Below the pieces are notes generated by a model, which was not told where the DNA came from, searched no databases, and saw only the letters and a list, made by a program, of their open reading frames with translations. A stretch of 64,000 bases of DNA from Pyrodictiaceae archaeon (lineage in GTDB: Archaea > Thermoproteota > Thermoprotei_A > Sulfolobales > Pyrodictiaceae): contig JALVSY010000007.1 in NCBI GenBank assembly GCA_027036135.1, forward strand, positions 740,880-804,879, read 5' to 3'. This document shows, piece by piece, positions 1 to 64,000 of the stretch. The position numbers were made by a program, and so were the translations under genes. The number at the start of each line of letters is the position of its first letter. Positions within the stretch are counted from its first letter, which is position 1.

Positions 1-2
1 CT

Positions 3-1553
3 GTTCCCCGCGGGGAGAGGGATAGGAGGTGGAGAAGCCAAGTAGTGGTTGCTACCCCTGAGATTGTTCTAAGTGACTGGGATCTCGTAGAGAAGAACCC
101 CGTTGACGCCGTTGTTGTTGATGAGTGCCACCATACTACTGGCAAGGATGCCTACAAGGAGGTAATGAAGAAGCTGAGAGGCGTTGAGTATCGGCTTGGC
201 TTGTCGGCGTTCATTCCTAGGCATCGGAGGAGAGAGATAGAGGAGACTATTGGGGAGATAAGGGAGTGGAGCTGGTCTAGCCCAGATGTAGCCCCGTACA
301 TCCCGCCATGGATAGGCGAGGTATACGAAGCCTCGCTGAACGAGGCCGAGCAGCGCCTCTACAACGCTCTCGAGGAGCTCAGTAACCGAGTGGCTGGTAG
401 GCTACGGGGACTCGTAAGGAATGCTCTCCGCTGGCTAGTACGCGACGGTGCACTCGCCCTAAGGGAGAGCGCGGGGAAGCCGACACTGCTTGCCTCGCTT
501 CTCAGCGAGCTAAGAGAACTAATAGGTGACCCGGGGGTAAGGCCTAGTCACAAGACCGAGCCCTTCAAGAGGATACTACGGGACCACGAGGGCTACTACT
601 CCAAGGCAATAGTATTCATAGACCGTGTGGTTGTTGCCCGGCACGCCTGCGAGGAGGCCAAGAAGCTGGGCTATACCTGCGCCCTCATCCGGGGAAGGAT
701 GCGGGGCCCCGAGCTAAGGAAGGCGCTGGAGGAGGCGGCAAGGCCCGAGACAAGAGTAATCGTTTCAACCTCTGCTGGCGAGGAAGGCATAGACCTGCCT
801 GATGCCGATCTCTTAGTGATGTGGAGTATTACTGCCTCTCCTCTACGCTTCATACAGCGCCACGGGAGAGTGCTTAGGGCTAGGGAGGAGAAGCCCCGTA
901 AGCCGCGCGTGGTGGCCTACATTGTTACGCTCGACACCGTTGATGTTGATAGCTTTGTCGACGCTATAGAGACTGCTAGGAAGATAGGCGTTGATGTACC
1001 TGTTGACCCTGGCGTCGTGGAGGCTCTTTGGCGCCGCACTACCCGGAGCCGGATAATAGCAGTGCTCGAGGGGAATCCAATGACAATAGAGCTGCTCATA
1101 GAGGCTCTCGGCATGCCGCGCGATAGGCTGGAGCGCGACTTGCAGAGGCTTATGCAGAGAGGCGAGGTAGTCTACATCTATACAGCAATAGGCAAGGTCT
1201 ATGCATATAGCGGCGACATAGAGCTATTGGAGGAGAGGTTCCCAGAGTACCTTAGCCCAGAGAAAGGCGCCAAGGCCAGGGCGAAGTACGTTGCTCAGGG
1301 CACTAGTAGGTGGAGCCGGGCAATTAGCGGTGACTACGAGCAACTATATGCCCGCCTATCAAGGGTTGTTGAGAAGACTCCTATCGAGAGGCTACTAGCG
1401 AGCCTAGAGGTTGACACGGGTAAGGGGCTCGTGAGGCTAGTGAACCTACACTATACCTTCCTCATAGACGAGGAGGAGAAACTGGGGCTAGTACTGAGGA
1501 ATGCTTTCTCGGTGCCACGGATAATAAGGGAGCTGGGCACCCTTCCCTCATAG
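3..1553 (+). CDS. SF2 DEAD/DEAH-box helicase (Hef/XPB-like) with C-terminal wHTH; 5'-truncated by the window edge
   Basis: Motifs VATPE, DECHH (II), GLSA (III), STSAGEEGIDLP (V), QRHGRVLR (VI); frame is open back to nt 3 and motif I is absent, so the gene starts upstream. Confidence 0.85.
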   Translation, partial: VPRGERDRRWRSQVVVATPEIVLSDWDLVEKNPVDAVVVDECHHTTGKDAYKEVMKKLRGVEYRLGLSAFIPRHRRREIEETIGEIREWSWSSPDVAPYIPPWIGEVYEASLNEAEQRLYNALEELSNRVAGRLRGLVRNALRWLVRDGALALRESAGKPTLLASLLSELRELIGDPGVRPSHKTEPFKRILRDHEGYYSKAIVFIDRVVVARHACEEAKKLGYTCALIRGRMRGPELRKALEEAARPETRVIVSTSAGEEGIDLPDADLLVMWSITASPLRFIQRHGRVLRAREEKPRKPRVVAYIVTLDTVDVDSFVDAIETARKIGVDVPVDPGVVEALWRRTTRSRIIAVLEGNPMTIELLIEALGMPRDRLERDLQRLMQRGEVVYIYTAIGKVYAYSGDIELLEERFPEYLSPEKGAKARAKYVAQGTSRWSRAISGDYEQLYARLSRVVEKTPIERLLASLEVDTGKGLVRLVNLHYTFLIDEEEKLGLVLRNAFSVPRIIRELGTLPS

Positions 1554-1607
1554 CGACGAGTGCTTATACCTAGGAGGCTCTGCTTCAGGTTGTGGGGAGA
1601 AAGAGGT

Positions 1608-1853
1608 GTGCCTGAGCAGCGGCTAGGCTCCGAGACTATTAGGTCCCTCGTATCGCTAGTACTGGGGCTAATCACTCTGTACCTTGGTTACCGGTTCTTC
1701 ATGTATAGCTTGAGCTTCCTCGCGGCCGAGCCGCCACGAGTCACTGCCGGGCTCATGGCGGGCCTGGCAGGGTTCACGTTCACAGCTGCTGCTGTAACCC
1801 TCTTACGGGACTGGATAATAGTTGAGAAAGCTGGGCGGAGCGAGAAGAGCTAG
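1608..1853 (+). CDS. Small two-TM membrane protein
   Basis: Two hydrophobic segments; GTG at 1608 after purine-rich GGGGAGAAAGAGGT (track start 1560). Confidence 0.6.
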   Translation: MPEQRLGSETIRSLVSLVLGLITLYLGYRFFMYSLSFLAAEPPRVTAGLMAGLAGFTFTAAAVTLLRDWIIVEKAGRSEKS

Positions 1854-1901
1854 GCTTCCTCTCAACCAGCGGCTCCTTATCACTACCTGGCTGCGGCTAG
1901 T

Positions 1902-2255
1902 TTAGTCCTGCTTGGCTGAGGGCCCGCATTCGAGCACCGTCTCTGACTCTATCTCGACAGCGCCGTGGACTCCGCGGAGAATAACTCTCACCCTTTCAGG
2001 CTTTGCTGCCTCGCAGATGTCGCGGGCTATCCTACTGGTTATGTGCTCCTGGTAGTCCCGTGTGTTCTTGAAGCTCTCCAGGTATTCTTGGAAACTATAG
2101 GCCCCCACGTACAGCTTCTCACTACTGGGTACGTACTCAACGAATACCTCGTAGCGATCAACTAGCCCCGTTAGCGGGCAAACAGCATCAAACACGCTTC
2201 GCAGAGTCACCTTGCCTGCCCCGTCCTCTATACGGATAGTTTTTATACTCACCAT
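1902..2255 (-). CDS. QueF-like (QueF-L) T-fold amidinotransferase, archaeosine synthesis
   Basis: 117 aa from ATG 2255: [31 protein letters not shown] matches the crenarchaeal QueF-L pattern (CPxT/S-G, D, E); the track's N-terminal extension to 2669 is antisense shadow of moxR. Confidence 0.8.
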
Positions 2256-2430
2256 TTTACTCGCCCCGTGGAGGCTTTGTGGCCTAAACCTACCAGGGGA
2301 TAAAACTAGCGCCCATAGCTGCACAAGTGAGGGCAGGGCACTCTTACCCCGGAACCCATTATGCCACGTTGTGGGAGAGGTACTGATAAGGAGGGGTTCT
2401 CGGAGAGAATATGGTTCCCGGGCATGGATT

Positions 2431-3396
2431 GTGACGAGTGCTGGAAGCAAGATTAGCGCTATTATCAGGGTTAGTAAGCTTGCTGACCGGGTTCTTGGTG
2501 AGGTCTCGAAGGTTGTATATGGCCTCGAGAACGAGACAAGGATTATTCTTGCATCACTTATTGTTGGCGGCCATGTTCTTATAGAGGGTGTGCCCGGAGT
2601 AGCTAAGACTACTCTCGCAAAAGCTATTGCATCGTCTCTTGACCTAAAGTTTAAGCGTATACAGTTCACCCCGGATCTCTTGCCAAGCGATATTATAGGT
2701 ACCTTAATATTTGATCAAAGGACCGGTGAGTTTAGGCTACGCAAGGGACCGATATTCGGCAACATAGTGCTTGCCGACGAGATTAACAGGGCAAGCCCAC
2801 GGACACAATCAGCACTACTAGAAGCGATGCAGGAGAGACAAGTAAGCATCGAGGGTAATGCGCTCCGCCTCCCGGAGCCTTTCATGGTCATTGCTACCCA
2901 GAACCCCGTGGAGCTGGAGGGTACCTTCCCGCTCCCGGAGGCGCAGCTAGACAGATTCCTTGTCAAGGTGCCTATTCGTAGACCCGGCCGCGGCGTGCTG
3001 AAGAGGGTTCTGAAGAGTCTTCGCGTCATAGAGCAGTGGCCGATAAGCCCTGTAGCTGGTGCAAAGGATGTACTAGAGGCCCGGGAAGCCGTGTGGAGTG
3101 TTGAGGTCTCCGAGCCCGTTATCGACTATATAATCGACCTCGTGGATGCTACTCACGAGTACCCCGGAGTAGAGCTCGGCGCTAGTCCCCGCGCAGCTAT
3201 TGCTTTACAACAACTAGCCAGGGCACTAGCAGCCATGGCCGGCCGCGACTACGTTATACCAGATGATGTGAAGGTTGCCGCGAGGTATGTGCTACCGCAC
3301 CGCATAGTATTAGCCCCGGAGGCCGAGGCTGAGGGGCTTACGCCCGAGGCCGTGGTTGGGAGCATTCTCGAGAAGACCCGCGTGCCCATACCCTAG
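2431..3396 (+). CDS. moxR: MoxR family AAA+ ATPase
   Basis: [71 protein letters not shown]; start approximate. Confidence 0.92.
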
Positions 3397-3524
3397 CACT
3401 CTGTCCCCGTGGATGCATAACGGGGGCTCCTTATCGCTGAGCTGCGAACTATTCTCGGCGTACTTTGCTACGGAAGAGTTTTTCTAGAATACATATCACT
3501 ACAATAAATCGGTGTATTTACCGT

Positions 3525-4490
3525 TTGGTTATCGAAGCGCGCGAGATAGTATCAATGATCAAGGATAGTATGGAGCAACGAGGCTTACCATTACCCGTTA
3601 GCCGGGAGGCCATCTACGAGTGGAGCCGTGGCCTAGGTCTTCCGTCCAGCGGTGATTACCTCCTCTATACTGGTGGCTTGTACCAGCTCCTCCCCTATAT
3701 TGAGAGCCTTGTTATCCAGCTGGAGAAGGTTGGGAAGAGCAGTGTTGGCGGCTTCGCCCTAAAGCTCGCCAAGAAGGTCATGAAGGTTGTTGATGTCTCT
3801 AAGCTGGTTAGCAAGCCCGATAAGGAGGCCAAGAAGTACAGCGAGCAAGTCCTACAGAGCATAGCTCGGCTACTCTCGGCCGCGAGTATAAGCTTCTACT
3901 ATGACCCCGAGCTAGACGGGTATAGTGGTGCTCTTCTCTACGACATGGGTCTCCTCAAGAGCTTCCGGAGACACGCAGAGAGAGTCTACGAGGCGTTCAG
4001 GTCACGTGGAGTAAGGAGAATAGTCACCATCGACCCCCATACCACACATATGCTTCGCTCAGTCTACCCCAAGGTCCTGAGCGGCTACGAGCTAGAGGTT
4101 CGCTCCTACCTAGAGCTATTAGCAGAGAACCTTGACAAGCTCCGCTTCAAAACGAGTAGTGCCGGGCCAGTCGTTATCCACGACCCATGCCTCTATGCCC
4201 GCTTCGAGAACGTCATAGAGGAGCCTAGGAAGCTACTAAGCGCCGCTGGCTACGACGTCAAGGAGCCGCGCAGGAGTCGCAGGCTAACATACTGCTGCGG
4301 CGGCCCAGTAGAGTCCCTAGCACCAAGCCTCTCAAAGAGAATAGCTATGAACAGGGTAGAGGAGCTAATGGAGTACGCTAGCACAATAGTGACCCTCTGC
4401 CCTATCTGTTATGCTAATCTCCACCGTGTCGCTCCGAGGAACGTGCGCGTAGCGGATATCTCGGTACTGCTCTCCGAGAGGCTTGAATAA
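3525..4490 (+). CDS. CCG-domain (Fe-S)-binding oxidoreductase subunit (LutA/GlpC/HdrD-like)
   Basis: TIDPH, HDPCLYAR, YCCGG, CPICYANL; adjacent to LutB-like gene; start approximate (track 3465). Confidence 0.8.
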   Translation: MVIEAREIVSMIKDSMEQRGLPLPVSREAIYEWSRGLGLPSSGDYLLYTGGLYQLLPYIESLVIQLEKVGKSSVGGFALKLAKKVMKVVDVSKLVSKPDKEAKKYSEQVLQSIARLLSAASISFYYDPELDGYSGALLYDMGLLKSFRRHAERVYEAFRSRGVRRIVTIDPHTTHMLRSVYPKVLSGYELEVRSYLELLAENLDKLRFKTSSAGPVVIHDPCLYARFENVIEEPRKLLSAAGYDVKEPRRSRRLTYCCGGPVESLAPSLSKRIAMNRVEELMEYASTIVTLCPICYANLHRVAPRNVRVADISVLLSERLE

Positions 4491-4492
4491 CC

Positions 4493-5704
4493 ATGAGCGT
4501 GAAGAGGATTACCTATAAGGAGGCCCTAGAGGAGATCTGCAAGGGTCTTGGCGACGAGGAGTTTCAGAGAGGGCTGCGCACTGGTGTCCGGAACGCTGAG
4601 GGTAAGTTCCTGAAGATACTTGATGCTCACCCCGAGCTACGCGAGCTAGCCAGCATGGTTGAGGATGCGAAGAAGAAGGTAATAAGCAACCTTGAGCACT
4701 ACATAGACATGGCCATGGAGTCTCTCAAGAAGGTCCACGCTAAGCCATACTTCGCCCACACAGCCGAGGAGGCTCGAGAAATAGTAGCGAAGATAATTGG
4801 ACGAGGCAAGACAATAGTCTTCTCCAAGAGCATGGTTGCCGAGGAGATCCAGCTCCAGCACTACCTAGAGGAACTCGGCAACGAGGTATGGGAGACCGAT
4901 ACAGGTGAATTCCTCATAAGGCTGGCAGGCAGCAAGCCAATGCACACCACCGCGCCAGCAATCCACTTGTCTAGGCAGAAGGCCATAGAGCTTCTACGAA
5001 AGAAGCTCGGAATAAAACTCCCCGACAACGCTATGCACGAGGAAATAGTGGGCGCGATAAGGAAGTTCCTCAGAGAAAAATTCGCCAAAGCAGACATAGG
5101 CATTAGCGGTGGCAACGCGCTCGCAGCCGACACGGGCTCAATAATACTCGTCGAGAACGAGGGCAACATCCGCCTCGTCACAGGGTACCCGCCAGTACAC
5201 ATCGCGGTAATAAGCGTAGAGAAAATACTGCCAACATTCCCCGTAGCACTAGCAGCAGCAATAGTACAAGCAGCATGGGCGGGCCTCTACCCACCAACCT
5301 ACCTCAACGTGATAAGCGGGCCAAGCTCAACCTCGGACATAGAGAGGAAACGCGTCTACGGGGCACACGGGCCACAGGAAGTTCACGTAGTACTAGTAGA
5401 CAATGGCCGAGTCGAAGCGGCCAAACACCCAGTACTAAGCGGGCAACTCAAGTGCATAAAGTGCGGTAGATGTCAATGGGAGTGCCCAGTGTGGCAACAA
5501 ACAGCAAACCTCTGGGGAGGCCCAGTCTACGGTGGCCCAATGGGAATGGGCTGGACAGCCATAACACTAGGCCTACGAGACGCAGCAGAACTAAGCATGT
5601 TATGCCTAGGCTGCGGAAGATGCGATGAAGTCTGCCCAGTCCACGTACCCCTATCAAGCATAATCCACTGGCTAAAACAACAATACACCGGCGAAGGAGA
5701 ATAA
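4493..5704 (+). CDS. lutB: LUD-domain lactate utilisation protein B-like with 2x[4Fe-4S]
   Basis: KSMVAEEI, ETDTGEF, PAIH, ENEGN, ISGPSST, HGPQEVHVVLVDNGR, CIKCGRCQWECPV, CLGCGRCDEVCPV. Confidence 0.85.
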   Translation: MSVKRITYKEALEEICKGLGDEEFQRGLRTGVRNAEGKFLKILDAHPELRELASMVEDAKKKVISNLEHYIDMAMESLKKVHAKPYFAHTAEEAREIVAKIIGRGKTIVFSKSMVAEEIQLQHYLEELGNEVWETDTGEFLIRLAGSKPMHTTAPAIHLSRQKAIELLRKKLGIKLPDNAMHEEIVGAIRKFLREKFAKADIGISGGNALAADTGSIILVENEGNIRLVTGYPPVHIAVISVEKILPTFPVALAAAIVQAAWAGLYPPTYLNVISGPSSTSDIERKRVYGAHGPQEVHVVLVDNGRVEAAKHPVLSGQLKCIKCGRCQWECPVWQQTANLWGGPVYGGPMGMGWTAITLGLRDAAELSMLCLGCGRCDEVCPVHVPLSSIIHWLKQQYTGEGE

Positions 5705-5754
5705 GAAGCAAACAACAAAGCCAACACTGATTCTATGTTTTATTCCTTGATGCT

Positions 5755-6783
5755 TTACTTGATTCTTAGCCTACTAGCTGCTCTATGATATATGGGGTCA
5801 AGGAAGCGATAGTCTTGTATTATGCTTAACTTTTCCAGTTTTTTTATGATCCTCGTTAGCGTTGATTTGGGCACAGTAACTCCCTCTTTCTCTTCAATAT
5901 ATCTCCTTACCGATGACCAGGTGCTTGCTCCCTCAGCTATGGCCTTTAGAACTAGTTTCTCACGAGGACGCAGGTTCTCTAGCTCTTTAGCTGCTAGGTT
6001 TATTACAGCATCAAGTATTCGGTTGAAATCCCTTACTCCATCGATATATGATTTTCCGAAGTACACGAGCCAGCCAACAATACCATCGAAGATGTTAACA
6101 GCCTTTTCTATAAGATCCTTACTGGGTCTTATCCCTTGTTCCATGAATCCCTTTTCTAGGAAGTCCCTTGACATTTGTGGAGTAAAGCGCTCTACTAGGA
6201 GCTCTAGCGCATATCGCCCGTAAAGAGGTGAATCAGGATTATCTGTACCAATGAACTCTCTTAGTAGCCCTATCTCCGAGCCACTTAGTACTATGGTTAT
6301 GTTCTCGAGGTTATCATATGCATAGGCTATTGCGCGTTTTACCTCAATTGATATTGGCGGTCTTATTAGCTGAGCCTCGTCAAACACAATTATTATCCTC
6401 TTGTCATGCTTATTAAGTTCCTCTAGTAGCCCTACGAGGCTTATTGAGTCTCTACCACGCCAACGTATCTCAACCTCGGCACCAAGAACACGTATACCCC
6501 TGATACTTTTCACTATATCCCTTAGCTTACCAAGGTGAGACGTAATACCGTCACTTATCCTGCTATAGAGCTCAGCTAAGCTACTTACACCCCTCATATC
6601 TATGTAGATTCCGCGCCACTCCTCAAGAAATGATCGAAGAAGCGAAGTCTTACCGATACGCCTTATACCAAGAACAAGCACTAGCGGCTCTCCGCGCTCT
6701 GCAGCACGGTCTAGTAATGTAAGCTCCTTCTCTCTGTCAAAGAGTTCTAGCCTAGACGTCTTAGGCCGGGGATCAAAAAGCAC
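5755..6783 (-). CDS. Archaeal AAA/STAND-like ATPase (Arch_ATPase family) with C-terminal wHTH
   Basis: MLFDPRPK..LFDREKE start, Walker A GIRRIGKTS, Walker B IVFDEAQ, SGSEIG, SPLYGR, C-terminal HTH (KSTLTRIIKKLEK); AT-richer than neighbours. Confidence 0.88.
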   Translation of the reverse strand: MLFDPRPKTSRLELFDREKELTLLDRAAERGEPLVLVLGIRRIGKTSLLRSFLEEWRGIYIDMRGVSSLAELYSRISDGITSHLGKLRDIVKSIRGIRVLGAEVEIRWRGRDSISLVGLLEELNKHDKRIIIVFDEAQLIRPPISIEVKRAIAYAYDNLENITIVLSGSEIGLLREFIGTDNPDSPLYGRYALELLVERFTPQMSRDFLEKGFMEQGIRPSKDLIEKAVNIFDGIVGWLVYFGKSYIDGVRDFNRILDAVINLAAKELENLRPREKLVLKAIAEGASTWSSVRRYIEEKEGVTVPKSTLTRIIKKLEKLSIIQDYRFLDPIYHRAASRLRIK

Positions 6784-6784
6784 A

Positions 6785-6817
6785 GTTCCGCACCGGAACT
6801 CAGTTCCGGTGCGGAAC
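6785..6817. promoter_or_regulatory. Perfect 16-bp inverted repeat built from two GTTCCG-N3-CGGAAC palindromes; putative operator
   Basis: GTTCCGCACCGGAACT-C-AGTTCCGGTGCGGAAC immediately upstream of the GTG start at 6783. Confidence 0.6.
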
Positions 6818-7123
6818 CAATAATTAAGATATCGGTAAAGATGAGGCAAAATACTACGTATACAACATGTCCATTAAACACAAGAATATTATAGCTCTAT
6901 CAATCATACTTACAATTCTTTATCGAGTTAGCCTCTAGTGTACTATAGATCCGATAGAAAGAATTTATTACTATTTAATCAATGTTCTGAGAAAACAATT
7001 CTGCTAGAAAGTGAACCTAGAAAGGGAACTAGAATTTAAAATATGATTGGAGGGATTTGGTAAGACAATGAACCAAACGAATTAATTATGACCAAAGATT
7101 CGCTCTAATGGATACCGTGCTAG

Positions 7124-8257
7124 CTAGAATATTAGTGGTAGTATGTCTCCTGCTCCTCCGTGGAATTTTCCGCGTATGTTTATCTTGTAGCCGCATCTCG
7201 GGCATTTGTTGTCCTTTGTTAGTCTCCACGCTATTATTGCGAAGCCTCTTCTCTCTATTACTTTGTAGCCGCATTGTGGGCAGTAGGTGCTTTCGAGTGG
7301 GTGTCCCCAGACGTTGCCTATGTATACGTAGTGTAGTCCTTGCTCCTTGGCTATCTTGGCTAGTTTCTCTAGTGTCTCTACGGGGGTTGGTGGTAGGTTT
7401 GTGAGCCGGTAGTCTGGGTGGAAGCGTAGTAAGTGGAATGGGGTCTCGGGGCCTAGGTTTTCTACTATCCACCTGGCTAGTCGGCGTACGTCTTCCTCCT
7501 TGTCGCCGTACTTGGGTACTACGAGGTTTGTTATCTCTATGAACCAGCCCTGTTTCTTCATCTCTAGGAGGGCATCATATATGGGTGAGGGATCTGGTAC
7601 TCCCATGAATTTTTTGTAGAACTCGGGGTTTCCTCCTCCCTTGAAGTCCACTGTTACACCGTCCATGTAGTTTCCTAGCATCCTTATTGCCTCTGGTGTC
7701 ATGTAGCCGTTGGTCACCATGACGTTGTATAAGCCTTTCTGCTTTGCCAGTTTCGCGACGTCGTACATATACTCGAAGAATATTGTTGGCTCGTTGTAGG
7801 TGTATGCTATCCCGTCCGCGCCGTACTCGAGGGCAGCCTCAACTACTTTCTCGGGGGGCACGTAGCGGCCATAGAGGCCTCGTTCTAGCCTTGACTGGCT
7901 TATTTCCCAGTTTTGGCAGAATTGGCAGAAGAAGTTGCAACCCACAGTGCTTATTGAGAGTACGCTGCTCCCGGGCTCGAAGTGGAAGAGGGGCTTCTTC
8001 TCTATGGGGTCAATGTTCATTGCCGTGAGTAGGCCGTAGACAAGGGTGTATAGTTTCCCGCCGATATTCTTACGGACGCCGCATACACCATACTTGCCCG
8101 GGGCTATTATGCAGCGCCTAGCGCAGAGGTTGCAGCGCACATAGCCCTTCTCGCCATGGTACTCCACTGGCTCCCATAGGACTGCTTCTCTCACGTAGGG
8201 CTTCTTTAGTAGCTCCTCGTTGCTCGGTCTCCTCTCCTCGCTTAAGCCTATGGCCAA
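7124..8257 (-). CDS. AmmeMemoRadiSam system radical SAM enzyme (PFL-activase-like)
   Basis: CNLCARRC..GVCGVR, DPIEKKPLFHF, GCNFFCQFCQNWEISQ, YTYNEP, RFHPDY, TYCPQCG..CPRCG. Confidence 0.92.
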   Translation of the reverse strand: MAIGLSEERRPSNEELLKKPYVREAVLWEPVEYHGEKGYVRCNLCARRCIIAPGKYGVCGVRKNIGGKLYTLVYGLLTAMNIDPIEKKPLFHFEPGSSVLSISTVGCNFFCQFCQNWEISQSRLERGLYGRYVPPEKVVEAALEYGADGIAYTYNEPTIFFEYMYDVAKLAKQKGLYNVMVTNGYMTPEAIRMLGNYMDGVTVDFKGGGNPEFYKKFMGVPDPSPIYDALLEMKKQGWFIEITNLVVPKYGDKEEDVRRLARWIVENLGPETPFHLLRFHPDYRLTNLPPTPVETLEKLAKIAKEQGLHYVYIGNVWGHPLESTYCPQCGYKVIERRGFAIIAWRLTKDNKCPRCGYKINIRGKFHGGAGDILPLIF

Positions 8258-8386
8258 GACATGTGTCCCCGAGTGTATAGGGGTTGTAGGAACTCTGTAT
8301 AAGTAACCCGAAGTACACTGGGCTGTAGATACTTTAACGACGAAGAGCAGGGGAGTAGATACCAGTACTGTTGCACAAGTTAGTAA

Positions 8387-9805
8387 CTAGACTAGTCCCT
8401 GTTTTCCCAGTTTTTCTCTGTACCGTTTATAGCGTAGCATAGCGGCTAGGCTACCTACTGCTCTCTCCGGGCTAGGGTATGCTGGTATGTGTTCTCGGTT
8501 CAGTACCTTCATTGCCTCGTAGGTCTCTATGCCGCCGACCATTGCTACGAGTAGTGGCTTGTTCTTGTCGCGGTACTCCTTGGCTACATCGGTTATTGCT
8601 TTTGCTAGGTCTATTGGGTCTAGTACCGCGGTCTGACAATAGAGTACGACTATGTTGTCTACCTTGTCTGACTCGTAAGCTACTCTTAGTGCTGCGACGT
8701 AATTGTCTACCCCGGCTTGGCCGGAGAGGTCTACTGGGTTCTTGGGGCTACCGAACCAGGGCATTGTTTTTCGGAACTTCTCTATCAACTCGTTATCGGG
8801 TTGTAGTAGGGGTACACCGTGTAGCTCTGCGGCATCGGTTGCTAGTACTCCTACCCCGCCGCCATTGGTTATGATGACCGTGTTCTCGCCTGGTGGGAGC
8901 GGCTGGGTTGCGAAGGCTCTTGCCCAGTCGAACATCTCTTCCACAGTCTCTGCTCTCAGTATACCTGCCTGCTTGAACCCAGCGCTGTAGAGCGTGTCTG
9001 CTCCTGCTAGGCTTCCAGTGTGGCTCGCTACCGCAGCTGCTCCTCGCCTCGTTCTGCCAGCCTTTATGACTATTACGGGCTTCTTCGCCGTGACCCTCTT
9101 CATTGCCTCTATGAATCTCTGCCCAGTGCCTGGCTTCAATCCCTCAAGGTAAATAGCTATGACCCTCGTGTGTGGGTCGTCTGCCAGCCACTCGGAGACC
9201 TCAACCACATCTATATCGGCCATGTTGCCCATGCTCACGACTGCGCTGAGTCCTAGCTCGTTCATAGCAGTCCAGCCCATCAATGCTATGCCGAGGGCCC
9301 CACTCTGCGTGATGAATGCTATGTTTCCTTTCCTAATCCTGCTGGGCCCGAAGGTAGCGTTCATCCCTATAGGGGTATAGGCTACGCCAAAGATGTTGGG
9401 GCCTAGGACCCTCATCCCATACCTCCGGGCTATCTTGACGAGCTCCTCCTCTGCCTCCCTGTTACCTACCTCGGAGAACCCCGCCGTTATGACAACGAGT
9501 ACCTTGACGCCCTTCTCGCCACACTCCCGAGCAACCCTATTCACTATACCAACAGGTACAGCAATGACCGCCATGTCTACCTCATCGGGTATATCAAGCA
9601 CGCTTGGATAAGCCTTGAGCCCCAGGATCTCCTTCGCGAAAGGGTTCACAGGGTAAATCTTACCCGTGTACCCGGACTCTATCAGGTTACGGACAATCGT
9701 GTAACCTATTTTCCCGGGATGCCTAGACGCGCCTATCACGGCTATGCTGCGTGGATTAAACAATGCATCAAGAGGGCTACGCGGCTTCAAGGCTAGTAAG
9801 GACAC
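8387..9805 (-). CDS. acdA: Acetate--CoA ligase (ADP-forming) alpha subunit
   Basis: PRSIAVIGAS, YPVNP, ITAGFSE, LGPNIFG, TQSGALG, KAGRT..ASHTGSLAG, TNGGGVG, NPVDL; GTG 9805 follows GGAG. Confidence 0.9.
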   Translation of the reverse strand: MSLLALKPRSPLDALFNPRSIAVIGASRHPGKIGYTIVRNLIESGYTGKIYPVNPFAKEILGLKAYPSVLDIPDEVDMAVIAVPVGIVNRVARECGEKGVKVLVVITAGFSEVGNREAEEELVKIARRYGMRVLGPNIFGVAYTPIGMNATFGPSRIRKGNIAFITQSGALGIALMGWTAMNELGLSAVVSMGNMADIDVVEVSEWLADDPHTRVIAIYLEGLKPGTGQRFIEAMKRVTAKKPVIVIKAGRTRRGAAAVASHTGSLAGADTLYSAGFKQAGILRAETVEEMFDWARAFATQPLPPGENTVIITNGGGVGVLATDAAELHGVPLLQPDNELIEKFRKTMPWFGSPKNPVDLSGQAGVDNYVAALRVAYESDKVDNIVVLYCQTAVLDPIDLAKAITDVAKEYRDKNKPLLVAMVGGIETYEAMKVLNREHIPAYPSPERAVGSLAAMLRYKRYREKLGKQGLV

Positions 9806-10212
9806 CTCCCAGGGATAAGAGGTAAGTGCTCTGGGCAAAAACGTTTTGGCACCACAACGTTTTAATAAATAAATCGCCGAATAGAGAAAATAACTAGCTG
9901 AAACAGACTCTAGAGTACAGGGATACCGAGAATACGGGTTCTTGTTCATTGATTGAGAAAAAAGGGAACCAGGTTAGCACCCCTTACCTTGTTGAGCGCG
10001 AGTCGAGTAGGGCAAATGTGCACACGGCTAGAAAGTTGGTAGCAAGGGTCTCAGCATTTTTCCTTGAGGAAAGACTAGATATAAAATATATCATTCATGC
10101 TAGGCGGGCCAGGAGCTTACCAAGCAATGTCGAGCTTTTCCCCTTAGACGATATCAGGGAAGGCATAGGAAGGAGGAAGCACTACTTGTCAAGCCAGTAG
10201 CGTAGCTCGGGG

Positions 10213-10304
10213 GACCTTGGTGGCTCGGTCCCGCCGAGGACCCCTTCCTCACCCCCTGGGGGCTCCTCGGTGAAAGGGCGTCCCTCCTCATCACCACCGA
10301 GATC
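10213..10304 (-). ncRNA. Possible structured ncRNA (box C/D-like)
   Basis: GTGATGA-N17-CCGA...GTGAGGA-N17-CCGA flanked by GATCTCGGTGG/CCACCAAGGTC (10 of 11 pairs); a 43-codon ORF is an alternative reading. Confidence 0.25.
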
Positions 10305-10337
10305 TCTGTTCATGTACTGAGAGGGTTGTTTTCTTGG

Positions 10338-11189
10338 TTACTTTTCTTCGAGCATTTGCTCTAGTCTATCTAGTTCGCCTTTCTTCATGCCCCAGTACAT
10401 TCCCGCTGAGGGGAATGCTCCCTGCCTTACCTCGTTAGCGTAGCGTGTCACTGCTTCGCGTATCATCTTGGCTGTGTCTAGATACTTTTTGGCGAAGGGG
10501 GGCGGGCTTAGTGATAGCCCTATTAGGTCGTGGAGTACGAGGACTTGGCCGTCGCAATATGGGCCGCTTCCTATACATATCGTTGGTATGCTTAGTCTCT
10601 GTGTTATCTTTCTTGCTACCTCGTGGGCTGTGAACTCTATCACTATTGCGAAGGCTCCTGCCTCTTCTAGTGCCTCGGCGTCCTGGATTATCTTCTTGGC
10701 CTCCTCGGCTGTCTTGCCTGCCAGTCTGTAGCCTCCGAGGAGCTTGTGTTTCTGCGGGGTAAGGCCTATGTGCCCCATTACGGGGATGCCTGTCCTTGTT
10801 AGGGCCTTAACCACGTCGCTGTATTCTTGCCCGCCCTCTAGCTTTACCGCGTCCGCGCCCATGGCTAGCATTTTTCCCGCGTTGTGCACCGCCTCGTTTA
10901 TGCTCGCCTCGTAGCTCATGAACGGCATGTCTCCAACTACTAGTGCCCTGGGCTTCGCCCTAGCGACCGCTGCTACGTGTAGGAGCATCATATCCATTGT
11001 TACCTGGAGCGTTGACTCGAGGCCATGAACAACCATGCCCACGCTGTCGCCAACAAGTATAGCGTCGACCCCTGCCTCATCGACTATGCGCGCGGAGGGA
11101 TAATCATAGGCCGTGACCATTACTATTTTCTCGCCGCGCTGCTTTGCACGGACTATGTCTCGCACGGTGACCTTCTCCCGGCTAGCCAT
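10338..11189 (-). CDS. panB: 3-methyl-2-oxobutanoate hydroxymethyltransferase
   Basis: MVTAYDY, ILVGDSVG, GDMPFMSY, AVKLEGG, GHIGLTPQ, IGSGPYCDGQVLV. Confidence 0.96.
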   Translation of the reverse strand: MASREKVTVRDIVRAKQRGEKIVMVTAYDYPSARIVDEAGVDAILVGDSVGMVVHGLESTLQVTMDMMLLHVAAVARAKPRALVVGDMPFMSYEASINEAVHNAGKMLAMGADAVKLEGGQEYSDVVKALTRTGIPVMGHIGLTPQKHKLLGGYRLAGKTAEEAKKIIQDAEALEEAGAFAIVIEFTAHEVARKITQRLSIPTICIGSGPYCDGQVLVLHDLIGLSLSPPPFAKKYLDTAKMIREAVTRYANEVRQGAFPSAGMYWGMKKGELDRLEQMLEEK

Positions 11190-12097
11190 TTCTCGAGCAG
11201 CCTCACAGCCCGGTACGCAAACCAGTTAAGCGGGGCCGAGACCCCGTGTCTCCAGGCCTCTTCGGCGACGACTCCACTGATATAGTCTATCTCGGTCCGC
11301 TTACCCCTACTAATGTCCTGGATCATGGAGGAGCAGTTATCCCCAGTTACCCGGGCTACTCGCAGCGCCTCCTCAACAGGGTTCCTCGGCAGCTTAATGC
11401 CGTGGGCCTCGGCGACCCTGCCAACCTCCTCTGCCAAGGCCTCAGCTAGCTCCCTGGCAAAAGGATCCTCAACTACTACCCGGTTACGGCTCCACGCTAG
11501 CACTGTTACTGGGTTTATTGCTGCGTTTACCGCGAGTTTCAGCCAGCGCCACTCATCGAGACGCCCGCCGATGCAGTGGGTACTTAGCCCTCCCCGACTA
11601 AGAGCATCGGAGAGGAAGTGGCAGGCACGCCTAGCTTCCTCGTTAGCGCTTCTCCAGCCCAGCAGCACCTCGCCCCTATTGACGAGCCTTGAGCGGCAAT
11701 GCCCGAGCCTAGTGGAGCCAAACAACACTATTCCGCCAAGAGCCCTACCCGGGAACCTCGACTCTAGTAGCTCTAGGCTCCCTAGCCCATTCTGTAACGA
11801 GACAACCGAGCCAGGCCTCCACCCAGCACGTAGAGACTCCTCAACAGCTGCTCGTAGATCATAGGCCTTGGTAGCGTAGAGAACCAGCTCTGGGCTAATC
11901 CTATGTGCATCGCTCCACGTGTAGACGGGGATACTAGCCTCTCCTAGACCCTCGACAATAACCCTGCTAGCACTCTGGCCCCGAGTAACTACAGCCACGT
12001 CCACGCCTCCCCTGCTAAGCGCGACAGCAAGCACTGAGCCAACAGCGCCGCACCCAACAACCACTACACTGGCCAAGGCAGCTCCTTGCCCTCCCAT
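11153..12097 (-). CDS. panE: 2-dehydropantoate 2-reductase
   Basis: GCGAVG Rossmann motif, TKAYD, SLQNGLG, WLKLAVNAAINPVT, SSMIQD..RTEIDYISG; overlaps panB. Confidence 0.92.
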   Translation of the reverse strand: MGGQGAALASVVVVGCGAVGSVLAVALSRGGVDVAVVTRGQSASRVIVEGLGEASIPVYTWSDAHRISPELVLYATKAYDLRAAVEESLRAGWRPGSVVSLQNGLGSLELLESRFPGRALGGIVLFGSTRLGHCRSRLVNRGEVLLGWRSANEEARRACHFLSDALSRGGLSTHCIGGRLDEWRWLKLAVNAAINPVTVLAWSRNRVVVEDPFARELAEALAEEVGRVAEAHGIKLPRNPVEEALRVARVTGDNCSSMIQDISRGKRTEIDYISGVVAEEAWRHGVSAPLNWFAYRAVRLLEKWLAGRRSPCET

Positions 12098-12175
12098 GAG
12101 GACCGGAGTGTTCTCCCGGGAATATACCCGCCGGTATATAGCTACAGTTATATAACCACAGTTATACAGCAGGTT

Positions 12176-13498
12176 ATGCCATGGGGGCACCCGTTAGTGC
12201 AAAAAGTAGTTATCCATCGATGGGAGTGTAGCTACCTTGCCAAGCGCTCCCGGGAACAAGGCTGGGTACTGGTATACGGTAGGAGGAAGACAGGAAAGAC
12301 ATGGCTTCTAAGGAACTGCGTTGACTGGGGTCTCTACGTCACTGTTACGCGTAGCGGCGAGTGCATAGTAGAGGACCGGGCTGGTAGGAGGAATATTGGT
12401 CTCCGAGAATGCATATCCATGGCTACTCAGGGGCTGAGGAAGCAGGGGGAGAGCATCATTATTGACGAGTTTCAGCGTGTCCCGGAAAAGTACTGGGACT
12501 TGCTAGCAATTGCTGCCCACGAGGCTGAGAGAGGCCTCATACTATGCGGGTCTAGCCTAGGCATGGCACGCCGCGTATTCGACGAGAGAAGCCCCTTGCT
12601 AGGCTTCTTTGAGGCCTTCCGCGTAGACCTGGCAAGCATCGCGGATACCATCGCGTCACTCCACGGCCAGGGCCTCGGAACCCGCGAGGCAGTCCTATGG
12701 TCAATTATTGTCCGTGACCCCTGGGTGCTGCTGCATCTCAAGCCCCGGGGTGAGCCCTGGAAGCTACTAGCCGAGCGAGCAGCTGGCCTTGTCCCCGCGG
12801 CTAAGGGGCTTATCGGGGAGGTGTTTAGTGAGGAAGATAGGCAGCTAAGCAGGGTCTACGAGGCGGTTCTCCAGCTACTAGCTCAGGGCTATTGGCGGGC
12901 TGCCGACATAGCTGCCAAGCTCTACGAGGCAGGGTTCTCCACGTCTCCCCAGCCAGGGGTAGCAACCGGGGTTCTTCGCGTCCTTGAAGAGATGGGGCTT
13001 GTTGAGCGTGTTCCCTTGTGGAGGACTCGTAGAGCCCGCGTATATTATCGGCACCGATCCTCGTCGGTCTCGCTTCTCTACAGCGTAGCAGACTATGTGG
13101 AGGAGGTAGGGGAGACACCTAGCCCCGACGCGCTCTTGGCAAGGTATGGTGTGGAGCTGCAGTTCGGCCTCGGAGAGCTACTAGCTGAGCGCAAGGGTCT
13201 TCGCAGAGGCTACTCTATACCGCGGGGTGGACGCGACATAGACGTCGTCTTGCTCGATAGACGCGGCAGGCCTGAGTGGGGCTACGAGGTGGAAATGGGC
13301 CACCTGGATACCCGCGAAGCCGAGAACATAGCTGAGTGGATACGGTCCCTCGGAATACCACACGCAGGTATAATAGCCCTAGGCGGGATAAGGGGCGATA
13401 CAGGTAGGGTTGATGAGGCCCCTGACGCCAAGGCTATAGTGGAGGAGGCAGAGATGCTAAGCAATACACGGAGAAAAGAAATTGATACGGTGGAATAG
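12176..13498 (+). CDS. Archaeal ATPase with wHTH and C-terminal DUF234-like PD-(D/E)XK domain
   Basis: GRRKTGKT, IIIDEFQ, CGSS, SPLLG, DIDVV...YEVEM; start uncertain (12176 or 12197). Confidence 0.8.
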   Translation: MPWGHPLVQKVVIHRWECSYLAKRSREQGWVLVYGRRKTGKTWLLRNCVDWGLYVTVTRSGECIVEDRAGRRNIGLRECISMATQGLRKQGESIIIDEFQRVPEKYWDLLAIAAHEAERGLILCGSSLGMARRVFDERSPLLGFFEAFRVDLASIADTIASLHGQGLGTREAVLWSIIVRDPWVLLHLKPRGEPWKLLAERAAGLVPAAKGLIGEVFSEEDRQLSRVYEAVLQLLAQGYWRAADIAAKLYEAGFSTSPQPGVATGVLRVLEEMGLVERVPLWRTRRARVYYRHRSSSVSLLYSVADYVEEVGETPSPDALLARYGVELQFGLGELLAERKGLRRGYSIPRGGRDIDVVLLDRRGRPEWGYEVEMGHLDTREAENIAEWIRSLGIPHAGIIALGGIRGDTGRVDEAPDAKAIVEEAEMLSNTRRKEIDTVE

Positions 13499-13567
13499 CC
13501 TTAGCTAAGGCGCTGCTCCTGGCTACCCGGTTCCGAGGCCCTACGGAGATCGGAGGAGTCCCTGAGC

Positions 13568-14299
13568 TTGCCTATCGTGCGAATGGGTGGCTGGGTACTA
13601 GCCATAGAGGGGGATACAAACAGCTCTAATGACATTATTGCTACTCTTCGCCGCGTCTACGAGAGAGTTAGTGGAGAGGACCTCGTCGAGCTAATTATCC
13701 ACGAATCGCGAGAAGCAATGGAGACGTTTCTCAGACAAGAAGCAGAGAGGCTGGGCGTTGTTATTGATGCCTCGTTCCCCGTGGTTCATGAGGCTTGGAC
13801 CGGGGTTCCCCGGATACACGTAGTCCCCCAGGAGCTTAGACAACTAGGCGACGTGGGCAAGGCCTTTCTCGTACACGAGGCCTTTCACAGCATACTACAC
13901 GGCTCACTAGAGTATTATATCGTAACATTACCCGGCAGCGATGAAGCGAGCTGGCTAGCAGCCTACATAGCCGCCACGAGTATCAAGGACCTAGAAGTAC
14001 ACATGCACATGAAGAGATACGGGTTCAAGGAGGAGCTATTGCTCGAGAAGAACTACTGGGAGAAAACACTGGGAAACAAGTGGGGATGCAGCAGTCCCGA
14101 GGAGCTTGGAGATGTGCTGCGAGCAGCCACGATATGGATAGTCCTGGGAGAGAAGCCGCCGCTAAGCGAAGAGTGCTCCGGGAAAATAGAGCCCCTTATC
14201 AAGTTATACGAGGAACTAACGCGCCTAGATAAGAGGCCGTGGAATTACCTGGATAGAGCAATAAGCGAGACAATAGGCATTGTTAAGGCTCTTCGGTAG
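13568..14299 (+). CDS. Hypothetical protein with zincin-type HExxH motif
   Basis: LVHEAFHSILHG followed by SIKDLEVH; GGAGG upstream of TTG start. Confidence 0.6.
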   Translation: MPIVRMGGWVLAIEGDTNSSNDIIATLRRVYERVSGEDLVELIIHESREAMETFLRQEAERLGVVIDASFPVVHEAWTGVPRIHVVPQELRQLGDVGKAFLVHEAFHSILHGSLEYYIVTLPGSDEASWLAAYIAATSIKDLEVHMHMKRYGFKEELLLEKNYWEKTLGNKWGCSSPEELGDVLRAATIWIVLGEKPPLSEECSGKIEPLIKLYEELTRLDKRPWNYLDRAISETIGIVKALR

Positions 14300-14404
14300 A
14301 GCTGTCTCTGAGCCCAGCCGTGTCCCGGAGGGATGCATATGGAGGCCTAGTGCTCCTAGGTGACGAGGCATTTTTCATCCCTCAGGGACCTTGATACAGA
14401 GTTA

Positions 14405-15715
14405 ATGGTGTTGTCTCTCTTGGCTAGCGGAGAGCCCCTTGTTCTTTGTGGCCGGGTAGTTGATACGTCTAGTGGCGGTATTATCGAGGATGGCTGCGTC
14501 GTTGTAGAGGGCAGTGTTATACGTGATGTTGGTTCCCGTGGCTCTGTCGAGGTACCGGAAGAGGCTAGGGTTCTTGATCTCCGGGGTTATACTATCCTGC
14601 CTGGCCTAATAGATGCCCATGTACATGTTACCGGGCTTCGTAGCGGCGACTACGTGAGAGAGGCCCTCACAACCCCGGCTGGTGTTCTATGCGCACGCGG
14701 AGCAAGGGATTTAGAGAAAATGCTTGATGCTGGCTTCACCACTATTGTTGATGCTGGTGGTGTTATAGGTCTTCATCTCCGCGATGCTGTTGCTGAGGGC
14801 ACTGTTAGGGGGCCGCGCATAGTTGCTGCTGGGTACCCGTTGAGCCAGACCTTTGGCCATGGCGATGTACACTTTCTCCCCGTTGAGTACGTTGATGCAC
14901 GGACTACTAGGATTTTCCAGCCCTTCCTCTCACTGATATGTGATGGAGCTGACGAGTGCCGCAAGGCTGCTCGCTATGCTCTCCGGGAGGGAGCGGATTT
15001 TATCAAGATATTCGCTAGTGGTGGCGTTGCTTCCCAGCGCGATAGGCCAGAGTACCCTCAGTTCACCCTAGAGGAGATCAAGGCCATTGTTGAGGAGGCT
15101 AGGAGGGCTAGGAGGTTCGTACATGCACATGCAGAGGGTGCGGAGGGCATAATCAATGCTCTACGCGGGGGCGTGACGAGGATAGCCCACGCAATATTCA
15201 TAGATGATGAAGGCATTAGCCTAGCCCTGGAGAAGAACGCTGTCATAATCCCAACGCTTAGTGTCGTGAAGCTACTCGTGGAGCACGGCGAGAAAGCCGG
15301 GGTACCGAGCTGGGCCCTAGAGAAGGCACGGGAAGTCTACAAGATACACGTGGAGAACATTAGGCGTGCCTACCGGGCAGGTGTAAGGCTAGCGACTGGC
15401 ACCGACTTCTTCTTCGAGCCACTCGGGACAAAGTTCTACGGGCTCAATGCGTTAGAGATACACCTCCTCGTAACAGAGATAGGGCTAAGCCCCCTAGAAG
15501 CACTAATAGCTGCCACTAAGAACGCTGCCTACGTGGCCGGGCTAGAGGGCAAAGTAGGCGAGCTAAAGCCGGGATACCTAGCAGACATCATAGTCGTGAA
15601 AGGCAACCCTGACCAAGACACTAGGACACTACTCTGCCCAGACAACGTAGTACTTGTGATGAAGGAAGGCAAGATACTAAAAGACAGAGTCAATGGCCAA
15701 GATGCACATGCTTAG
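14405..15715 (+). CDS. Metal-dependent amidohydrolase (Xaa-Pro dipeptidase/imidazolonepropionase-like)
   Basis: PGLIDAHVH, GFTTIVDAG, GADFIKIFASGG, HAHAEG, IAHA, GTD, G..ADIIVV. Confidence 0.9.
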   Translation: MVLSLLASGEPLVLCGRVVDTSSGGIIEDGCVVVEGSVIRDVGSRGSVEVPEEARVLDLRGYTILPGLIDAHVHVTGLRSGDYVREALTTPAGVLCARGARDLEKMLDAGFTTIVDAGGVIGLHLRDAVAEGTVRGPRIVAAGYPLSQTFGHGDVHFLPVEYVDARTTRIFQPFLSLICDGADECRKAARYALREGADFIKIFASGGVASQRDRPEYPQFTLEEIKAIVEEARRARRFVHAHAEGAEGIINALRGGVTRIAHAIFIDDEGISLALEKNAVIIPTLSVVKLLVEHGEKAGVPSWALEKAREVYKIHVENIRRAYRAGVRLATGTDFFFEPLGTKFYGLNALEIHLLVTEIGLSPLEALIAATKNAAYVAGLEGKVGELKPGYLADIIVVKGNPDQDTRTLLCPDNVVLVMKEGKILKDRVNGQDAHA

Positions 15716-15852
15716 GCAATAGTAGAGTATTAGTTAAGGCACTAGTAGTTACTGCTCTCTCAGCTCCGATAGCTTGCGCACTGAGTCAGTTCCCAGGAAT
15801 ACTTTTACTTAGCTCTTCATATTCCACCTCTATAAGGAGGAAAAAGGGGGCC

Positions 15853-16336
15853 GTGGATTCTCTCGTAATTAGTCTGCCGCCTAGTACGGCTAAGAGGCTT
15901 CGTAGAGAGGCCGAGAGGAATGAAATGAGTGTTGAGGAGCACGTCTTGGAGCTTCTAGGGACTAGTCTAAATCCCCGCTAATAGAGCGAGGGAGTATATA
16001 GAGGGAGCAAGACAGCTCCTTGAGCAGGCTCGTGGGGAGCTGGGGAGGGGTGATGTTCGGCAGGCTGCTGAAAAGCTATGGGGCGCGGCAGCACTGGCTG
16101 TTAAGGCCTACGCGTCGTGGAGAGAAGGCAAAAGGCTGACAAGCCACCGAGAACTATGGGAGTATAGCAAGAAGCTGATAAACGAGCTAGGAGAATGGGT
16201 GTATGATGCATGGATGGCGGCCAATGGTATGCATACATGCTTCTACGAAAACTGGTGCAGCAGGGAGCATGTTGAGAGCGCTATTAAGCGTATAGAGAGG
16301 CTTGTCAACGAGATTACTCGCCGTATACTCGGCTAG
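15853..16336 (+). pseudogene. PaREP1-family (HEPN-like) gene with +1 frameshift
   Basis: GTG 15853 MDSLVISLPP...SLNP, then shifted frame ANRAREYIEGARQLLEQARGELGRGDVRQAAEKLWGAAALAVKA...SHRELW...MHTCFYE; extra C in run 15973-15976; missed by ORF track. Confidence 0.8.
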
Positions 16337-18306
16337 CTCCTTGACCCACGCCTCATTTCCACCAATAATCGATGAACAATGCTCTCCACAGCGTCTGCCT
16401 GGTTTGTTGCAGGGCACGCGTTTATGCAGAGCCGGCAAGCCCTACATTTCTCTGGGTTTATCCTTGGTAGGGGCTCTGTGAAGGCGTTGTAGGGGCAGCT
16501 TTCTTTGCAGAGGCCGCAGCCGAGACAGTAGGAGGCCATATAGAGCGCTGCCGCTGCTGCCCTCGCTGCCTTGGCTGCTCCGCGCCTATTCCTTACGCGC
16601 TCGGGGTTCCTTATCTCGATTCGGCCCGTTGTGCTTACTAGTATCTCTGCGTCACTGTCCTCGTCTAGTAGGAGTGTCTCGTTGCCCCAGGTCTCTAGTA
16701 TTCTTAGCCCGGTCGCCTTGGCGAGGCCCGGCAATAGGCTGGGCTCGATAGCGTCGTGAAGCGTTATCGTTGCTACGAGGCTCCGGCCTCGCCGAGAGTA
16801 CTCCAGGGCTGCCGATACGCCGCGGTTCAGCTTCTCTAGTAGCTTGTCGGGGTCTAGCCCAGCTCTCCTGGCCAGGAGCCTGGCCTAAGAAGGGTAGCTG
16901 AATCTCCACCTCCATAGCCCCAGCGTGATCCACTCGCTCGGCAAGTCTCGGCGACGAGCATAGCTCCTTAGAAAGCTTGTCCACTTCTCCCATAGATCTG
17001 GGTGGCGTTTCTTAACTATCTTGAACTCTGCTAGCCTGCTTACGGGGCACATGTAGCACCCTATGCGGTCAAACCCTTCCAGGTACAATGGGTGGAGCGG
17101 TAGTCTCCGGTAGTGTATGTAGAGGTAGACCTCTAGGCTACTCCACCTCTGAATAGGGAGGGCTACGTAGTGCCTACCACGGGCAGCTGTACCGCTCTCA
17201 GCTAGTCGGGGCGAGAGTGCTCTCTGGGTACTCTCTGCTCCCCGTTGCCCAGTTACGACGAGTATCCTCTTGTCCCTGGGGAACTCACTGAATACCCTCG
17301 GGAGGACGCTCATCTTGAGGTACTTCGTGCACCACCTATAGTCCCTGGCTGGGGGCCCGTAGAGCCTCGCTGCCCGCCAGAAGGCCTCTGAGCCAGGGGA
17401 TGCCTCGTGATGAGTAAACCCGAGAGCCCTAACTATCTTGTCTATGGTCTCGAGGCTCTCAGGGTGCTCGATACCAGTATCGATGCTATAGCTGTGCTCT
17501 ACCCCCGCTCTCATAGCAATGCTGGCCGCTACCGTGCTGTCCTTCCCGCCGCTGACAGCGCTAACAGCCCAGAAGCCATGAATCCTTATTGTCTCCTGGA
17601 GCCAGGTCGTTGCCTCCTCTTCTAGCTCCTCTAGCCATTCCCTGTTAACCTCGACGGCCTCGTCTAGGCTGAGGGGGCGGGGGTTATGCCTCCACTCTAT
17701 TCTACGGTTCCTCGCCCAGGCCTTAACCACACGTATTGCGCCGTCCTCGAGTACTCTTCCAACACCATAGCTTGGGCCACGCCCCACAAGTACGACGAAG
17801 TTTCCGGGGCCGGGCTTCTCGCCTCGGAGCCCCTCTCGGAGAACAGCGCCACTACGGAGCCGGGCCCTGGTCTCAACAACAGTCCCCAGCTCCTCGTTGG
17901 CGAGGATCTCTGCGCCGACACGGTCTGGGCGAAACCTCCACCTATCCTCTAGGGGCTCGTAGAAGAAGAGACCAACCGTGTGCCCATCGACGAGGACCTC
18001 GTATGCCGCATCGACGCCCTGGACGGGGTTAAACAATGCGAAACTGGATGGCGAGCCAAGGAGTCTCTTGGCAGCCTCTTTGCCGTGCTCGCGCTTGGCT
18101 GCTTCGTAGAGCTCTCTCCTCTCCTTGGGCCACGCTGGCCTAGCATCACCCGGTGGAGCCATCTTGACCTCAACAGTCCTTGAGCCACAGCGGGGACAGC
18201 GCTCCCTGCCAAGAACAGGGGCGCCGCAGACAGGGCACCAGCGCAACCTTGGCACGTATCTCCGGAAGATGCGTAGCGCTGCCTCCCCCTTTACCCGCTT
18301 AACCAC
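16333..18306 (-). pseudogene. PAPS-reductase-family protein (Zn ribbon-PUA-PP-loop-C-terminal 2x[4Fe-4S]) interrupted by in-frame TAG at 16885-16887
   Basis: CPVCG..CPRCG, SGGKDS, DTGIE, YRWC, GFDRIGCYMCP; after TAG the same frame continues ARLLARRAGLDPDKLL... to CLGCGLCKESCP / CRACRLCINACP. Confidence 0.8.
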
Positions 18307-18404
18307 ACTAACGTCTGCCCTCGCATAGCCAGGCTAGGCTATCTCGTCACTATCCTCTTATTTCCTCCTCGTTTGGGCTGTTAGCCCACAAGAGAACTCA
18401 TTAA

Positions 18405-18418
18405 TTAACACGTGTTAA
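18405..18418. promoter_or_regulatory. Palindrome TTAACACGTGTTAA upstream of octaheme cytochrome gene
   Basis: Perfect 14-bp palindrome; same TTAAC-N4-GTTAA core at 34024-34037. Confidence 0.45.
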
Positions 18419-18533
18419 AGCTATGGTCTGCTCCGAAAAGTTAAGGTTGCAACGCTAAAACCAATGCCCCGCATTATAACATAGACTACCCGGACAACAA
18501 GGTAACGATGCACTATAAGAGGGAGGACAAGCC

Positions 18534-21188
18534 ATGAACATGAAATACCTATTTCTAGCCCTTTCGATAATAGCATTGTTAGTCCTCCCCTACATAGGAT
18601 TAATGGCGCCAGCCCACGCTGAGGACTACCAGGGCCCAGAGCCAAGGATGGGAAATGCGAGCATTAAAGAACTCCAACAGCTGTTAAAAAGCAACATAGT
18701 TAGCCCGCAAACGAAGGCTTGTATAGCATGCCACATAAAGTATACGCCTGGCATCGTCTACCAATGGCTAAATAGCGCTCACGCCCATCACCCCGCCATG
18801 GATGCAGCTGAGCTATACAAGGCGATAGGCGCCACCCAGTGGATAGATAAGATAAGCCCCAAGTTCAAGAACTACCACTATGTAGTAGGCTGCTACGAGT
18901 GCCACGGCATGTTCGCCGACAAGAATAGACCAGATGTATTCAACCACTTCGGCTTCAAAATAGTAACAATAGTAACCAGGAAGGATTGTGCACAATGCCA
19001 CCCTAAGGAGAACGCGGAGATAAGCTGGACATGGCACGCCACCGCCACTCTACACGCTACCTTCCTTCCATGGTACAAAGGCATACTAACATACGCAGCC
19101 AAGGTTCTAGGAGCCAACCCATTCGGTAACACTGAGCAGAAGAAACTATACGAGGAGTATTTCCCGCCATACTTGACCGAGAAACGTGACCAGCAACCAG
19201 TCTACTGGAACTTCTACGAAAAAATAGCTAAGGCAATCTACGACTACTTCAACCACAAGGCGACAAGCGAGGATATGCAGATAATAAACATGCTAAAGAA
19301 GGCAACCGGTATGATATCACCCTATGATAAGGACTTTAAGAACTGGATAAGCCCGCTATGGCCAGCAAGCGGCACGCTAAATACAACAGTACTGGAGAGA
19401 GACCATGTAGCAATAACAGTACCGGCGCTAGGGCTAGAGAACGGAACATACACTATCTACAACCCAATGAGTCATCCATGGTTCAGGAACGCTTACATGT
19501 ACCATGCATGTATAGAGTGCCACGGCTCCATAGTTATACCATACAAGGTTGTAACAGTAGATGTGAACGGCCTACCAACAAGACTGATGCTTTACTGGGG
19601 CTGGCCAAGCGTTGGAGCAGGACGCGTGGATCCAGACGGTAGCATAGGTACATGCACCGCCTGCCACGATGCCCACATGTTTAGCATAGCTCAAGCAAGA
19701 CATCCATGGACATGTGGCCGCTGCCACCTGGGCTATGATCACCCACAGATAGAGATCTATGAGGAGAGCGCACACGGCAATATAGAAAATGCTTACGGCA
19801 AGTATTATAACTGGGAGCACCTACCATGGCGCGTAGGCGTTGACTTCATAGCACCAACGTGCGCAACATGCCATATGAGCACTATAGCTGTAGTGTATCC
19901 AAATGGTACGGAACGCATAGTTGTAAAGGGTACGCACGATTTAGAGGCTAGATTAGTATGGGATGAGACACACTTCTTTGCAGTACCAAAGCCAATCATA
20001 CCAGACAAGGTGCAAGAGGCACTATTCCTGCACTACAGCGTGCTGAAAGGCGATCTAGGTGCTGTATTAAAAGCACACGAGGAACTGGTGAAAGAAGGGG
20101 CACCGATAAAGTGGCCAGTATACTGGGGCATAAAGATAAGCGAAGGCTATAAGCCAGGCCAGTTTGGCTTCCCAAGACTACTTAACATACAATTCACCGG
20201 CACACTAGCGCAGCACCGTGAGGAGATGAAGAAGGTATGTGAGCTATGCCACAGCATCCCGTGGGTAAACAACTACTTCAGAACAGCCGATCAGAACATG
20301 ATAGACTATGACGTAGTAGCGCACTTTGCGTTCAACCTACTAAAGCTAGCATGGAAGCTAGGCATACAGCACAAGAACAACTTAATGGACGAGTACATGG
20401 AGTGGTGGTGGTACTACATCTGGCACCACCAGGGCAGAAGATGGAGAATGGGCGCCTTCATGATGGGGCCTGATTACGCACACTGGTTCGGTATCGTTGA
20501 CACGATGAAGGCGCTAATGAAGATGACGGAATACTTTGATACAGCACTAAAGATTAGAGAATTACAAATGGAGATAGCTGCACTAAAGAAGCAGGCAACC
20601 GGAGCGCCATACATGCCGGGAGTACAAGCACAAATAGCACAGCTGCAACAACAGCTACAACTACTTGAATCACGCCTACAAGCACTACAAGCACAAGTAC
20701 CAGTAATACAGCAGCAGATAAGCAAACTAGATATGGACTTCAGCAAGAATGCAGCAAAGACACAGCAGAGCATTGCACAGATACATGAGAGCATACAAGA
20801 ATTGATGGCACAAATAGAGCAGCTAGCGAAGCAGCTACCATCAGCCCCGCAGAAACAAGAGATAGAGAAACTTGTAGCAGATATAGAGCAGACAATTAAC
20901 AAAATGCAGCAAATAGAGCAGCAGGTAAGTACTGCTGCAATGGCTGCAAAAGAAGCCAAGACTGAGGCAGCAAAGGCGAGCGAGGCAGCAGCAGCAGCCA
21001 AGAGCGCTGCGGCGGCAGCTAAGAGCACCGCTGGAGCAGCCTATGAAAAGGTAACAGAATTATCAAGCCAGGTCCACAGTCTAAGGACAAGTGTAGAGAA
21101 CATGGCTAGGGCTGCATTCGCGATAGGTGTTATAGCAATAGTTATAGCAATAATAGCTGCTGTGGTTGCCTTTATAAGAAGGGGCTAA
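18534..21188 (+). CDS. Octaheme c-type cytochrome, HAO family (epsilon-Hao/Ignicoccus OCC-like), with signal peptide, coiled-coil stalk and C-terminal TM anchor
   Basis: Eight CxxCH (CIACH, CYECH, CAQCH, CIECH, CTACH, CGRCH, CATCH, CELCH); GRVDPDGSIGTCTACH..H.FS, CHLGYDHPQIEIYEESAHG, APTCATCHM, GAFMMGPDYAHWFG. Confidence 0.92.
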   Translation: MNMKYLFLALSIIALLVLPYIGLMAPAHAEDYQGPEPRMGNASIKELQQLLKSNIVSPQTKACIACHIKYTPGIVYQWLNSAHAHHPAMDAAELYKAIGATQWIDKISPKFKNYHYVVGCYECHGMFADKNRPDVFNHFGFKIVTIVTRKDCAQCHPKENAEISWTWHATATLHATFLPWYKGILTYAAKVLGANPFGNTEQKKLYEEYFPPYLTEKRDQQPVYWNFYEKIAKAIYDYFNHKATSEDMQIINMLKKATGMISPYDKDFKNWISPLWPASGTLNTTVLERDHVAITVPALGLENGTYTIYNPMSHPWFRNAYMYHACIECHGSIVIPYKVVTVDVNGLPTRLMLYWGWPSVGAGRVDPDGSIGTCTACHDAHMFSIAQARHPWTCGRCHLGYDHPQIEIYEESAHGNIENAYGKYYNWEHLPWRVGVDFIAPTCATCHMSTIAVVYPNGTERIVVKGTHDLEARLVWDETHFFAVPKPIIPDKVQEALFLHYSVLKGDLGAVLKAHEELVKEGAPIKWPVYWGIKISEGYKPGQFGFPRLLNIQFTGTLAQHREEMKKVCELCHSIPWVNNYFRTADQNMIDYDVVAHFAFNLLKLAWKLGIQHKNNLMDEYMEWWWYYIWHHQGRRWRMGAFMMGPDYAHWFGIVDTMKALMKMTEYFDTALKIRELQMEIAALKKQATGAPYMPGVQAQIAQLQQQLQLLESRLQALQAQVPVIQQQISKLDMDFSKNAAKTQQSIAQIHESIQELMAQIEQLAKQLPSAPQKQEIEKLVADIEQTINKMQQIEQQVSTAAMAAKEAKTEAAKASEAAAAAKSAAAAAKSTAGAAYEKVTELSSQVHSLRTSVENMARAAFAIGVIAIVIAIIAAVVAFIRRG

Positions 21189-21221
21189 CCAAATAGCAAT
21201 AAGCCTCCATCCACACTAACA

Positions 21222-21241
21222 TTTTTTAACATTCTTTTTTC
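21222..21241 (+). terminator. Oligo-T terminator after octaheme gene
   Basis: TTTTTTAACATTCTTTTTT about 35 nt after the stop. Confidence 0.5.
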
Positions 21242-21333
21242 AAGACCTAAATAATTTATAAGAAACTTACCGACTTTAAAATAATATTACTGACTAAAAG
21301 GATGGCGATAGGGAAAGAGATCGGTATTTAAGT

Positions 21334-22869
21334 GTGAGATTCTTGAAAAATGAATATATCGTGATCACTATAGCTATATTAGTGATATTGATGTTAACCT
21401 TAGCGCCTAGTATACTGATTGCTCAAGAAAACAGCTTCCTTAGTAAGTCATACATCTTCATCTCCTTGAGACCCCTCTTAGGAAAGAATTCATGGCAGGT
21501 AAACATTAGTGCAGACATAGAAGAAAACCTTTTCAGATGCAAAGGCGTGGTGAGGGCAAACCCGTATTATAGGGAGACAAGGGCGGTATCAGCAACGCTT
21601 CTCTCTGTACCACTATATTATGTCCTTGACTCAGTATGTCCTAACCTCACTCTTCTACTCGATGTCATAAAGCCAACTGGACTCGTTCACATAGTTATCA
21701 ATGTCCCTAGGAATTATTATATATATACTGCAATGGATTCTCGGGGATACGGTTCTCACGGAAAGTATGTGTTACTGCTTGGATTGTTCACTCATCAATA
21801 CCTATTTGATGGAATAGTTGTTGCTTCAAAAAGGTACTATAAAGCTGCTAGGATTTATAGAATTACTCTTATAGAGCCACGCGGTTCTGCATATAATTAT
21901 ACGCTTGTAGCCAGAGTCGTGGAATGTGTTAGTGGTTTTCTTCGCAAAGAGTTAGGGCCTAGCAATCGTAACCCCGTAGTGGTAGTTATTGCTGCTGGTT
22001 GGGATCATCCATATATGTTGACCGGGGTAGGATATAGCCTTGGTGGCGTCATATATATCAAGCCGGGCTCGGACCTAGGTAGTCTTATTCATCTTATTGC
22101 GCACGAGACTGTGCATAGCTGGATAGGGAAAGGTAAACTGCAAGGAGGACCAAGTCTAGTAGAGGGGGCCGCTGAGCTATTATCCCTATTAGCTCTCTCC
22201 TCCTGCAACAAGGAAATGTATAAAAAGGATCTCCTCTACGAAGTGATGAGCCAAAAAGCTAACCCTTACAATGTCTGGCTCCGACTCCACGCAGCAATAA
22301 GAGAGGCCTCCATATATGCTTGTAGAAGGGATCTCTATATTAAGGCACTTCACTTACTCTATGAACGGGGAAAAAAGAACGCCAATATATTCGATCTATT
22401 GATGACTATTAAGAAGTTAGCGAATAATTACAGTTGCCTAGACACTCTCGAGAAATACCTAGGTAGGGCATTATTAAACATAGGAAACGAATCGCTAAAA
22501 GAATTACTAAATACTTCACTAAAACAAGGAAATCAAGAAATAACACAATACTCCGTAACTAGTACTCGAATAATACGCACAACAGCATTAAAAACAAGTG
22601 CCGAGACCTTGATAAGATATCGTCATTTCACCAATAGCACGAATAGACCATTAAGAATACATGAGCGTGAGTTAACACGTGGCAAAGAATATAATAGTAC
22701 GGATACCAGGCACACTATAAACCGTATTAGTAACACAGAGCATAGCTTCAGAATAGTAAAAACCTGTGTCTTTAGTAATAAGCATAGTCTCTACTTGCTA
22801 GCCTTGTTAATCATAATTGTACTCAGCATTATTATCTATAATGTGCTGATAAGTAAATATTATATTTAA
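21334..22869 (+). CDS. Secreted, membrane-anchored gluzincin-like metallopeptidase
   Basis: N-terminal signal, AHETVHSWIG..EGAAE, Thr/Asn-rich linker, C-terminal TM. Confidence 0.6.
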   Translation: MRFLKNEYIVITIAILVILMLTLAPSILIAQENSFLSKSYIFISLRPLLGKNSWQVNISADIEENLFRCKGVVRANPYYRETRAVSATLLSVPLYYVLDSVCPNLTLLLDVIKPTGLVHIVINVPRNYYIYTAMDSRGYGSHGKYVLLLGLFTHQYLFDGIVVASKRYYKAARIYRITLIEPRGSAYNYTLVARVVECVSGFLRKELGPSNRNPVVVVIAAGWDHPYMLTGVGYSLGGVIYIKPGSDLGSLIHLIAHETVHSWIGKGKLQGGPSLVEGAAELLSLLALSSCNKEMYKKDLLYEVMSQKANPYNVWLRLHAAIREASIYACRRDLYIKALHLLYERGKKNANIFDLLMTIKKLANNYSCLDTLEKYLGRALLNIGNESLKELLNTSLKQGNQEITQYSVTSTRIIRTTALKTSAETLIRYRHFTNSTNRPLRIHERELTRGKEYNSTDTRHTINRISNTEHSFRIVKTCVFSNKHSLYLLALLIIIVLSIIIYNVLISKYYI

Positions 22870-22992
22870 TTTGGCTCAGACATAAAAAAGTGTTCCTACA
22901 AGCACTGAGTAAAACTTATTGATGCCTTCGATAATAGAGTTATTTGGATAGCTAGCAAAGAGTCTAAAAAGCTATCTTAGCCATTATGATGA

Positions 22993-23865
22993 TTGAGAGG
23001 TGGGCTCTTGATAAATCAATCAGCCGTAGTATTCTGTCTTACACAGATACCGGGATGCCCGTTACAAATGCTTATGAGAAAAACCGTGGAGTCCTCCTTA
23101 AACGAGACTAATAACACTAATAACAGTACTAGTAACTCTATGAATATCGTCCTAAACATGGTTTCAGGGATCGCTGGTCGTGTTCTCCGTGCTGGTCTTC
23201 ACCGAGAAGAAGGCTATACTGAGATCTGGCTGCGCATAAGTGGTGCTAGTGGTTACCTAGATCTATTCGAGAATAAAATGAGACAAGAAGAAGGGGTTGC
23301 TTTTCAAAAAATCTTTAGTAATAAGTTTAATACCGTATATCGGATACTAATAGAACATAATAAATGCCCATGTGCTAACGATAAAGTTACTCATTGCCCA
23401 TTATTAAAGGCTATGCCTGGAGCCATGGTAAAGTCTAGCATTATTACGCCGTACGGACTCCTCTGCGAATTCTTGGTCGCTAAGAGCAGAGTTATCTCAG
23501 AGTTAAAGCAGCGCGGCTGTAAGATACTCCTAATGCACGAGATAAATGGCTATGACTTCATGCTGACCCAGAAACAAGAACTCGCCATTATATATGCTTA
23601 CCTCATGGGCTATTATCACTTTCCGCGCAAAGTCAGCCTTAAGGAATTGGCAGCTAAGCTGGGTTTATCTGTTTCAACTCTTGCCGAATTGCTTAGAAAA
23701 GCTGAGGCAAAAGTTATTGATGCTTACATAAGGCATGAGTTACCTCATTATCTTGTAGGTCTAGTGATGAGCAAGAGCACCTATAGAGATTTTGTTGAAA
23801 ACCAATTTGGTTCAAAACATGAGGAGAAGAAAGAGAAAGTGTTAGTTGAGGCCAAGACTAGCTAG
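22993..23865 (+). CDS. HTH-10 (Bat/DmsR-like) transcriptional regulator, Cys-rich
   Basis: LTQKQELAIIYAYLMGYYHFPRKVSLKELAAKLGLSVSTLAELLRKAEAK is the HTH_10 signature; 7 Cys in N-terminal part. Confidence 0.88.
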   Translation: MRGGLLINQSAVVFCLTQIPGCPLQMLMRKTVESSLNETNNTNNSTSNSMNIVLNMVSGIAGRVLRAGLHREEGYTEIWLRISGASGYLDLFENKMRQEEGVAFQKIFSNKFNTVYRILIEHNKCPCANDKVTHCPLLKAMPGAMVKSSIITPYGLLCEFLVAKSRVISELKQRGCKILLMHEINGYDFMLTQKQELAIIYAYLMGYYHFPRKVSLKELAAKLGLSVSTLAELLRKAEAKVIDAYIRHELPHYLVGLVMSKSTYRDFVENQFGSKHEEKKEKVLVEAKTS

Positions 23866-24059
23866 AAGTACTTATTAACTAGAATATGTCTCGGCCCTTA
23901 TCTATTTCTTCGATGCCTACTTAATGAGAGTAAGTAGCTGCATGAGTAGGCTCCTTAAACGGCGTTGATGAAGCGCCAAACATTTTTCGGAGAAGAGTGA
24001 TAAGAGCTGTAGAGCCACTATGTGCCTTATGATGGGCCTCGAAGGGAGGATGCACGATA

Positions 24060-25628
24060 TTGCCAAGGTTTAGCAGGAAGTCCATGAGGCTTGATCTTAA
24101 GGCTTTTCAGCGCCAGAAGCGCAGTGGCCTTGTACTCATAGTAGTTATCTTAATTGCTGCAACTATCGCGTTTGGACTGGTTGCTTATATGGGCGATGTT
24201 TCTCACCTCTATTTCGAGGTAGAGGGAAAAGCTATTCCTAATCTGGCTACACTACAAAAGCTTATATCTAGCTCCAAGAAACCCGTTGCGGTAATGTTCG
24301 AGTCTCCTACATGCCCTGTTTGTAAGAGGATGTACCCTTACTGGGCTAAGCTTGAAGAAAGGAGTCCAACGCTTCCTGTAAGCTTTTACCATATATTATA
24401 TGGGCCTCAGACAGCCTCTGCTTTTCAGAAGTATCACGTATACGATACGCCAACATTCATAGTATTTGTTAATGGCAAGCCCGTGGCACGACATGTTGGT
24501 GCCTTTATTTCCGGAAATATTACGGATTCTATGTTAGCATGGGCTATTGGAGCCTCTGGGCTACCTCAAGTCATGAATCCAACCGAGCTTGCAAGACAAG
24601 GGCTGAGTATCTTTAATGAGAAGTGTGCTGCTTGCCACGGAATAATACCAGGAATTGATAAAAAATCAATACTATTATGGCTTAGAGGAAGGAAGGTAAT
24701 GAATGATCCATTAGCTAGCGTGTTCTACGAAGCACTGAAGAGGAATATGACGCTTGAAGAATACTTTGGCGGCTATACTAATCTGAGAGACACTGTCGCG
24801 ACTATGAGAAAATATACCGAGTTAACAGCATACGAGCTTAGCAGAACCACTTACCTACTCTCGTATATGTCTCATATTCTACTAGGGCTCAAGCCTCCGG
24901 TATTTAACTTGTCCGACGTAGCCACATTATTTAATTCAACTAGTCCTAAAGAGGCCCTGCCACTGAGAAGCAAAGAGGCCGGCCTAGCCGGACAAGCCGC
25001 TAGTATTATTAGTGCCGTAGCTGCGTTTGTCGCAGGATTCGTTGCAGCCTTCTCACCATGCGTCTTGCCTCTCCTAGTAACACAGGCAGCCACGATCAGT
25101 GCTACTGGGAGAAAGCTAAGTGCTAGTAATTGTGGACTATGTGGGTTTGCTTCATTTCTCGGCGTTATAGCTATAGGCTTATTATTTGTTATCGCGGGAG
25201 TCCTAGCTACAAGCATACAAGAGGTACTTTTACCGGTAATGGCATTAGCCATAATTGCTGCAGGTACAGCGAGCTTACTAGGTGTGCCAGTAGAACTCGA
25301 TACAATGCTAAGCACAAAACATGGAGGACTCTACGGCTTCTGCGCAGCATACGGGTTCCTCGCTGTTCAGTGTAGCCTGCCCTTAGTAGTAGGCTCGCTT
25401 CTCCTAGTATTGAGCGCAGGGGCTGGAATCTCGGGAATACTAGTAGCTGCTAGCTTTGCCCTAGGCGTAAGTCTCCCCCTAGCGATCGTGCTTTATGCTG
25501 TCTCGAGGCTTGGTGCAGGCGTTGTCAATAAGATAATGCAACACAAGAGAGCACTCGATATAATGGGCGGCTTAGTGCTTCTTGGCTCAGGTCTCTACCT
25601 GCTACTATACTCGTTAGGATTTGTTTAA
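24060..25628 (+). CDS. Thioredoxin - cytochrome c - CcdA/DsbD fusion
   Basis: TM, Trx fold (SPTCPVCK..YPYW, TPTFIVF.NGK), CAACHG heme motif, CcdA TM domain (AFSPCVLPL..QCSLP). Confidence 0.8.
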   Translation: MPRFSRKSMRLDLKAFQRQKRSGLVLIVVILIAATIAFGLVAYMGDVSHLYFEVEGKAIPNLATLQKLISSSKKPVAVMFESPTCPVCKRMYPYWAKLEERSPTLPVSFYHILYGPQTASAFQKYHVYDTPTFIVFVNGKPVARHVGAFISGNITDSMLAWAIGASGLPQVMNPTELARQGLSIFNEKCAACHGIIPGIDKKSILLWLRGRKVMNDPLASVFYEALKRNMTLEEYFGGYTNLRDTVATMRKYTELTAYELSRTTYLLSYMSHILLGLKPPVFNLSDVATLFNSTSPKEALPLRSKEAGLAGQAASIISAVAAFVAGFVAAFSPCVLPLLVTQAATISATGRKLSASNCGLCGFASFLGVIAIGLLFVIAGVLATSIQEVLLPVMALAIIAAGTASLLGVPVELDTMLSTKHGGLYGFCAAYGFLAVQCSLPLVVGSLLLVLSAGAGISGILVAASFALGVSLPLAIVLYAVSRLGAGVVNKIMQHKRALDIMGGLVLLGSGLYLLLYSLGFV

Positions 25629-25658
25629 TCTCCATGAGTATGCGGGGGGTAGTCGAGT

Positions 25659-28600
25659 ATGAGCCTTCATATAGGGCCTCTCCACTACTCCGGTATAGTA
25701 CCATTAGTAGCCCTATTAGTACTGATATATGGTGTTGGTAAGGCACTAATTGGCAGAGATGCCCGAAGGATCCTAAAGATAGGGTTCTTGTTAATCATTA
25801 TTGGCTGGCTTATATATTGGATACCTTATGTTACCCTGGACTTTAGCCTAAAGGAAGTATACTGGGATACAAGCCCGGAGTTGCCCCTCTGGATGCGATT
25901 CGCAGCAGCTTGGGCAGGTAGTGGCGGAAGCTTATTCCTCTTCACACTAATAGCTAGCCTAGCATCGCTCTATGCGCTGAAAAACGCCACACGCTGGTTG
26001 CAAGTCGCGCTAGGCTCTATAACAATAATAGGTCTCATAGCAGCTTTCCTTAATGACGCCTTCACAGCCCTCCCCTCAACTCCCCCTAGCGGCGCCGGGC
26101 TTAACCCCTTGCTAAAGAGCCCCTGGCTATACCCTCACCCACTTTCGACGTTTAGTGGCTATGCCTTACTAGCTATAGCAGCAGCAGCGCTCCTAGCCGG
26201 ACAGAAGAGAAAGGGATACACACTCTACGAGATAGGCTGGGCCTTCCTCACCCTTGGCATACTATTGGGTGGGTACTGGAGCTATGAGACATTTGGCTGG
26301 GGTGGTTACTGGGCCTGGGATCCCGTGGAGACAAGCGAGCTAATGGTGTGGCTAGCAGCCACGCTATTACCACACATACTTTATGCAGCTCCAAGTCTCG
26401 CTGATTTCTCGGAAGGCCTCATAGCCTCCAGCGTGTTCTTAGCAATGTATGTGACGCGCACCGGGCTAAGCCCACTTCACAGCTTTGCCGCCCCAAGCAT
26501 AGGAGCAATAATACTCCTCATCACCGGGTATTCATGGCTCCTCCTAGCAACAATAAAGCTCTACTTCAAACTAGAGCCAGGCATCCGCGACTTAGTAAAT
26601 AGCTTGAGAAGCGGTAGCACGTACCGAGTAGGCATCACTATAGCCGCGCTTTCGCTCTTAGCCGCTACCTTGTTTGTCTACAGCACATTACTGGTCCCGG
26701 CTACAATAATAGCCACAGGTAAGACAGCTAGCGTCCCGCAAATGAATTCGGGTATTCAGTATTTCCACCCAGTTCTCTATCCACTATTAATAACCATGCT
26801 AGCAGCTATGCCAGCAGTGTTCCTCGGAGAATGGCTCGGATGGCGAGGCTACTTCGCCTTACTAGTCACAACGGGTCTTGCGGCAACAACTCTTGGATTA
26901 GCTGCTTACTATGATAAGGTTACCCTAGCGCCTCTAAGCCCTCTCGGAACCAATGCCGAGATGGCCTTTGGACTTGTATGGGCAGGGGTAGCTGCTGCAT
27001 CAACCCTAACATATCTTGGACTCCGCGCTCGTAGAGGACTCCGCGTTCTTTTACGTGACCGCTTGGGTGGATTATCGTTACTTCACTTGGGACTAGCTAT
27101 AACTGTGATAGGGGTGCTACTAAGCGGGACATATGCGTTTAACCAAGCCTATATGAAGACATATCATGTTAAACCTGGGCAAGAAATAGATTTACCGGGC
27201 GGATTCAGACTAGTATTTAAAGGATTTAAGTATAGTATCAGTCATTCAAAGGTGGACATTTATACTAGATACGTAAATCACGCCACAAGTTATTACTATG
27301 GGCAACTGGCACTTTACACTCTTGCCCAAGATTTTGCGCGAACAATACAGAGCTACGAAAAAGGAAAGATCATATACAAGGAGAACCCCATTATAAGAAC
27401 CCTAATAAACATTGCCTCGAAAAAAGCGATATTCTATCCAGGAAACTATACAATAGAGACCCGGGCAACAATAAGATATATAAACTTTGCAACAAATATA
27501 ACACTATTATTAACCGACAACGAACCCGTTAAAATAAAGATAGTAAACATGACCCTAGAACCCCTAGTAAACCAGAACCCTAATACTGGCAAATACTACC
27601 TCTACATGCCGATTCAAGGAAATAAAATAGAAATGATACTGCCACGGAATATATCAAAATTCATAACACCAGAACTAGGAGTACACGCCTTCCTAGCAAT
27701 ACAGTTCACGAAACCAGCAAGAATCATAACCAAAAACTTAACCATAATTATCAATAATGCATCACTATTATCAGAGCAATTCGTAACTGGAGGACAAGGA
27801 GCACCACTAAGGGTAAAGAACAATACTATAACTGGTTCGTTCGCTGTACTTGACATAAGGCATGCAAAGATAATTACAAAGAATGGCACAACAGTAACTA
27901 TACCAGCACAAATACCAGCAAGTGCAATAATATACTACTCTATAACAACTAATCCGACCTACAAGAAAATATTAGAGGCCATTAAAGAGACCGGGCTCTA
28001 CAAAATACTAGCCAATCCAGATAACATACTTAGGCTCGCATTTACGCAGAAGTGTATAAATGAGATGAGCAAGGGAGCATCATTTGCTCCTCCAAGTGAG
28101 TGCCTTGCCTATGTTAGGGCACCGAAGCTAGTACCAGAGACGGCATGGTTAAAACTCCAATTCAAACTAATAAGAGGACACACATCCAAGGAAATCAATA
28201 CCAGAATAAGGTACGAGGCGTATGGCGAGATACAAGGCATACATGGGCTTGTGCCGAAAGTTATTCATCCAGGAGAGGGCATAGACGAGGTTTACATAGT
28301 ATTGGAGCCACCTATGATTAATAGTTTCCTTTATGGCAACCAGATGGCTTACCATGAACTCTTTATTTACTATCTACATGAAGTATTCAAGAATCTGACG
28401 CCTCCCCAGAGACTTGCACTAGCAGCTGTAATGATTGGCGGATATGAGTCCGATATGTTGAAAACAATGAGTGAACAACAAGCCCAGAACCTGCTTGAGG
28501 GAAGCCTCATCGACGTATACATACTAGCTTCTAAGTTTAGTCCAATGAACTCTACAATATATAGAGAGGGGTTACTAGTAAAGGTCAAGATAGTGCCAGG

Positions 28601-28691
28601 TGTAAGACTTGTATGGATAGGACCCATAATAATGGCGGCCTCGGCTCTCTATCTGGCAGGCTTTGCACTATTTACGAGGCGTGAAGGCTGA
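25659..28691 (+). CDS. ccmF: Cytochrome c biogenesis heme lyase CcmF with large extracytoplasmic insertion
   Basis: WAGSGGS, GLNPLL, HP, WSYETFGWGGYWAWDPVE, TRTG..LHSF, LLHLG, C-terminal PGVRLVWIG. Confidence 0.92.
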   Translation: MSLHIGPLHYSGIVPLVALLVLIYGVGKALIGRDARRILKIGFLLIIIGWLIYWIPYVTLDFSLKEVYWDTSPELPLWMRFAAAWAGSGGSLFLFTLIASLASLYALKNATRWLQVALGSITIIGLIAAFLNDAFTALPSTPPSGAGLNPLLKSPWLYPHPLSTFSGYALLAIAAAALLAGQKRKGYTLYEIGWAFLTLGILLGGYWSYETFGWGGYWAWDPVETSELMVWLAATLLPHILYAAPSLADFSEGLIASSVFLAMYVTRTGLSPLHSFAAPSIGAIILLITGYSWLLLATIKLYFKLEPGIRDLVNSLRSGSTYRVGITIAALSLLAATLFVYSTLLVPATIIATGKTASVPQMNSGIQYFHPVLYPLLITMLAAMPAVFLGEWLGWRGYFALLVTTGLAATTLGLAAYYDKVTLAPLSPLGTNAEMAFGLVWAGVAAASTLTYLGLRARRGLRVLLRDRLGGLSLLHLGLAITVIGVLLSGTYAFNQAYMKTYHVKPGQEIDLPGGFRLVFKGFKYSISHSKVDIYTRYVNHATSYYYGQLALYTLAQDFARTIQSYEKGKIIYKENPIIRTLINIASKKAIFYPGNYTIETRATIRYINFATNITLLLTDNEPVKIKIVNMTLEPLVNQNPNTGKYYLYMPIQGNKIEMILPRNISKFITPELGVHAFLAIQFTKPARIITKNLTIIINNASLLSEQFVTGGQGAPLRVKNNTITGSFAVLDIRHAKIITKNGTTVTIPAQIPASAIIYYSITTNPTYKKILEAIKETGLYKILANPDNILRLAFTQKCINEMSKGASFAPPSECLAYVRAPKLVPETAWLKLQFKLIRGHTSKEINTRIRYEAYGEIQGIHGLVPKVIHPGEGIDEVYIVLEPPMINSFLYGNQMAYHELFIYYLHEVFKNLTPPQRLALAAVMIGGYESDMLKTMSEQQAQNLLEGSLIDVYILASKFSPMNSTIYREGLLVKVKIVPGVRLVWIGPIIMAASALYLAGFALFTRREG

Positions 28692-29341
28692 TGGCGCCTG
28701 TACTTGAGGCACGCAATATATGGAAGGCATATCGGCCCCGAGACTGGGTTTTACGCGGCATAGACCTAACAATTAACACAAGCGACTTCGTGGTAATTGT
28801 CGGCCCCAATGGAAGCGGGAAAACAACCTTTTTAAAAATAGTATCCGGGCTTCTACGCCCCAGCAAAGGCGATATAAAGATATGTGGGCATAAACCTTGG
28901 AGCATCGAAGCCAAGAAGTGTAGAGGAGTTGTCATGCACTGGAGCTTCCTCTATGACGAATTAACTGTTGCAGAAAACCTTAGCTTCTATGCCACTCTTA
29001 GCGGTATACAAAAATATGCACCATATCGAGACAAGATTGTCCACACACTGGGTCTAAATAAGAGACTTCATCAATTAGTGGCGTGGCTCAGCTTCGGATG
29101 GCGGAAAAGAACCGATTTGGCTAGATCATTGCTTGGAGAGCCTAAGTTATTAATACTAGATGAGCCGTTAACAGGACTTGACCCAGATGCTAGCACACGA
29201 CTACTAGAATCACTAAGAGACTACGTTGATAAAGGAGGAGCAATACTTGCTGCAACCCCTAAGGGTGAGGAAGAACTGTTAAAGAGTGCTACCAGAGTAT
29301 ATGAGCTTGCTAATGGGAAACTTATAGAGTCTAGAACATAG
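28691..29341 (+). CDS. ccmA: Heme exporter ATP-binding protein CcmA
   Basis: GPNGSGKTT, LSFGWRKR, LILDEP; inside ccm cluster. Confidence 0.82.
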   Translation: MAPVLEARNIWKAYRPRDWVLRGIDLTINTSDFVVIVGPNGSGKTTFLKIVSGLLRPSKGDIKICGHKPWSIEAKKCRGVVMHWSFLYDELTVAENLSFYATLSGIQKYAPYRDKIVHTLGLNKRLHQLVAWLSFGWRKRTDLARSLLGEPKLLILDEPLTGLDPDASTRLLESLRDYVDKGGAILAATPKGEEELLKSATRVYELANGKLIESRT

Positions 29342-29390
29342 GTTCCTTATTCAATATGATGTATAGTCCTGGCTACAAACGGAGATAGAG

Positions 29391-30467
29391 GTGCTGGAAT
29401 TGACGAATATCAATAAATATGGCTACATATTAGCAATAATCTTCATAATCGATGCTATTATTAGTAGCTATGCTGTCCTAAAAGCGCCTTACCCTGCATT
29501 CGTGAATCTAGGCAGCCCCGCTGCCTATCTAAATATTTACATCCATGTCCCCGTGGCTATGAACAGCTACGTGCTCTATACCGGTGCCTTTATAGCCGCA
29601 ATACTCTACTTAGCCAAACGAGAAGAACGCTATGATAAGTACGTCTATGCATTCACCCTCGTGGCTACACTATACGCTGCTTATACCCTAGTATCTGGTA
29701 GCATGTGGGCGCACGAATCATGGGGTTCCTACTGGAACTGGGACCCAAGAGAGACCGGTGTACTATTATTATTCTTATCATATCTCGTCTATTTCGCGCT
29801 CCGCTCAAGCATAGTCGACCCAGATAGAAAGCCCGTCGTATCATCGACCTACGCCATTGCCGCTTATGCAATGGTTCCAATAAGCTATGCTGCGCCAAGA
29901 ATAGCGAGTTCAAGCCTACACCCAACTATGACGCTCCTTCAGGGCTTCATGGAGCAACTTGAGGTAAGGGCAATACTTTATACAAAGATAATACTAGTTT
30001 TACTAATAGGCCTTTTAGCGGTAAAACTATACGTTGACAAAGAGCATTTATCGCAAAATTCTAAGAGAGCACTAAAAATAGCCATTCTCATCTCCATAAT
30101 CATTATCATAGCCGTTGCAAGTTACTTATCCTCACAATACGCCGGAGGAAAAATTACTAGAGTATACGCTGTATTTGGATCTCCTTTGAGTGCTAAGCTA
30201 TTAGTCAGGGAAGGAAACAGTTTCGTAAATATCTCTGTAGCAGAAAAACTAACCAAATACGTTGTTGCGGGGAGAATAGCTCTAGTGGGCCATATTATCA
30301 AGTTAATAGGCTTACATGGAAATAGAGCTGAGAAAATCGAAATACTTATACCTAGTTGCGTGATACTCGATTTTATATTTTACGCCCTATTTATTTCGGG
30401 ACTAGGCTATATCCTTCTTCACAAGAAAAAAATTGTAGGGGAGGAGGAGTATGAAGAGCAAGGCTAA
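29391..30467 (+). CDS. ccmC: Heme exporter/chaperone CcmC with C-terminal extension
   Basis: IYIHVP, SGSMWAHESWGSYWNWDPRET, LHP. Confidence 0.9.
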   Translation: MLELTNINKYGYILAIIFIIDAIISSYAVLKAPYPAFVNLGSPAAYLNIYIHVPVAMNSYVLYTGAFIAAILYLAKREERYDKYVYAFTLVATLYAAYTLVSGSMWAHESWGSYWNWDPRETGVLLLFLSYLVYFALRSSIVDPDRKPVVSSTYAIAAYAMVPISYAAPRIASSSLHPTMTLLQGFMEQLEVRAILYTKIILVLLIGLLAVKLYVDKEHLSQNSKRALKIAILISIIIIIAVASYLSSQYAGGKITRVYAVFGSPLSAKLLVREGNSFVNISVAEKLTKYVVAGRIALVGHIIKLIGLHGNRAEKIEILIPSCVILDFIFYALFISGLGYILLHKKKIVGEEEYEEQG

Positions 30468-30858
30468 ATTATTCTCAATCGCTGCCGCACTATTTGTTAT
30501 ATTTGCTGGGATAGGTTATTATGCTGTAAAAAGTAGTTCATACATGGATGTCTCCCAAGTACTAAAACTTAATCACCGAGCCGAGGTTACTGTCAAAGGG
30601 CGTCTCGTAGGTACGCAGTATAACGCACGTGCAGGAGAGTTATATATATTACTTGAGGGGAAGAATGGGGCGAAACTGGTTGCGATTGCTAATGCAAAGT
30701 ACATAGAGGAAAAATATGGCCCTATACAGTACCTTCAATGGGACCCAAATAATGTTGTTATACAAGGAATATACGATCCTCATCAACATGTCTTAATAGT
30801 AACGAATATCCTTGAAGGGTGCCATAGTAACTATAATCAGCCAGCTACACGAGCATAG
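30451..30858 (+). CDS. ccmE: Heme chaperone CcmE, CxxxY variant
   Basis: N-terminal TM, OB-fold-like VTVKGRLV..VVIQG, C-terminal GCHSNY. Confidence 0.75.
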   Translation: MKSKAKLFSIAAALFVIFAGIGYYAVKSSSYMDVSQVLKLNHRAEVTVKGRLVGTQYNARAGELYILLEGKNGAKLVAIANAKYIEEKYGPIQYLQWDPNNVVIQGIYDPHQHVLIVTNILEGCHSNYNQPATRA

Positions 30859-30976
30859 ATAATATGAATCCAAGTCCAGGCTCAACTTATTTCTACATCT
30901 CCTTAGTTCTCGGGTCAAGAACATTAGGATTAGCAGACAATCACTAAATGTATGCAACAACGCCTGGGGAAGGGAA

Positions 30977-31651
30977 GTGGAACAACTAGTTGCATTGCTT
31001 AGAAAAGATGTACTGATTATTAGCAGACGTTGGCATGAACTAGCCTCGCTTATCATAATATCGATCGTCATAGGAATAGGCGTGGCTTATATGATATCGG
31101 GGCCCTTGGCTCCGCTGGCTGAGCGGCTTGATGCAACTGTAGTGGTGGCTGCAGGACAAATAATAGTTTATTTCATAATATCCATAGCTACGGGTTTTAT
31201 AGCAGTATTGCGAGAAGCTGAAAAAGGGACCCTTGATGGCTTGCGAGCTTCTCCTCTTAGCCCGGAGACTCTTTTTGTGGCAAAGCTGATTTATGTATAT
31301 TTGATAATAATTGTTTTATCCTTTGCATATTCCCTTGCTACCATCTTCTTTTCTGGGTATACTAGTATCTTTAATACGAGCTATATAGTGCTTAGTCTCT
31401 CTATAAGTCTTTATTTCGCGTCAGCAACTGCTTTAACCTCCTTTATGATAATCTATAGTGAAGCACGTAGCCTTCTCTCAATGGTGGTTTTATCTGGGTT
31501 GCTTGCTCCATTTCTACAAGAGGCTGATAGGGCGCTAGCAGCAGCTGCGGCAGGAACTGCGACTGGAGGCCAAGCTGCACAGATACTTGGAGCAGCATTA
31601 GCATTCGCGGTTATAGCTACTATATTGTCGAAGCCGCTCTCAGAGATCTAA
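30977..31651 (+). CDS. ccmB: Heme exporter permease CcmB
   Basis: LLRKDVLI, REAEKGTLDGLRASP, AK; six TM segments; ccm context. Confidence 0.82.
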   Translation: MEQLVALLRKDVLIISRRWHELASLIIISIVIGIGVAYMISGPLAPLAERLDATVVVAAGQIIVYFIISIATGFIAVLREAEKGTLDGLRASPLSPETLFVAKLIYVYLIIIVLSFAYSLATIFFSGYTSIFNTSYIVLSLSISLYFASATALTSFMIIYSEARSLLSMVVLSGLLAPFLQEADRALAAAAAGTATGGQAAQILGAALAFAVIATILSKPLSEI

Positions 31652-31721
31652 GGAAGCGCGTGGCCGTTCAGAGGCTTTATTTAAGCGGTTTACATAAAAA
31701 GACTTAATTATTCAGCTGTAC

Positions 31722-33242
31722 TCAAGAGGAATTTTGTCTTTTCCTCCTAGGAGGCTCCAGAGGACTTAGTCCTAGTCTTCTTCTAACCCTATTCACAACG
31801 CGGTAGAGTGTTTCGTAGTCTACTTGGTCGTCGCTTATCATGCCTAGGCTGTATTTCTGCTTACAGCTCTCGCACATGAGTAGTTGCGGCATCTTTTCCG
31901 GGTGATGGCCTTTTAGTATTAGTCTCTCAATAGTCTTCTCTATCATTGCTGCTGCTCCTAGCGGCTCGCCGCATACTATGCAACGAAGGCTCTCTTTAAG
32001 GACCAGGGGGGTCCATGTATTTATTAGGTTAGCGTTTACGGCCTTAGATACGCTCAAGGCGTTCTCCGGGCATATCTCCTCACAATAGCCACAAGCTATA
32101 CAACGGTCATGTAGAAATAGCAGAGCAGAGACATCGCTTGCTTCTTTAACAACAAGAGCATTAGCTGGGCATTCGTAAGCACATGCCCCGCAGAGAGTAC
32201 ACTTTTCTGTATCAATTTTCAGCACAGAGCTAAATCCCGTGGAAAGATCCGCTGCTATTCCGAGCTTTTTTAGAACGGCTAGGGCTAGTGGCCTGAGTCC
32301 ACGTGAGAGGTACTGACTGGGGTTATTGATGCTATATACTCGTGGCTCTCCTTTTATGAGCACCTTTACCTCATCTAGGCTATGGAGCAAGCGAAGGCTT
32401 GTCACCTTGACATAGTCTGACTCAACCATGTCCTTATAGGGGGCTCGGGACTCTCTGCATCTCTTTACCTCTCTTTCCCACCCTGCCTCTATAATAACTG
32501 GCTGTAATCCTACAGCGTGAAGCGCAAGAAGCTCTTCGAGACCAATTACGTATGGACAGGAGACCGGAACTATCACTACTGGGGCTTTTGTCTTATTAAT
32601 GGACTCTAAGAGAGCGGCTATAGAGCTGCGAGGCACTATGAGTGCGTAGCCAGGCTTTCCCAGCGGCACTATACTGCGCAAGGCATCGCGGAGCCCTGAT
32701 CTCGTATAGCCGGGGAGATAGAGTAATTCTATTCCACAAATCGCTGCAGAGACAGGACACCCCCCACTAATATTGCACACTGAAAGGCATTCTTCACAAT
32801 ATTTCTCCACTGCTGGATGCCTGCACAGAGTGACGTCCTCTATGGGTCTCTCCGTATACTCCATCGCTGTACCAATTACTGTTCCTCTTAGTAATGCCCT
32901 CCGAGTTACTCTCTTTTCTGCACCACCGAGCTCGCTGAAGGCCTCCTCTGCAGGCCTTCTCGCAGTATATGCTATGCGAGAAAGAAGCAAACGCCCCCAG
33001 CTAATACCCGCAAGTTCAGCTTCTCGAGGATCAATCGCCTCTAAGAGGTAGTAGTTTTCAGCATTTATTCTCATCTCCCTAGCTAGCTCAGAATATAAGT
33101 TCCAGGCACCAGTTCCTACTAGTATAACTTTATCATTATTATTGAGGACTATCTGGCGAGCTTTCTTCTTGGCCTCTTCTTGGCTTCCTACCCGTATAGC
33201 GCCTGGGGCCTCAACCGAGTCAAAGACTATAGCTTTGACCAT
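31722..33242 (-). CDS. Polyferredoxin-type 4Fe-4S binding protein
   Basis: CTLCGACAYECP, CIACGYCEEICP, CIVCG..CESCK, further Cys clusters N-terminally. Confidence 0.75.
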   Translation of the reverse strand: MVKAIVFDSVEAPGAIRVGSQEEAKKKARQIVLNNNDKVILVGTGAWNLYSELAREMRINAENYYLLEAIDPREAELAGISWGRLLLSRIAYTARRPAEEAFSELGGAEKRVTRRALLRGTVIGTAMEYTERPIEDVTLCRHPAVEKYCEECLSVCNISGGCPVSAAICGIELLYLPGYTRSGLRDALRSIVPLGKPGYALIVPRSSIAALLESINKTKAPVVIVPVSCPYVIGLEELLALHAVGLQPVIIEAGWEREVKRCRESRAPYKDMVESDYVKVTSLRLLHSLDEVKVLIKGEPRVYSINNPSQYLSRGLRPLALAVLKKLGIAADLSTGFSSVLKIDTEKCTLCGACAYECPANALVVKEASDVSALLFLHDRCIACGYCEEICPENALSVSKAVNANLINTWTPLVLKESLRCIVCGEPLGAAAMIEKTIERLILKGHHPEKMPQLLMCESCKQKYSLGMISDDQVDYETLYRVVNRVRRRLGLSPLEPPRRKRQNSS

Positions 33243-33326
33243 TAAAGACTACCTCCGAAAAATATGTGCTGAAAGGAGGGTAATAAGAGAGCAAGGAAAA
33301 GATGAAAAAGATAGCATGATTAAAAA

Positions 33327-34007
33327 TCAGTGACGACGGGCAAGAGCGATAGCTGCTATTATTATTCCTATGATGAGCACTGCTATTCCGGCGTATAGCC
33401 CCGTTTTTATCATTTTGTGTAAGTGGCTGCTATACGGCTTCACCGTCCTCCAGGCCGTCTCAGTGATAGTTGGGGGCGGGGTTGTATATGCCTTTTTGGA
33501 TACTGTTGTAGTGGTTGACGTAGTAGTTGTACTAGTGGTCGTAGTAGTTGTTGTCTTTGTAGTTGTAGTAGTTACCGTGGTAGTCGTGGTAGTGGTTTTT
33601 GCTGTAGTTGTTGTCTTTGCCGTACTAGTAGTAGTCGCTGCTCCCGCTTTCGCCTCCTCGAATACCTGCTTAAAGAAGTCATATAGTAGCTTAAAGTCTT
33701 GATTACTTAGTCCCCCTGCATAACTTCTCATTTGCTGCATAAGCTGCTCATAGCTACTTGCTTGTTTATACTCATGTGCGACGGCCTCATCAAGAGTCTT
33801 GTATTTCTTAGCCCATCCCTTTATGATTTTGACTAGTTGATCAAACGATGGAGCCACTTGACCGTTATGACATGTTGCACAATGGGCTTGAAATATTTGT
33901 TTCACTTTCGCTTCATTAGCTGTTTGGCTAGCGGCTATCCCTATACCAAGCATTAATAGAGCCATTACTACAAGCCCAAGGATGCTTCTTGCACCGGCGC
34001 GGGCCAT
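33327..34007 (-). CDS. Monoheme cytochrome c with Thr-rich linker and C-terminal TM anchor
   Basis: Signal peptide, CATCHNG, poly-Thr tract, hydrophobic C-terminus followed by RRH. Confidence 0.85.
   Translation of the reverse strand: MARAGARSILGLVVMALLMLGIGIAASQTANEAKVKQIFQAHCATCHNGQVAPSFDQLVKIIKGWAKKYKTLDEAVAHEYKQASSYEQLMQQMRSYAGGLSNQDFKLLYDFFKQVFEEAKAGAATTTSTAKTTTTAKTTTTTTTVTTTTTKTTTTTTTSTTTTSTTTTVSKKAYTTPPPTITETAWRTVKPYSSHLHKMIKTGLYAGIAVLIIGIIIAAIALARRH
33500..33636 (-). repeat. Low-complexity ACN codon tract encoding poly-Thr linker
   Basis: TTTSTAKTTTTAKTTTTTTTVTTTTTKTTTTTTTSTTTTSTTTTV. Confidence 0.8.
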
Positions 34008-34023
34008 ATTCCATCCTCCTCAG

Positions 34024-34037
34024 TTAACGAGCGTTAA
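34024..34037. promoter_or_regulatory. Palindrome TTAACGAGCGTTAA between TATA box and start of monoheme cytochrome gene
   Basis: Minus strand reads TTTTATATACCC-TAA-TTAACGCTCGTTAA-CTGAGGAGG..ATG. Confidence 0.5.
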
Positions 34038-34054
34038 TTAGGGTATATAAAAAA

Positions 34055-35332
34055 CTAGTGTGCACTATTTTCGGGTACAGTTGCTGTCTTAATACCCGGT
34101 TTGAAATAGTGAGTCATTACTGCCTTTATCGCTGGTCTTGCTAGCCATAGATAAATCATTATTCCTAGCGCATGCACGCCCAGCGCTATACCATACTCTA
34201 TTGGTGTTGGGTGGTACGGTCTTATTTCTCCTAGCGTGCTAGGCGTGAATCCCGGGACGAGTGTAGCTAAGGTCTTTTCGGATGTTACTGCTATTATTGT
34301 GAGTATTGCTATAAAGGCCATTGCTCCCTTGCTCCTATGAGTTGATGGTATAAAGCTTAGCAGCACTGCCGCTACTGCAAAACTTATCCATATCCATTCA
34401 AGCACTGCTAAGTAAGGCAAATGTAGACCATAGAATAGGTTTCTTGCTTGTGCCCATTTCATCGGCTCCGTAGTGTACCAGAATATTTCCTGTGCATCGC
34501 TGAAGGTGAAGTAGAGTCCCACTATTAGTCCTCCTGCGATAATGTATATTATCTTTTTATACATTTCTGCGCTAACGCTGAATCCATCGATGTATCTCTC
34601 AGCAAGATATATCGCCAGCAGAACCATTGCTGGCCCAGCAGCCAACGCCGTAGCCACAAAGCTTGGCGCCAAGAGTGATGTATTCCAGATCGGGCGTGCT
34701 CTTAGTGCCTGGAAGATGAATCCCGTCACCGTGTGTATACCTATAGCGAATGGCGCTGCTAGCACTATGTATGGTATGATAAATTTCTTTGGCAAAGGTT
34801 TGTCCTGCCGATAGTAATGTATAGTCACATAGACCGCTACCAGGTTTATCGTTAGATATGTTGAGATCACTATGAAGTCCCAGTCTAGCATTGAATGGAG
34901 ATTTGGCAGGAATGGTAACTCGAACATAGCCCTTATAGGCCTACCCAGATCAGCAAAACCGACTAAGGCTAGCACTATTATCAGTGCTGCTACTGCTTGC
35001 ACCTCGCCTAGCACTGCTATCTTGAGGAGCTCCTTATCCTGGAAGATGTAAGCAGCTACGCCAAATGCTATCCCCGCAGCCGCTACGCCAACCCAGTATA
35101 TGAAGAACGCTATATAGAGACCCCATGGATCGCTGTCATTCATACCTGTTAGCGCTAATCCACCATAATCCGTATGCAGAAATACTGGCGCGTGCTGTAT
35201 GAAGAACCATAGGTAGAAGCCGTATAGGAATATCAGCGTTAGGCCAACCATTGCTAAGTAGTAGCGCTTACTGCCCTTGAACCCATCCTTTATTATTATG
35301 ACGAATGTATCCCACCAGTCCTTCCAGCTCAC
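34055..35332 (-). CDS. NrfD/PsrC/DsrP-family quinol-interacting membrane subunit
   Basis: TGMND..PWGLYIA, ADLGRP.R, WDF, IHTVT, ARPIWNT.LLAP.FVATA; about 10 TM. Confidence 0.9.
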   Translation of the reverse strand: MSWKDWWDTFVIIIKDGFKGSKRYYLAMVGLTLIFLYGFYLWFFIQHAPVFLHTDYGGLALTGMNDSDPWGLYIAFFIYWVGVAAAGIAFGVAAYIFQDKELLKIAVLGEVQAVAALIIVLALVGFADLGRPIRAMFELPFLPNLHSMLDWDFIVISTYLTINLVAVYVTIHYYRQDKPLPKKFIIPYIVLAAPFAIGIHTVTGFIFQALRARPIWNTSLLAPSFVATALAAGPAMVLLAIYLAERYIDGFSVSAEMYKKIIYIIAGGLIVGLYFTFSDAQEIFWYTTEPMKWAQARNLFYGLHLPYLAVLEWIWISFAVAAVLLSFIPSTHRSKGAMAFIAILTIIAVTSEKTLATLVPGFTPSTLGEIRPYHPTPIEYGIALGVHALGIMIYLWLARPAIKAVMTHYFKPGIKTATVPENSAH

Positions 35333-36432
35333 TTAGAGCCACCTCCATTCTGTGCCTCCTTACTTGTACTAGCAGCACCTTCTCTAGGAGGTGTGCGTGC
35401 AGGCCCAAAGAAATAGAAGAACTTTGGATGAGTACCTGCGTCGGGTTTCAACACGAAGAGACCATATTCCTCTGCTATTCTCCGTATGGGGCTGTTGGGA
35501 TCATTCAAGTTACCAAATACCCTAGCACCAACTGGGCAGACCTCTACACACGCTGGCACGCCACCGTCACGCGTGCGCTGTATACACCAAGTACACTTCT
35601 CCATGACATGTATCTGCCTAGGCACGTTACCGAGTATGTGCATGTTCGGATTCAGTTCCAGCACTGGTATATAGGGCTTCTTCCAATTGAAGCGCCTAGC
35701 TCCATAGGGACATGCTACCTCACAGTACCTGCACCCGATACAGCGATCATAGTCTATTACTACTATCCCGTCTGGCTCCTTGAACGTCGCTCTAACGGGA
35801 CAAACCATAACGCATGGCGGCTTCTCACAATGCATACAAGCTATTGGTATATAGACCTTATCCTTCTTCGGCCCTTCCTTATAGTACCACTGTGAGCCAA
35901 GCAAGTCCTGGAACTCCATTCTATTGGCTTCAAGTACTCTTATCCATTCTATGTGCAGGTTCCGGGCCTGGTTGTTCTCCATGACGCAAGCGTAGACACA
36001 GCGGCGGCACCCAATACACTTGTTGAGATCAAGGGCCATAGCGTATCTGACGCCTTTCTTTGGCGGTGTTGCTTTTACTACTAAAAGCTTACACTTTTGC
36101 TTGACTAGTTTGCACTCCTCGGATGATTCGCCGTATTTCTCGCAAACCTTTCTTGCCTCTTTTTGGCACCACTTCTTTAGCTTCGCTTCTTTCTTCTTGG
36201 CTCTTTTCTCTAGAGCCGATTGTGAATCTGAGGGGCCTCCTAGCGGGTAATCCAGCATGCCCTCTAGTTTTACTGGCTTCAGAACCTTCATTAACTTCTC
36301 CTTATCAACAAGAGGTATACTTGTAATCGCAGCCCCTACAGCCATTAATTTGAGAACATCCCTACGCTTCTCATCTATCTTTCCATTATTCATGGCATCT
36401 TTATTGTTATCGTTTTTAACATCACGGTTCAT
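35329..36432 (-). CDS. NrfC/DsrO-family 4x[4Fe-4S] subunit with twin-arginine signal
   Basis: KRRDVLK; CIGCRRCVYAC, CMHCEKPPCVMVCP, CIGCRYCEVACP, EKCTWC..PACVEVCP; GGAGGTGA SD before ATG 36432. Confidence 0.92.
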   Translation of the reverse strand: MNRDVKNDNNKDAMNNGKIDEKRRDVLKLMAVGAAITSIPLVDKEKLMKVLKPVKLEGMLDYPLGGPSDSQSALEKRAKKKEAKLKKWCQKEARKVCEKYGESSEECKLVKQKCKLLVVKATPPKKGVRYAMALDLNKCIGCRRCVYACVMENNQARNLHIEWIRVLEANRMEFQDLLGSQWYYKEGPKKDKVYIPIACMHCEKPPCVMVCPVRATFKEPDGIVVIDYDRCIGCRYCEVACPYGARRFNWKKPYIPVLELNPNMHILGNVPRQIHVMEKCTWCIQRTRDGGVPACVEVCPVGARVFGNLNDPNSPIRRIAEEYGLFVLKPDAGTHPKFFYFFGPARTPPREGAASTSKEAQNGGGSK

Positions 36433-36439
36433 AAGGGGG

Positions 36440-37183
36440 TCACCTCCTTGAACCAGAGTCGCCATGCCTAGAGGCAGAAGGAGCATAGTGCACAACAAAA
36501 GCAATTCCAACAACTATTAACCCGCCAACTAGAGCTAATACATCACCAATAGCTATACTGGTCTCCTTTGGTGGAGCGGGTCTTTCGGATGGTGTCGGCA
36601 GTATATTTAGTGGCTTAACTACTGGGTCGTGTGGATTATGGCACTCCACACATGCCCTCGCTGGCACCGTTTCCAAATGCTTATAGCCGTCGGGGCATAT
36701 GTGATAGTAATAGTTGACACCCTTATAGCCATGGATTATTATTACTTTTCCTCCAGGACATGTAAATGTCTTATTACCATGTATAAGGTCTAAGTAGTCC
36801 TGGTATTCTCTAGGATGGCAGATGGCACAGAGCTTGTTTGTTTGCATTACTAATGTTCTGTTATGGAAGCCAGGAATGTAGACTCTGGCACCGCCTCTTA
36901 GGTTTATGAATGTTGGTGGTATGTGGCAATTCGCGCAATAAAGTCCTCGGTGAGGGCCTTTAGTTAGATCTATGTGATGGAAGGGTACTTTCTTTACCAT
37001 GCCATTTAAGTACGGCATATGTGCATGGCACTTTGTACAAGGATATATACTCTTATAGTACTCAAATAGTTGCTTGTTCTTCGTACTGTTACTAGCTGCG
37101 TGCGCTATACTCATGCCTGCTAACATGATTATTACTAGTGATAACGTTAGCGCGATAGTTGTTCTTCTTAGCATATACCTCAC
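36440..37183 (-). CDS. Tetraheme cytochrome c, membrane anchored
   Basis: CTKCH, CANCH, CAICH, CVECH; signal peptide; C-terminal TM. Confidence 0.88.
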   Translation of the reverse strand: MRYMLRRTTIALTLSLVIIMLAGMSIAHAASNSTKNKQLFEYYKSIYPCTKCHAHMPYLNGMVKKVPFHHIDLTKGPHRGLYCANCHIPPTFINLRGGARVYIPGFHNRTLVMQTNKLCAICHPREYQDYLDLIHGNKTFTCPGGKVIIIHGYKGVNYYYHICPDGYKHLETVPARACVECHNPHDPVVKPLNILPTPSERPAPPKETSIAIGDVLALVGGLIVVGIAFVVHYAPSASRHGDSGSRR

Positions 37184-37457
37184 CCCGGCAAGGAAACCCG
37201 CGAACTGAACGCCGACCTGTACCCTATGTCTTCCTTGGTCAAAGGCTAAGGGATCAGCCTAGGTAAAAGATATTGGCCCGCAAAAATTTGGTCGGAGTAA
37301 GATAATTCGTATAAGAGGATAACAGTGCCATAAGAGCAGTATCCATGACCTCCCCCTCACGATTACTACGCTTAATTAGATTAATTAGACTAAATGATAT
37401 TAAAGCCTAAGGCGTATTTACAATAAATGCCGAAATGATTAGTTTAGGGTGTGATAT

Positions 37458-38159
37458 ATGAAACACATTATAATGTTTGCTATTATTGTTGCCCTTATTA
37501 TAATGATCGGTTTGACAAGCTATCAATATGCACGTGCAATGAGTTCGGGTGCTCCTTCTCTGAATTGCGTGCAATGCCACCGCGGCGCAGAGAAAAGACC
37601 AGCTACATTTATTATAGAGGGGTTGCCAAAGAAATATACACCTAGTAAGATATATACAATAATAATAAAGATAACAAATGGACCAAAATGTAATCCGAAT
37701 ATCGCATGCGGTGGCTTTGCTGTAAAAGTGAATTCGGGCAAACTGATAGTGACAGATCCTAAAGATACTCAAATACGGGCCTCGCCCATGGGGGAGATAA
37801 TCACACATACTAAACAAGGCTCAAAGAAACGTGAATGGAGCTTTGAATGGAAGGCCCCAAAGACCATGAGGCCCGTAACCTTTGAAATATCGGTGCTCGC
37901 CGCCAACGGTGATGGAAGCCCACTAGGCGATGCCTTTGCACAAAAGATCATCACTATTCAACCAGTATCGGTCACAACAAGTACAATAACTATGAACAAG
38001 ACTAAGAATCCAACAATTACCAAAATAACACCAAAGACGCAACCCTACACGATTACTACAAAAAAACAAGAAAAACGCAACACCCTAGTAGCAACTGCAT
38101 CAGCAATACTCCTATTTGTACTAGCTACAGCTGCATACCTATTTGTTATTCGAAAATAG
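37458..38159 (+). CDS. Monoheme (CxxCH) Reeler-like / choice-of-anchor V domain surface protein
   Basis: Signal, CVQCH, GLPKKYTP...GGF...ITHT..WSFEWKAP...AANGDG...GD, Thr/Lys-rich linker, C-terminal TM. Confidence 0.72.
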   Translation: MKHIIMFAIIVALIIMIGLTSYQYARAMSSGAPSLNCVQCHRGAEKRPATFIIEGLPKKYTPSKIYTIIIKITNGPKCNPNIACGGFAVKVNSGKLIVTDPKDTQIRASPMGEIITHTKQGSKKREWSFEWKAPKTMRPVTFEISVLAANGDGSPLGDAFAQKIITIQPVSVTTSTITMNKTKNPTITKITPKTQPYTITTKKQEKRNTLVATASAILLFVLATAAYLFVIRK

Positions 38160-38327
38160 CATCAACCTGGTTTAAAGACGACTTTTGACCCCTCTTCTTC
38201 GTTCCTAATTCTTTTTATGCTTTTTATTATCCTAGATAACACTAGAGGAAAGAAATATAATAAGTTCTGAATCGCTGTAGAGACCTATACCCCCGTGACT
38301 ATAATATACTATTTTAGGGATGGATTC

Positions 38328-39032
38328 ATGAACAATATCGTCCCAGTGGGTGCTGTCGCCGAGCTACTCATTAAAAACAAGGATGAATGTATTAGCCTAG
38401 AAACCATTGCAGAAAGACTCTTCATACGCTTACCATTAGTAAAGAGAGCCATAGATGCCCTCATAAAGGCCTCTAATAAGGATTCAATCGAGCTACATAG
38501 CAATTGTATAATAGTTAAAGACCGCTTGGAACTCGCGCTGGCTGCTGTCCGCCTAGGTGTACCGGAGAATGTTGTCGCCCGTGGCCTTGATTGGAGAATG
38601 TTCGAGGCGTACGCTGCTAGGGCTCTTGCTGAGGCTGGGTACCGGGTTTATCGTGGCCTCCGGGTAGGCGGTAGGGGTGGATTGGAGCTAGATGTGCTGG
38701 GGCTTGGAACCCGCGTAGGGGTAGCGATTGATTGTAAGCACTGGGAGCCCCGTTACACGGTACCCAGTAGGCTCCGGGAAGCAGCAAAGAGGCACGTTGA
38801 GCGGGTTACGAAGCTGGCTTTGTTCTGGGATCGGCTTCGTCTCCCACCGGGCTGCTGGAAAATCATACCAGCGCTCCTCGTTCTACGTGAGCATGTTCCC
38901 CGGCTCCTAGAGGGAGTGGCTATCGTCCCCGTCTCTAGGCTGAGGGGATTTATAGAAGAGATCTCTGTGCTCGCTGAGGCGGAGGAGGTGGCATCGAGAC
39001 TAGCTTGTTCTAGGCAGAAAAAAATGTTCTAG
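38328..39032 (+). CDS. wHTH plus PD-(D/E)XK (Mrr/NERD-like) endonuclease-domain protein
   Basis: LDWRMFE...ELDVLG...AIDCKHW. Confidence 0.72.
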   Translation: MNNIVPVGAVAELLIKNKDECISLETIAERLFIRLPLVKRAIDALIKASNKDSIELHSNCIIVKDRLELALAAVRLGVPENVVARGLDWRMFEAYAARALAEAGYRVYRGLRVGGRGGLELDVLGLGTRVGVAIDCKHWEPRYTVPSRLREAAKRHVERVTKLALFWDRLRLPPGCWKIIPALLVLREHVPRLLEGVAIVPVSRLRGFIEEISVLAEAEEVASRLACSRQKKMF

Positions 39033-40264
39033 AAACTGTTTATTGCGCGGAACTCGAAGCCTTCGCGCCGGAGGTCCTCTAGTATCTTCTTGGTCTCTTC
39101 CCTTGATGGGACCTCTACTATTACTCGTAGAGCCGTGTGCCACGGTGGTGCATGCACATCGCTACGGTCGTGGAGTACCTCTAGTATATTTGCTCGGTGG
39201 CTCCCTATTATCGCTGCGACTCTTGCGAGCATGCCTGGCTTGTCCGGCACGTAGCCGAAGAGCGTGGCTATTCTACCGCTGAAGGAGAGGCCGCGGATGA
39301 GTACGCGGTTGAGCATTGTTAGGTCTATGTTACCGCCGCTTATCAGCGCCACAACTTTCTTACCCTGTACTCCTCTTACTTTGCCGCTTAGGATGGCTGC
39401 TAGCGAGGCTGCTCCCGCACCCTCCGCTAGGACCTTACCTCTCTCTAGGAGGAGGTATATTGCCTGGGCTAGCTCGTCCTCGGTAACCGTTACTATCTCG
39501 TCTACAAGCTCCCTTACTATCCGGAATGTTAGCTCCCCGGGCCTCTTGACAGCAAGGCCATCCGCTATCGTTGACTGAGCCTTCACTTTGACGGGGTGAC
39601 CAGCTTTTAGCGATAATGTGAACTTCGGTACATTAGCTGGCTCAACACCAACTATCTTTACGCCTGGCCGGTTCTTCTTGATCGCTATTGAGGCCCCGGA
39701 TGCTAAGCCACCACCACCCAGCGGCACGACTACTATGTCGAAGTCCTCTATGTCCTCAAGTATCTCGTGCCCGAGCGTCGCCTGCCCCGCAATAATATCG
39801 GGGTCGTCAAATGCCGGTATGAAGGCGTAGCCGCGCTCCCTGGCTATCTCGCGGGCCTTGGCCTCAGCCTCGTCATATATAGTCCCGTAGAGCACTACTT
39901 CCGCTCCATAGCTCTTCGTTGCCTCTACCTTGGATATGCTAGCCGAGACCGGCATCACTATTACCGCAGGGAGCCCAAAGCTCTTAGCCGCAAAAGCTAC
40001 TCCCTGTGCGTGATTCCCCGCAGAAGCTGCTACAACGCCCCGGGCACGGTCCTTTACCTTGTATACCTTGTAGAGTGCTCCTCTTATCTTAAAGCTACCA
40101 GTCTTTTGCAAGTTCTCGTACTTGAGATAGACCGTTGCCCCGCTCATCCTGCTAAAAGTAGCACTGATATCAACTGGTGTACGGTGAGCATATCTCTGCA
40201 CGATTTTTCGCGCTTCTAGGCTCCTCTCATATATATCGTCTATTAGTTCACGTGTACTCGTCAA
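39029..40264 (-). CDS. ilvA: Threonine ammonia-lyase with C-terminal ACT domain
   Basis: KYENLQKTGSFKIRGA, ASAGNHAQG, GGGGL, EGAGAA, SGGNID, PDKPG ACT. Confidence 0.95.
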   Translation of the reverse strand: MTSTRELIDDIYERSLEARKIVQRYAHRTPVDISATFSRMSGATVYLKYENLQKTGSFKIRGALYKVYKVKDRARGVVAASAGNHAQGVAFAAKSFGLPAVIVMPVSASISKVEATKSYGAEVVLYGTIYDEAEAKAREIARERGYAFIPAFDDPDIIAGQATLGHEILEDIEDFDIVVVPLGGGGLASGASIAIKKNRPGVKIVGVEPANVPKFTLSLKAGHPVKVKAQSTIADGLAVKRPGELTFRIVRELVDEIVTVTEDELAQAIYLLLERGKVLAEGAGAASLAAILSGKVRGVQGKKVVALISGGNIDLTMLNRVLIRGLSFSGRIATLFGYVPDKPGMLARVAAIIGSHRANILEVLHDRSDVHAPPWHTALRVIVEVPSREETKKILEDLRREGFEFRAINSF

Positions 40265-40653
40265 GCCTTGTCTCCCAGATAAGCTATGGCCTCAACCTCT
40301 AAGTCAACACCCTTTGGGAGATTAGACACCTCTACCACGACGCGAGCCGGCGGCTCATCACTAAAATACTCCGAGTAGACCTTGTTAAAGCGCTCAAACA
40401 ACGCTATATCGCGAAGATAGACCGTGACCTTCACTACGTCGCGTAGGCTACCGCCAGCAGCCTCAACAATAGCCCTAATGTTCTCTAAGACACGTCTAGC
40501 CTTCTCCTCAAAACTGCCCTCAATAAGCCTGCCCGTAGCCGGGTCCAAGGGTATCTGGCCGGCCACGAAGAGCCAGCCACCAGCAATAACTCCCTGGCTA
40601 TAGGGCCCGACGGGGCGAGGAGCCTTATCCGTATAGATTATTCGCTTAGCCAT
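40261..40653 (-). CDS. ridA: RidA (YjgF/YER057c/UK114) enamine/imine deaminase
   Basis: APRPVGPYSQ, AGQIPLDP, VVKVTVYL, PPAR, LPKGVDLEVEAIA; ATG 40653; coupled to ilvA. Confidence 0.93.
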   Translation of the reverse strand: MAKRIIYTDKAPRPVGPYSQGVIAGGWLFVAGQIPLDPATGRLIEGSFEEKARRVLENIRAIVEAAGGSLRDVVKVTVYLRDIALFERFNKVYSEYFSDEPPARVVVEVSNLPKGVDLEVEAIAYLGDKA

Positions 40654-40943
40654 ACCTCTCTTGCCCGCAGATATTGGTGGAGAAGCTCCCCTTAAATTAG
40701 GCAAAGCCGCTAAAGACTCTTGTAACACTTCTCCGAGCCTCATACCGATACGTAATTATCAGCAATCCGGGTCCAATGTCCTGGACATGTATCATTTAGT
40801 CCCACTAGTGACTCCCAGCTTTATCTAGGGCTCCCTAAAGCATTGGATAATACATTGGTTTCTATGCTGGCTGTAGGAGTACATCATATTGAAAAACTAT
40901 ATAAACTAATAGTTCCCACTAAGGTACTCCCTGGGTGAAACAC

Positions 40944-41030
40944 ATGTTCCCGGAGCTGTCAAGCATCATGGCGGCAAAGATAGTAGAAGCACAGGAAAGA
41001 AACAAGAAAAGCAGAAAAACAACCAAGTAA
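40944..41030 (+). CDS. Putative 28-aa small basic protein
   Basis: MFPELSSIMAAKIVEAQERNKKSRKTTK; BRE/TATA GAAAAACTATATAAA at 40891-40905, SD GGTGA, T-tract downstream. Confidence 0.4.
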   Translation: MFPELSSIMAAKIVEAQERNKKSRKTTK

Positions 41031-41112
41031 TCGTCATAGTAAAGAACAAGAAACCCCGATTATTTTTCCCGAAAACCCCTAGCTACATAGTCTTCTATTC
41101 AGTTCCTATAAT

Positions 41113-41862
41113 TTAGTAATAAAGCGCGACAAGGGCTAGGATAGAGAATAGAAGAAGACGAGCAAACGTCTTCTGACCGAGTTTTCGTATCATCTGAGGT
41201 GTTATTTTCCTCGGCCGGAGACCATATAGAATATACCTAATAGTTGGCTCCACTAGAGCTACAAAGATATATGGAATAATGAATACTAGTACCCAGGCAG
41301 GGAGAAACAGAGCAAAAGCTAGCCATGGACTCGTATTTCTCCACGGAAGATGAGCCTCCACATAAGCTGCTGTAGCAACAGCATATATCGTTAGGAGGAG
41401 CCAATATATCATGACTCTGTGGTTCACTAAACCTATAAGGGAAGGAATCGTAGCCGCAGGAAGCACTGGGATAGAGGAACCAACAATGTACTCCATCTCG
41501 GTGCCTGGTCCACTAAGCCTCTCAACAACTAAATGAGCTATGAGAAGGAGTGCTGCTACTCCCAGAAGACCCAGGGCTAGTAACGAGGGCCTTATGTAGA
41601 CAGTCACAATGATGTATGGAACTACGTTAATGGCCACGGATACAAAGAATAATCGGACATTCCCCGCCCTTAGGGCATAGAAAGCCGAGTCAAATGTGAA
41701 AAAGTGAATAGCTAGCACAAGGAGGCCAAGGAGAGCCCAGCTAAGCGGTGGCCGAGCCAGGATAAGTCCACCAATACCACTAATAAGCAACATTGATGCA
41801 GCACTGACTTCACGAGGCACACTTAGTAACCGAGGCTTCTCAGCCCTACCTCGTGCACACAT
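41113..41862 (-). CDS. Polytopic membrane protein, possibly YwiC-like
   Basis: About 8 TM; N-terminal PREVSAASML resembles the YwiC PxxHGAW start; weak similarity by eye. Confidence 0.55.
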   Translation of the reverse strand: MCARGRAEKPRLLSVPREVSAASMLLISGIGGLILARPPLSWALLGLLVLAIHFFTFDSAFYALRAGNVRLFFVSVAINVVPYIIVTVYIRPSLLALGLLGVAALLLIAHLVVERLSGPGTEMEYIVGSSIPVLPAATIPSLIGLVNHRVMIYWLLLTIYAVATAAYVEAHLPWRNTSPWLAFALFLPAWVLVFIIPYIFVALVEPTIRYILYGLRPRKITPQMIRKLGQKTFARLLLFSILALVALYY

Positions 41863-42197
41863 ACCCTATACCACCCCAAGAATAAGGCATAGTTAGTAAC
41901 AGTCCTATTTATCATGTAACACCCGTTAAATATACCATTCAAAGCCTAGCATGTGAGGTGACTGCAACAAAAATACAGAACAGCATTACGCACGATACAT
42001 TACAATGAATCAAGGAGGAAAATAACACACTAGTTCAGAAATGTTAGGATTAGTTCTTAACCACTTTTATAGAGTTTTAATAAGCTAAATACAACGACAA
42101 TAGCCGGAACTTAGAGAATTATTGCCCGATTCTTTCTGCCCTAGAGAGGCGTAACCGTTTTCGCCTTGCCTTAGTGCTTGAATACCCGGGGCCGTGT

Positions 42198-42734
42198 TTG
42201 GCTGAGGAGGCTGTATTGTCTACTGTTCTTAGCCAGGTATCGAAGAAGATACTGGAGAAGCTCGAGAAGGGGAAGAAGCTCTCCACAGAGGACCTAATAA
42301 TACTATATCTCGATATCACTCACAAAGAGATAAGGGAGACAAGGAGAGAACTCAAAGAAGAAATAAGAGAAGTCAACAGGAGAATAAATGAGACAAACAA
42401 GAGAATAGACAGGGTACAGGAAAATTTGCTAACAAAAATAGATGAGACTAATAAGAGGATTGATAAGGTACAAGAATCTCTATCAGCTAAGATAGAATCT
42501 GTGCAGAAGGCCTTACTAGCAAAAATAGATGAAACGAACAAACAAATAGATAGTATACAAGAGACACTACTAGCGAAAATAGACGATACTAATAAACGAA
42601 TAGATGAAACAAATAAGAGGATATATAACACACAGCAAACACTATTAGCGAAGATTGAGGAGACAAATAAACGCATAGACGAGCTATACAGGCTATACGC
42701 GGAGCTAAGAAGCCTAATTACTGCTCAGAGATGA
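42198..42734 (+). CDS. Coiled-coil repeat protein (paREP15-like)
   Basis: KKLSTEDLIILYLD then repeated L.AKIDETNKRID..QE units. Confidence 0.75.
   Translation: MAEEAVLSTVLSQVSKKILEKLEKGKKLSTEDLIILYLDITHKEIRETRRELKEEIREVNRRINETNKRIDRVQENLLTKIDETNKRIDKVQESLSAKIESVQKALLAKIDETNKQIDSIQETLLAKIDDTNKRIDETNKRIYNTQQTLLAKIEETNKRIDELYRLYAELRSLITAQR
42380..42685 (+). repeat. Degenerate tandem coding repeats (IDETNKRID units)
   Basis: Recurrent ATAGATGA.AC.AA.AA..G.ATAGA at 42385, 42438, 42525, 42579, 42600, 42654. Confidence 0.6.
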
Positions 42735-42783
42735 CATATTACTTTGAACGATGCCGGCTGGGGATTATTCCTCTGAAGTGGTA

Positions 42784-43824
42784 TTATTGTTTTCTTTTTA
42801 ACTCTATGGCTTTCCGCAGGGCCTCCATATCGAGTATAGCCTCCAGTATATCTATGCTATGAGCTATTGTTCTCGAGAGTATTTCGAGTAGTAGCCCTGT
42901 GCTTGAGGGTACTGCGTAGCCATAGCTGGAGCGTACCTCCTTTATTCGTTTCTTTGCTTCATCGCTTTGCCTCGAGGCTTCCTCTATGTCTTCTTCGCTT
43001 GGCTCTAGTGCTGCTTTGAGTACTCGTTTTAGGACGCCTATTACGGTGTTGTATAGCTCTATTATTTGTCTTGGTATTTTCTCTTCAGAGCCTACGATTA
43101 TCCTAGCTATCGCTGTTGCGTAGTCTGCTATGCGCTCAACGTTCTTTGCTAGTGAGGCTATGAAGAGTGTTTCGGGCATTGTTATGTCTTGGCGCGCTGC
43201 CTCAGATGGATCCATCCCGGTCTCTACTAGTTGGCGGAGTATAAGGAGGTAGAGCTTGTCTGCTAGGTTGTCCCTTTCGCGTATACTCTGGAATAACTCA
43301 TTGCATTCACTCCTCGAGGCCATGCACTGAAATGTATCTTCGTGCATTGTTATGGTTACTCTTACTAATCTCCTCAACGTGCTCCATATCTCAGTAAAGC
43401 TCGTATCAACAATATTTTGTAGAAGGAGAGAGCTAGCATCCTCGTCCAATACCTCCAGTCCAAGAACACGCTTATGGACAACATCTACTAGTTTCTCTAC
43501 TAGCTTCTGAGCAGCCACACTCTTCTTAACAATCCTTATAGATTTGAACCCAGCGACATAGCCCGCCATAACTCTTCTCACAAGCATATTAAAATCACTA
43601 TGTTCATCAACCTCGACAACGTATTCCAAGGCTCTTCTATCATCGTTACCGCCTCGCGGCCGCAGCAACAAGCTCCCATCCGGCAATACTTCTAGCTCGA
43701 GCTCCGAGCCAGAACCAATACCCACTTGGCGGGCCCAGTCCTTGGGCAACGATACAACATAGGTACTCCCACCAACCAGCTGGACACGCCTAGTATACCG
43801 CGTAGCCACTTCATCTTCCCCCAC
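42784..43824 (-). CDS. AbrB-PhoU phosphate uptake regulator
   Basis: RRVQLVGGSTYVVSLPKDW, two PhoU repeats (DNLADKLY, VERIADYA); divergent from pstS. Confidence 0.9.
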   Translation of the reverse strand: MGEDEVATRYTRRVQLVGGSTYVVSLPKDWARQVGIGSGSELELEVLPDGSLLLRPRGGNDDRRALEYVVEVDEHSDFNMLVRRVMAGYVAGFKSIRIVKKSVAAQKLVEKLVDVVHKRVLGLEVLDEDASSLLLQNIVDTSFTEIWSTLRRLVRVTITMHEDTFQCMASRSECNELFQSIRERDNLADKLYLLILRQLVETGMDPSEAARQDITMPETLFIASLAKNVERIADYATAIARIIVGSEEKIPRQIIELYNTVIGVLKRVLKAALEPSEEDIEEASRQSDEAKKRIKEVRSSYGYAVPSSTGLLLEILSRTIAHSIDILEAILDMEALRKAIELKRKQ

Positions 43825-43837
43825 TACTAAGCCACAC

Positions 43838-43920
43838 CTATAACTATAGAGGACTATATACTCTACTAAGCTCTCTACACACCTACATATACTCTATACA
43901 CATGCTATCTATACCCCTAG
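43838..43920. promoter_or_regulatory. Periodic CTAY repeats in phoU/pstS intergenic region (Pho-box-like)
   Basis: CTACAT 43883, CTATAC 43894, CTATCT 43905 at 11-bp spacing; further CTAT at 43844 and 43854. Confidence 0.4.
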
Positions 43921-43941
43921 AGGGAGAACATAAAGCAATAC

Positions 43942-45138
43942 ATGGATAAGCGAACCAATGACAGAGAGAGGAGACAACAAGCCTTGTCAAAGCTTAGAGC
44001 AATAGGAATTGTCGGAGAGACAGCACTCACACTATTAATACTCATATTAATAGGGCTCATCGCTCTAGACATAGTAATACAGGTAACTTGCTGCCTTTAT
44101 CACAGAGGGGGCCCACAAACCCCTATTGCACAGAGCCAGGCATCGGTAACACTCACTGGATCCGGATCCACATTCATTTATCCCCAGATGAGGGAATGGA
44201 TAAGTCAATTCCAGGCACAGAACCCCACTATATCGATAATATACAATCCGACCGGGAGCGGGGCTGGGCAATCACAGCTACTAAAGGAACACGTAGTTGA
44301 TTTTGCTTGCTCCGATCCCCCCTTGAGCCACAAGCAGTACGAGGAGTATAAGGGAAAAGTCCTACAAATGCCAGTCATAGTCGGAGCAGTCGCAGTTATC
44401 TACAAAATACCTGGGTACAAGGGGCCCTTGAACCTCACCGCTGATGTAATAGCGAAGATATACTTGGGGAAGATAAAGTACTGGGACAATCCTGAGATAG
44501 CTAGGCTCAATCCACGGGCAAAGCTACCTCATATGGCTATCAAGGTTATTCATCGCTCCGATGCAAGCGGCACAACTGAGGTTTTCACGTTCTTCTTGCA
44601 CAAGGCAGCGCCAAGTGTGTGGCCTGCTAGCCTTGTCGGAAAGGCCATCGAGTGGCCCGTTGACTCCACGGGTAGAGGACTGGGAGCTAAGGGTAATCAA
44701 GGCGTGGCGGAATACTTCAAGAAGCTTGACTCAGCCATAGCGTATGTGGAGCTCGGCTATGCGTTAGCTAACCATTTCCCCATAGCAGCGATAAGGAATG
44801 CCGCCGGAGTCTTCGTTAAGCCCAGTCCAGAGACTATGCAGGCTGCTATATCGAATGCTCTCCGTAGTGGGCTATTGCCTAGCTCACCTCTAGCTGATTG
44901 GAGCGGCGCGCTCAACGCGATAATATATGCTCCTGGCAAGGACTCGTACCCAATAGTTAGCTTTAGCTTTATGATGACCTGGACTAGGTATCCCAAGGCC
45001 AAAGCAGAGGCCCTAAAGAAGTTCATAAAGTTCATCAACACAGTGGGGCAAGGAGACATCGTCGAAGGCTATGCACCGATACCACCCGAGCTGAGAACCA
45101 TCAATCTAAAGGCCCTCAGCATAATCCAGGGGAGCTAG
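43942..45138 (+). CDS. pstS: Phosphate ABC transporter substrate-binding protein
   Basis: GSGSTF, GSGAG, DFACSD, HRSDASGTT, KGNQGV, YPIVSF. Confidence 0.95.
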   Translation: MDKRTNDRERRQQALSKLRAIGIVGETALTLLILILIGLIALDIVIQVTCCLYHRGGPQTPIAQSQASVTLTGSGSTFIYPQMREWISQFQAQNPTISIIYNPTGSGAGQSQLLKEHVVDFACSDPPLSHKQYEEYKGKVLQMPVIVGAVAVIYKIPGYKGPLNLTADVIAKIYLGKIKYWDNPEIARLNPRAKLPHMAIKVIHRSDASGTTEVFTFFLHKAAPSVWPASLVGKAIEWPVDSTGRGLGAKGNQGVAEYFKKLDSAIAYVELGYALANHFPIAAIRNAAGVFVKPSPETMQAAISNALRSGLLPSSPLADWSGALNAIIYAPGKDSYPIVSFSFMMTWTRYPKAKAEALKKFIKFINTVGQGDIVEGYAPIPPELRTINLKALSIIQGS

Positions 45139-45140
45139 GA

Positions 45141-46082
45141 ATGAGCGCCTCTAAAACCATGTATAGGAGCGATAAGCTCCTATACTACTCCCTATTGCCC
45201 TTCGCAGCAATAGTTATCGCTGCGTTCATAATGCTCTTTGCGATCCTAGGCTATGTATCGGCACCAGCTCTCCGCAAATATGGTATAAGCTTGTTCACTA
45301 CAACGAAGTGGGCTCCCAATGAAGCTAACCCCAGCAAATCAGTCTACGGTCTCCTAGCCCCCTTATTCGGAACCCTAGTCTCCTCAGCAATAGCAGTCCT
45401 ACTAGCACTCCCGGTCACGGTCTCAATTGTCCTCGTGATAGAGGAGTACTCGCCAGAGAGACTAAGAGAACTCATCGGCTCGATAATAGAGGTCATGGCT
45501 GGGCTCCCCACAATAGTATATGGGTTATGGGGCTTAGAGGTGCTCGCACCCTTCCTAAGAGAGCATGTATATTCTCCTCTTCACCAACTCTTGGGCTTTA
45601 TCCCATTATTCTCTTGTAAGCCGATAACCGGGTTCAACCTAGCTACTGCTGGTGTCTTGCTCTCAATAATGATTCTCCCCTACATGGTTGCTGTTGCAAG
45701 GGACGCTTACCGCTCAATACCTTTCACCTACAAGGAGGCTGCACTAACTATTGGGGCTACCCGCTACGAGTACGCTAAGATAATGATGGGGCTAGCTAAG
45801 CCAGGGATTATAGCTGCTGCCCTCCTGGGCTTTGGGCGGGCAGCAGGCGAAACGGTTGCCGTTGCACTAGTTGTCGGGAATGTACCCCTTGTCTCCGGCT
45901 GCTTGTTCAAACCCGCCTATACCATCTCTTCCCTAATAGCTAACCAGTTCTCCATGGCCCCGCTCTACCCGTACATGATGAGCGTCTTGTTCACAGGGGG
46001 CCTGGTTCTCCTCCTCATAGGAATGGCTGCAAACACGGTTGCAGTGATAATGATTGCGAGGGCAAGGAAGAGGCTTGGCTGA
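45141..46082 (+). CDS. pstC: Phosphate ABC transporter permease
   Basis: AGLPTIVYGLWG, EAALTIGATR, GRAAGETVAV. Confidence 0.93.
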   Translation: MSASKTMYRSDKLLYYSLLPFAAIVIAAFIMLFAILGYVSAPALRKYGISLFTTTKWAPNEANPSKSVYGLLAPLFGTLVSSAIAVLLALPVTVSIVLVIEEYSPERLRELIGSIIEVMAGLPTIVYGLWGLEVLAPFLREHVYSPLHQLLGFIPLFSCKPITGFNLATAGVLLSIMILPYMVAVARDAYRSIPFTYKEAALTIGATRYEYAKIMMGLAKPGIIAAALLGFGRAAGETVAVALVVGNVPLVSGCLFKPAYTISSLIANQFSMAPLYPYMMSVLFTGGLVLLLIGMAANTVAVIMIARARKRLG

Positions 46083-46917
46083 CCCGAGGATAATCAAGGA
46101 GAAAATATTCTTAGTAACAATATTCGCGCTAACCATACTAGGCATACTTCCCGTCTTCCACGTACTAGCAGAGGTTATCATAAAAGGATCCGAGGCAATA
46201 GCTAAACATGGTCTCGGAATACTCACTAGCACTTCTAACGGCATACTTGCCTCCTTGGTTGGCTCCGCTATATTATCGATCCTGGCCTCTCTCCTCGGCA
46301 TACCATTAGCAATAGCTGCTGGGCTCTTCGTAGCAGAGTTCAGCGATACCAAGCTAGCCAAGATAACGCGAGTAGTCTCGCGTAGTCTATTAGAGGTACC
46401 AACCGTCCTGCTAGGCATGCTCGTCTACATAATAATGGTTGTTCCTATGGGCAGCTTCAGCCTACTAGCAGGCGCAATAGCGCTAGCACTAGTAATGCTT
46501 CCCTACGTCATGGTCCACGTAGAGCAGGCAATAGAGTCTGTGCCCCCGATTTACCGGGAAGCTGGCTACTCTATCGGAATGACTAGGGCAGAGGTCCTAC
46601 TAGGAGTAGTAGCGGGGATAGCGAGACGTGGAATAGCGACAGGAGTACTAATGGGGTTCGCGAAGGCAATGGGAGAGACCGCCCCCCTCCTCTTCACCAT
46701 AGGTGCCGCCAGAACCACGCTTCCTTGCTCTCACAGTATTCCTCTCGCTAACGTGCTTGATCCGGGAGACGCTGTGCCCCTAATGATATTCCAGTACGCC
46801 CAGATGCCGCAGAAGATGTATCACGACATGGCCTGGGCCGGGTCACTCATACTCGTAGCCGCGTTTCTTGCCGTATTCATTGCTGTTAGGCTTCTCGTCA
46901 AAGAGGTGAAAACCTAG
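46054..46917 (+). CDS. pstA: Phosphate ABC transporter permease
   Basis: VPTVLLG, REAGYSIG, AMGETAPLLFT; likely start TTG 46075. Confidence 0.92.
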   Translation: MRGQGRGLADPRIIKEKIFLVTIFALTILGILPVFHVLAEVIIKGSEAIAKHGLGILTSTSNGILASLVGSAILSILASLLGIPLAIAAGLFVAEFSDTKLAKITRVVSRSLLEVPTVLLGMLVYIIMVVPMGSFSLLAGAIALALVMLPYVMVHVEQAIESVPPIYREAGYSIGMTRAEVLLGVVAGIARRGIATGVLMGFAKAMGETAPLLFTIGAARTTLPCSHSIPLANVLDPGDAVPLMIFQYAQMPQKMYHDMAWAGSLILVAAFLAVFIAVRLLVKEVKT

Positions 46918-46919
46918 CC

Positions 46920-47684
46920 TTGGAGCGCGACGCTGTTAGAACCGAGAACCTCAACGTATGGATTCACGGCAAACATGTACTCAAGAACATAAATTTCCGC
47001 GCAGCAGTCTCAGCGATAACTGTTATAATGGGGCCTAGTGGTAGCGGGAAAAGCACGCTCTTGAGAAGCATTAACCGGCTCATAGAAATTGTGCCTGGGA
47101 CGAAGGTGGAGGGCAAGGTATACATATTTGGCAGAGATATTTACAGTGATGACCCGTACCGCGTACGGAGATACGTTACAATGGTTTCCCAGACCCCGAA
47201 TCCCTTCCCTCACATGAGTATATACGAGAACGTAGCTATAGGGCCAAAGCTTCACCGCCTAGTTAGGAGCAAGGAGGAGCTAGATAAGATTGTTCGCTGG
47301 GCTTTGGAGAAGGCGATGCTCTGGGACGAGGTCAAGGACAGATTGAATGACCCCCCTACGAGACTTAGTGGCGGCCAGCAGCAGAGGCTCTGCTTAGCAC
47401 GCGCTCTCGCACTTAAGCCCCGCATACTACTGCTAGACGAGCCCACAGCCAACATCGACCCCGTCAATGCAAGGAAGATAGAGGAAGCGATAAAGATGCT
47501 AGTAAAGGAGGAGGGGATAACCGTTATATTTGTGACGCATACGCCTGCGCAGGCAGTAAGGGTAGCTGACTTCATAGCATTCATCTATAATGGTGAGCTA
47601 GTAGAGTATGGCCCGGCGAGGGAAATCGCGCTTAACCCGAGACACCGCTTAACCGAGATGTACTTACGGGGCGAGATAGGTTGA
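46920..47684 (+). CDS. pstB: Phosphate ABC transporter ATP-binding protein
   Basis: GPSGSGKST, PNPFP, LWDEVKDRL, LSGGQQQRLCLAR, LLDEPT. Confidence 0.96.
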   Translation: MERDAVRTENLNVWIHGKHVLKNINFRAAVSAITVIMGPSGSGKSTLLRSINRLIEIVPGTKVEGKVYIFGRDIYSDDPYRVRRYVTMVSQTPNPFPHMSIYENVAIGPKLHRLVRSKEELDKIVRWALEKAMLWDEVKDRLNDPPTRLSGGQQQRLCLARALALKPRILLLDEPTANIDPVNARKIEEAIKMLVKEEGITVIFVTHTPAQAVRVADFIAFIYNGELVEYGPAREIALNPRHRLTEMYLRGEIG

Positions 47685-48292
47685 GCACTACCCTCTCGGC
47701 CGAGGAGGACCTACGCCACATAGAGACTAGCCTCGATAAATTGTTCAGAGTAGCCATGGAGAGCCTCGAGGCCGTGGAGAATGCTCTCAGAGAGGCTAAG
47801 CCCTTAGACCTCTCAGCTAACACAGCGCTAGCAGAGCACTTGAAGGACACGATATACACTGAGGCATTGTTCTTCATAGCTAAGTGGCAGCCGCTCGGCC
47901 ATGAACTCCTCTACGTAGAGGCCTTGATAAAGGTATCATATGACTTGTTCCGGATAACTAGGTACGCTAACGAGATAGCCCTCACGATATCACTTGCACC
48001 CGGTACTAGGATAGATAGCCAGGTCGTGGAGGTGGCGCGGACAGCGAGAGAGATGGTTGAGCGCGCTTTCAGGGCACTCCTCGAGAAAAAGAGGGACATA
48101 GCAAAGAACGTTGAGGAGCTAGACGCTGTAATAGATAGGGCTTACCGCGCTGCACTACAGGGGGTTGCATCAAAGGAACAAGTTCCACGAGAAGAGGCTC
48201 TCGCCTGCATCATACTCCGGCAGCTGGAGAGAGTAGCTGACCACGCAACGTATATTGCTAGAGAGGTTCTACGTGCACTCGCACCCAGCTAG
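47681..48292 (+). CDS. phoU: Phosphate transport regulator PhoU
   Basis: WQPLG..L, YDLFRI, LERVADHATYIA; end of pst operon. Confidence 0.88.
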   Translation: MSTTLSAEEDLRHIETSLDKLFRVAMESLEAVENALREAKPLDLSANTALAEHLKDTIYTEALFFIAKWQPLGHELLYVEALIKVSYDLFRITRYANEIALTISLAPGTRIDSQVVEVARTAREMVERAFRALLEKKRDIAKNVEELDAVIDRAYRAALQGVASKEQVPREEALACIILRQLERVADHATYIAREVLRALAPS

Positions 48293-48316
48293 CCCGGTCA
48301 AGGGAGGAGGAACATC

Positions 48317-49303
48317 GTGCCCCTAATAGACGAGGAACAAGTGAGGAGAGTCGCTTCCTTCCTCCTGAAAGCCGTTGATAAATACGAGCCGGATAGCTTT
48401 GATGATCCCTGCTGCTACCCGCCAAGTAGCGCAGACAAAGAGACCACCGCTATGTACTTCTTAGTAATGGTCGCAATGGATCACCGGCTTAGCCGCCCAA
48501 GCAGGGTATACGAGGCAATAGTAGATGGGAAAAGGTATCACGGGGCTGATCTTCTCTATCGCCTCGGGAAAAGGATGCTCGATGAGGATCCTGGTTTCTT
48601 CGCTGCTGAGCGACTAGCCCGGGTCAGCCGGGAGGATGTTCTTCGCTGGCTATGCGTAGGCTCTACATGTCCACCAGACCCAGAGCTGCGAGCAGCGTTG
48701 CTAAGAGATCTTGGGCGCAAGCTGCTTCTCCACTACAATGGCTCGGCTCTCCAGCTAGTAGAGGAGAGCAAAGGCTACCTCCACTCATGGAATCCGGGGT
48801 CCCCTGGGTTCATTGAGAGGCTTAGATTGTTCGAGGCCTACGTCGACCCTGTTGAGAAGAAGCCTATGCTGCTGGCAAAGTTTCTTGAGCGCCGCGGGGT
48901 CCTGGAGGTAAAGGATCCCTGGAATCGTAGGGTTCCTGTGGATAACCATGTGACCCGTATAGCTCTTAGGCTAGGCCTAGTTAGGCTTGAACCTTCTCTC
49001 CGGGCTAAGCTTGTTGAGAGGAGAGAGTACACTCCGTGGGAGGACGTAGGGCTTAGAATGGTTATCCGGGAGGCTTGGCACCAAGTAGCCGAGGCAATGA
49101 ATGTTAATGACTTTGTCCTAGACGATATACTATGGACTATGGGTAGAAAGGTTTGCCTACAAGGAGCCCCCTTGTGCAAGGGGTGTAGTAATCACCCAGT
49201 GTGCGAGAATAGCTCGTGTGTTCTCCGCCCCATATGCCCTGTAGGCAGGGGGGAGGAGAAGCCATTAGATGAGCACGTCTTCTACAATACCTGGTGGTAC
49301 TAG
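48317..49303 (+). CDS. HhH-GPD/endonuclease III-like fold protein with C-terminal Cys cluster
   Basis: DPVEKK, VPVDNHVTRIALRLG, LWTMGRKVC..PLCKGC....C....C....C. Confidence 0.6.
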   Translation: MPLIDEEQVRRVASFLLKAVDKYEPDSFDDPCCYPPSSADKETTAMYFLVMVAMDHRLSRPSRVYEAIVDGKRYHGADLLYRLGKRMLDEDPGFFAAERLARVSREDVLRWLCVGSTCPPDPELRAALLRDLGRKLLLHYNGSALQLVEESKGYLHSWNPGSPGFIERLRLFEAYVDPVEKKPMLLAKFLERRGVLEVKDPWNRRVPVDNHVTRIALRLGLVRLEPSLRAKLVERREYTPWEDVGLRMVIREAWHQVAEAMNVNDFVLDDILWTMGRKVCLQGAPLCKGCSNHPVCENSSCVLRPICPVGRGEEKPLDEHVFYNTWWY

Positions 49304-49459
49304 AGAAGACTATATCGCTATAGGGCCGATGAGGTTACCTTGTTTGGCTACCTCCGGAGCCCTCAAGAGGGGCCGTGGCGAGTCCTGGCCTTACCGAGGC
49401 CGCTCCATCACTCCACAAGTAGCTACTGATACACCAGGAAGGAGGTGCTGAGCTAGGTC

Positions 49460-50422
49460 TTGTTCGTTGTAAGAGCCGTTGTTACTGAGCTAGAGGTGAA
49501 GGGAGTATACCGGGCAGAGAGCAGAGGCTCTGGGCTTGATGCGTGGCTCGGCAGCCCTAGTAGTGGCAGGGTCTCTGTAAAGCTCCACGTTATGAAACTG
49601 AGAAAGTTGGGGCTCCTTGTGCAGAACCTACCAGAAGAACATGTACACGTTGTATGGGAGCCTCTTCTCCGCATAGAGCACGTCGGGGAAGCTATATGCA
49701 GGTTTCATGAAGGGCCTTGGGAGAGGCCGGAGGAGCATCGCTATTGTACTCGGAGAGCTACTACACGAGAAGGCTACTGCGAGCTTCATAAGAGGAGCTG
49801 GCGCGCTCTCTACGAGAAATGTGCGCAGGGCATTGACTCTGCTTGTTTATCAGTAGCCCCTCTTCTCCGGGGCTACGAGTTCATAGTCTATGTGCTTGAT
49901 TACGGGGGCTCCGTGGCTAAAGCGGGGCTAACACAGAGCTGGCGACTATTGTGGCGCGTAAGCGAGCAGCCCCACGTGGCAGCCGCCGCGGTTTTCCGCG
50001 GAGAACTACTCGAGGCTAGGGAATTGGAGAAGAAGCTGGGAAGGAGCCCAGCTGCCACAGAGGGAGCTGCTGCTCGCCTGAACAAGCGTCTAGAGAGCGC
50101 TATAGTCACCCTGCGCCGAGGACTTAGAAGCCCCGAGAAAATAGCTGCTAGGCTCGCTTCTATGCTCCAGAGGCTGGGCTTTAGCGGAGAATTTGAGGCA
50201 TACACGGTGCTACCCCGTAGCGGCATCCCCCAATGGGTTCTCGAGAACCGACACGCCTCACTAGGCGATGTAATAGGAGAGAAGATACGTATCCGCGATT
50301 ACTGGGCTGGCTTTCTCCTCGTAGAAACAGAGGACACGAGACTTATCATGCATAAGTCTGATATACAGCACTTAGCCCTTGGAGGAGTAATCGTGCCCGG
50401 AGAGGTAAGTGAGAGCAAATAG
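49460..50422 (+). CDS. DUF2797-like hypothetical protein
   Basis: Cys pattern C..YC..YC..H..C..C and VYVLDYG..KAGLT..R..EQ. Confidence 0.6.
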   Translation: MFVVRAVVTELEVKGVYRAESRGSGLDAWLGSPSSGRVSVKLHVMKLRKLGLLVQNLPEEHVHVVWEPLLRIEHVGEAICRFHEGPWERPEEHRYCTRRATTREGYCELHKRSWRALYEKCAQGIDSACLSVAPLLRGYEFIVYVLDYGGSVAKAGLTQSWRLLWRVSEQPHVAAAAVFRGELLEARELEKKLGRSPAATEGAAARLNKRLESAIVTLRRGLRSPEKIAARLASMLQRLGFSGEFEAYTVLPRSGIPQWVLENRHASLGDVIGEKIRIRDYWAGFLLVETEDTRLIMHKSDIQHLALGGVIVPGEVSESK

Positions 50423-50482
50423 AGCCGCCTTCATGATTAGTTAAGAGGGGGCTAGCCCAGTTCACGGCTAGAAGGGAGTACT

Positions 50483-51352
50483 TTGGAGGACATGCTCACT
50501 CGGAGAAGCCTCGAGGATCTCCGCAGACTTGTTGCCCGGGTTGCGGGCGAGGCTGCGGCTTATCTAAGGGACCGCTTCGGGCTCGAAGAGTTCCTTGAGA
50601 CCAAGGGCATCCATAGCTATGATACTGATGAGAGCATGGTGATAGACTGCGAGAGCGAGAACAACGTCATAGAGCTACTCCGCTTAGAGGGCTTCCGAGG
50701 CATCTTCGTCGGAGAGGAGCACGGAGTCGTCAAGCTAGGCGATGACCCCTTTGTCGCTGTGGTAGACCCGCTCGATGGTAGTAAGAACTATGCGAGCCTC
50801 GTGCCATGGAGCGCTGTTAGCATAGCCATTGCCCCACTACCCGGGGATCGGGAACCAGTTCTCCGCGACGTGGTTGCTGGAGCTATAGCCCCTATACCTG
50901 GGATGCCTATCCTTAGCTTCGCAAGAGGGCTGGGCGCCTTTGAAGGGGGAGCAAGAGTTCACACCAATAACAAGAGGAAGAGACTTGTATTAGCGTACGT
51001 TGAGACCCTTGATCAAGCGAGGGTGGTTCACAGCTATCTTATGCTAAGGAATAGTAGGATGAGCGTACGTGCTCTCGGCAGTGCTAGTCTCGAAATAGCC
51101 TGGGTCGGTATGGGGCGCGCCGATGTCTTCATAGATGTCAGGGGTAGGCTAAGGATAGTTGACGTGGCCGCATCAGTATGGTTCGCCAAGGAGGCAGGAG
51201 CGATAGTAGCTATCGAGAACCCTGAGGCAAGGCTTACGGGCGTCGAGAGAGTAGGTAGTGTATTAGCGTCGTCTAGCCGGGAGTCCTGGAACGTGCTTGT
51301 AAAGGCGCTTGAGGAGACAGGGTTCCACGAACTCGCGGAGAGAACACTATAG
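50483..51352 (+). CDS. Inositol monophosphatase / FBPase family protein
   Basis: GEE, VVDPLDGSKNY, RALGSASLE, DVAA. Confidence 0.88.
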   Translation: MEDMLTRRSLEDLRRLVARVAGEAAAYLRDRFGLEEFLETKGIHSYDTDESMVIDCESENNVIELLRLEGFRGIFVGEEHGVVKLGDDPFVAVVDPLDGSKNYASLVPWSAVSIAIAPLPGDREPVLRDVVAGAIAPIPGMPILSFARGLGAFEGGARVHTNNKRKRLVLAYVETLDQARVVHSYLMLRNSRMSVRALGSASLEIAWVGMGRADVFIDVRGRLRIVDVAASVWFAKEAGAIVAIENPEARLTGVERVGSVLASSSRESWNVLVKALEETGFHELAERTL

Positions 51353-51444
51353 CTCAGCAAGACACAGAGCCCCCATAGATGCCACGACCAAGTCCGAGTC
51401 ATCGTCTTTCCTTAATAGGATTCATTTCATGAATTCCTGGGTCG

Positions 51445-52452
51445 TTGAGCGTCTTGGCGAGGCTAAGGGACGCAGGGGAGAAGCAGGTCCTTAAAAGACT
51501 CGAGAAACTATTGTCTATGCAGTGGCTATGTACCAGTCTTAGCCCAGGCGATGACGCTGTCTGCGCCGGAGAGGGCCATGAAGACTTGTTGGTAAAGATT
51601 GACGGAGGCTCAGTAGCTTCTAGCCTAGCTCCTTGGATGAGCTACGCGGATCTTGGCTGGCAATGGGTCACCGCCACCGCTAGTGACTTGGTAGCGAAGG
51701 CCGCTAAGCCACTAGTCTTCCTAGTATCTGTTGGACTGAGCCCAGAGGAGCCAGAGGAGCACCTCTACGAGATCGTGAAGGGAGCTATGGAGGCTGCTAG
51801 AAGGCATGGCGCGTGGCTAGGCGGAGGCGACACTAATGGCTCCTATGGCGCTGGCTGGGTAGATGTAGCTGGGATCGGCAAGGCTGTTCGACTACCCCTG
51901 CCTGGTAGGAGAGCTAGGCCCAGCGACCAAGTCTACGTAACCACTGGTAGGCTTGGATTGAGCGGAATTGCGCTTCACTCCCTCCTCCACGGCAACTGGG
52001 CTGAGGCAAAGAAATCATTCCCAGAGGCCTTCTCCGAGTTCACAAGGCCCTTGGCTAGGCTCGGCTTCCTCGAGCTATATCGCGCCCTGGGTCATGAATG
52101 CGTAACAGCATCCCTGGATATTAGCGACGGGCTAGCTGAGACACTATACCAGCTCTCCGAGGCAACAGGGCGCGTAATAGTACTTGACAACTTGCCCGAG
52201 ATAAGCATTGCAGCTGAGTATGCACGGCTCTATAGAATCAGTTACTCAGAGCTATTGCTTTACGGTGGCCAAGAATACGAACTCGTATTCACAGTGAGCC
52301 CGGAATGCAAGGATAATGTCGAAACCGTGTCTAGGCAAGTAGGGTTAGAGATAACCAGAATAGGGCACGTAACGAGAATCGAGGATGTTGGTGTAAAGCT
52401 AGGGAATAGAATTGTTGAGAGAAGGGGCTGGGATAACTTCGCCAGAGCTTAG
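51445..52452 (+). CDS. thiL: Thiamine-monophosphate kinase
   Basis: GDDA, KIDG, SDLVAK, GGDTN, LDISDGL, GGQEYELVFT, GWDNF. Confidence 0.9.
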   Translation: MSVLARLRDAGEKQVLKRLEKLLSMQWLCTSLSPGDDAVCAGEGHEDLLVKIDGGSVASSLAPWMSYADLGWQWVTATASDLVAKAAKPLVFLVSVGLSPEEPEEHLYEIVKGAMEAARRHGAWLGGGDTNGSYGAGWVDVAGIGKAVRLPLPGRRARPSDQVYVTTGRLGLSGIALHSLLHGNWAEAKKSFPEAFSEFTRPLARLGFLELYRALGHECVTASLDISDGLAETLYQLSEATGRVIVLDNLPEISIAAEYARLYRISYSELLLYGGQEYELVFTVSPECKDNVETVSRQVGLEITRIGHVTRIEDVGVKLGNRIVERRGWDNFARA

Positions 52453-52720
52453 AGCACCAACTACGAGGAGGAAGGCTTACAAAATATTACCATGACTTAT
52501 TATCTCTAAGAGGCCGGCCTCGTCACATTTATCACGTGTTAATCGGATTAGGGTAATCCAGTACTACTAGTAGGTAGTACTAAAACCATAGGGATGGAAT
52601 GAGAAGTATCGTTAACTCGACTGATGAAAAAGTAGTACTGTTCCCACCGCTGGACTACCAACCCTATACAATAGAGCTAGTTAACTCAGACTAGACTAGA
52701 GACCCGGGTGGTCTTCTCTC

Positions 52721-53053
52721 ATGCCTATTGTGTATAGGTGTCATCGTTGCGGCTTCATACTACATGTCTTTGTTAGAGTTGGGCAGAATAGTTACGGCGT
52801 ACCCACTCCCAGCGAGCTAGCAAGCCAGTTTGGAGGAATATGTCCTCGCTGTGGAGCACCGCTCGGGAAGCCGACCTTAAACGATATAATAATTAAGCCA
52901 AATGGAGCCGAAGAACTAAGACGTGTACTCGAGGAGGCAAAGCAGATAATGAGGATAAGCTTCAGGAGCTTGGAGAAATACTTGTACGAGACCAGAGTGC
53001 CGAGCGTTGAAGCCCCGTCATCGAGCACTGCGACGGCTCACGCAGAGACCTAG
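52721..53053 (+). CDS. Zinc-ribbon protein
   Basis: YRCHRCG...CPRCG. Confidence 0.75.
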   Translation: MPIVYRCHRCGFILHVFVRVGQNSYGVPTPSELASQFGGICPRCGAPLGKPTLNDIIIKPNGAEELRRVLEEAKQIMRISFRSLEKYLYETRVPSVEAPSSSTATAHAET

Positions 53054-53232
53054 CAACGAAAGCGTATGGAGGATCTTCATTACCTGGTTTGGTCGTTCTC
53101 ATTAGAGGTGTTTGAGGTATTTTTGCCACGATATTTCCTATTCTATTGGCTGCTTGTTGCGCTAGGCAAGACTGTATGAGCCATTGTTCTTTTATCTGAT
53201 TGCTCTTCCCTGCTGCCACGGGATAACAGGGT

Positions 53233-53868
53233 ATGCTGGCCAGGGATGCTCCACCACTCTATGAGCTCAGGAAGAGCCTAGTTGATGCTATGCGTATTCT
53301 CCACGAACGCGGCTTAATCAATATACGCGGCGGCAATGCTAGCGCTATTTACAAGTTCTCTAAGGGCTTTGCCTTCATCTACATAACCCCTAGTGGCGCG
53401 ATTAAGCCGCTTATGAGGCCCGAGGATATAGCTGTCATAGATCTCGACGGTAATGTCTATGAGGGAAAGCCTAGTAGCGAGTACCGCTTACACATAGCTA
53501 TTTACCGTGAAAGAGAGGATGCTAGAGCAATTGTTCACGCTCATAACCCGCTTACAGTGCTAGCTAGGCGCCTAGGCTTAGAACTCAGCCCAAGACTCCT
53601 AGGCGTAGAGGCTAGGTACTACCTCGGAGACTGCATAGCTATAGTCCCAGAAGCTGAGCCCGGCACATGGGAGCTAGCGGAGAAAGCCGCTAAGGCTCTT
53701 GCTAAGAGAGAGTGCAACATTGCTGTACTAGAGGGACACGGAGCAGTAGCCATAGGAGCCAATAATGACCCCATTCAAGCTGTTTACGAGGCTGTTGACA
53801 GGATAGAAGCATTAGAGGATCTCGCGAGAGCTACTCTGCTTCACAACCTGCTACGCCACGAGAAATGA
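53233..53868 (+). CDS. Class II aldolase/adducin family protein (FucA/MtnB-like)
   Basis: GGNAS, ITPSG, PSSEYRLH, HAH, GHGAV. Confidence 0.88.
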   Translation: MLARDAPPLYELRKSLVDAMRILHERGLINIRGGNASAIYKFSKGFAFIYITPSGAIKPLMRPEDIAVIDLDGNVYEGKPSSEYRLHIAIYREREDARAIVHAHNPLTVLARRLGLELSPRLLGVEARYYLGDCIAIVPEAEPGTWELAEKAAKALAKRECNIAVLEGHGAVAIGANNDPIQAVYEAVDRIEALEDLARATLLHNLLRHEK

Positions 53869-53872
53869 GTAC

Positions 53873-54736
53873 TTAGCCATCTCGGCGATGCCTCGGAGGA
53901 TAAGCCGTCAAGGCTAACCAGGCACCACTCACCGACAAAAGCATGCCCGGGATACTAGCTAATGGTGGTCTCTCCCTAAGCAATAACCAGCCGAGCAGGC
54001 TGGCGCCATAGGGCTCGAGGAGAGCCACCCCGGTTACAACTGCAGCAGGATAATACCCAAGAGCATAATTCATCATACTGTGCCCCATGAGCATCGGCAC
54101 TAAGCCCAAGAGCACCAAGTACGGGACACTAGGGCTAGGCGGGCTCCAGGGCTCAAGCCCGAGTAGAGGAGCCGTCATGGATAGTACTAGAAATGCGGCG
54201 AGATAGGCCGCACTAGTATACTCTAGAGTAGAGGCTCCCCTGAGCCTTAGCCAACGCCCTATGAGGAAATATATAGACGCAAATACGGCCGCCAAGAACG
54301 AGAGCAATGCTCCGAGAAGCGTCGCCCCAGCCCAAGGAGTTGATAGAATAGCCACTCCCAGGAAGCCGAGAATAACGCCCAGAAGGCCTCGAAGACTAAT
54401 ATTCTTCGCGACAACTGATTCATAAATACCAATTATAACGGGATAAGAGACAACTATACCAGTAGACGAAGCTATGCTCATATGCCTGAGGCTCTCAAGC
54501 CAGAAAGCCAAGTGAAGAGCAAGAAAGACTCCACTAGGGACACTTCTCAGCACTAGCCACAGCGAAGGAAGCTGCCTAGCTAGGATAGCAAACAATATCG
54601 TCACTAGGCTACCAATAAGTAAACGCCACCAAGCCGCGGTAAACCCATCAACACCAGCAAGCTTGGCCAACGGTGCAGCAAAAGAGATACCTACAAACGC
54701 GATAACAATTGCTAACGAGGGCGGAAGACTACGCAT
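53873..54736 (-). CDS. DMT/EamA family transporter
   Basis: About 10 TM, two EamA repeats, GHSMMN..L, LLEP. Confidence 0.88.
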   Translation of the reverse strand: MRSLPPSLAIVIAFVGISFAAPLAKLAGVDGFTAAWWRLLIGSLVTILFAILARQLPSLWLVLRSVPSGVFLALHLAFWLESLRHMSIASSTGIVVSYPVIIGIYESVVAKNISLRGLLGVILGFLGVAILSTPWAGATLLGALLSFLAAVFASIYFLIGRWLRLRGASTLEYTSAAYLAAFLVLSMTAPLLGLEPWSPPSPSVPYLVLLGLVPMLMGHSMMNYALGYYPAAVVTGVALLEPYGASLLGWLLLRERPPLASIPGMLLSVSGAWLALTAYPPRHRRDG

Positions 54737-54913
54737 CTGATATACACCCTACAAACATGATTCAAGTCTCCAAGATAAATGAAAACGCCATAAAAGTCGC
54801 TAATGAGGATGCATATCCCCCGGGAGAGTGGGGCGTAGAGTTAATATTAGGGAATGCACTATAACCCTATTCGAGGAAAGCAAGAGTGCTACCTATGAGA
54901 GGTAGAGTTACCC

Positions 54914-55276
54914 ATGCTTCCGCTCCACTACGCTGTCTATAGGGCTCAGTTTGACTTCCTCAACGGGTTTGAGTGGATAATACTACTGTTCATAATACTG
55001 CTAATATTTGGTCCATCAAAGATACCCCAGTTAGCGAGAGGACTAGGACAAGCAATACACGAATTCCGTAAAGCATCACAGGGACTCATAGAGGAAGATG
55101 AGAAAAAGACAAAGAGCAATCTGGAAAACGTTGATGAGAAAACACTACGTGAGCTTGCGGAAAAGCTTGGCGTAGACAAACCCGAGGAAAAGAAAAAGGA
55201 CGAACTTATATCAGAGATAATTGCTCAGGCAAAGAAGAAGGGACTTATATCAGATGTAAAGATTAGGACTAATTAA
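54914..55276 (+). CDS. tatA: Twin-arginine translocase TatA
   Basis: EWIILLFIILLIFGPSKIPQLARGLGQAIHEFRKA. Confidence 0.92.
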   Translation: MLPLHYAVYRAQFDFLNGFEWIILLFIILLIFGPSKIPQLARGLGQAIHEFRKASQGLIEEDEKKTKSNLENVDEKTLRELAEKLGVDKPEEKKKDELISEIIAQAKKKGLISDVKIRTN

Positions 55277-55428
55277 GAATTAAAGACCTACTAGGCTGTT
55301 GGTGAAAATTCAGCGATCTTTCCTCCATTAAGGTTTTGAAATAACACGAATAGGAGCTGGTTTGTTCGAGAAGCCAGTGGGAGTTAGTGAGGAGCGGTTC
55401 TCAGAGAGCCTAGCGCCGGTGGTGAGGA

Positions 55429-56283
55429 ATGAGCGAGAGTTCACCGAATGATAAAGAAGCGACTATATGGGAACATCTAGAAGAACTTATTATTAGGCTT
55501 CGCCGCATAGTAATAGCGTTCATTATAGCCACTGCTATACTGTCAGCTCTGCCCGCTGGGTTCGAGGGTGGAAAACTTTATACTCCTTTAATAACAGTCT
55601 TTCCCCGCATCATTTTCCGACGCGTAATACCGCCACGCATAACTGCTTTTAACGGTAAAACGTATACAGTAGTAGTAATGCCGGGCTCGGAGTTCGAGTC
55701 AATAGAGATATTATCTTATTCTGCAGCCCTGTTGGGAATGATAGGTGCTGCACCCGTAGCCGCTAAGGAGATATGGGAATACATCGAGCCTGCACTTTAC
55801 CCCCATGAAAAGCAATTTATGAAACGCTATGTTGCTCTATTTACTGTGGCATTTATATTAGGTGTCATCTTTGCTATTAACGTAGTTGCACCACTCATAT
55901 ATCTAATGATGTACAAGCTCTATCCCTTATTCGTGCCAAATGGATATACAACTCTAATCAAGGTTGAGATAAGTAGAGTCGTCCTCTTTACACTTGAATT
56001 GGCTCTAGCCTTTGGCTTGCTCTTTGAGATACCCATAGTAATATACCTACTTCTTGCACATGGCATCCTTGACCCAGATATATTCACACCAACAATGATG
56101 AAATATATATTCTTAGGCGCGATGATAGTTGGTGCAATAATATCACCGGATCCCTCAGGACTTGGCATGACTCTTATAGGACTAAGCTTGTACCTTCCTC
56201 TCCACATAGCTGTTCATCTCGGTAAGAAGCGAGCGATAGAGCGTAAAACTCTAGAACAGATTAAAGCACTAGTGGAGAGCTGA
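55429..56283 (+). CDS. tatC: Twin-arginine translocase TatC
   Basis: WEHLEEL..RL, PALYPHEK, FEIP, ISPDPSG. Confidence 0.92.
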   Translation: MSESSPNDKEATIWEHLEELIIRLRRIVIAFIIATAILSALPAGFEGGKLYTPLITVFPRIIFRRVIPPRITAFNGKTYTVVVMPGSEFESIEILSYSAALLGMIGAAPVAAKEIWEYIEPALYPHEKQFMKRYVALFTVAFILGVIFAINVVAPLIYLMMYKLYPLFVPNGYTTLIKVEISRVVLFTLELALAFGLLFEIPIVIYLLLAHGILDPDIFTPTMMKYIFLGAMIVGAIISPDPSGLGMTLIGLSLYLPLHIAVHLGKKRAIERKTLEQIKALVES

Positions 56284-56376
56284 CAAAAATGTCGCAGTGA
56301 TTTCATGCTCGATACCAATATAAGCGGGTTTTATATAATCCCTCGGCCCAGGAGATACCAGGATAATAGGGGGGTT

Positions 56377-57492
56377 ATGATGTTGTTCTGGTTCTTTTAT
56401 GATCCCTTGACGATGATGGCGTTGATGATAGCGTATATTGTTGGCTTCGTAGCGTTACAGTTCATAGCCATGAAGATAGCGCCTCGTGTCGCTGCTAGTC
56501 TTGCTGGCCGTATGAGTCTCTACACCGCGATGCTTCTAACAGCTCTACTGGTTATCGGCGGCGGTACATTAACCGCTTATGCTCTCTACGCCGCCGCAGC
56601 TGCTTATGGTTATCACTTGTACGTGGAGTGGCTACTAGGGTTCTTGCTGGTTATGAGCCTTATTAGCTACGTGTTCGCACCATGGATGATAAACCTGGCT
56701 TACCGTGCAAAACCGAGCCCCGAGCTACAAGAGATAGTCAATGAAGCTGCTGAGAGAGCAGGGATGCAGAGACCCCCTAGAGCCGTGATTGTTGAAGGCC
56801 CACCGAATGCGTTCGCCTATGGCAACTTCCTAGCAGGACGCTATGTTGCTGTTTCTCGCTCTCTCTACGAGATGCTTAGCCGAGACGAGTTACTGGGTGT
56901 AGTAGGGCACGAACTAGGGCACCATAAGCACCGCGACACAGTTATAATAATGCTGCTAGGCCTAGTCCCAAGCCTACTATACTATATGGGTGTATTCCTC
57001 ATAAGGGCCGGTCTATGGGGCTCAGTGAGCAGCGATCGCGAGGAGGGTAATAGTGGTCTTGTACTAGCAGCTCTCGGTATACTCGGGGTAATAGTTAGCT
57101 TCGTTATGCAGGTAGCTGTTCTAGCCTTTAGCAGGCTCCGCGAGTACTACGCTGATGCCCATGGAGCCTTCGTGGCAGGTGTTAAGCCTATGCAGAGAGC
57201 ACTGGCGAAGCTACACCTCTACTACTCGACACCAAGAGGCCAGCAACGCCTACAAGAGCTTCATAAGAGTAGCATTAAGGCGCTCTTCATATATGCATTC
57301 ACATCAGCGTTGGCAAATCCGTTCTACGAGCCAAGCTGGGGTAAAAGAGAATTCTACGATATCGATAGAGTTGTTGAAGAGCTAAAGAGAGCCAAAGTCG
57401 ATCCCTCAGAGGAGATATTCAGTGATCATCCGCCAATACCTAAGAGGCTAAGGTTTCTTGACCAACTCGAGACAATCAACATAAGGCCCTAG
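56377..57492 (+). CDS. htpX: M48 zinc metalloprotease HtpX
   Basis: PNAFAYG, GHELGH, SRLREYYAD, SDHPP..R. Confidence 0.92.
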   Translation: MMLFWFFYDPLTMMALMIAYIVGFVALQFIAMKIAPRVAASLAGRMSLYTAMLLTALLVIGGGTLTAYALYAAAAAYGYHLYVEWLLGFLLVMSLISYVFAPWMINLAYRAKPSPELQEIVNEAAERAGMQRPPRAVIVEGPPNAFAYGNFLAGRYVAVSRSLYEMLSRDELLGVVGHELGHHKHRDTVIIMLLGLVPSLLYYMGVFLIRAGLWGSVSSDREEGNSGLVLAALGILGVIVSFVMQVAVLAFSRLREYYADAHGAFVAGVKPMQRALAKLHLYYSTPRGQQRLQELHKSSIKALFIYAFTSALANPFYEPSWGKREFYDIDRVVEELKRAKVDPSEEIFSDHPPIPKRLRFLDQLETINIRP

Positions 57493-57714
57493 AATAACCA
57501 ATATATCGAGTTTTTCTGTTTTTCTCGCTCGTTCTACATATATATGGCGTCTACACAATTTCTTCAATATTGATCGTAATTTATGCAAGGCCTTAAGCTC
57601 TCTAAGTACTTTTGTTTCCCGGTATTTTGCGAGTATTTAGTCTTCCAGTGAGCGTCACGAGGCTTGCGTGTTAGATAGTGTTACCATTACCTAGTATATT
57701 GTGGGGCTCTACAC

Positions 57715-58005
57715 TTGGCTCACCAAGTTATTGGAAAGCAGAGCGATTCTAAGCCGAGGTACTTGGGACTAGCTGTTGCTATAGAGCGTGTGCTAAGGGA
57801 GCTAGGAGGAAGAGCAGAGCTCGATACAGTGCTTGCCAGGGTGTGGAGCAGGTATGTCACAAGTAGTAACGGCGAGCGTGTTGTCATGAGGCTCTATCAC
57901 CACCCGAGCGGCGAGCTCTGGAGCCCGGATGCGGAGGAGGCCCTTCGCGTGCTGGAGGCAGCTGGGATAATTAAGCGAAAGGGGCGCATGCTTATCATAG
58001 AGTAG
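57715..58005 (+). CDS. Small winged-helix-like hypothetical protein
   Basis: 96 aa, WSPDAEEALRVLEAAGII wHTH-like C-terminus. Confidence 0.55.
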   Translation: MAHQVIGKQSDSKPRYLGLAVAIERVLRELGGRAELDTVLARVWSRYVTSSNGERVVMRLYHHPSGELWSPDAEEALRVLEAAGIIKRKGRMLIIE

Positions 58006-58036
58006 CTTGACCCATGACGGAACATCATCATTGCTA

Positions 58037-59563
58037 TTATTTTCTTTGTTCTCTTAGCGCCTCCCTACGTAGGTCATCTAGTATACTTATTGCTTTCTTT
58101 GCCACGCTCTCTAGGCTTGGCTGTGAGAATACGACTATTCGGTAGAGGCTTAGCTCTGCTAGTGTTTGTAGCCTTCTTAGCTCTGGGCCTCCCCCCTCCT
58201 TTACGTTTTCTAGTGTTGCTATAGTATTAGCTGAGCGGTTATAGACCCCGAGCCTACTGAGACTAATAACATCAACTCTAAGCGGCCTCACCATTAGCAA
58301 CGGGTACTGGTCTTGTAGCTCGAGTAACTCGTCGAGTAGCGGCTTAGCCCATGAAGGCGCATAGCCCTCATATAGGTAGCCCGTGTAGAGTCCCCAGAGC
58401 TTCTTGTCCTCTACTACATGGTATATTCTTGGGTGCTTGCGCTCAATCAGCATCGTGGCTAATTGTCGCGCCTCGCTTGACGCCTTATACCTTGAGTTAT
58501 AGACTCCTCTTATGAGCCAATTCATAGCGGTATCGTCGAGGGTTTTCCAGGTCTCGAGTGCCCAGTCTTTTTCCTCCTCAATGCTCTTAGGTGTTGGTAT
58601 ATCCATTTCGCCACTATTGTTCTCTACCGATATTAATCCGTCACGTGCCAGTATGGAGAACAGTCTCGCGTATATAGAGTTATAAGCCTCCACGACTCTG
58701 TGCAGGTATACTTCGCTGAACATATAGAACCTTGCTAGGAGAAATGCCTCTATTATGCTGACACCTTTGTCTAGGACCATTACTTGGCATGCCTTCTTGC
58801 TGACCTCTGCTACTCTTCCACCGCGCTCTAGGAGGAGGGGAGAGGCGAGCATTACTCGGACTAATCTATCAACATCAAATATCCCGTAGCGTACCCCCGC
58901 GTATATACTATCCCTTATTAGGTAATCCATTCTGTCAACATCTAGTCCCCCGGCTATTAATTGGTGGAGAACATTCGCGGCACACTCGCTTCCATAGTCA
59001 AGGGCAAAGGCCTGCGCACCCGAACCCTGTAGTATTAGGCGTAAGTCGTTCGTTACGGAATGGGTGAAGACGGGCTCTACCCCGGCTTCGCTAGCTATGT
59101 CTCCTACTACGCGGAGGAGCGCATAGGTATATGCCTCGTGACGCAATGGGAGACGCTCAAAGCCCTTGATCTTGTATATGAGTCTAGCCTCTGTTATCCC
59201 GACCTCGCTTGAATGACTATACGGTAGATGACCTATATCGTGAACCAGTGCTGCTAGCTGAAAGACCTCCGCTGAGTTAAGCAGCGTATTAGCGAATTCC
59301 CCGCCGCCTGCGCTGCGGAAATAGAGCCTAGTATTAGCTGCTATGAAGTTTATGACTTCTCCCGCGAGGTGGGCTGAGCCGAGGCTATGGTTAAACCTTG
59401 AGTGCTCCATGCCGTGGTAAACCATGTATGCGAAAGCTGTTTGCCGAATAAAGCGCAGCCGCTGCATAATCCAGGAATCGACGACGCGGGCTAACCGGCC
59501 ACATATATCAACATAACCGTGAACAGGGTCTTTGAAGCTCTTGATGCTGGTGCAGATGCGCAC
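58037..59563 (-). CDS. HD-domain phosphohydrolase (SAMHD1/dGTPase-like)
   Basis: DPVHG, QRLRFIRQ, HSRFNHSLG, HDIGHLPYSH, DVDRMDYLIRD, VYLHR. Confidence 0.9.
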   Translation of the reverse strand: MRICTSIKSFKDPVHGYVDICGRLARVVDSWIMQRLRFIRQTAFAYMVYHGMEHSRFNHSLGSAHLAGEVINFIAANTRLYFRSAGGGEFANTLLNSAEVFQLAALVHDIGHLPYSHSSEVGITEARLIYKIKGFERLPLRHEAYTYALLRVVGDIASEAGVEPVFTHSVTNDLRLILQGSGAQAFALDYGSECAANVLHQLIAGGLDVDRMDYLIRDSIYAGVRYGIFDVDRLVRVMLASPLLLERGGRVAEVSKKACQVMVLDKGVSIIEAFLLARFYMFSEVYLHRVVEAYNSIYARLFSILARDGLISVENNSGEMDIPTPKSIEEEKDWALETWKTLDDTAMNWLIRGVYNSRYKASSEARQLATMLIERKHPRIYHVVEDKKLWGLYTGYLYEGYAPSWAKPLLDELLELQDQYPLLMVRPLRVDVISLSRLGVYNRSANTIATLENVKEGGGPELRRLQTLAELSLYRIVVFSQPSLESVAKKAISILDDLRREALREQRK

Positions 59564-59757
59564 GCTTTGCCATCCCTCCCATTGATGGCATACAGGGGCA
59601 CGGACTCCTAGGTCTCTCTGTTAGCGATTATACTAGCTACGCGTAATAAGCACATCCATGGACACGTATCACTACACTCATAGCCCGGCTCTTGTAGCGC
59701 TAAGCGGCTCAAATAAATAGGCGCTACTCGCTAGGAACTATGCACGGGGCTTGCGAG

Positions 59758-60048
59758 ATGCCTAAGAAGAGGCAGAATAGGGGAAGACACAAGGGCTCCA
59801 AGGGCAGAACAAGACTGGTACAATGTGATAACTGTGGAAGACTAGTGCCGAGAGACAAGGCTATCTGTATAACAAAAATGTACACACCCATAGACCCACA
59901 GCTAGCACGAGAGCTCGAAAAGAAGGGAGCAATAATAATGAGATACCCCGTTGAGAAATGCTACTGCATAAGCTGCGCCGTACACTACGGCCTAGTCAAA
60001 GTAAGACCCGAGGAAGAGAGAAAGACCATAAAAGGGCCCCTAGTCTAA
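59758..60048 (+). CDS. rps26e: 30S ribosomal protein S26e
   Basis: MPKKRQNRGRHKG, CDNCG..VPRDKAI, YCISCAVH. Confidence 0.96.
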   Translation: MPKKRQNRGRHKGSKGRTRLVQCDNCGRLVPRDKAICITKMYTPIDPQLARELEKKGAIIMRYPVEKCYCISCAVHYGLVKVRPEEERKTIKGPLV

Positions 60049-60186
60049 CCTCTATACCAGCCTATTCTTCTCCTTTTTGCCTAAGCCATAGATAAAGACC
60101 CTTCTACTTGCCTAGATTCCTTTTAGCGTTTTTCGTGATACGCATCTCAACATACTTAGCTCGCCTAGGGGAAGGTCTAAGGAGCC

Positions 60187-60789
60187 TTGGATGCAAAGGC
60201 GCTGGTTACAGAGCTCGCCGGGAAGCATGGCTTTATATGGCTTGTTTATAGCAGGGATCCCGGGAACAAGCTTCCTCGTAGCTGGAAGGGGCTAGTCAAC
60301 TACAAGAGACTTGACATTATTCCCCGTATTGCCCTATCCGCTCTCTATCCCGGCGGCGTGCTTCTCCAAGACTCAGCGCTACTTGTATTCCTAGACTCGG
60401 GTGAGAAGGGAGAACAAGGAAAAATCGTGGCGTTGTATGAGGAGTGTATGCCCAGGGAGGCTCTTTACGAGCGCGAGGTGGCTCCTCTATTCCTGCGTAG
60501 TCTTCGCGGCGAGGAATGTATTCTTGTAGACAATGCCTCGCTGGTATACGTTGCGCGGTTGCTAAGGAAGAATGGGTATCGCTTGATAGCTCTAAGTGAG
60601 AAGGGAGACAGGATAAGACCAAGCGTTCTTAGTGGGAGGCTTGTACTTGTTCTTGGTAGCTACTTTGATCCCCCGGCTAGGATTCTGAGCGAGGTAGAGG
60701 AGTCTTACTCTATTGGTCCGTGTAGTTATCTTGCGAGCCACGTGGCTGCCTATATTAATGCTCTTAGGCTTGGTGTTGTTCGTGCTTGA
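60187..60789 (+). CDS. SPOUT methyltransferase, TrmY-like (tRNA pseudouridine54 N1)
   Basis: RLDII.R...AL, LSEKG, VLG, SIGP.SYLASHV. Confidence 0.62.
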   Translation: MDAKALVTELAGKHGFIWLVYSRDPGNKLPRSWKGLVNYKRLDIIPRIALSALYPGGVLLQDSALLVFLDSGEKGEQGKIVALYEECMPREALYEREVAPLFLRSLRGEECILVDNASLVYVARLLRKNGYRLIALSEKGDRIRPSVLSGRLVLVLGSYFDPPARILSEVEESYSIGPCSYLASHVAAYINALRLGVVRA

Positions 60790-61507
60790 CTAGCTTCTCA
60801 TATATCTCTTTGACTATACTTGTTATCTCATTTATCACGGCCTCTAGCCATTCTCTCCCCTTCTCTGCACTTGCCTGGGATGCTTTTCCTAGCACTGCCT
60901 TCGGGTACAGTAGCTCTTCTAGTTTAGGCGAGTAGGTTGATAGCTTGGGGAACCAGGGAGCTTCGTAGTCCCTTGCCTTATCCATGTCCACGTACTCTGG
61001 GACTATGTGAAGCATTGCACTTGTCTCGTCCTCGCCTGCGTGCCCGGGTGAGCTGAATAGTTGTCTGCGCTTCTCCTGGGCCACATCCCTCCACCAATCA
61101 ACGATAGTTATCACGGCACCGGTCTCGCTACTTACTCGCTTAGCGGCTAGCTTTAGCACGTTCGTGTTGCCTCCATGCCCATTAACAATGAGTATGAGCT
61201 TGTACTCGTTACGGACAAGACCCCTTAACACGTCCTCTACGTAGGCTCTGAATCCTTCCTCATCTACACTAATGGTTCCAGGGAAGCGCTCAAGCGACCG
61301 AGAGCAACCATACCAAATAGGAGGGTAGAGATGCGCGTCCAGCCTCTCCGCTACCTTCTCTGCCACATACTCGGCCTCGATAGTATCTGTTCCAAGGGGT
61401 AAGTGGTCCCCATGCCTTTCAAAGCTCCCCACCGGGAGGACTGCTATACTCTTCTCCTCTTTATCGAAGCGATAGCCACTAAGAAGCCAGGCCTTCTTAA
61501 ACCCCAT
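60764..61507 (-). CDS. Creatininase family amidohydrolase
   Basis: PVGSFERHGDHLPLGTD, NGHGGN, HAGEDETS. Confidence 0.9.
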   Translation of the reverse strand: MGFKKAWLLSGYRFDKEEKSIAVLPVGSFERHGDHLPLGTDTIEAEYVAEKVAERLDAHLYPPIWYGCSRSLERFPGTISVDEEGFRAYVEDVLRGLVRNEYKLILIVNGHGGNTNVLKLAAKRVSSETGAVITIVDWWRDVAQEKRRQLFSSPGHAGEDETSAMLHIVPEYVDMDKARDYEAPWFPKLSTYSPKLEELLYPKAVLGKASQASAEKGREWLEAVINEITSIVKEIYEKLVKHEQHQA

Positions 61508-61602
61508 TCCGCGTTGCACCTCTATTCGGGAAGCCCCGTAATGCTACTAGCTAGGATGTACAGAGTATAAGAGAGTGAAGCTATGCTTACTACGTAGTTG
61601 TT

Positions 61603-61676
61603 GGAGCCGTGATGAGGGTTAAAAGCGGCCTAGAGCCCCGCGCGTGGGGGATGGGCGGAGCCAGGCCGCTGAGCTT
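61603..61676 (+). ncRNA. Box C/D guide sRNA
   Basis: Terminal stem GGAGC/GCTTC, box C GTGATGA 61609-61615, box D CTGA 61668-61671, intergenic; guide GGGTTAAAAGC. Confidence 0.65.
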
Positions 61677-61915
61677 CTATTACTTAGTCTTTGCCACCAA
61701 GGAGAGAGACAAGCTAGGAGTCTACACTTCTTGGTATTCCCTCATAATTAGCTTGCTTCGTTATACTCTACAGCTTCTTCGCGAAGCTGGCGGAGGGCCT
61801 GGTAACACTAGTGGTAGTCTCGTCAATTGAGTTAATTGGTCTCGCCTGTCAGGCTAGGGGCTAGTAGCTTGTTAGGGTAGTACCAACCTAGTAGTTTTAC
61901 CCGGGGGAGAGCCCA

Positions 61916-62125
61916 GTGGCGAAGGTCCTCGTAGCAGTAGTCCTAGAAGAGGACGAGGCAAAGGTTCTCGAGGAAATAGCGAGACAGGAGGGCCACAGCG
62001 ATATTGGCCGTGTGCTCGAAAAAGCGCTACGCACGTACCTGGAGCTAGGAGAGTCTAATACTTCTTTGCAAGCCTTATACTTGTCACGGAGGGTCGGCCG
62101 CATACGGGGCAGCGTTTCCCCTTAA
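61916..62125 (+). CDS. Possible ribbon-helix-helix (CopG-like) protein
   Basis: [25 protein letters not shown]...[11 protein letters not shown] pattern; GGGGGAG upstream; 3' end overlaps proS. Confidence 0.45.
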
Positions 62126-63512
62126 CCCAGTCAGGTCTCTCTAGAGGCGAGCCGAGTACGCCAGCATCAACTAGCTCTTCTAGCTTGAGCCCACACTCTT
62201 CTCGCCCACACCAGGGCAGCTCGACAATACCCCTCTCTTCTTCTAGAATCCTCTTAGCCTCCTCGATGCTCTCGACACGCTTCACTCTCGTCCTTAGCCA
62301 GTTCCAGGCACGTTCCCTTAGGTTCTTCCTAACATCCTCCATGAGTTCTCTAAGCTTCTCTGGAAGACCCTCCAGCCCAAGCTCTATTTTCTCGAAGGTA
62401 TCGCGCCTAGCAACCATTACCTTGTTTGAGCGTGCCTCACGCGGCCCTATCTCTATGCGGAGAGGTACGCCGCGAGCTTCCCATTCGTAGAACTTTCTAC
62501 CAGGTCTCACATCGTCGCGGTCATCAACGTGTATCCTTATTCCTGCTTCTCGGAGCGTCTTCGCCACTTTCTCAACATACTCGTTTACTAGCCTTCTATC
62601 CTCTTCACTACCAGCTGGTATAGGCACAATGACTACTTGTATAGGTGCTACATTAGGAGGTATAACGGCTCCACGATCATCGCCGTGAATAGCTATCAGC
62701 GTTGCGACAACTCTATCGCTTAGGCCATAGCTGGTCTGCCAAGCATAATCAAGGGTCTCGTCTCTTAGCTGTATCCTTATCTCGAAAGGCACTGTGAAGT
62801 TCTGTCCGAGGTGGTGAACTGTGCCTATTTGAAGTGTCCGGCCATCCGGCATAACGGTGTCGAACGCGACTGTGTAAAGGGCTCCCGCGAACTTGTCCCA
62901 CTCCGGCCTCCTACTTATCACGTAGGGTATGCCGAGCTCGTCGAATATCTTCTTATAGAGCTCTATGGCCTCCGCTACCTGTCTATCGGCGTCCTCAAAG
63001 CTATCATGAACGGTGTGTGCTTCCTTGAACGTTGTTACCTCGCGCAGTCTTATCAGGGGCCTAGTCGCCTTCGTCTCGTAACGGAATATACTGACTATCT
63101 GGTAGTACTTCTTGGGAAGCTGCTTGTAGCTCTTAATCCAGAAGCTCTCCATATAGGATATACTGGTCTCGCTAGTAGGCCTAAGGGCGAGGCGTATATC
63201 CAGTGGTTCTTTGCCGCCATGCGTTACCCAGTAAACCTCTCCCTCGAATCCTCTTATGTGCTCACTCTCCTTCCGTAGAAGCGTCTCCGGAATCAATAAC
63301 GGGAAGAGAACCTCCTCGTGACCAGCCGAGTCAAGAACACTTCTTATTAGCTCTATTACTCTTCGCCGTATCTGGAACCCATAGGGAAGCCATATACCCA
63401 TACCCTTTACAGGGTAACGACCATAGTCGTAGATGCCAGCCTCCTCTAACACCCAGTCAAACCATCGCGAAAACTCCCCCCGCCACTTTTTACGAGGAAT
63501 CCCCTTTGCCAT
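62055..63512 (-). CDS. proS: Proline--tRNA ligase (archaeal/eukaryotic type)
   Basis: [48 protein letters not shown]-terminal AKKY. Confidence 0.97.
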
Positions 63513-63697
63513 TAGCCTACACCACTTTGTACGCCTTTATATACCACTGATAGAGTTCAGTATATAGCAATACATTCCTGTCAACTTTCAAAATCCCGGC
63601 CTTGATAGCATTACTAAGGTTACTTCTTAAAAGGAGGGGTATGTCTATCAGTGTCCATTAAAAAGCAATATCCATATCTTTGTATTTTAAACTATTT

Positions 63698-63997
63698 TTA
63701 CTTTATCGCGAAGAGTATTAGTATAGCTATTAACAGCCCATATATTGCAATACCTTCGCCAAGCACTAGGTATACCAGTAGGCGACCATATAGATCAGGG
63801 TTTTCTGTCGTAGCTGCACTAGCTGCTGCACCAGCCCTACCCACAGCAATACCAGCTCCTATAGCGCTCAAACCCATTGCCAATCCGGCTCCAAGAGCCT
63901 TAGCCGTCGCTGTTCCTTGCGCGTGAGCCACTCCGCTAAGAAGCCCGAGTGCTAAGAGGCTTAACCCTAGCACTAGGAACTTCGCGTTGAGCGCCAT
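63698..63997 (-). CDS. atpK: A/V-type ATP synthase proteolipid subunit K (c)
   Basis: GAGLAMGLSAIGAGIAVG, ENP, LGEGIAIYGL with conserved Glu; signal-like N-terminus. Confidence 0.92.
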   Translation of the reverse strand: MALNAKFLVLGLSLLALGLLSGVAHAQGTATAKALGAGLAMGLSAIGAGIAVGRAGAAASAATTENPDLYGRLLVYLVLGEGIAIYGLLIAILILFAIK

Positions 63998-64000
63998 GCA

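Follow-up and report, generated by a model that had tools for sequence, protein, structure and literature searches.

Which electron-transfer chain is encoded by a compact block of cytochrome c genes in the genome of a Pyrodictiaceae archaeon, and was that chain acquired as a unit or inherited? The window analysed here, a stretch of 64,000 nucleotides, carries the block at positions 18534–38159, where 15 genes encode five CxxCH proteins, an NrfC/NrfD-like pair, CcmFACEB, a thioredoxin–cytochrome–CcdA-like fusion, an HTH_10 regulator and others. A sequence-only reading had counted 15 CxxCH motifs in the five proteins (8+1+1+4+1), and a recount per ORF agreed. Pfam searches supported most of its further assignments (an NrfC/NrfD pair, a ccmF-A-C-E-B run and an HTH-10 regulator), with the CcmE-like ORF resting on a conserved motif. 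The genes, lettered A to O, are as follows.

18534..21188, + strand: A, HAO-family octahaem cytochrome c, 884 aa, eight CxxCH (PF13447)
21334..22869, + strand: B, membrane-anchored extracytoplasmic protein, 511 aa, HExxH...E gluzincin-like motif
22993..23865, + strand: C, HTH_10 (Bat/DmsR/NarO-type) regulator, 290 aa (PF04967, E 2.1e-17)
24060..25628, + strand: D, fusion of TM anchor, thioredoxin (CPxC), one CxxCH and CcdA-like polytopic domain, 522 aa (PF00085; TM scan)
25659..28691, + strand: E, CcmF, 1010 aa, extended by a long additional C-terminal part (PF01578 and PF16327, CcmF_C)
28691..29341, + strand: F, CcmA-like ABC ATPase (PF00005; place in the ccm run, kept in relatives)
29391..30467, + strand: G, CcmC, 358 aa (PF01578, Cytochrom_C_asm, E 3e-28)
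30451..30858, + strand: H, archaeal-type CcmE, 135 aa, C-x-x-x-Y replacing H-x-x-x-Y
30977..31651, + strand: I, CcmB-like ABC-2 permease (PF01061, ABC2_membrane)
31722..33242, − strand: J, cytoplasmic iron–sulfur protein, 506 aa, 2x[4Fe-4S] domain and Cys-rich parts (Fer4 families)
33327..34007, − strand: K, monohaem class-I cytochrome c, one CxxCH (PF00034), C-terminal TM anchor (TM scan)
34055..35332, − strand: L, membrane subunit of the NrfD family, 425 aa, some 10 TM helices (PF03916, E 8.2e-28)
35329..36513, − strand: M, NrfC/PsrB-type four-cluster protein, 394 aa, four Cys groups, Tat motif (Fer4_11, 3.5e-19)
36440..37183, − strand: N, tetrahaem cytochrome c, 247 aa, four CxxCH, N- and C-terminal TM helices
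37458..38159, + strand: O, Reeler/spondin-like monohaem cytochrome c, one CxxCH (PF02014), C-terminal TM anchor

Only two stop-to-stop ORFs of at least 80 aa in the genome contain two or more CxxCH motifs and both lie inside the block, so the clustering of these motifs is beyond chance. No paralogue of the octahaem, tetrahaem or monohaem cytochromes, of CcmF, CcmC, CcmE or CcmB, or of the thioredoxin fusion was found elsewhere in the genome, in keeping with the earlier description of the block as self-contained. The block therefore holds the sole multihaem cytochromes and the sole Ccm genes of the genome, and its CxxCH proteins are all of the genome's cytochromes c.

The octahaem protein A matches the Pfam family Multi-haem_cyto (E 2.4e-16) and consists of a signal/anchor helix, a catalytic core (about residues 37–655) with a clade-specific insertion (188–323), a helical stalk with a heptad pattern (about 655–860) and a TM helix detected by TM scan (863–881). 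Searching PDB chains with its sequence returned the Ignicoccus hospitalis protein IhOCC (4qo5) at E 5.8e-79 and HAOs at 1e-13 to 1e-16. The AF2 model of A (pLDDT 75.6) likewise had 4qo5 as its best structural match (Z 24.6, 474 aligned residues, rmsd 3.1), with HAOs and HAOr at Z of about 13–14. A is probably trimeric and held off the membrane by its helical stalk of about 200 residues. Both I. hospitalis octahaem cytochromes share the HAO fold and eight haems with A; judged by sequence, A is the orthologue of the second of them, not of IhOCC. This second protein (P0047, 638 aa), which by elimination we take to be Igni_1359, is 52% identical to A over 72% of A's length and has the insertion, the Asp-His pair and the Tyr considered below in common with it. 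IhOCC, in contrast, is a paralogue with 33% identity, without the insertion or the long stalk and with Asp-Val in the distal pocket and Trp at the Tyr column, so the activities assayed for it are only a loose guide to A.

N has four CxxCH motifs and five further His residues that are invariant in 17 sequences, and its family matches were only weak ones, to NrfB, DmsE and NapC-type proteins. In the longest ORF of M, a twin-arginine signal (RRDVLK) stands at residue 50; the true start probably lies downstream of the TTG, and M matched the solved chains of PsrB (2vpw_B, 6.5e-38) and ActB (3.5e-34). It scored 185 bits with DsrO (cut-off 200) and 121 bits with the NrfC equivalog (cut-off 377.6), and L scored 218 bits with DsrP (cut-off 350); the closest solved chains to L are ActC of alternative complex III (1.5e-8). 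The linker of K, about 80 residues long, is rich in Thr (57% Thr+Ser), and the CxxCH of K is kept in 12/12 sequences; O, also with a Thr-rich linker and with a CxxCH kept in 4/4, is of the type of 'cluster 38', a pair of I. hospitalis monohaem proteins described in the available part of PMC4429474.

As the sequence-only reading had supposed, the NrfCD-type module is linked to the octahaem gene. The tetrahaem–NrfC–NrfD(–monohaem) set adjoins it in 6 of 25 metagenome loci, with N-M-L(-K)-A on one strand in loci L009, L010 and L016, and lies within 20 kb of it in 5 of 10 genomes, N-M-L being an intact unit apart from A in all five others. A search for molybdopterin genes beside N-M-L with both Mo subunits of this genome found no match in the 25 loci or in five N-M-L loci, and both Mo enzymes of the genome have their own electron-transfer subunits adjacent. 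A conserved, molybdoenzyme-free N-M-L(-K) unit that adjoins A in many relatives supports a quinol-to-octahaem chain.

Across a sample of 151 genomes of the order, A was present in 26 and N in 22, always in the same three families (octahaem in 17/19 genomes of the family itself, 6/6 of f9 and 2/3 of f12). Linkage within the block is also conserved: the entire 15-gene order is colinear in the same-genus genome G066, down to the same flanking PAPS-reductase-like gene, and G036, G046 and G001 have the same genes in a single block of about 18 kb. The octahaem gene of f9 genomes, by contrast, stands apart from both the tetrahaem/NrfCD unit and B. NarG was traced with TIGR01580, which would not pick up Nap-like enzymes, of which one is reported for Pyrodictium delaneyi; three of the 26 octahaem genomes had any match, with only G000 above the family cut-off, the match in G132 being a truncated piece (900 bits) and that in G112 weak (180 bits). 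No NarG was found by this model in either same-genus genome or in any of the six f9 genomes, and the block's distribution does not track NarG.

The genome itself encodes narG (1617 bits), narH, a gamma subunit and narJ, and a qNOR gene lies beside Amt 5–9 kb upstream of the window. Searches of the genome, which is rated 99.6% complete, found no NrfA (PF02335), NirS, NirK (Cu-oxidase_3), NIR_SIR sirohaem nitrite reductase or Hcp, leaving the octahaem as its sole candidate for a nitrite reductase. From this gene content, nitrite reduction by A appears plausible. IhOCC has been called an octahaem nitrite reductase, and HAOr converts nitrite to NO (excerpts of PMC9250108 and PMC8042395, respectively). 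Of the NrfA-independent nitrite ammonification proposed earlier, the nitrite reduction is plausible here, where NarGH is present and NrfA was not found, but it is not supported as a general role, given only three NarG matches among octahaem genomes.

We favour, with about an even chance of being right, an inherited branch running from menaquinol through L/M and N, with or without K/O, to A, with nitrite as the substrate in this organism. Methylmenaquinol would be oxidised at L/M on the outer membrane face, methylmenaquinone having been reported in the family (PMC8105010, available part, citing Elling 2016), and electrons would pass to N and then to A, either directly or via the tethered monohaems K and O. 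Nitrite made by NarGH would then be reduced by A to ammonium, as by IhOCC and epsilon-Hao in vitro, or else, as by anammox HAOr, to NO that would supply the nearby qNOR; in relatives without nitrate reductase, the chain would have to serve detoxification or another acceptor. Counting against a nitrite role are the independence of the block's distribution from Nar, the restriction of qNOR to 3/29 genomes of the family, the low identity of A to IhOCC with its different distal pocket, and the Tyr that sits on or close to the cross-link site.

A more doubtful reading makes the block a general extracytoplasmic electron hub untied to nitrogen, carrying electrons from hydrogenase or menaquinol to S0, polysulfide, thiosulfate or Fe(III), with the octahaem as an electron store, a relay or a reductase of some other substrate. 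That the octahaem families carry the block regardless of NarG, and that it supplies the genome's only cytochromes c, would fit such a hub, as would the detection of the P. delaneyi proteins, octahaem included, on both nitrate and ferrihydrite, with the monohaem Pyrde_0485 more abundant on iron (PMC8105010, available part). For Ignicoccus, the accessible text of PMC4429474 suggests a sulfur-reductase or hydrogenase-relay role, with the tetrahaem proposed as part of a sulfur reductase and both octahaems reduced by hydrogenase, and those who described a similar bacterial locus likewise allowed for a role with tetrathionate or polysulfide (excerpt of PMC5276818). However, solved and assayed relatives all use N-oxides or hydroxylamine (PMC9250108 and PMC8042395, available parts), and a haem 4 motif of the five-coordinate type together with the Asp-His pair is kept in 64/66 members of the A clade, a strictness that argues for an enzyme over a wire. 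For sulfur compounds the genome has, moreover, a separate Psr/Phs-like molybdoenzyme accompanied by dedicated FeS and NrfD subunits.

In HAOs, a Tyr cross-link goes with oxidative catalysis, and the earlier claim that A lacks it could not be established: with the HAO Asp-His pair kept and a Tyr located at, or close to, the place of the cross-link, absence of the link is unproven. Asp402-His403 of A align with Asp267-His268 of NeHAO, named functional residues in the available part of PMC3814345, whereas 48/55 IhOCC-like or bacterial relatives have Asp-Val. According to excerpts of bioRxiv 10.64898/2026.07.28.741245, from which the numbering of the HAO cross-link Tyr is taken, Trp replaces this Tyr in reductive homologues, and IhOCC has Trp. 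The 'PDY' motif holding Tyr648 of A aligns with Asp481-Val482 of the cross-link-free HAOr 6h5l in a stretch that alone is not significant. By structural ranges (1fgj, 58..682 against 74..499; 6t5e, 58..684 against 108..484), NeHAO Tyr467 and B. fulgida Tyr449 fall on residues 649–650 of the model if the last helix is gapless, a mapping accurate to about two residues only. Nonetheless, it is very improbable that A works as a genuine HAO-type oxidase bearing a Tyr–haem (P460) cross-link and returns electrons from hydroxylamine or hydrazine to the quinone pool by way of the cytochromes and the NrfCD-type module. Among 66 orthologues, the residue in this column varies freely (Tyr 38, Phe 26, Trp 2, with Phe in proteins named P. 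delaneyi and H. butylicus), which an essential covalent link would not tolerate; Tyr is also common (35/55) in the Asp-Val clade; and we know of no source of hydroxylamine in an anaerobic hydrogen oxidiser.

The block was correctly described as AT-richer than its flanks: GC is 0.445 over 18400–38200 against 0.515 in the remaining window, both hand counts (17/60 at 27481 and 37/60 at 17761) are right, and GC3 lies under the genome median in 14/14 scored block genes, with nine no higher than the 12th percentile. The lowest-GC stretch of the genome (0.40) is outside the block. That it is a recently acquired island carrying a foreign respiratory system, 'gained as a unit', is nevertheless scarcely credible and largely refuted by its colinearity in the same genus and near-ubiquity in the family, by the 5.5% of 20-kb sliding windows with GC as low or lower (n=2026 on three large contigs; mean 0.500, sd 0.033), by block-minus-flank differences of only −0.037 to +0.021 in six relatives, and by a search that found no tRNA gene in the window, no flanking direct repeats and no integrase family among the flanking ORFs scanned. 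We interpret the block as an inherited cytochrome c respiratory branch common to the Pyrodictiaceae and Ignicoccus-like neighbours.

Nor is the system undescribed, as had been suggested, since Kashyap and Holden (2021) already noted Pyrde_0485–Pyrde_0496 of P. delaneyi as a presumed respiratory complex bound to the membrane (PMC8105010). In the available text, that cluster likewise comprises a monohaem (0485), two 'sulfur-reductase-related' proteins (0486 and 0487), a tetrahaem (0488), a second monohaem (0492) and an octahaem (0496), but in a different gene order, with its function left unassigned and with 17 predicted cytochromes c in the organism against only five CxxCH proteins here. The octahaem named P. 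delaneyi (P0020) is 54% identical to A, with Phe in place of its Tyr at the cross-link column, and genomes of genus g2 have the same genes in one block. Escherichia coli NrfABCD similarly joins NrfD, a Tat-exported NrfC and a multihaem relay to an N-oxide reductase that is also multihaem and faces outwards; however, the block has an HAO-family terminal enzyme in place of NrfA, no haem protein with CxxCK, and a membrane-anchored relay of four haems rather than five. A further comparison is the bacterial locus of Thermosulfurimonas dismutans and Dissulfuribacter thermophilus (excerpt of PMC5276818), in which four equivalent kinds of protein (Hao-like, NrfD, 4Fe-4S and transmembrane cytochrome c) stand together and for which NrfA-independent nitrite reduction was proposed, with sulfur compounds as the alternative; unlike the block it adjoins nap and, as described there, lacks Ccm genes, a stalk, a B protein and tethered monohaems. 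Alternative complex III (ActABCDEF) shares the ActC-like L, the FeS half of ActB in M and an ActA/ActE-like accompaniment of multihaem and monohaem cytochromes, but M lacks the molybdopterin-like ActB1 domain and the relay has four haems, not five. DsrO and DsrP of DsrMKJOP are the top NCBIfam matches of M and L, both below cut-off, and no counterparts of ActD/F or DsrM/K/J were seen in the block.

The remaining genes include those for maturation, thiol redox and regulation. H had no Pfam match, but its GCHxxY is kept in 14/14 homologues, and the C-x-x-x-Y variant of CcmE is cited in the available parts of PMC4429474 and PMC5556600. The CxxCH of D is kept in 10/10 genes and its CPxC in 9/10, the tenth being broken; likeness of its membrane domain to CcdA, which had no family match, is suggested by topology. 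J, in which TM scan found no signal peptide or clear TM helix, hit generic Fer4 clusters only in the Atlas and recurs in G066, L009, L010 and, partly, L011. B had no family in Pfam or NCBIfam; Atlas structural leads point to M1/M61 peptidases (TM about 0.5). Its HExxH and downstream E are kept in 10/10 orthologue genes, including a broken one in G001 with the two motifs on separate pieces, and it adjoins A in 3/25 loci and 7/10 genomes. The regulator C is present in 8/25 loci and 6/10 genomes, and Cys22, Cys125 and Cys135 in its N-terminal part are kept in 14/14.

The cytochrome block comprises 15 open reading frames (ORFs) between positions 18534 and 38159. Five of the encoded proteins carry CxxCH haem-binding motifs, and a per-ORF count confirmed the numbers that the sequence-only reading had given for them (8, 1, 1, 4 and 1). 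The genes, with the minus-strand set converging on the plus-strand set, are:

A, plus strand: octahaem protein of 884 residues
B, plus strand: gluzincin-like protein of 511 residues, without a family
C, plus strand: HTH_10 regulator
D, plus strand: fusion of thioredoxin, CxxCH and polytopic-membrane parts
E to I, plus strand: CcmF, CcmA, CcmC, a CcmE-like ORF and CcmB
J, minus strand: iron-sulfur protein of 506 residues
K, minus strand: monohaem cytochrome
L, minus strand: NrfD-like protein
M, minus strand: NrfC-like protein
N, minus strand: tetrahaem cytochrome
O, divergent from N: Reeler-like monohaem protein

Across the 2.2-Mb assembly, two or more CxxCH motifs occur in just two of the stop-to-stop ORFs of at least 80 residues, both in the block, and a tblastn search of the genome with the block proteins showed A, B, D, CcmF, CcmC, CcmE, CcmB, K, N and O to be single-copy. 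The block thus holds every cytochrome c of the organism along with the sole machinery to make them. A transmembrane scan found an N-terminal hydrophobic helix and a C-terminal transmembrane helix in each of A, B, K, N and O, which are predicted to be exported and tail-anchored; Thr-rich linkers separate haem domain from anchor in K (around 80 residues) and O (around 45 residues). The twin-arginine motif of M reads RRDVLK and its cysteines fall into four groups, matching four clusters; L has about ten membrane helices in the same scan.

The octahaem protein A has eight CxxCH motifs in the order of the HAO family and adopts the HAO fold in its model. It matched PF13447 with 60 bits (cut-off 21.9), and its model superposed on the Ignicoccus hospitalis octahaem IhOCC (4qo5) with a Z-score of 24.6 (474 aligned residues, rmsd 3.1) and on 1fgj, 4fas, 4n4j and 6h5l (NeHAO, KsHOX and HAOr) with Z-scores of 13.8–14.3. 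A is not the orthologue of IhOCC: the I. hospitalis-named homologue P0047 (638 residues) is 52% identical to A and shares its insertion at residues 188–323, whereas the IhOCC-type P0075 (551 residues) is 33% identical. Among the matches listed, the closest named homologues come from Pyrofollis japonicus (72%), Hyperthermus butylicus (55%), Pyrodictium delaneyi (54%) and Pyrolobus fumarii (53%); true Nitrosomonas or anammox HAO sequences were absent among the best 120 of 1072 matches. Residues 655–860 of A are modelled as a stalk of long helices with a heptad hydrophobic pattern, which at 0.15 nm per residue would extend to around 30 nm. A three-copy fold of the stalk (residues 655–862, alignment A2) scored 0.18 against a mark of 0.42, with controls absent, and is neutral on a trimeric coiled coil.

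The sequence-only reading had treated A as an HAO lacking the tyrosine cross-link, like epsilon-Hao, IhOCC and HAOr, a premise left in doubt by the best available mapping, in which A has Tyr at that position. A Pro-Asp-Tyr648 sequence stands at the start of its last core helix. Tyr648 aligned with Val482 of the cross-link-free HAOr, in a stretch without significance on its own. By structural ranges, NeHAO Tyr467 and B. fulgida Tyr449 map to model residues 649–650 of A if the helix is gapless (for this numbering and the replacement by Trp in reductive homologues, see bioRxiv 10.64898/2026.07.28.741245), placing Tyr648 at, or at most two residues from, the mapped position of the cross-link, which Tyr467 makes to haem 4 of the neighbouring subunit. 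Because the C-terminal helices of NeHAO gave no significant alignment in profile searches (A2, A3) against PDB sequences, this position in A is approximate rather than residue by residue. The cross-link column holds Val in HAOr and Trp in IhOCC, the latter being the substitution described for reductive homologues (bioRxiv 10.64898/2026.07.28.741245). In the stalked clade, to which A and the second Ignicoccus octahaem belong, it holds Tyr in 38 members, Phe in 26 and Trp in 2, and such free variation among orthologues would argue against a real cross-link in A. The distal pair Asp402-His403 aligns to Asp267-His268 of NeHAO; Asp-His after the sixth haem motif is kept in 64 of 66 members of the stalked clade, with Asp-Val instead in 48 of 55 IhOCC-like and bacterial relatives. 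With the Asp-His pair kept and the cross-link column varying between Tyr and Phe, the clade forms a natural series bearing on the direction of HAO catalysis.

The quinol dehydrogenase-type module N-M-L-K resembles several known systems. M is closest to PsrB (6.5e-38), followed by ArrB and the FeS half of alternative complex III (ACIII) ActB, and the solved relatives of L are ACIII ActC chains only (1.5e-8). ACIII itself was rejected: ActB fuses a molybdopterin-like domain, missing here, to its FeS domain, such that M covers only residues 797–1002 of the 1039-residue chain, and ActA is a pentahaem protein whereas N has four CxxCH motifs. An E. coli-type Nrf system was also rejected; L matches the NrfD Pfam family (98 bits against 25.8), but M reaches only 121 bits against the cut-off of 377.6 for the cyt_nit_nrfC equivalog, a match at family level only, N has four haems rather than five, NrfA is missing, and the CxxCK haem motif is absent from every haem protein of the block. 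Identity with DsrMKJOP, the source of the top NCBIfam matches of M and L, fails on DsrO (185.2 against a cut-off of 200) and DsrP (218.5 against 350) and on the absence of DsrM-, DsrK- or DsrJ-like ORFs among the 15 genes. By analogy, N-M-L-K probably works like E. coli NrfBCD or a minimal ACIII, with a quinol-oxidizing NrfD/four-cluster pair and a multihaem outlet; methylmenaquinone has been reported for the family (PMC8105010). The AF2 model of N (pLDDT 71, pTM 0.41) found nothing above a Z-score of 6.0 among 48,161 PDB representatives, the matches being mostly helical hairpins, and phmmer of N against PDB sequences returned no relevant match.

We examined whether this module keeps company with A or with a molybdoenzyme. 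Eighteen of the 25 metagenome loci fetched with A hold at least one further block gene (N-M-L in 6, ccm in 13, the regulator in 8 and B in 3), and most of the other seven are contigs of 3–9 kb. The order N-M-L(-K)-A on one strand recurs in L009, L010 and L016. N-M-L lies within 20 kb of A in five of ten genomes examined, and the other five have an intact N-M-L(-K) unit elsewhere. Relatives of the molybdoenzyme (Mo) subunits of the window's own genome were found neither in the 25 loci nor in five separate N-M-L loci; the only Mo-subunit matches were two weak ones, kilobases off, in two genomes. Service of the pair to either molybdoenzyme of this genome, NarG or the Psr/Phs-like enzyme, was dropped since both have their own iron-sulfur and membrane subunits adjoining them. 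With no Mo gene beside N-M-L and the molybdoenzymes self-partnered, the NrfCD-type pair goes with the cytochromes: gene context speaks against the molybdoenzyme partnership that would have undone the sequence-only reading. On architecture (multihaem cytochromes, quinol dehydrogenase-type module, Ccm system and regulator) that reading is right. Stops or frameshifts disrupt A, B, C and D in the relative G001, and the NrfC-like gene of G056 is spread over two frames (loci L054/L055, L046/L047 for G001 and G056); these are natural knock-outs, and their hosts evidently live without the chain. A protein with a PAPS-reductase domain and a zinc ribbon (16885–18306, minus strand) adjoins the octahaem gene here and in G066, G009, G031, G020 and L004, and contig C16 has a paralogue next to its Psr-like molybdoenzyme operon, making this a recurring neighbour of respiratory clusters.

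Conserved motifs mark several of the accessory proteins. The three cysteines of regulator C are kept in 14 of 14 sequences and the CxxCH of D in 10 of 10. In B, HExxH and a Glu further downstream are conserved in every one of the ten orthologue genes. B gave weak peptidase M1/M61 leads in an Atlas look-up and follows A in seven of ten genomes, though not in family f9; that it processes A is a guess. For J, the same type of look-up gave only generic Fer4 clusters. CcmA, B, C and F, with a CcmE bearing C-x-x-x-Y, make up the archaeal System I variant; no CcmH-like ORF was seen in the block, and among Archaea CcmH was reported only in Ferroglobus (PMC4429474).

The genome, rated 99.6% complete, encodes a Nar cluster (NarG, 1617 bits, with NarH, a haem-b gamma subunit and NarJ) at C7:244000–252500 (locus L031). 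A quinol-type NO reductase, qNOR (728 residues, COX1 and NorB cytochrome-c-like domain), and an adjacent Amt ammonium transporter are encoded 5–9 kb upstream of the window:

C7:731000–736000 (positions 9366–13670 of locus L037): qNOR and Amt

Of the nar and nrfA genes whose presence the sequence-only reading had left to a genome search, Nar was found and NrfA (PF02335) gave no match, with its control matching in two genomes. Sirohaem nitrite reductase, cd1 NirS, a copper NirK-type domain and Hcp were not found in the genome either; NosZ (PF18764) gave no match, but as its control matched no genome either, that search carries no information. With Nar and qNOR present and the other searched nitrite reductases absent, A is the only candidate for nitrite reduction in this genome, which fits the nitrite proposal of the sequence-only reading and the reported activities of IhOCC, a nitrite reductase (PMC9250108), and HAOr, which reduces nitrite to NO (PMC8042395). 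Across genomes, however, the block does not travel with Nar. Among the 26 A-bearing genomes NarG is above cut-off only in this one (a truncated piece in G132, a weak match in G112), A is absent from 14 of 17 genomes with NarG matches, qNOR occurs in 3 of 29 family genomes, and no NarG was found in the two same-genus genomes of the order sample. The block seems to have been in place before Nar and qNOR were added to this genome, and Nar looks like a recent addition in this lineage. The ancestral role of the block must be broader, either detoxification or the delivery of electrons to sulfur or iron acceptors, as suggested for Ignicoccus and kept open for P. delaneyi. Nitrite stays a plausible but unproven substrate of A.

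These features can be combined into a single, more specific reading, which as a whole combination we consider improbable. The stalked clade would be a distinct HAO lineage rather than a set of IhOCC-type ammonifiers, retaining the Asp-His pocket; around half of its members, A among them, would also keep the cross-link Tyr. A would supply this genome's missing nitrite/hydroxylamine enzyme, an NO-forming (or P460-bearing) one that partners NarGH and qNOR; it would stand around 30 nm above the membrane and take electrons from monohaem cytochromes on long Thr-rich membrane tethers, and its zinc peptidase-like neighbour B would cut the stalk to give a soluble form, as seen in Ignicoccus.

The sequence-only reading had put the block forward as a candidate for an undescribed system, but its kind is already known in P. 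delaneyi, where the cluster was detected on nitrate and on ferrihydrite and was given no function (PMC8105010). Kletzin et al. catalogued these cytochromes and the archaeal Ccm variant (PMC4429474), and Slobodkina et al. proposed nitrite reduction for a bacterial look-alike locus (PMC5276818). Literature on Igni_1359, IhOCC and the Ignicoccus octaheme yielded no functional study of the stalked clade. Nitrate-respiring Pyrodictiaceae lack a recognized nitrite reductase, a point made outright in the genome paper of P. delaneyi strain Hulk (PMC5556600). The present genome is the cleanest test case so far, offering with one Nar, one qNOR, one cytochrome c block and none of the other searched nitrite reductases a minimal background for asking whether the octahaem is the missing enzyme. 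If it is, NrfA-independent nitrite reduction would extend to growth near 100 °C, and surveys counting only nrfA, nirK and nirS would miss it; should the block serve as a general electron hub instead, it would be the core of hydrogen-driven respiration in the family.

The sequence-only reading had also raised the possibility that the block, AT-richer than its flanks, was gained as a unit. The two GC lines counted by hand were exact on recount. For this window the block's GC content, 0.445, is low, yet 5.5% of all 20-kb windows in the genome reach that value or fall below it, and in six relatives its GC departs from that of the flanks by just −0.037 to +0.021. G066, of the same genus, has the same 15 genes in the same order with the same flanking PAPS-reductase-like gene, and G036, G046 and G001, of another genus, have the same genes in one block of around 18 kb in a different order. 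The octahaem occurs in 26 of 151 order-sample genomes (this one included): this genome and 17 of 19 further family genomes, 6 of 6 in f9 and 2 of 3 in f12, with no occurrence in the remaining ten families. The same three families include 22 genomes with the tetrahaem. The window lacks tRNA genes, and no repeats were found flanking the block. Given the colinearity in G066, the unexceptional GC content and the lack of tRNA or repeat borders, we dropped a recent island, and import as a unit is not borne out by the family-wide distribution.

Other stretches stand out in composition. The most AT-rich part of the genome, C7:420000–443000 (GC around 0.40 over 20 kb), has a much stronger claim to be foreign DNA than the cytochrome block has. 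A second AT-rich patch of the window, 41000–47700 (GC 0.40–0.46), holds two ORFs without family and a MazE/PhoU fusion, followed by a Pst-type phosphate ABC transporter. About two dozen contigs of 1–3 kb (C3, C8, C10-C12, C14, C15, C17-C20, C22-C25, C29, C31, C33, C34, C38 and C39) have a GC content of 0.17–0.35 against about 0.50 in the large contigs, and could derive from another organism, as contaminating or associated DNA. Elsewhere in the window, a CCG-domain protein and a LUD-domain/4Fe-4S protein (3465–5704) form a LutAB-like lactate-utilization pair.
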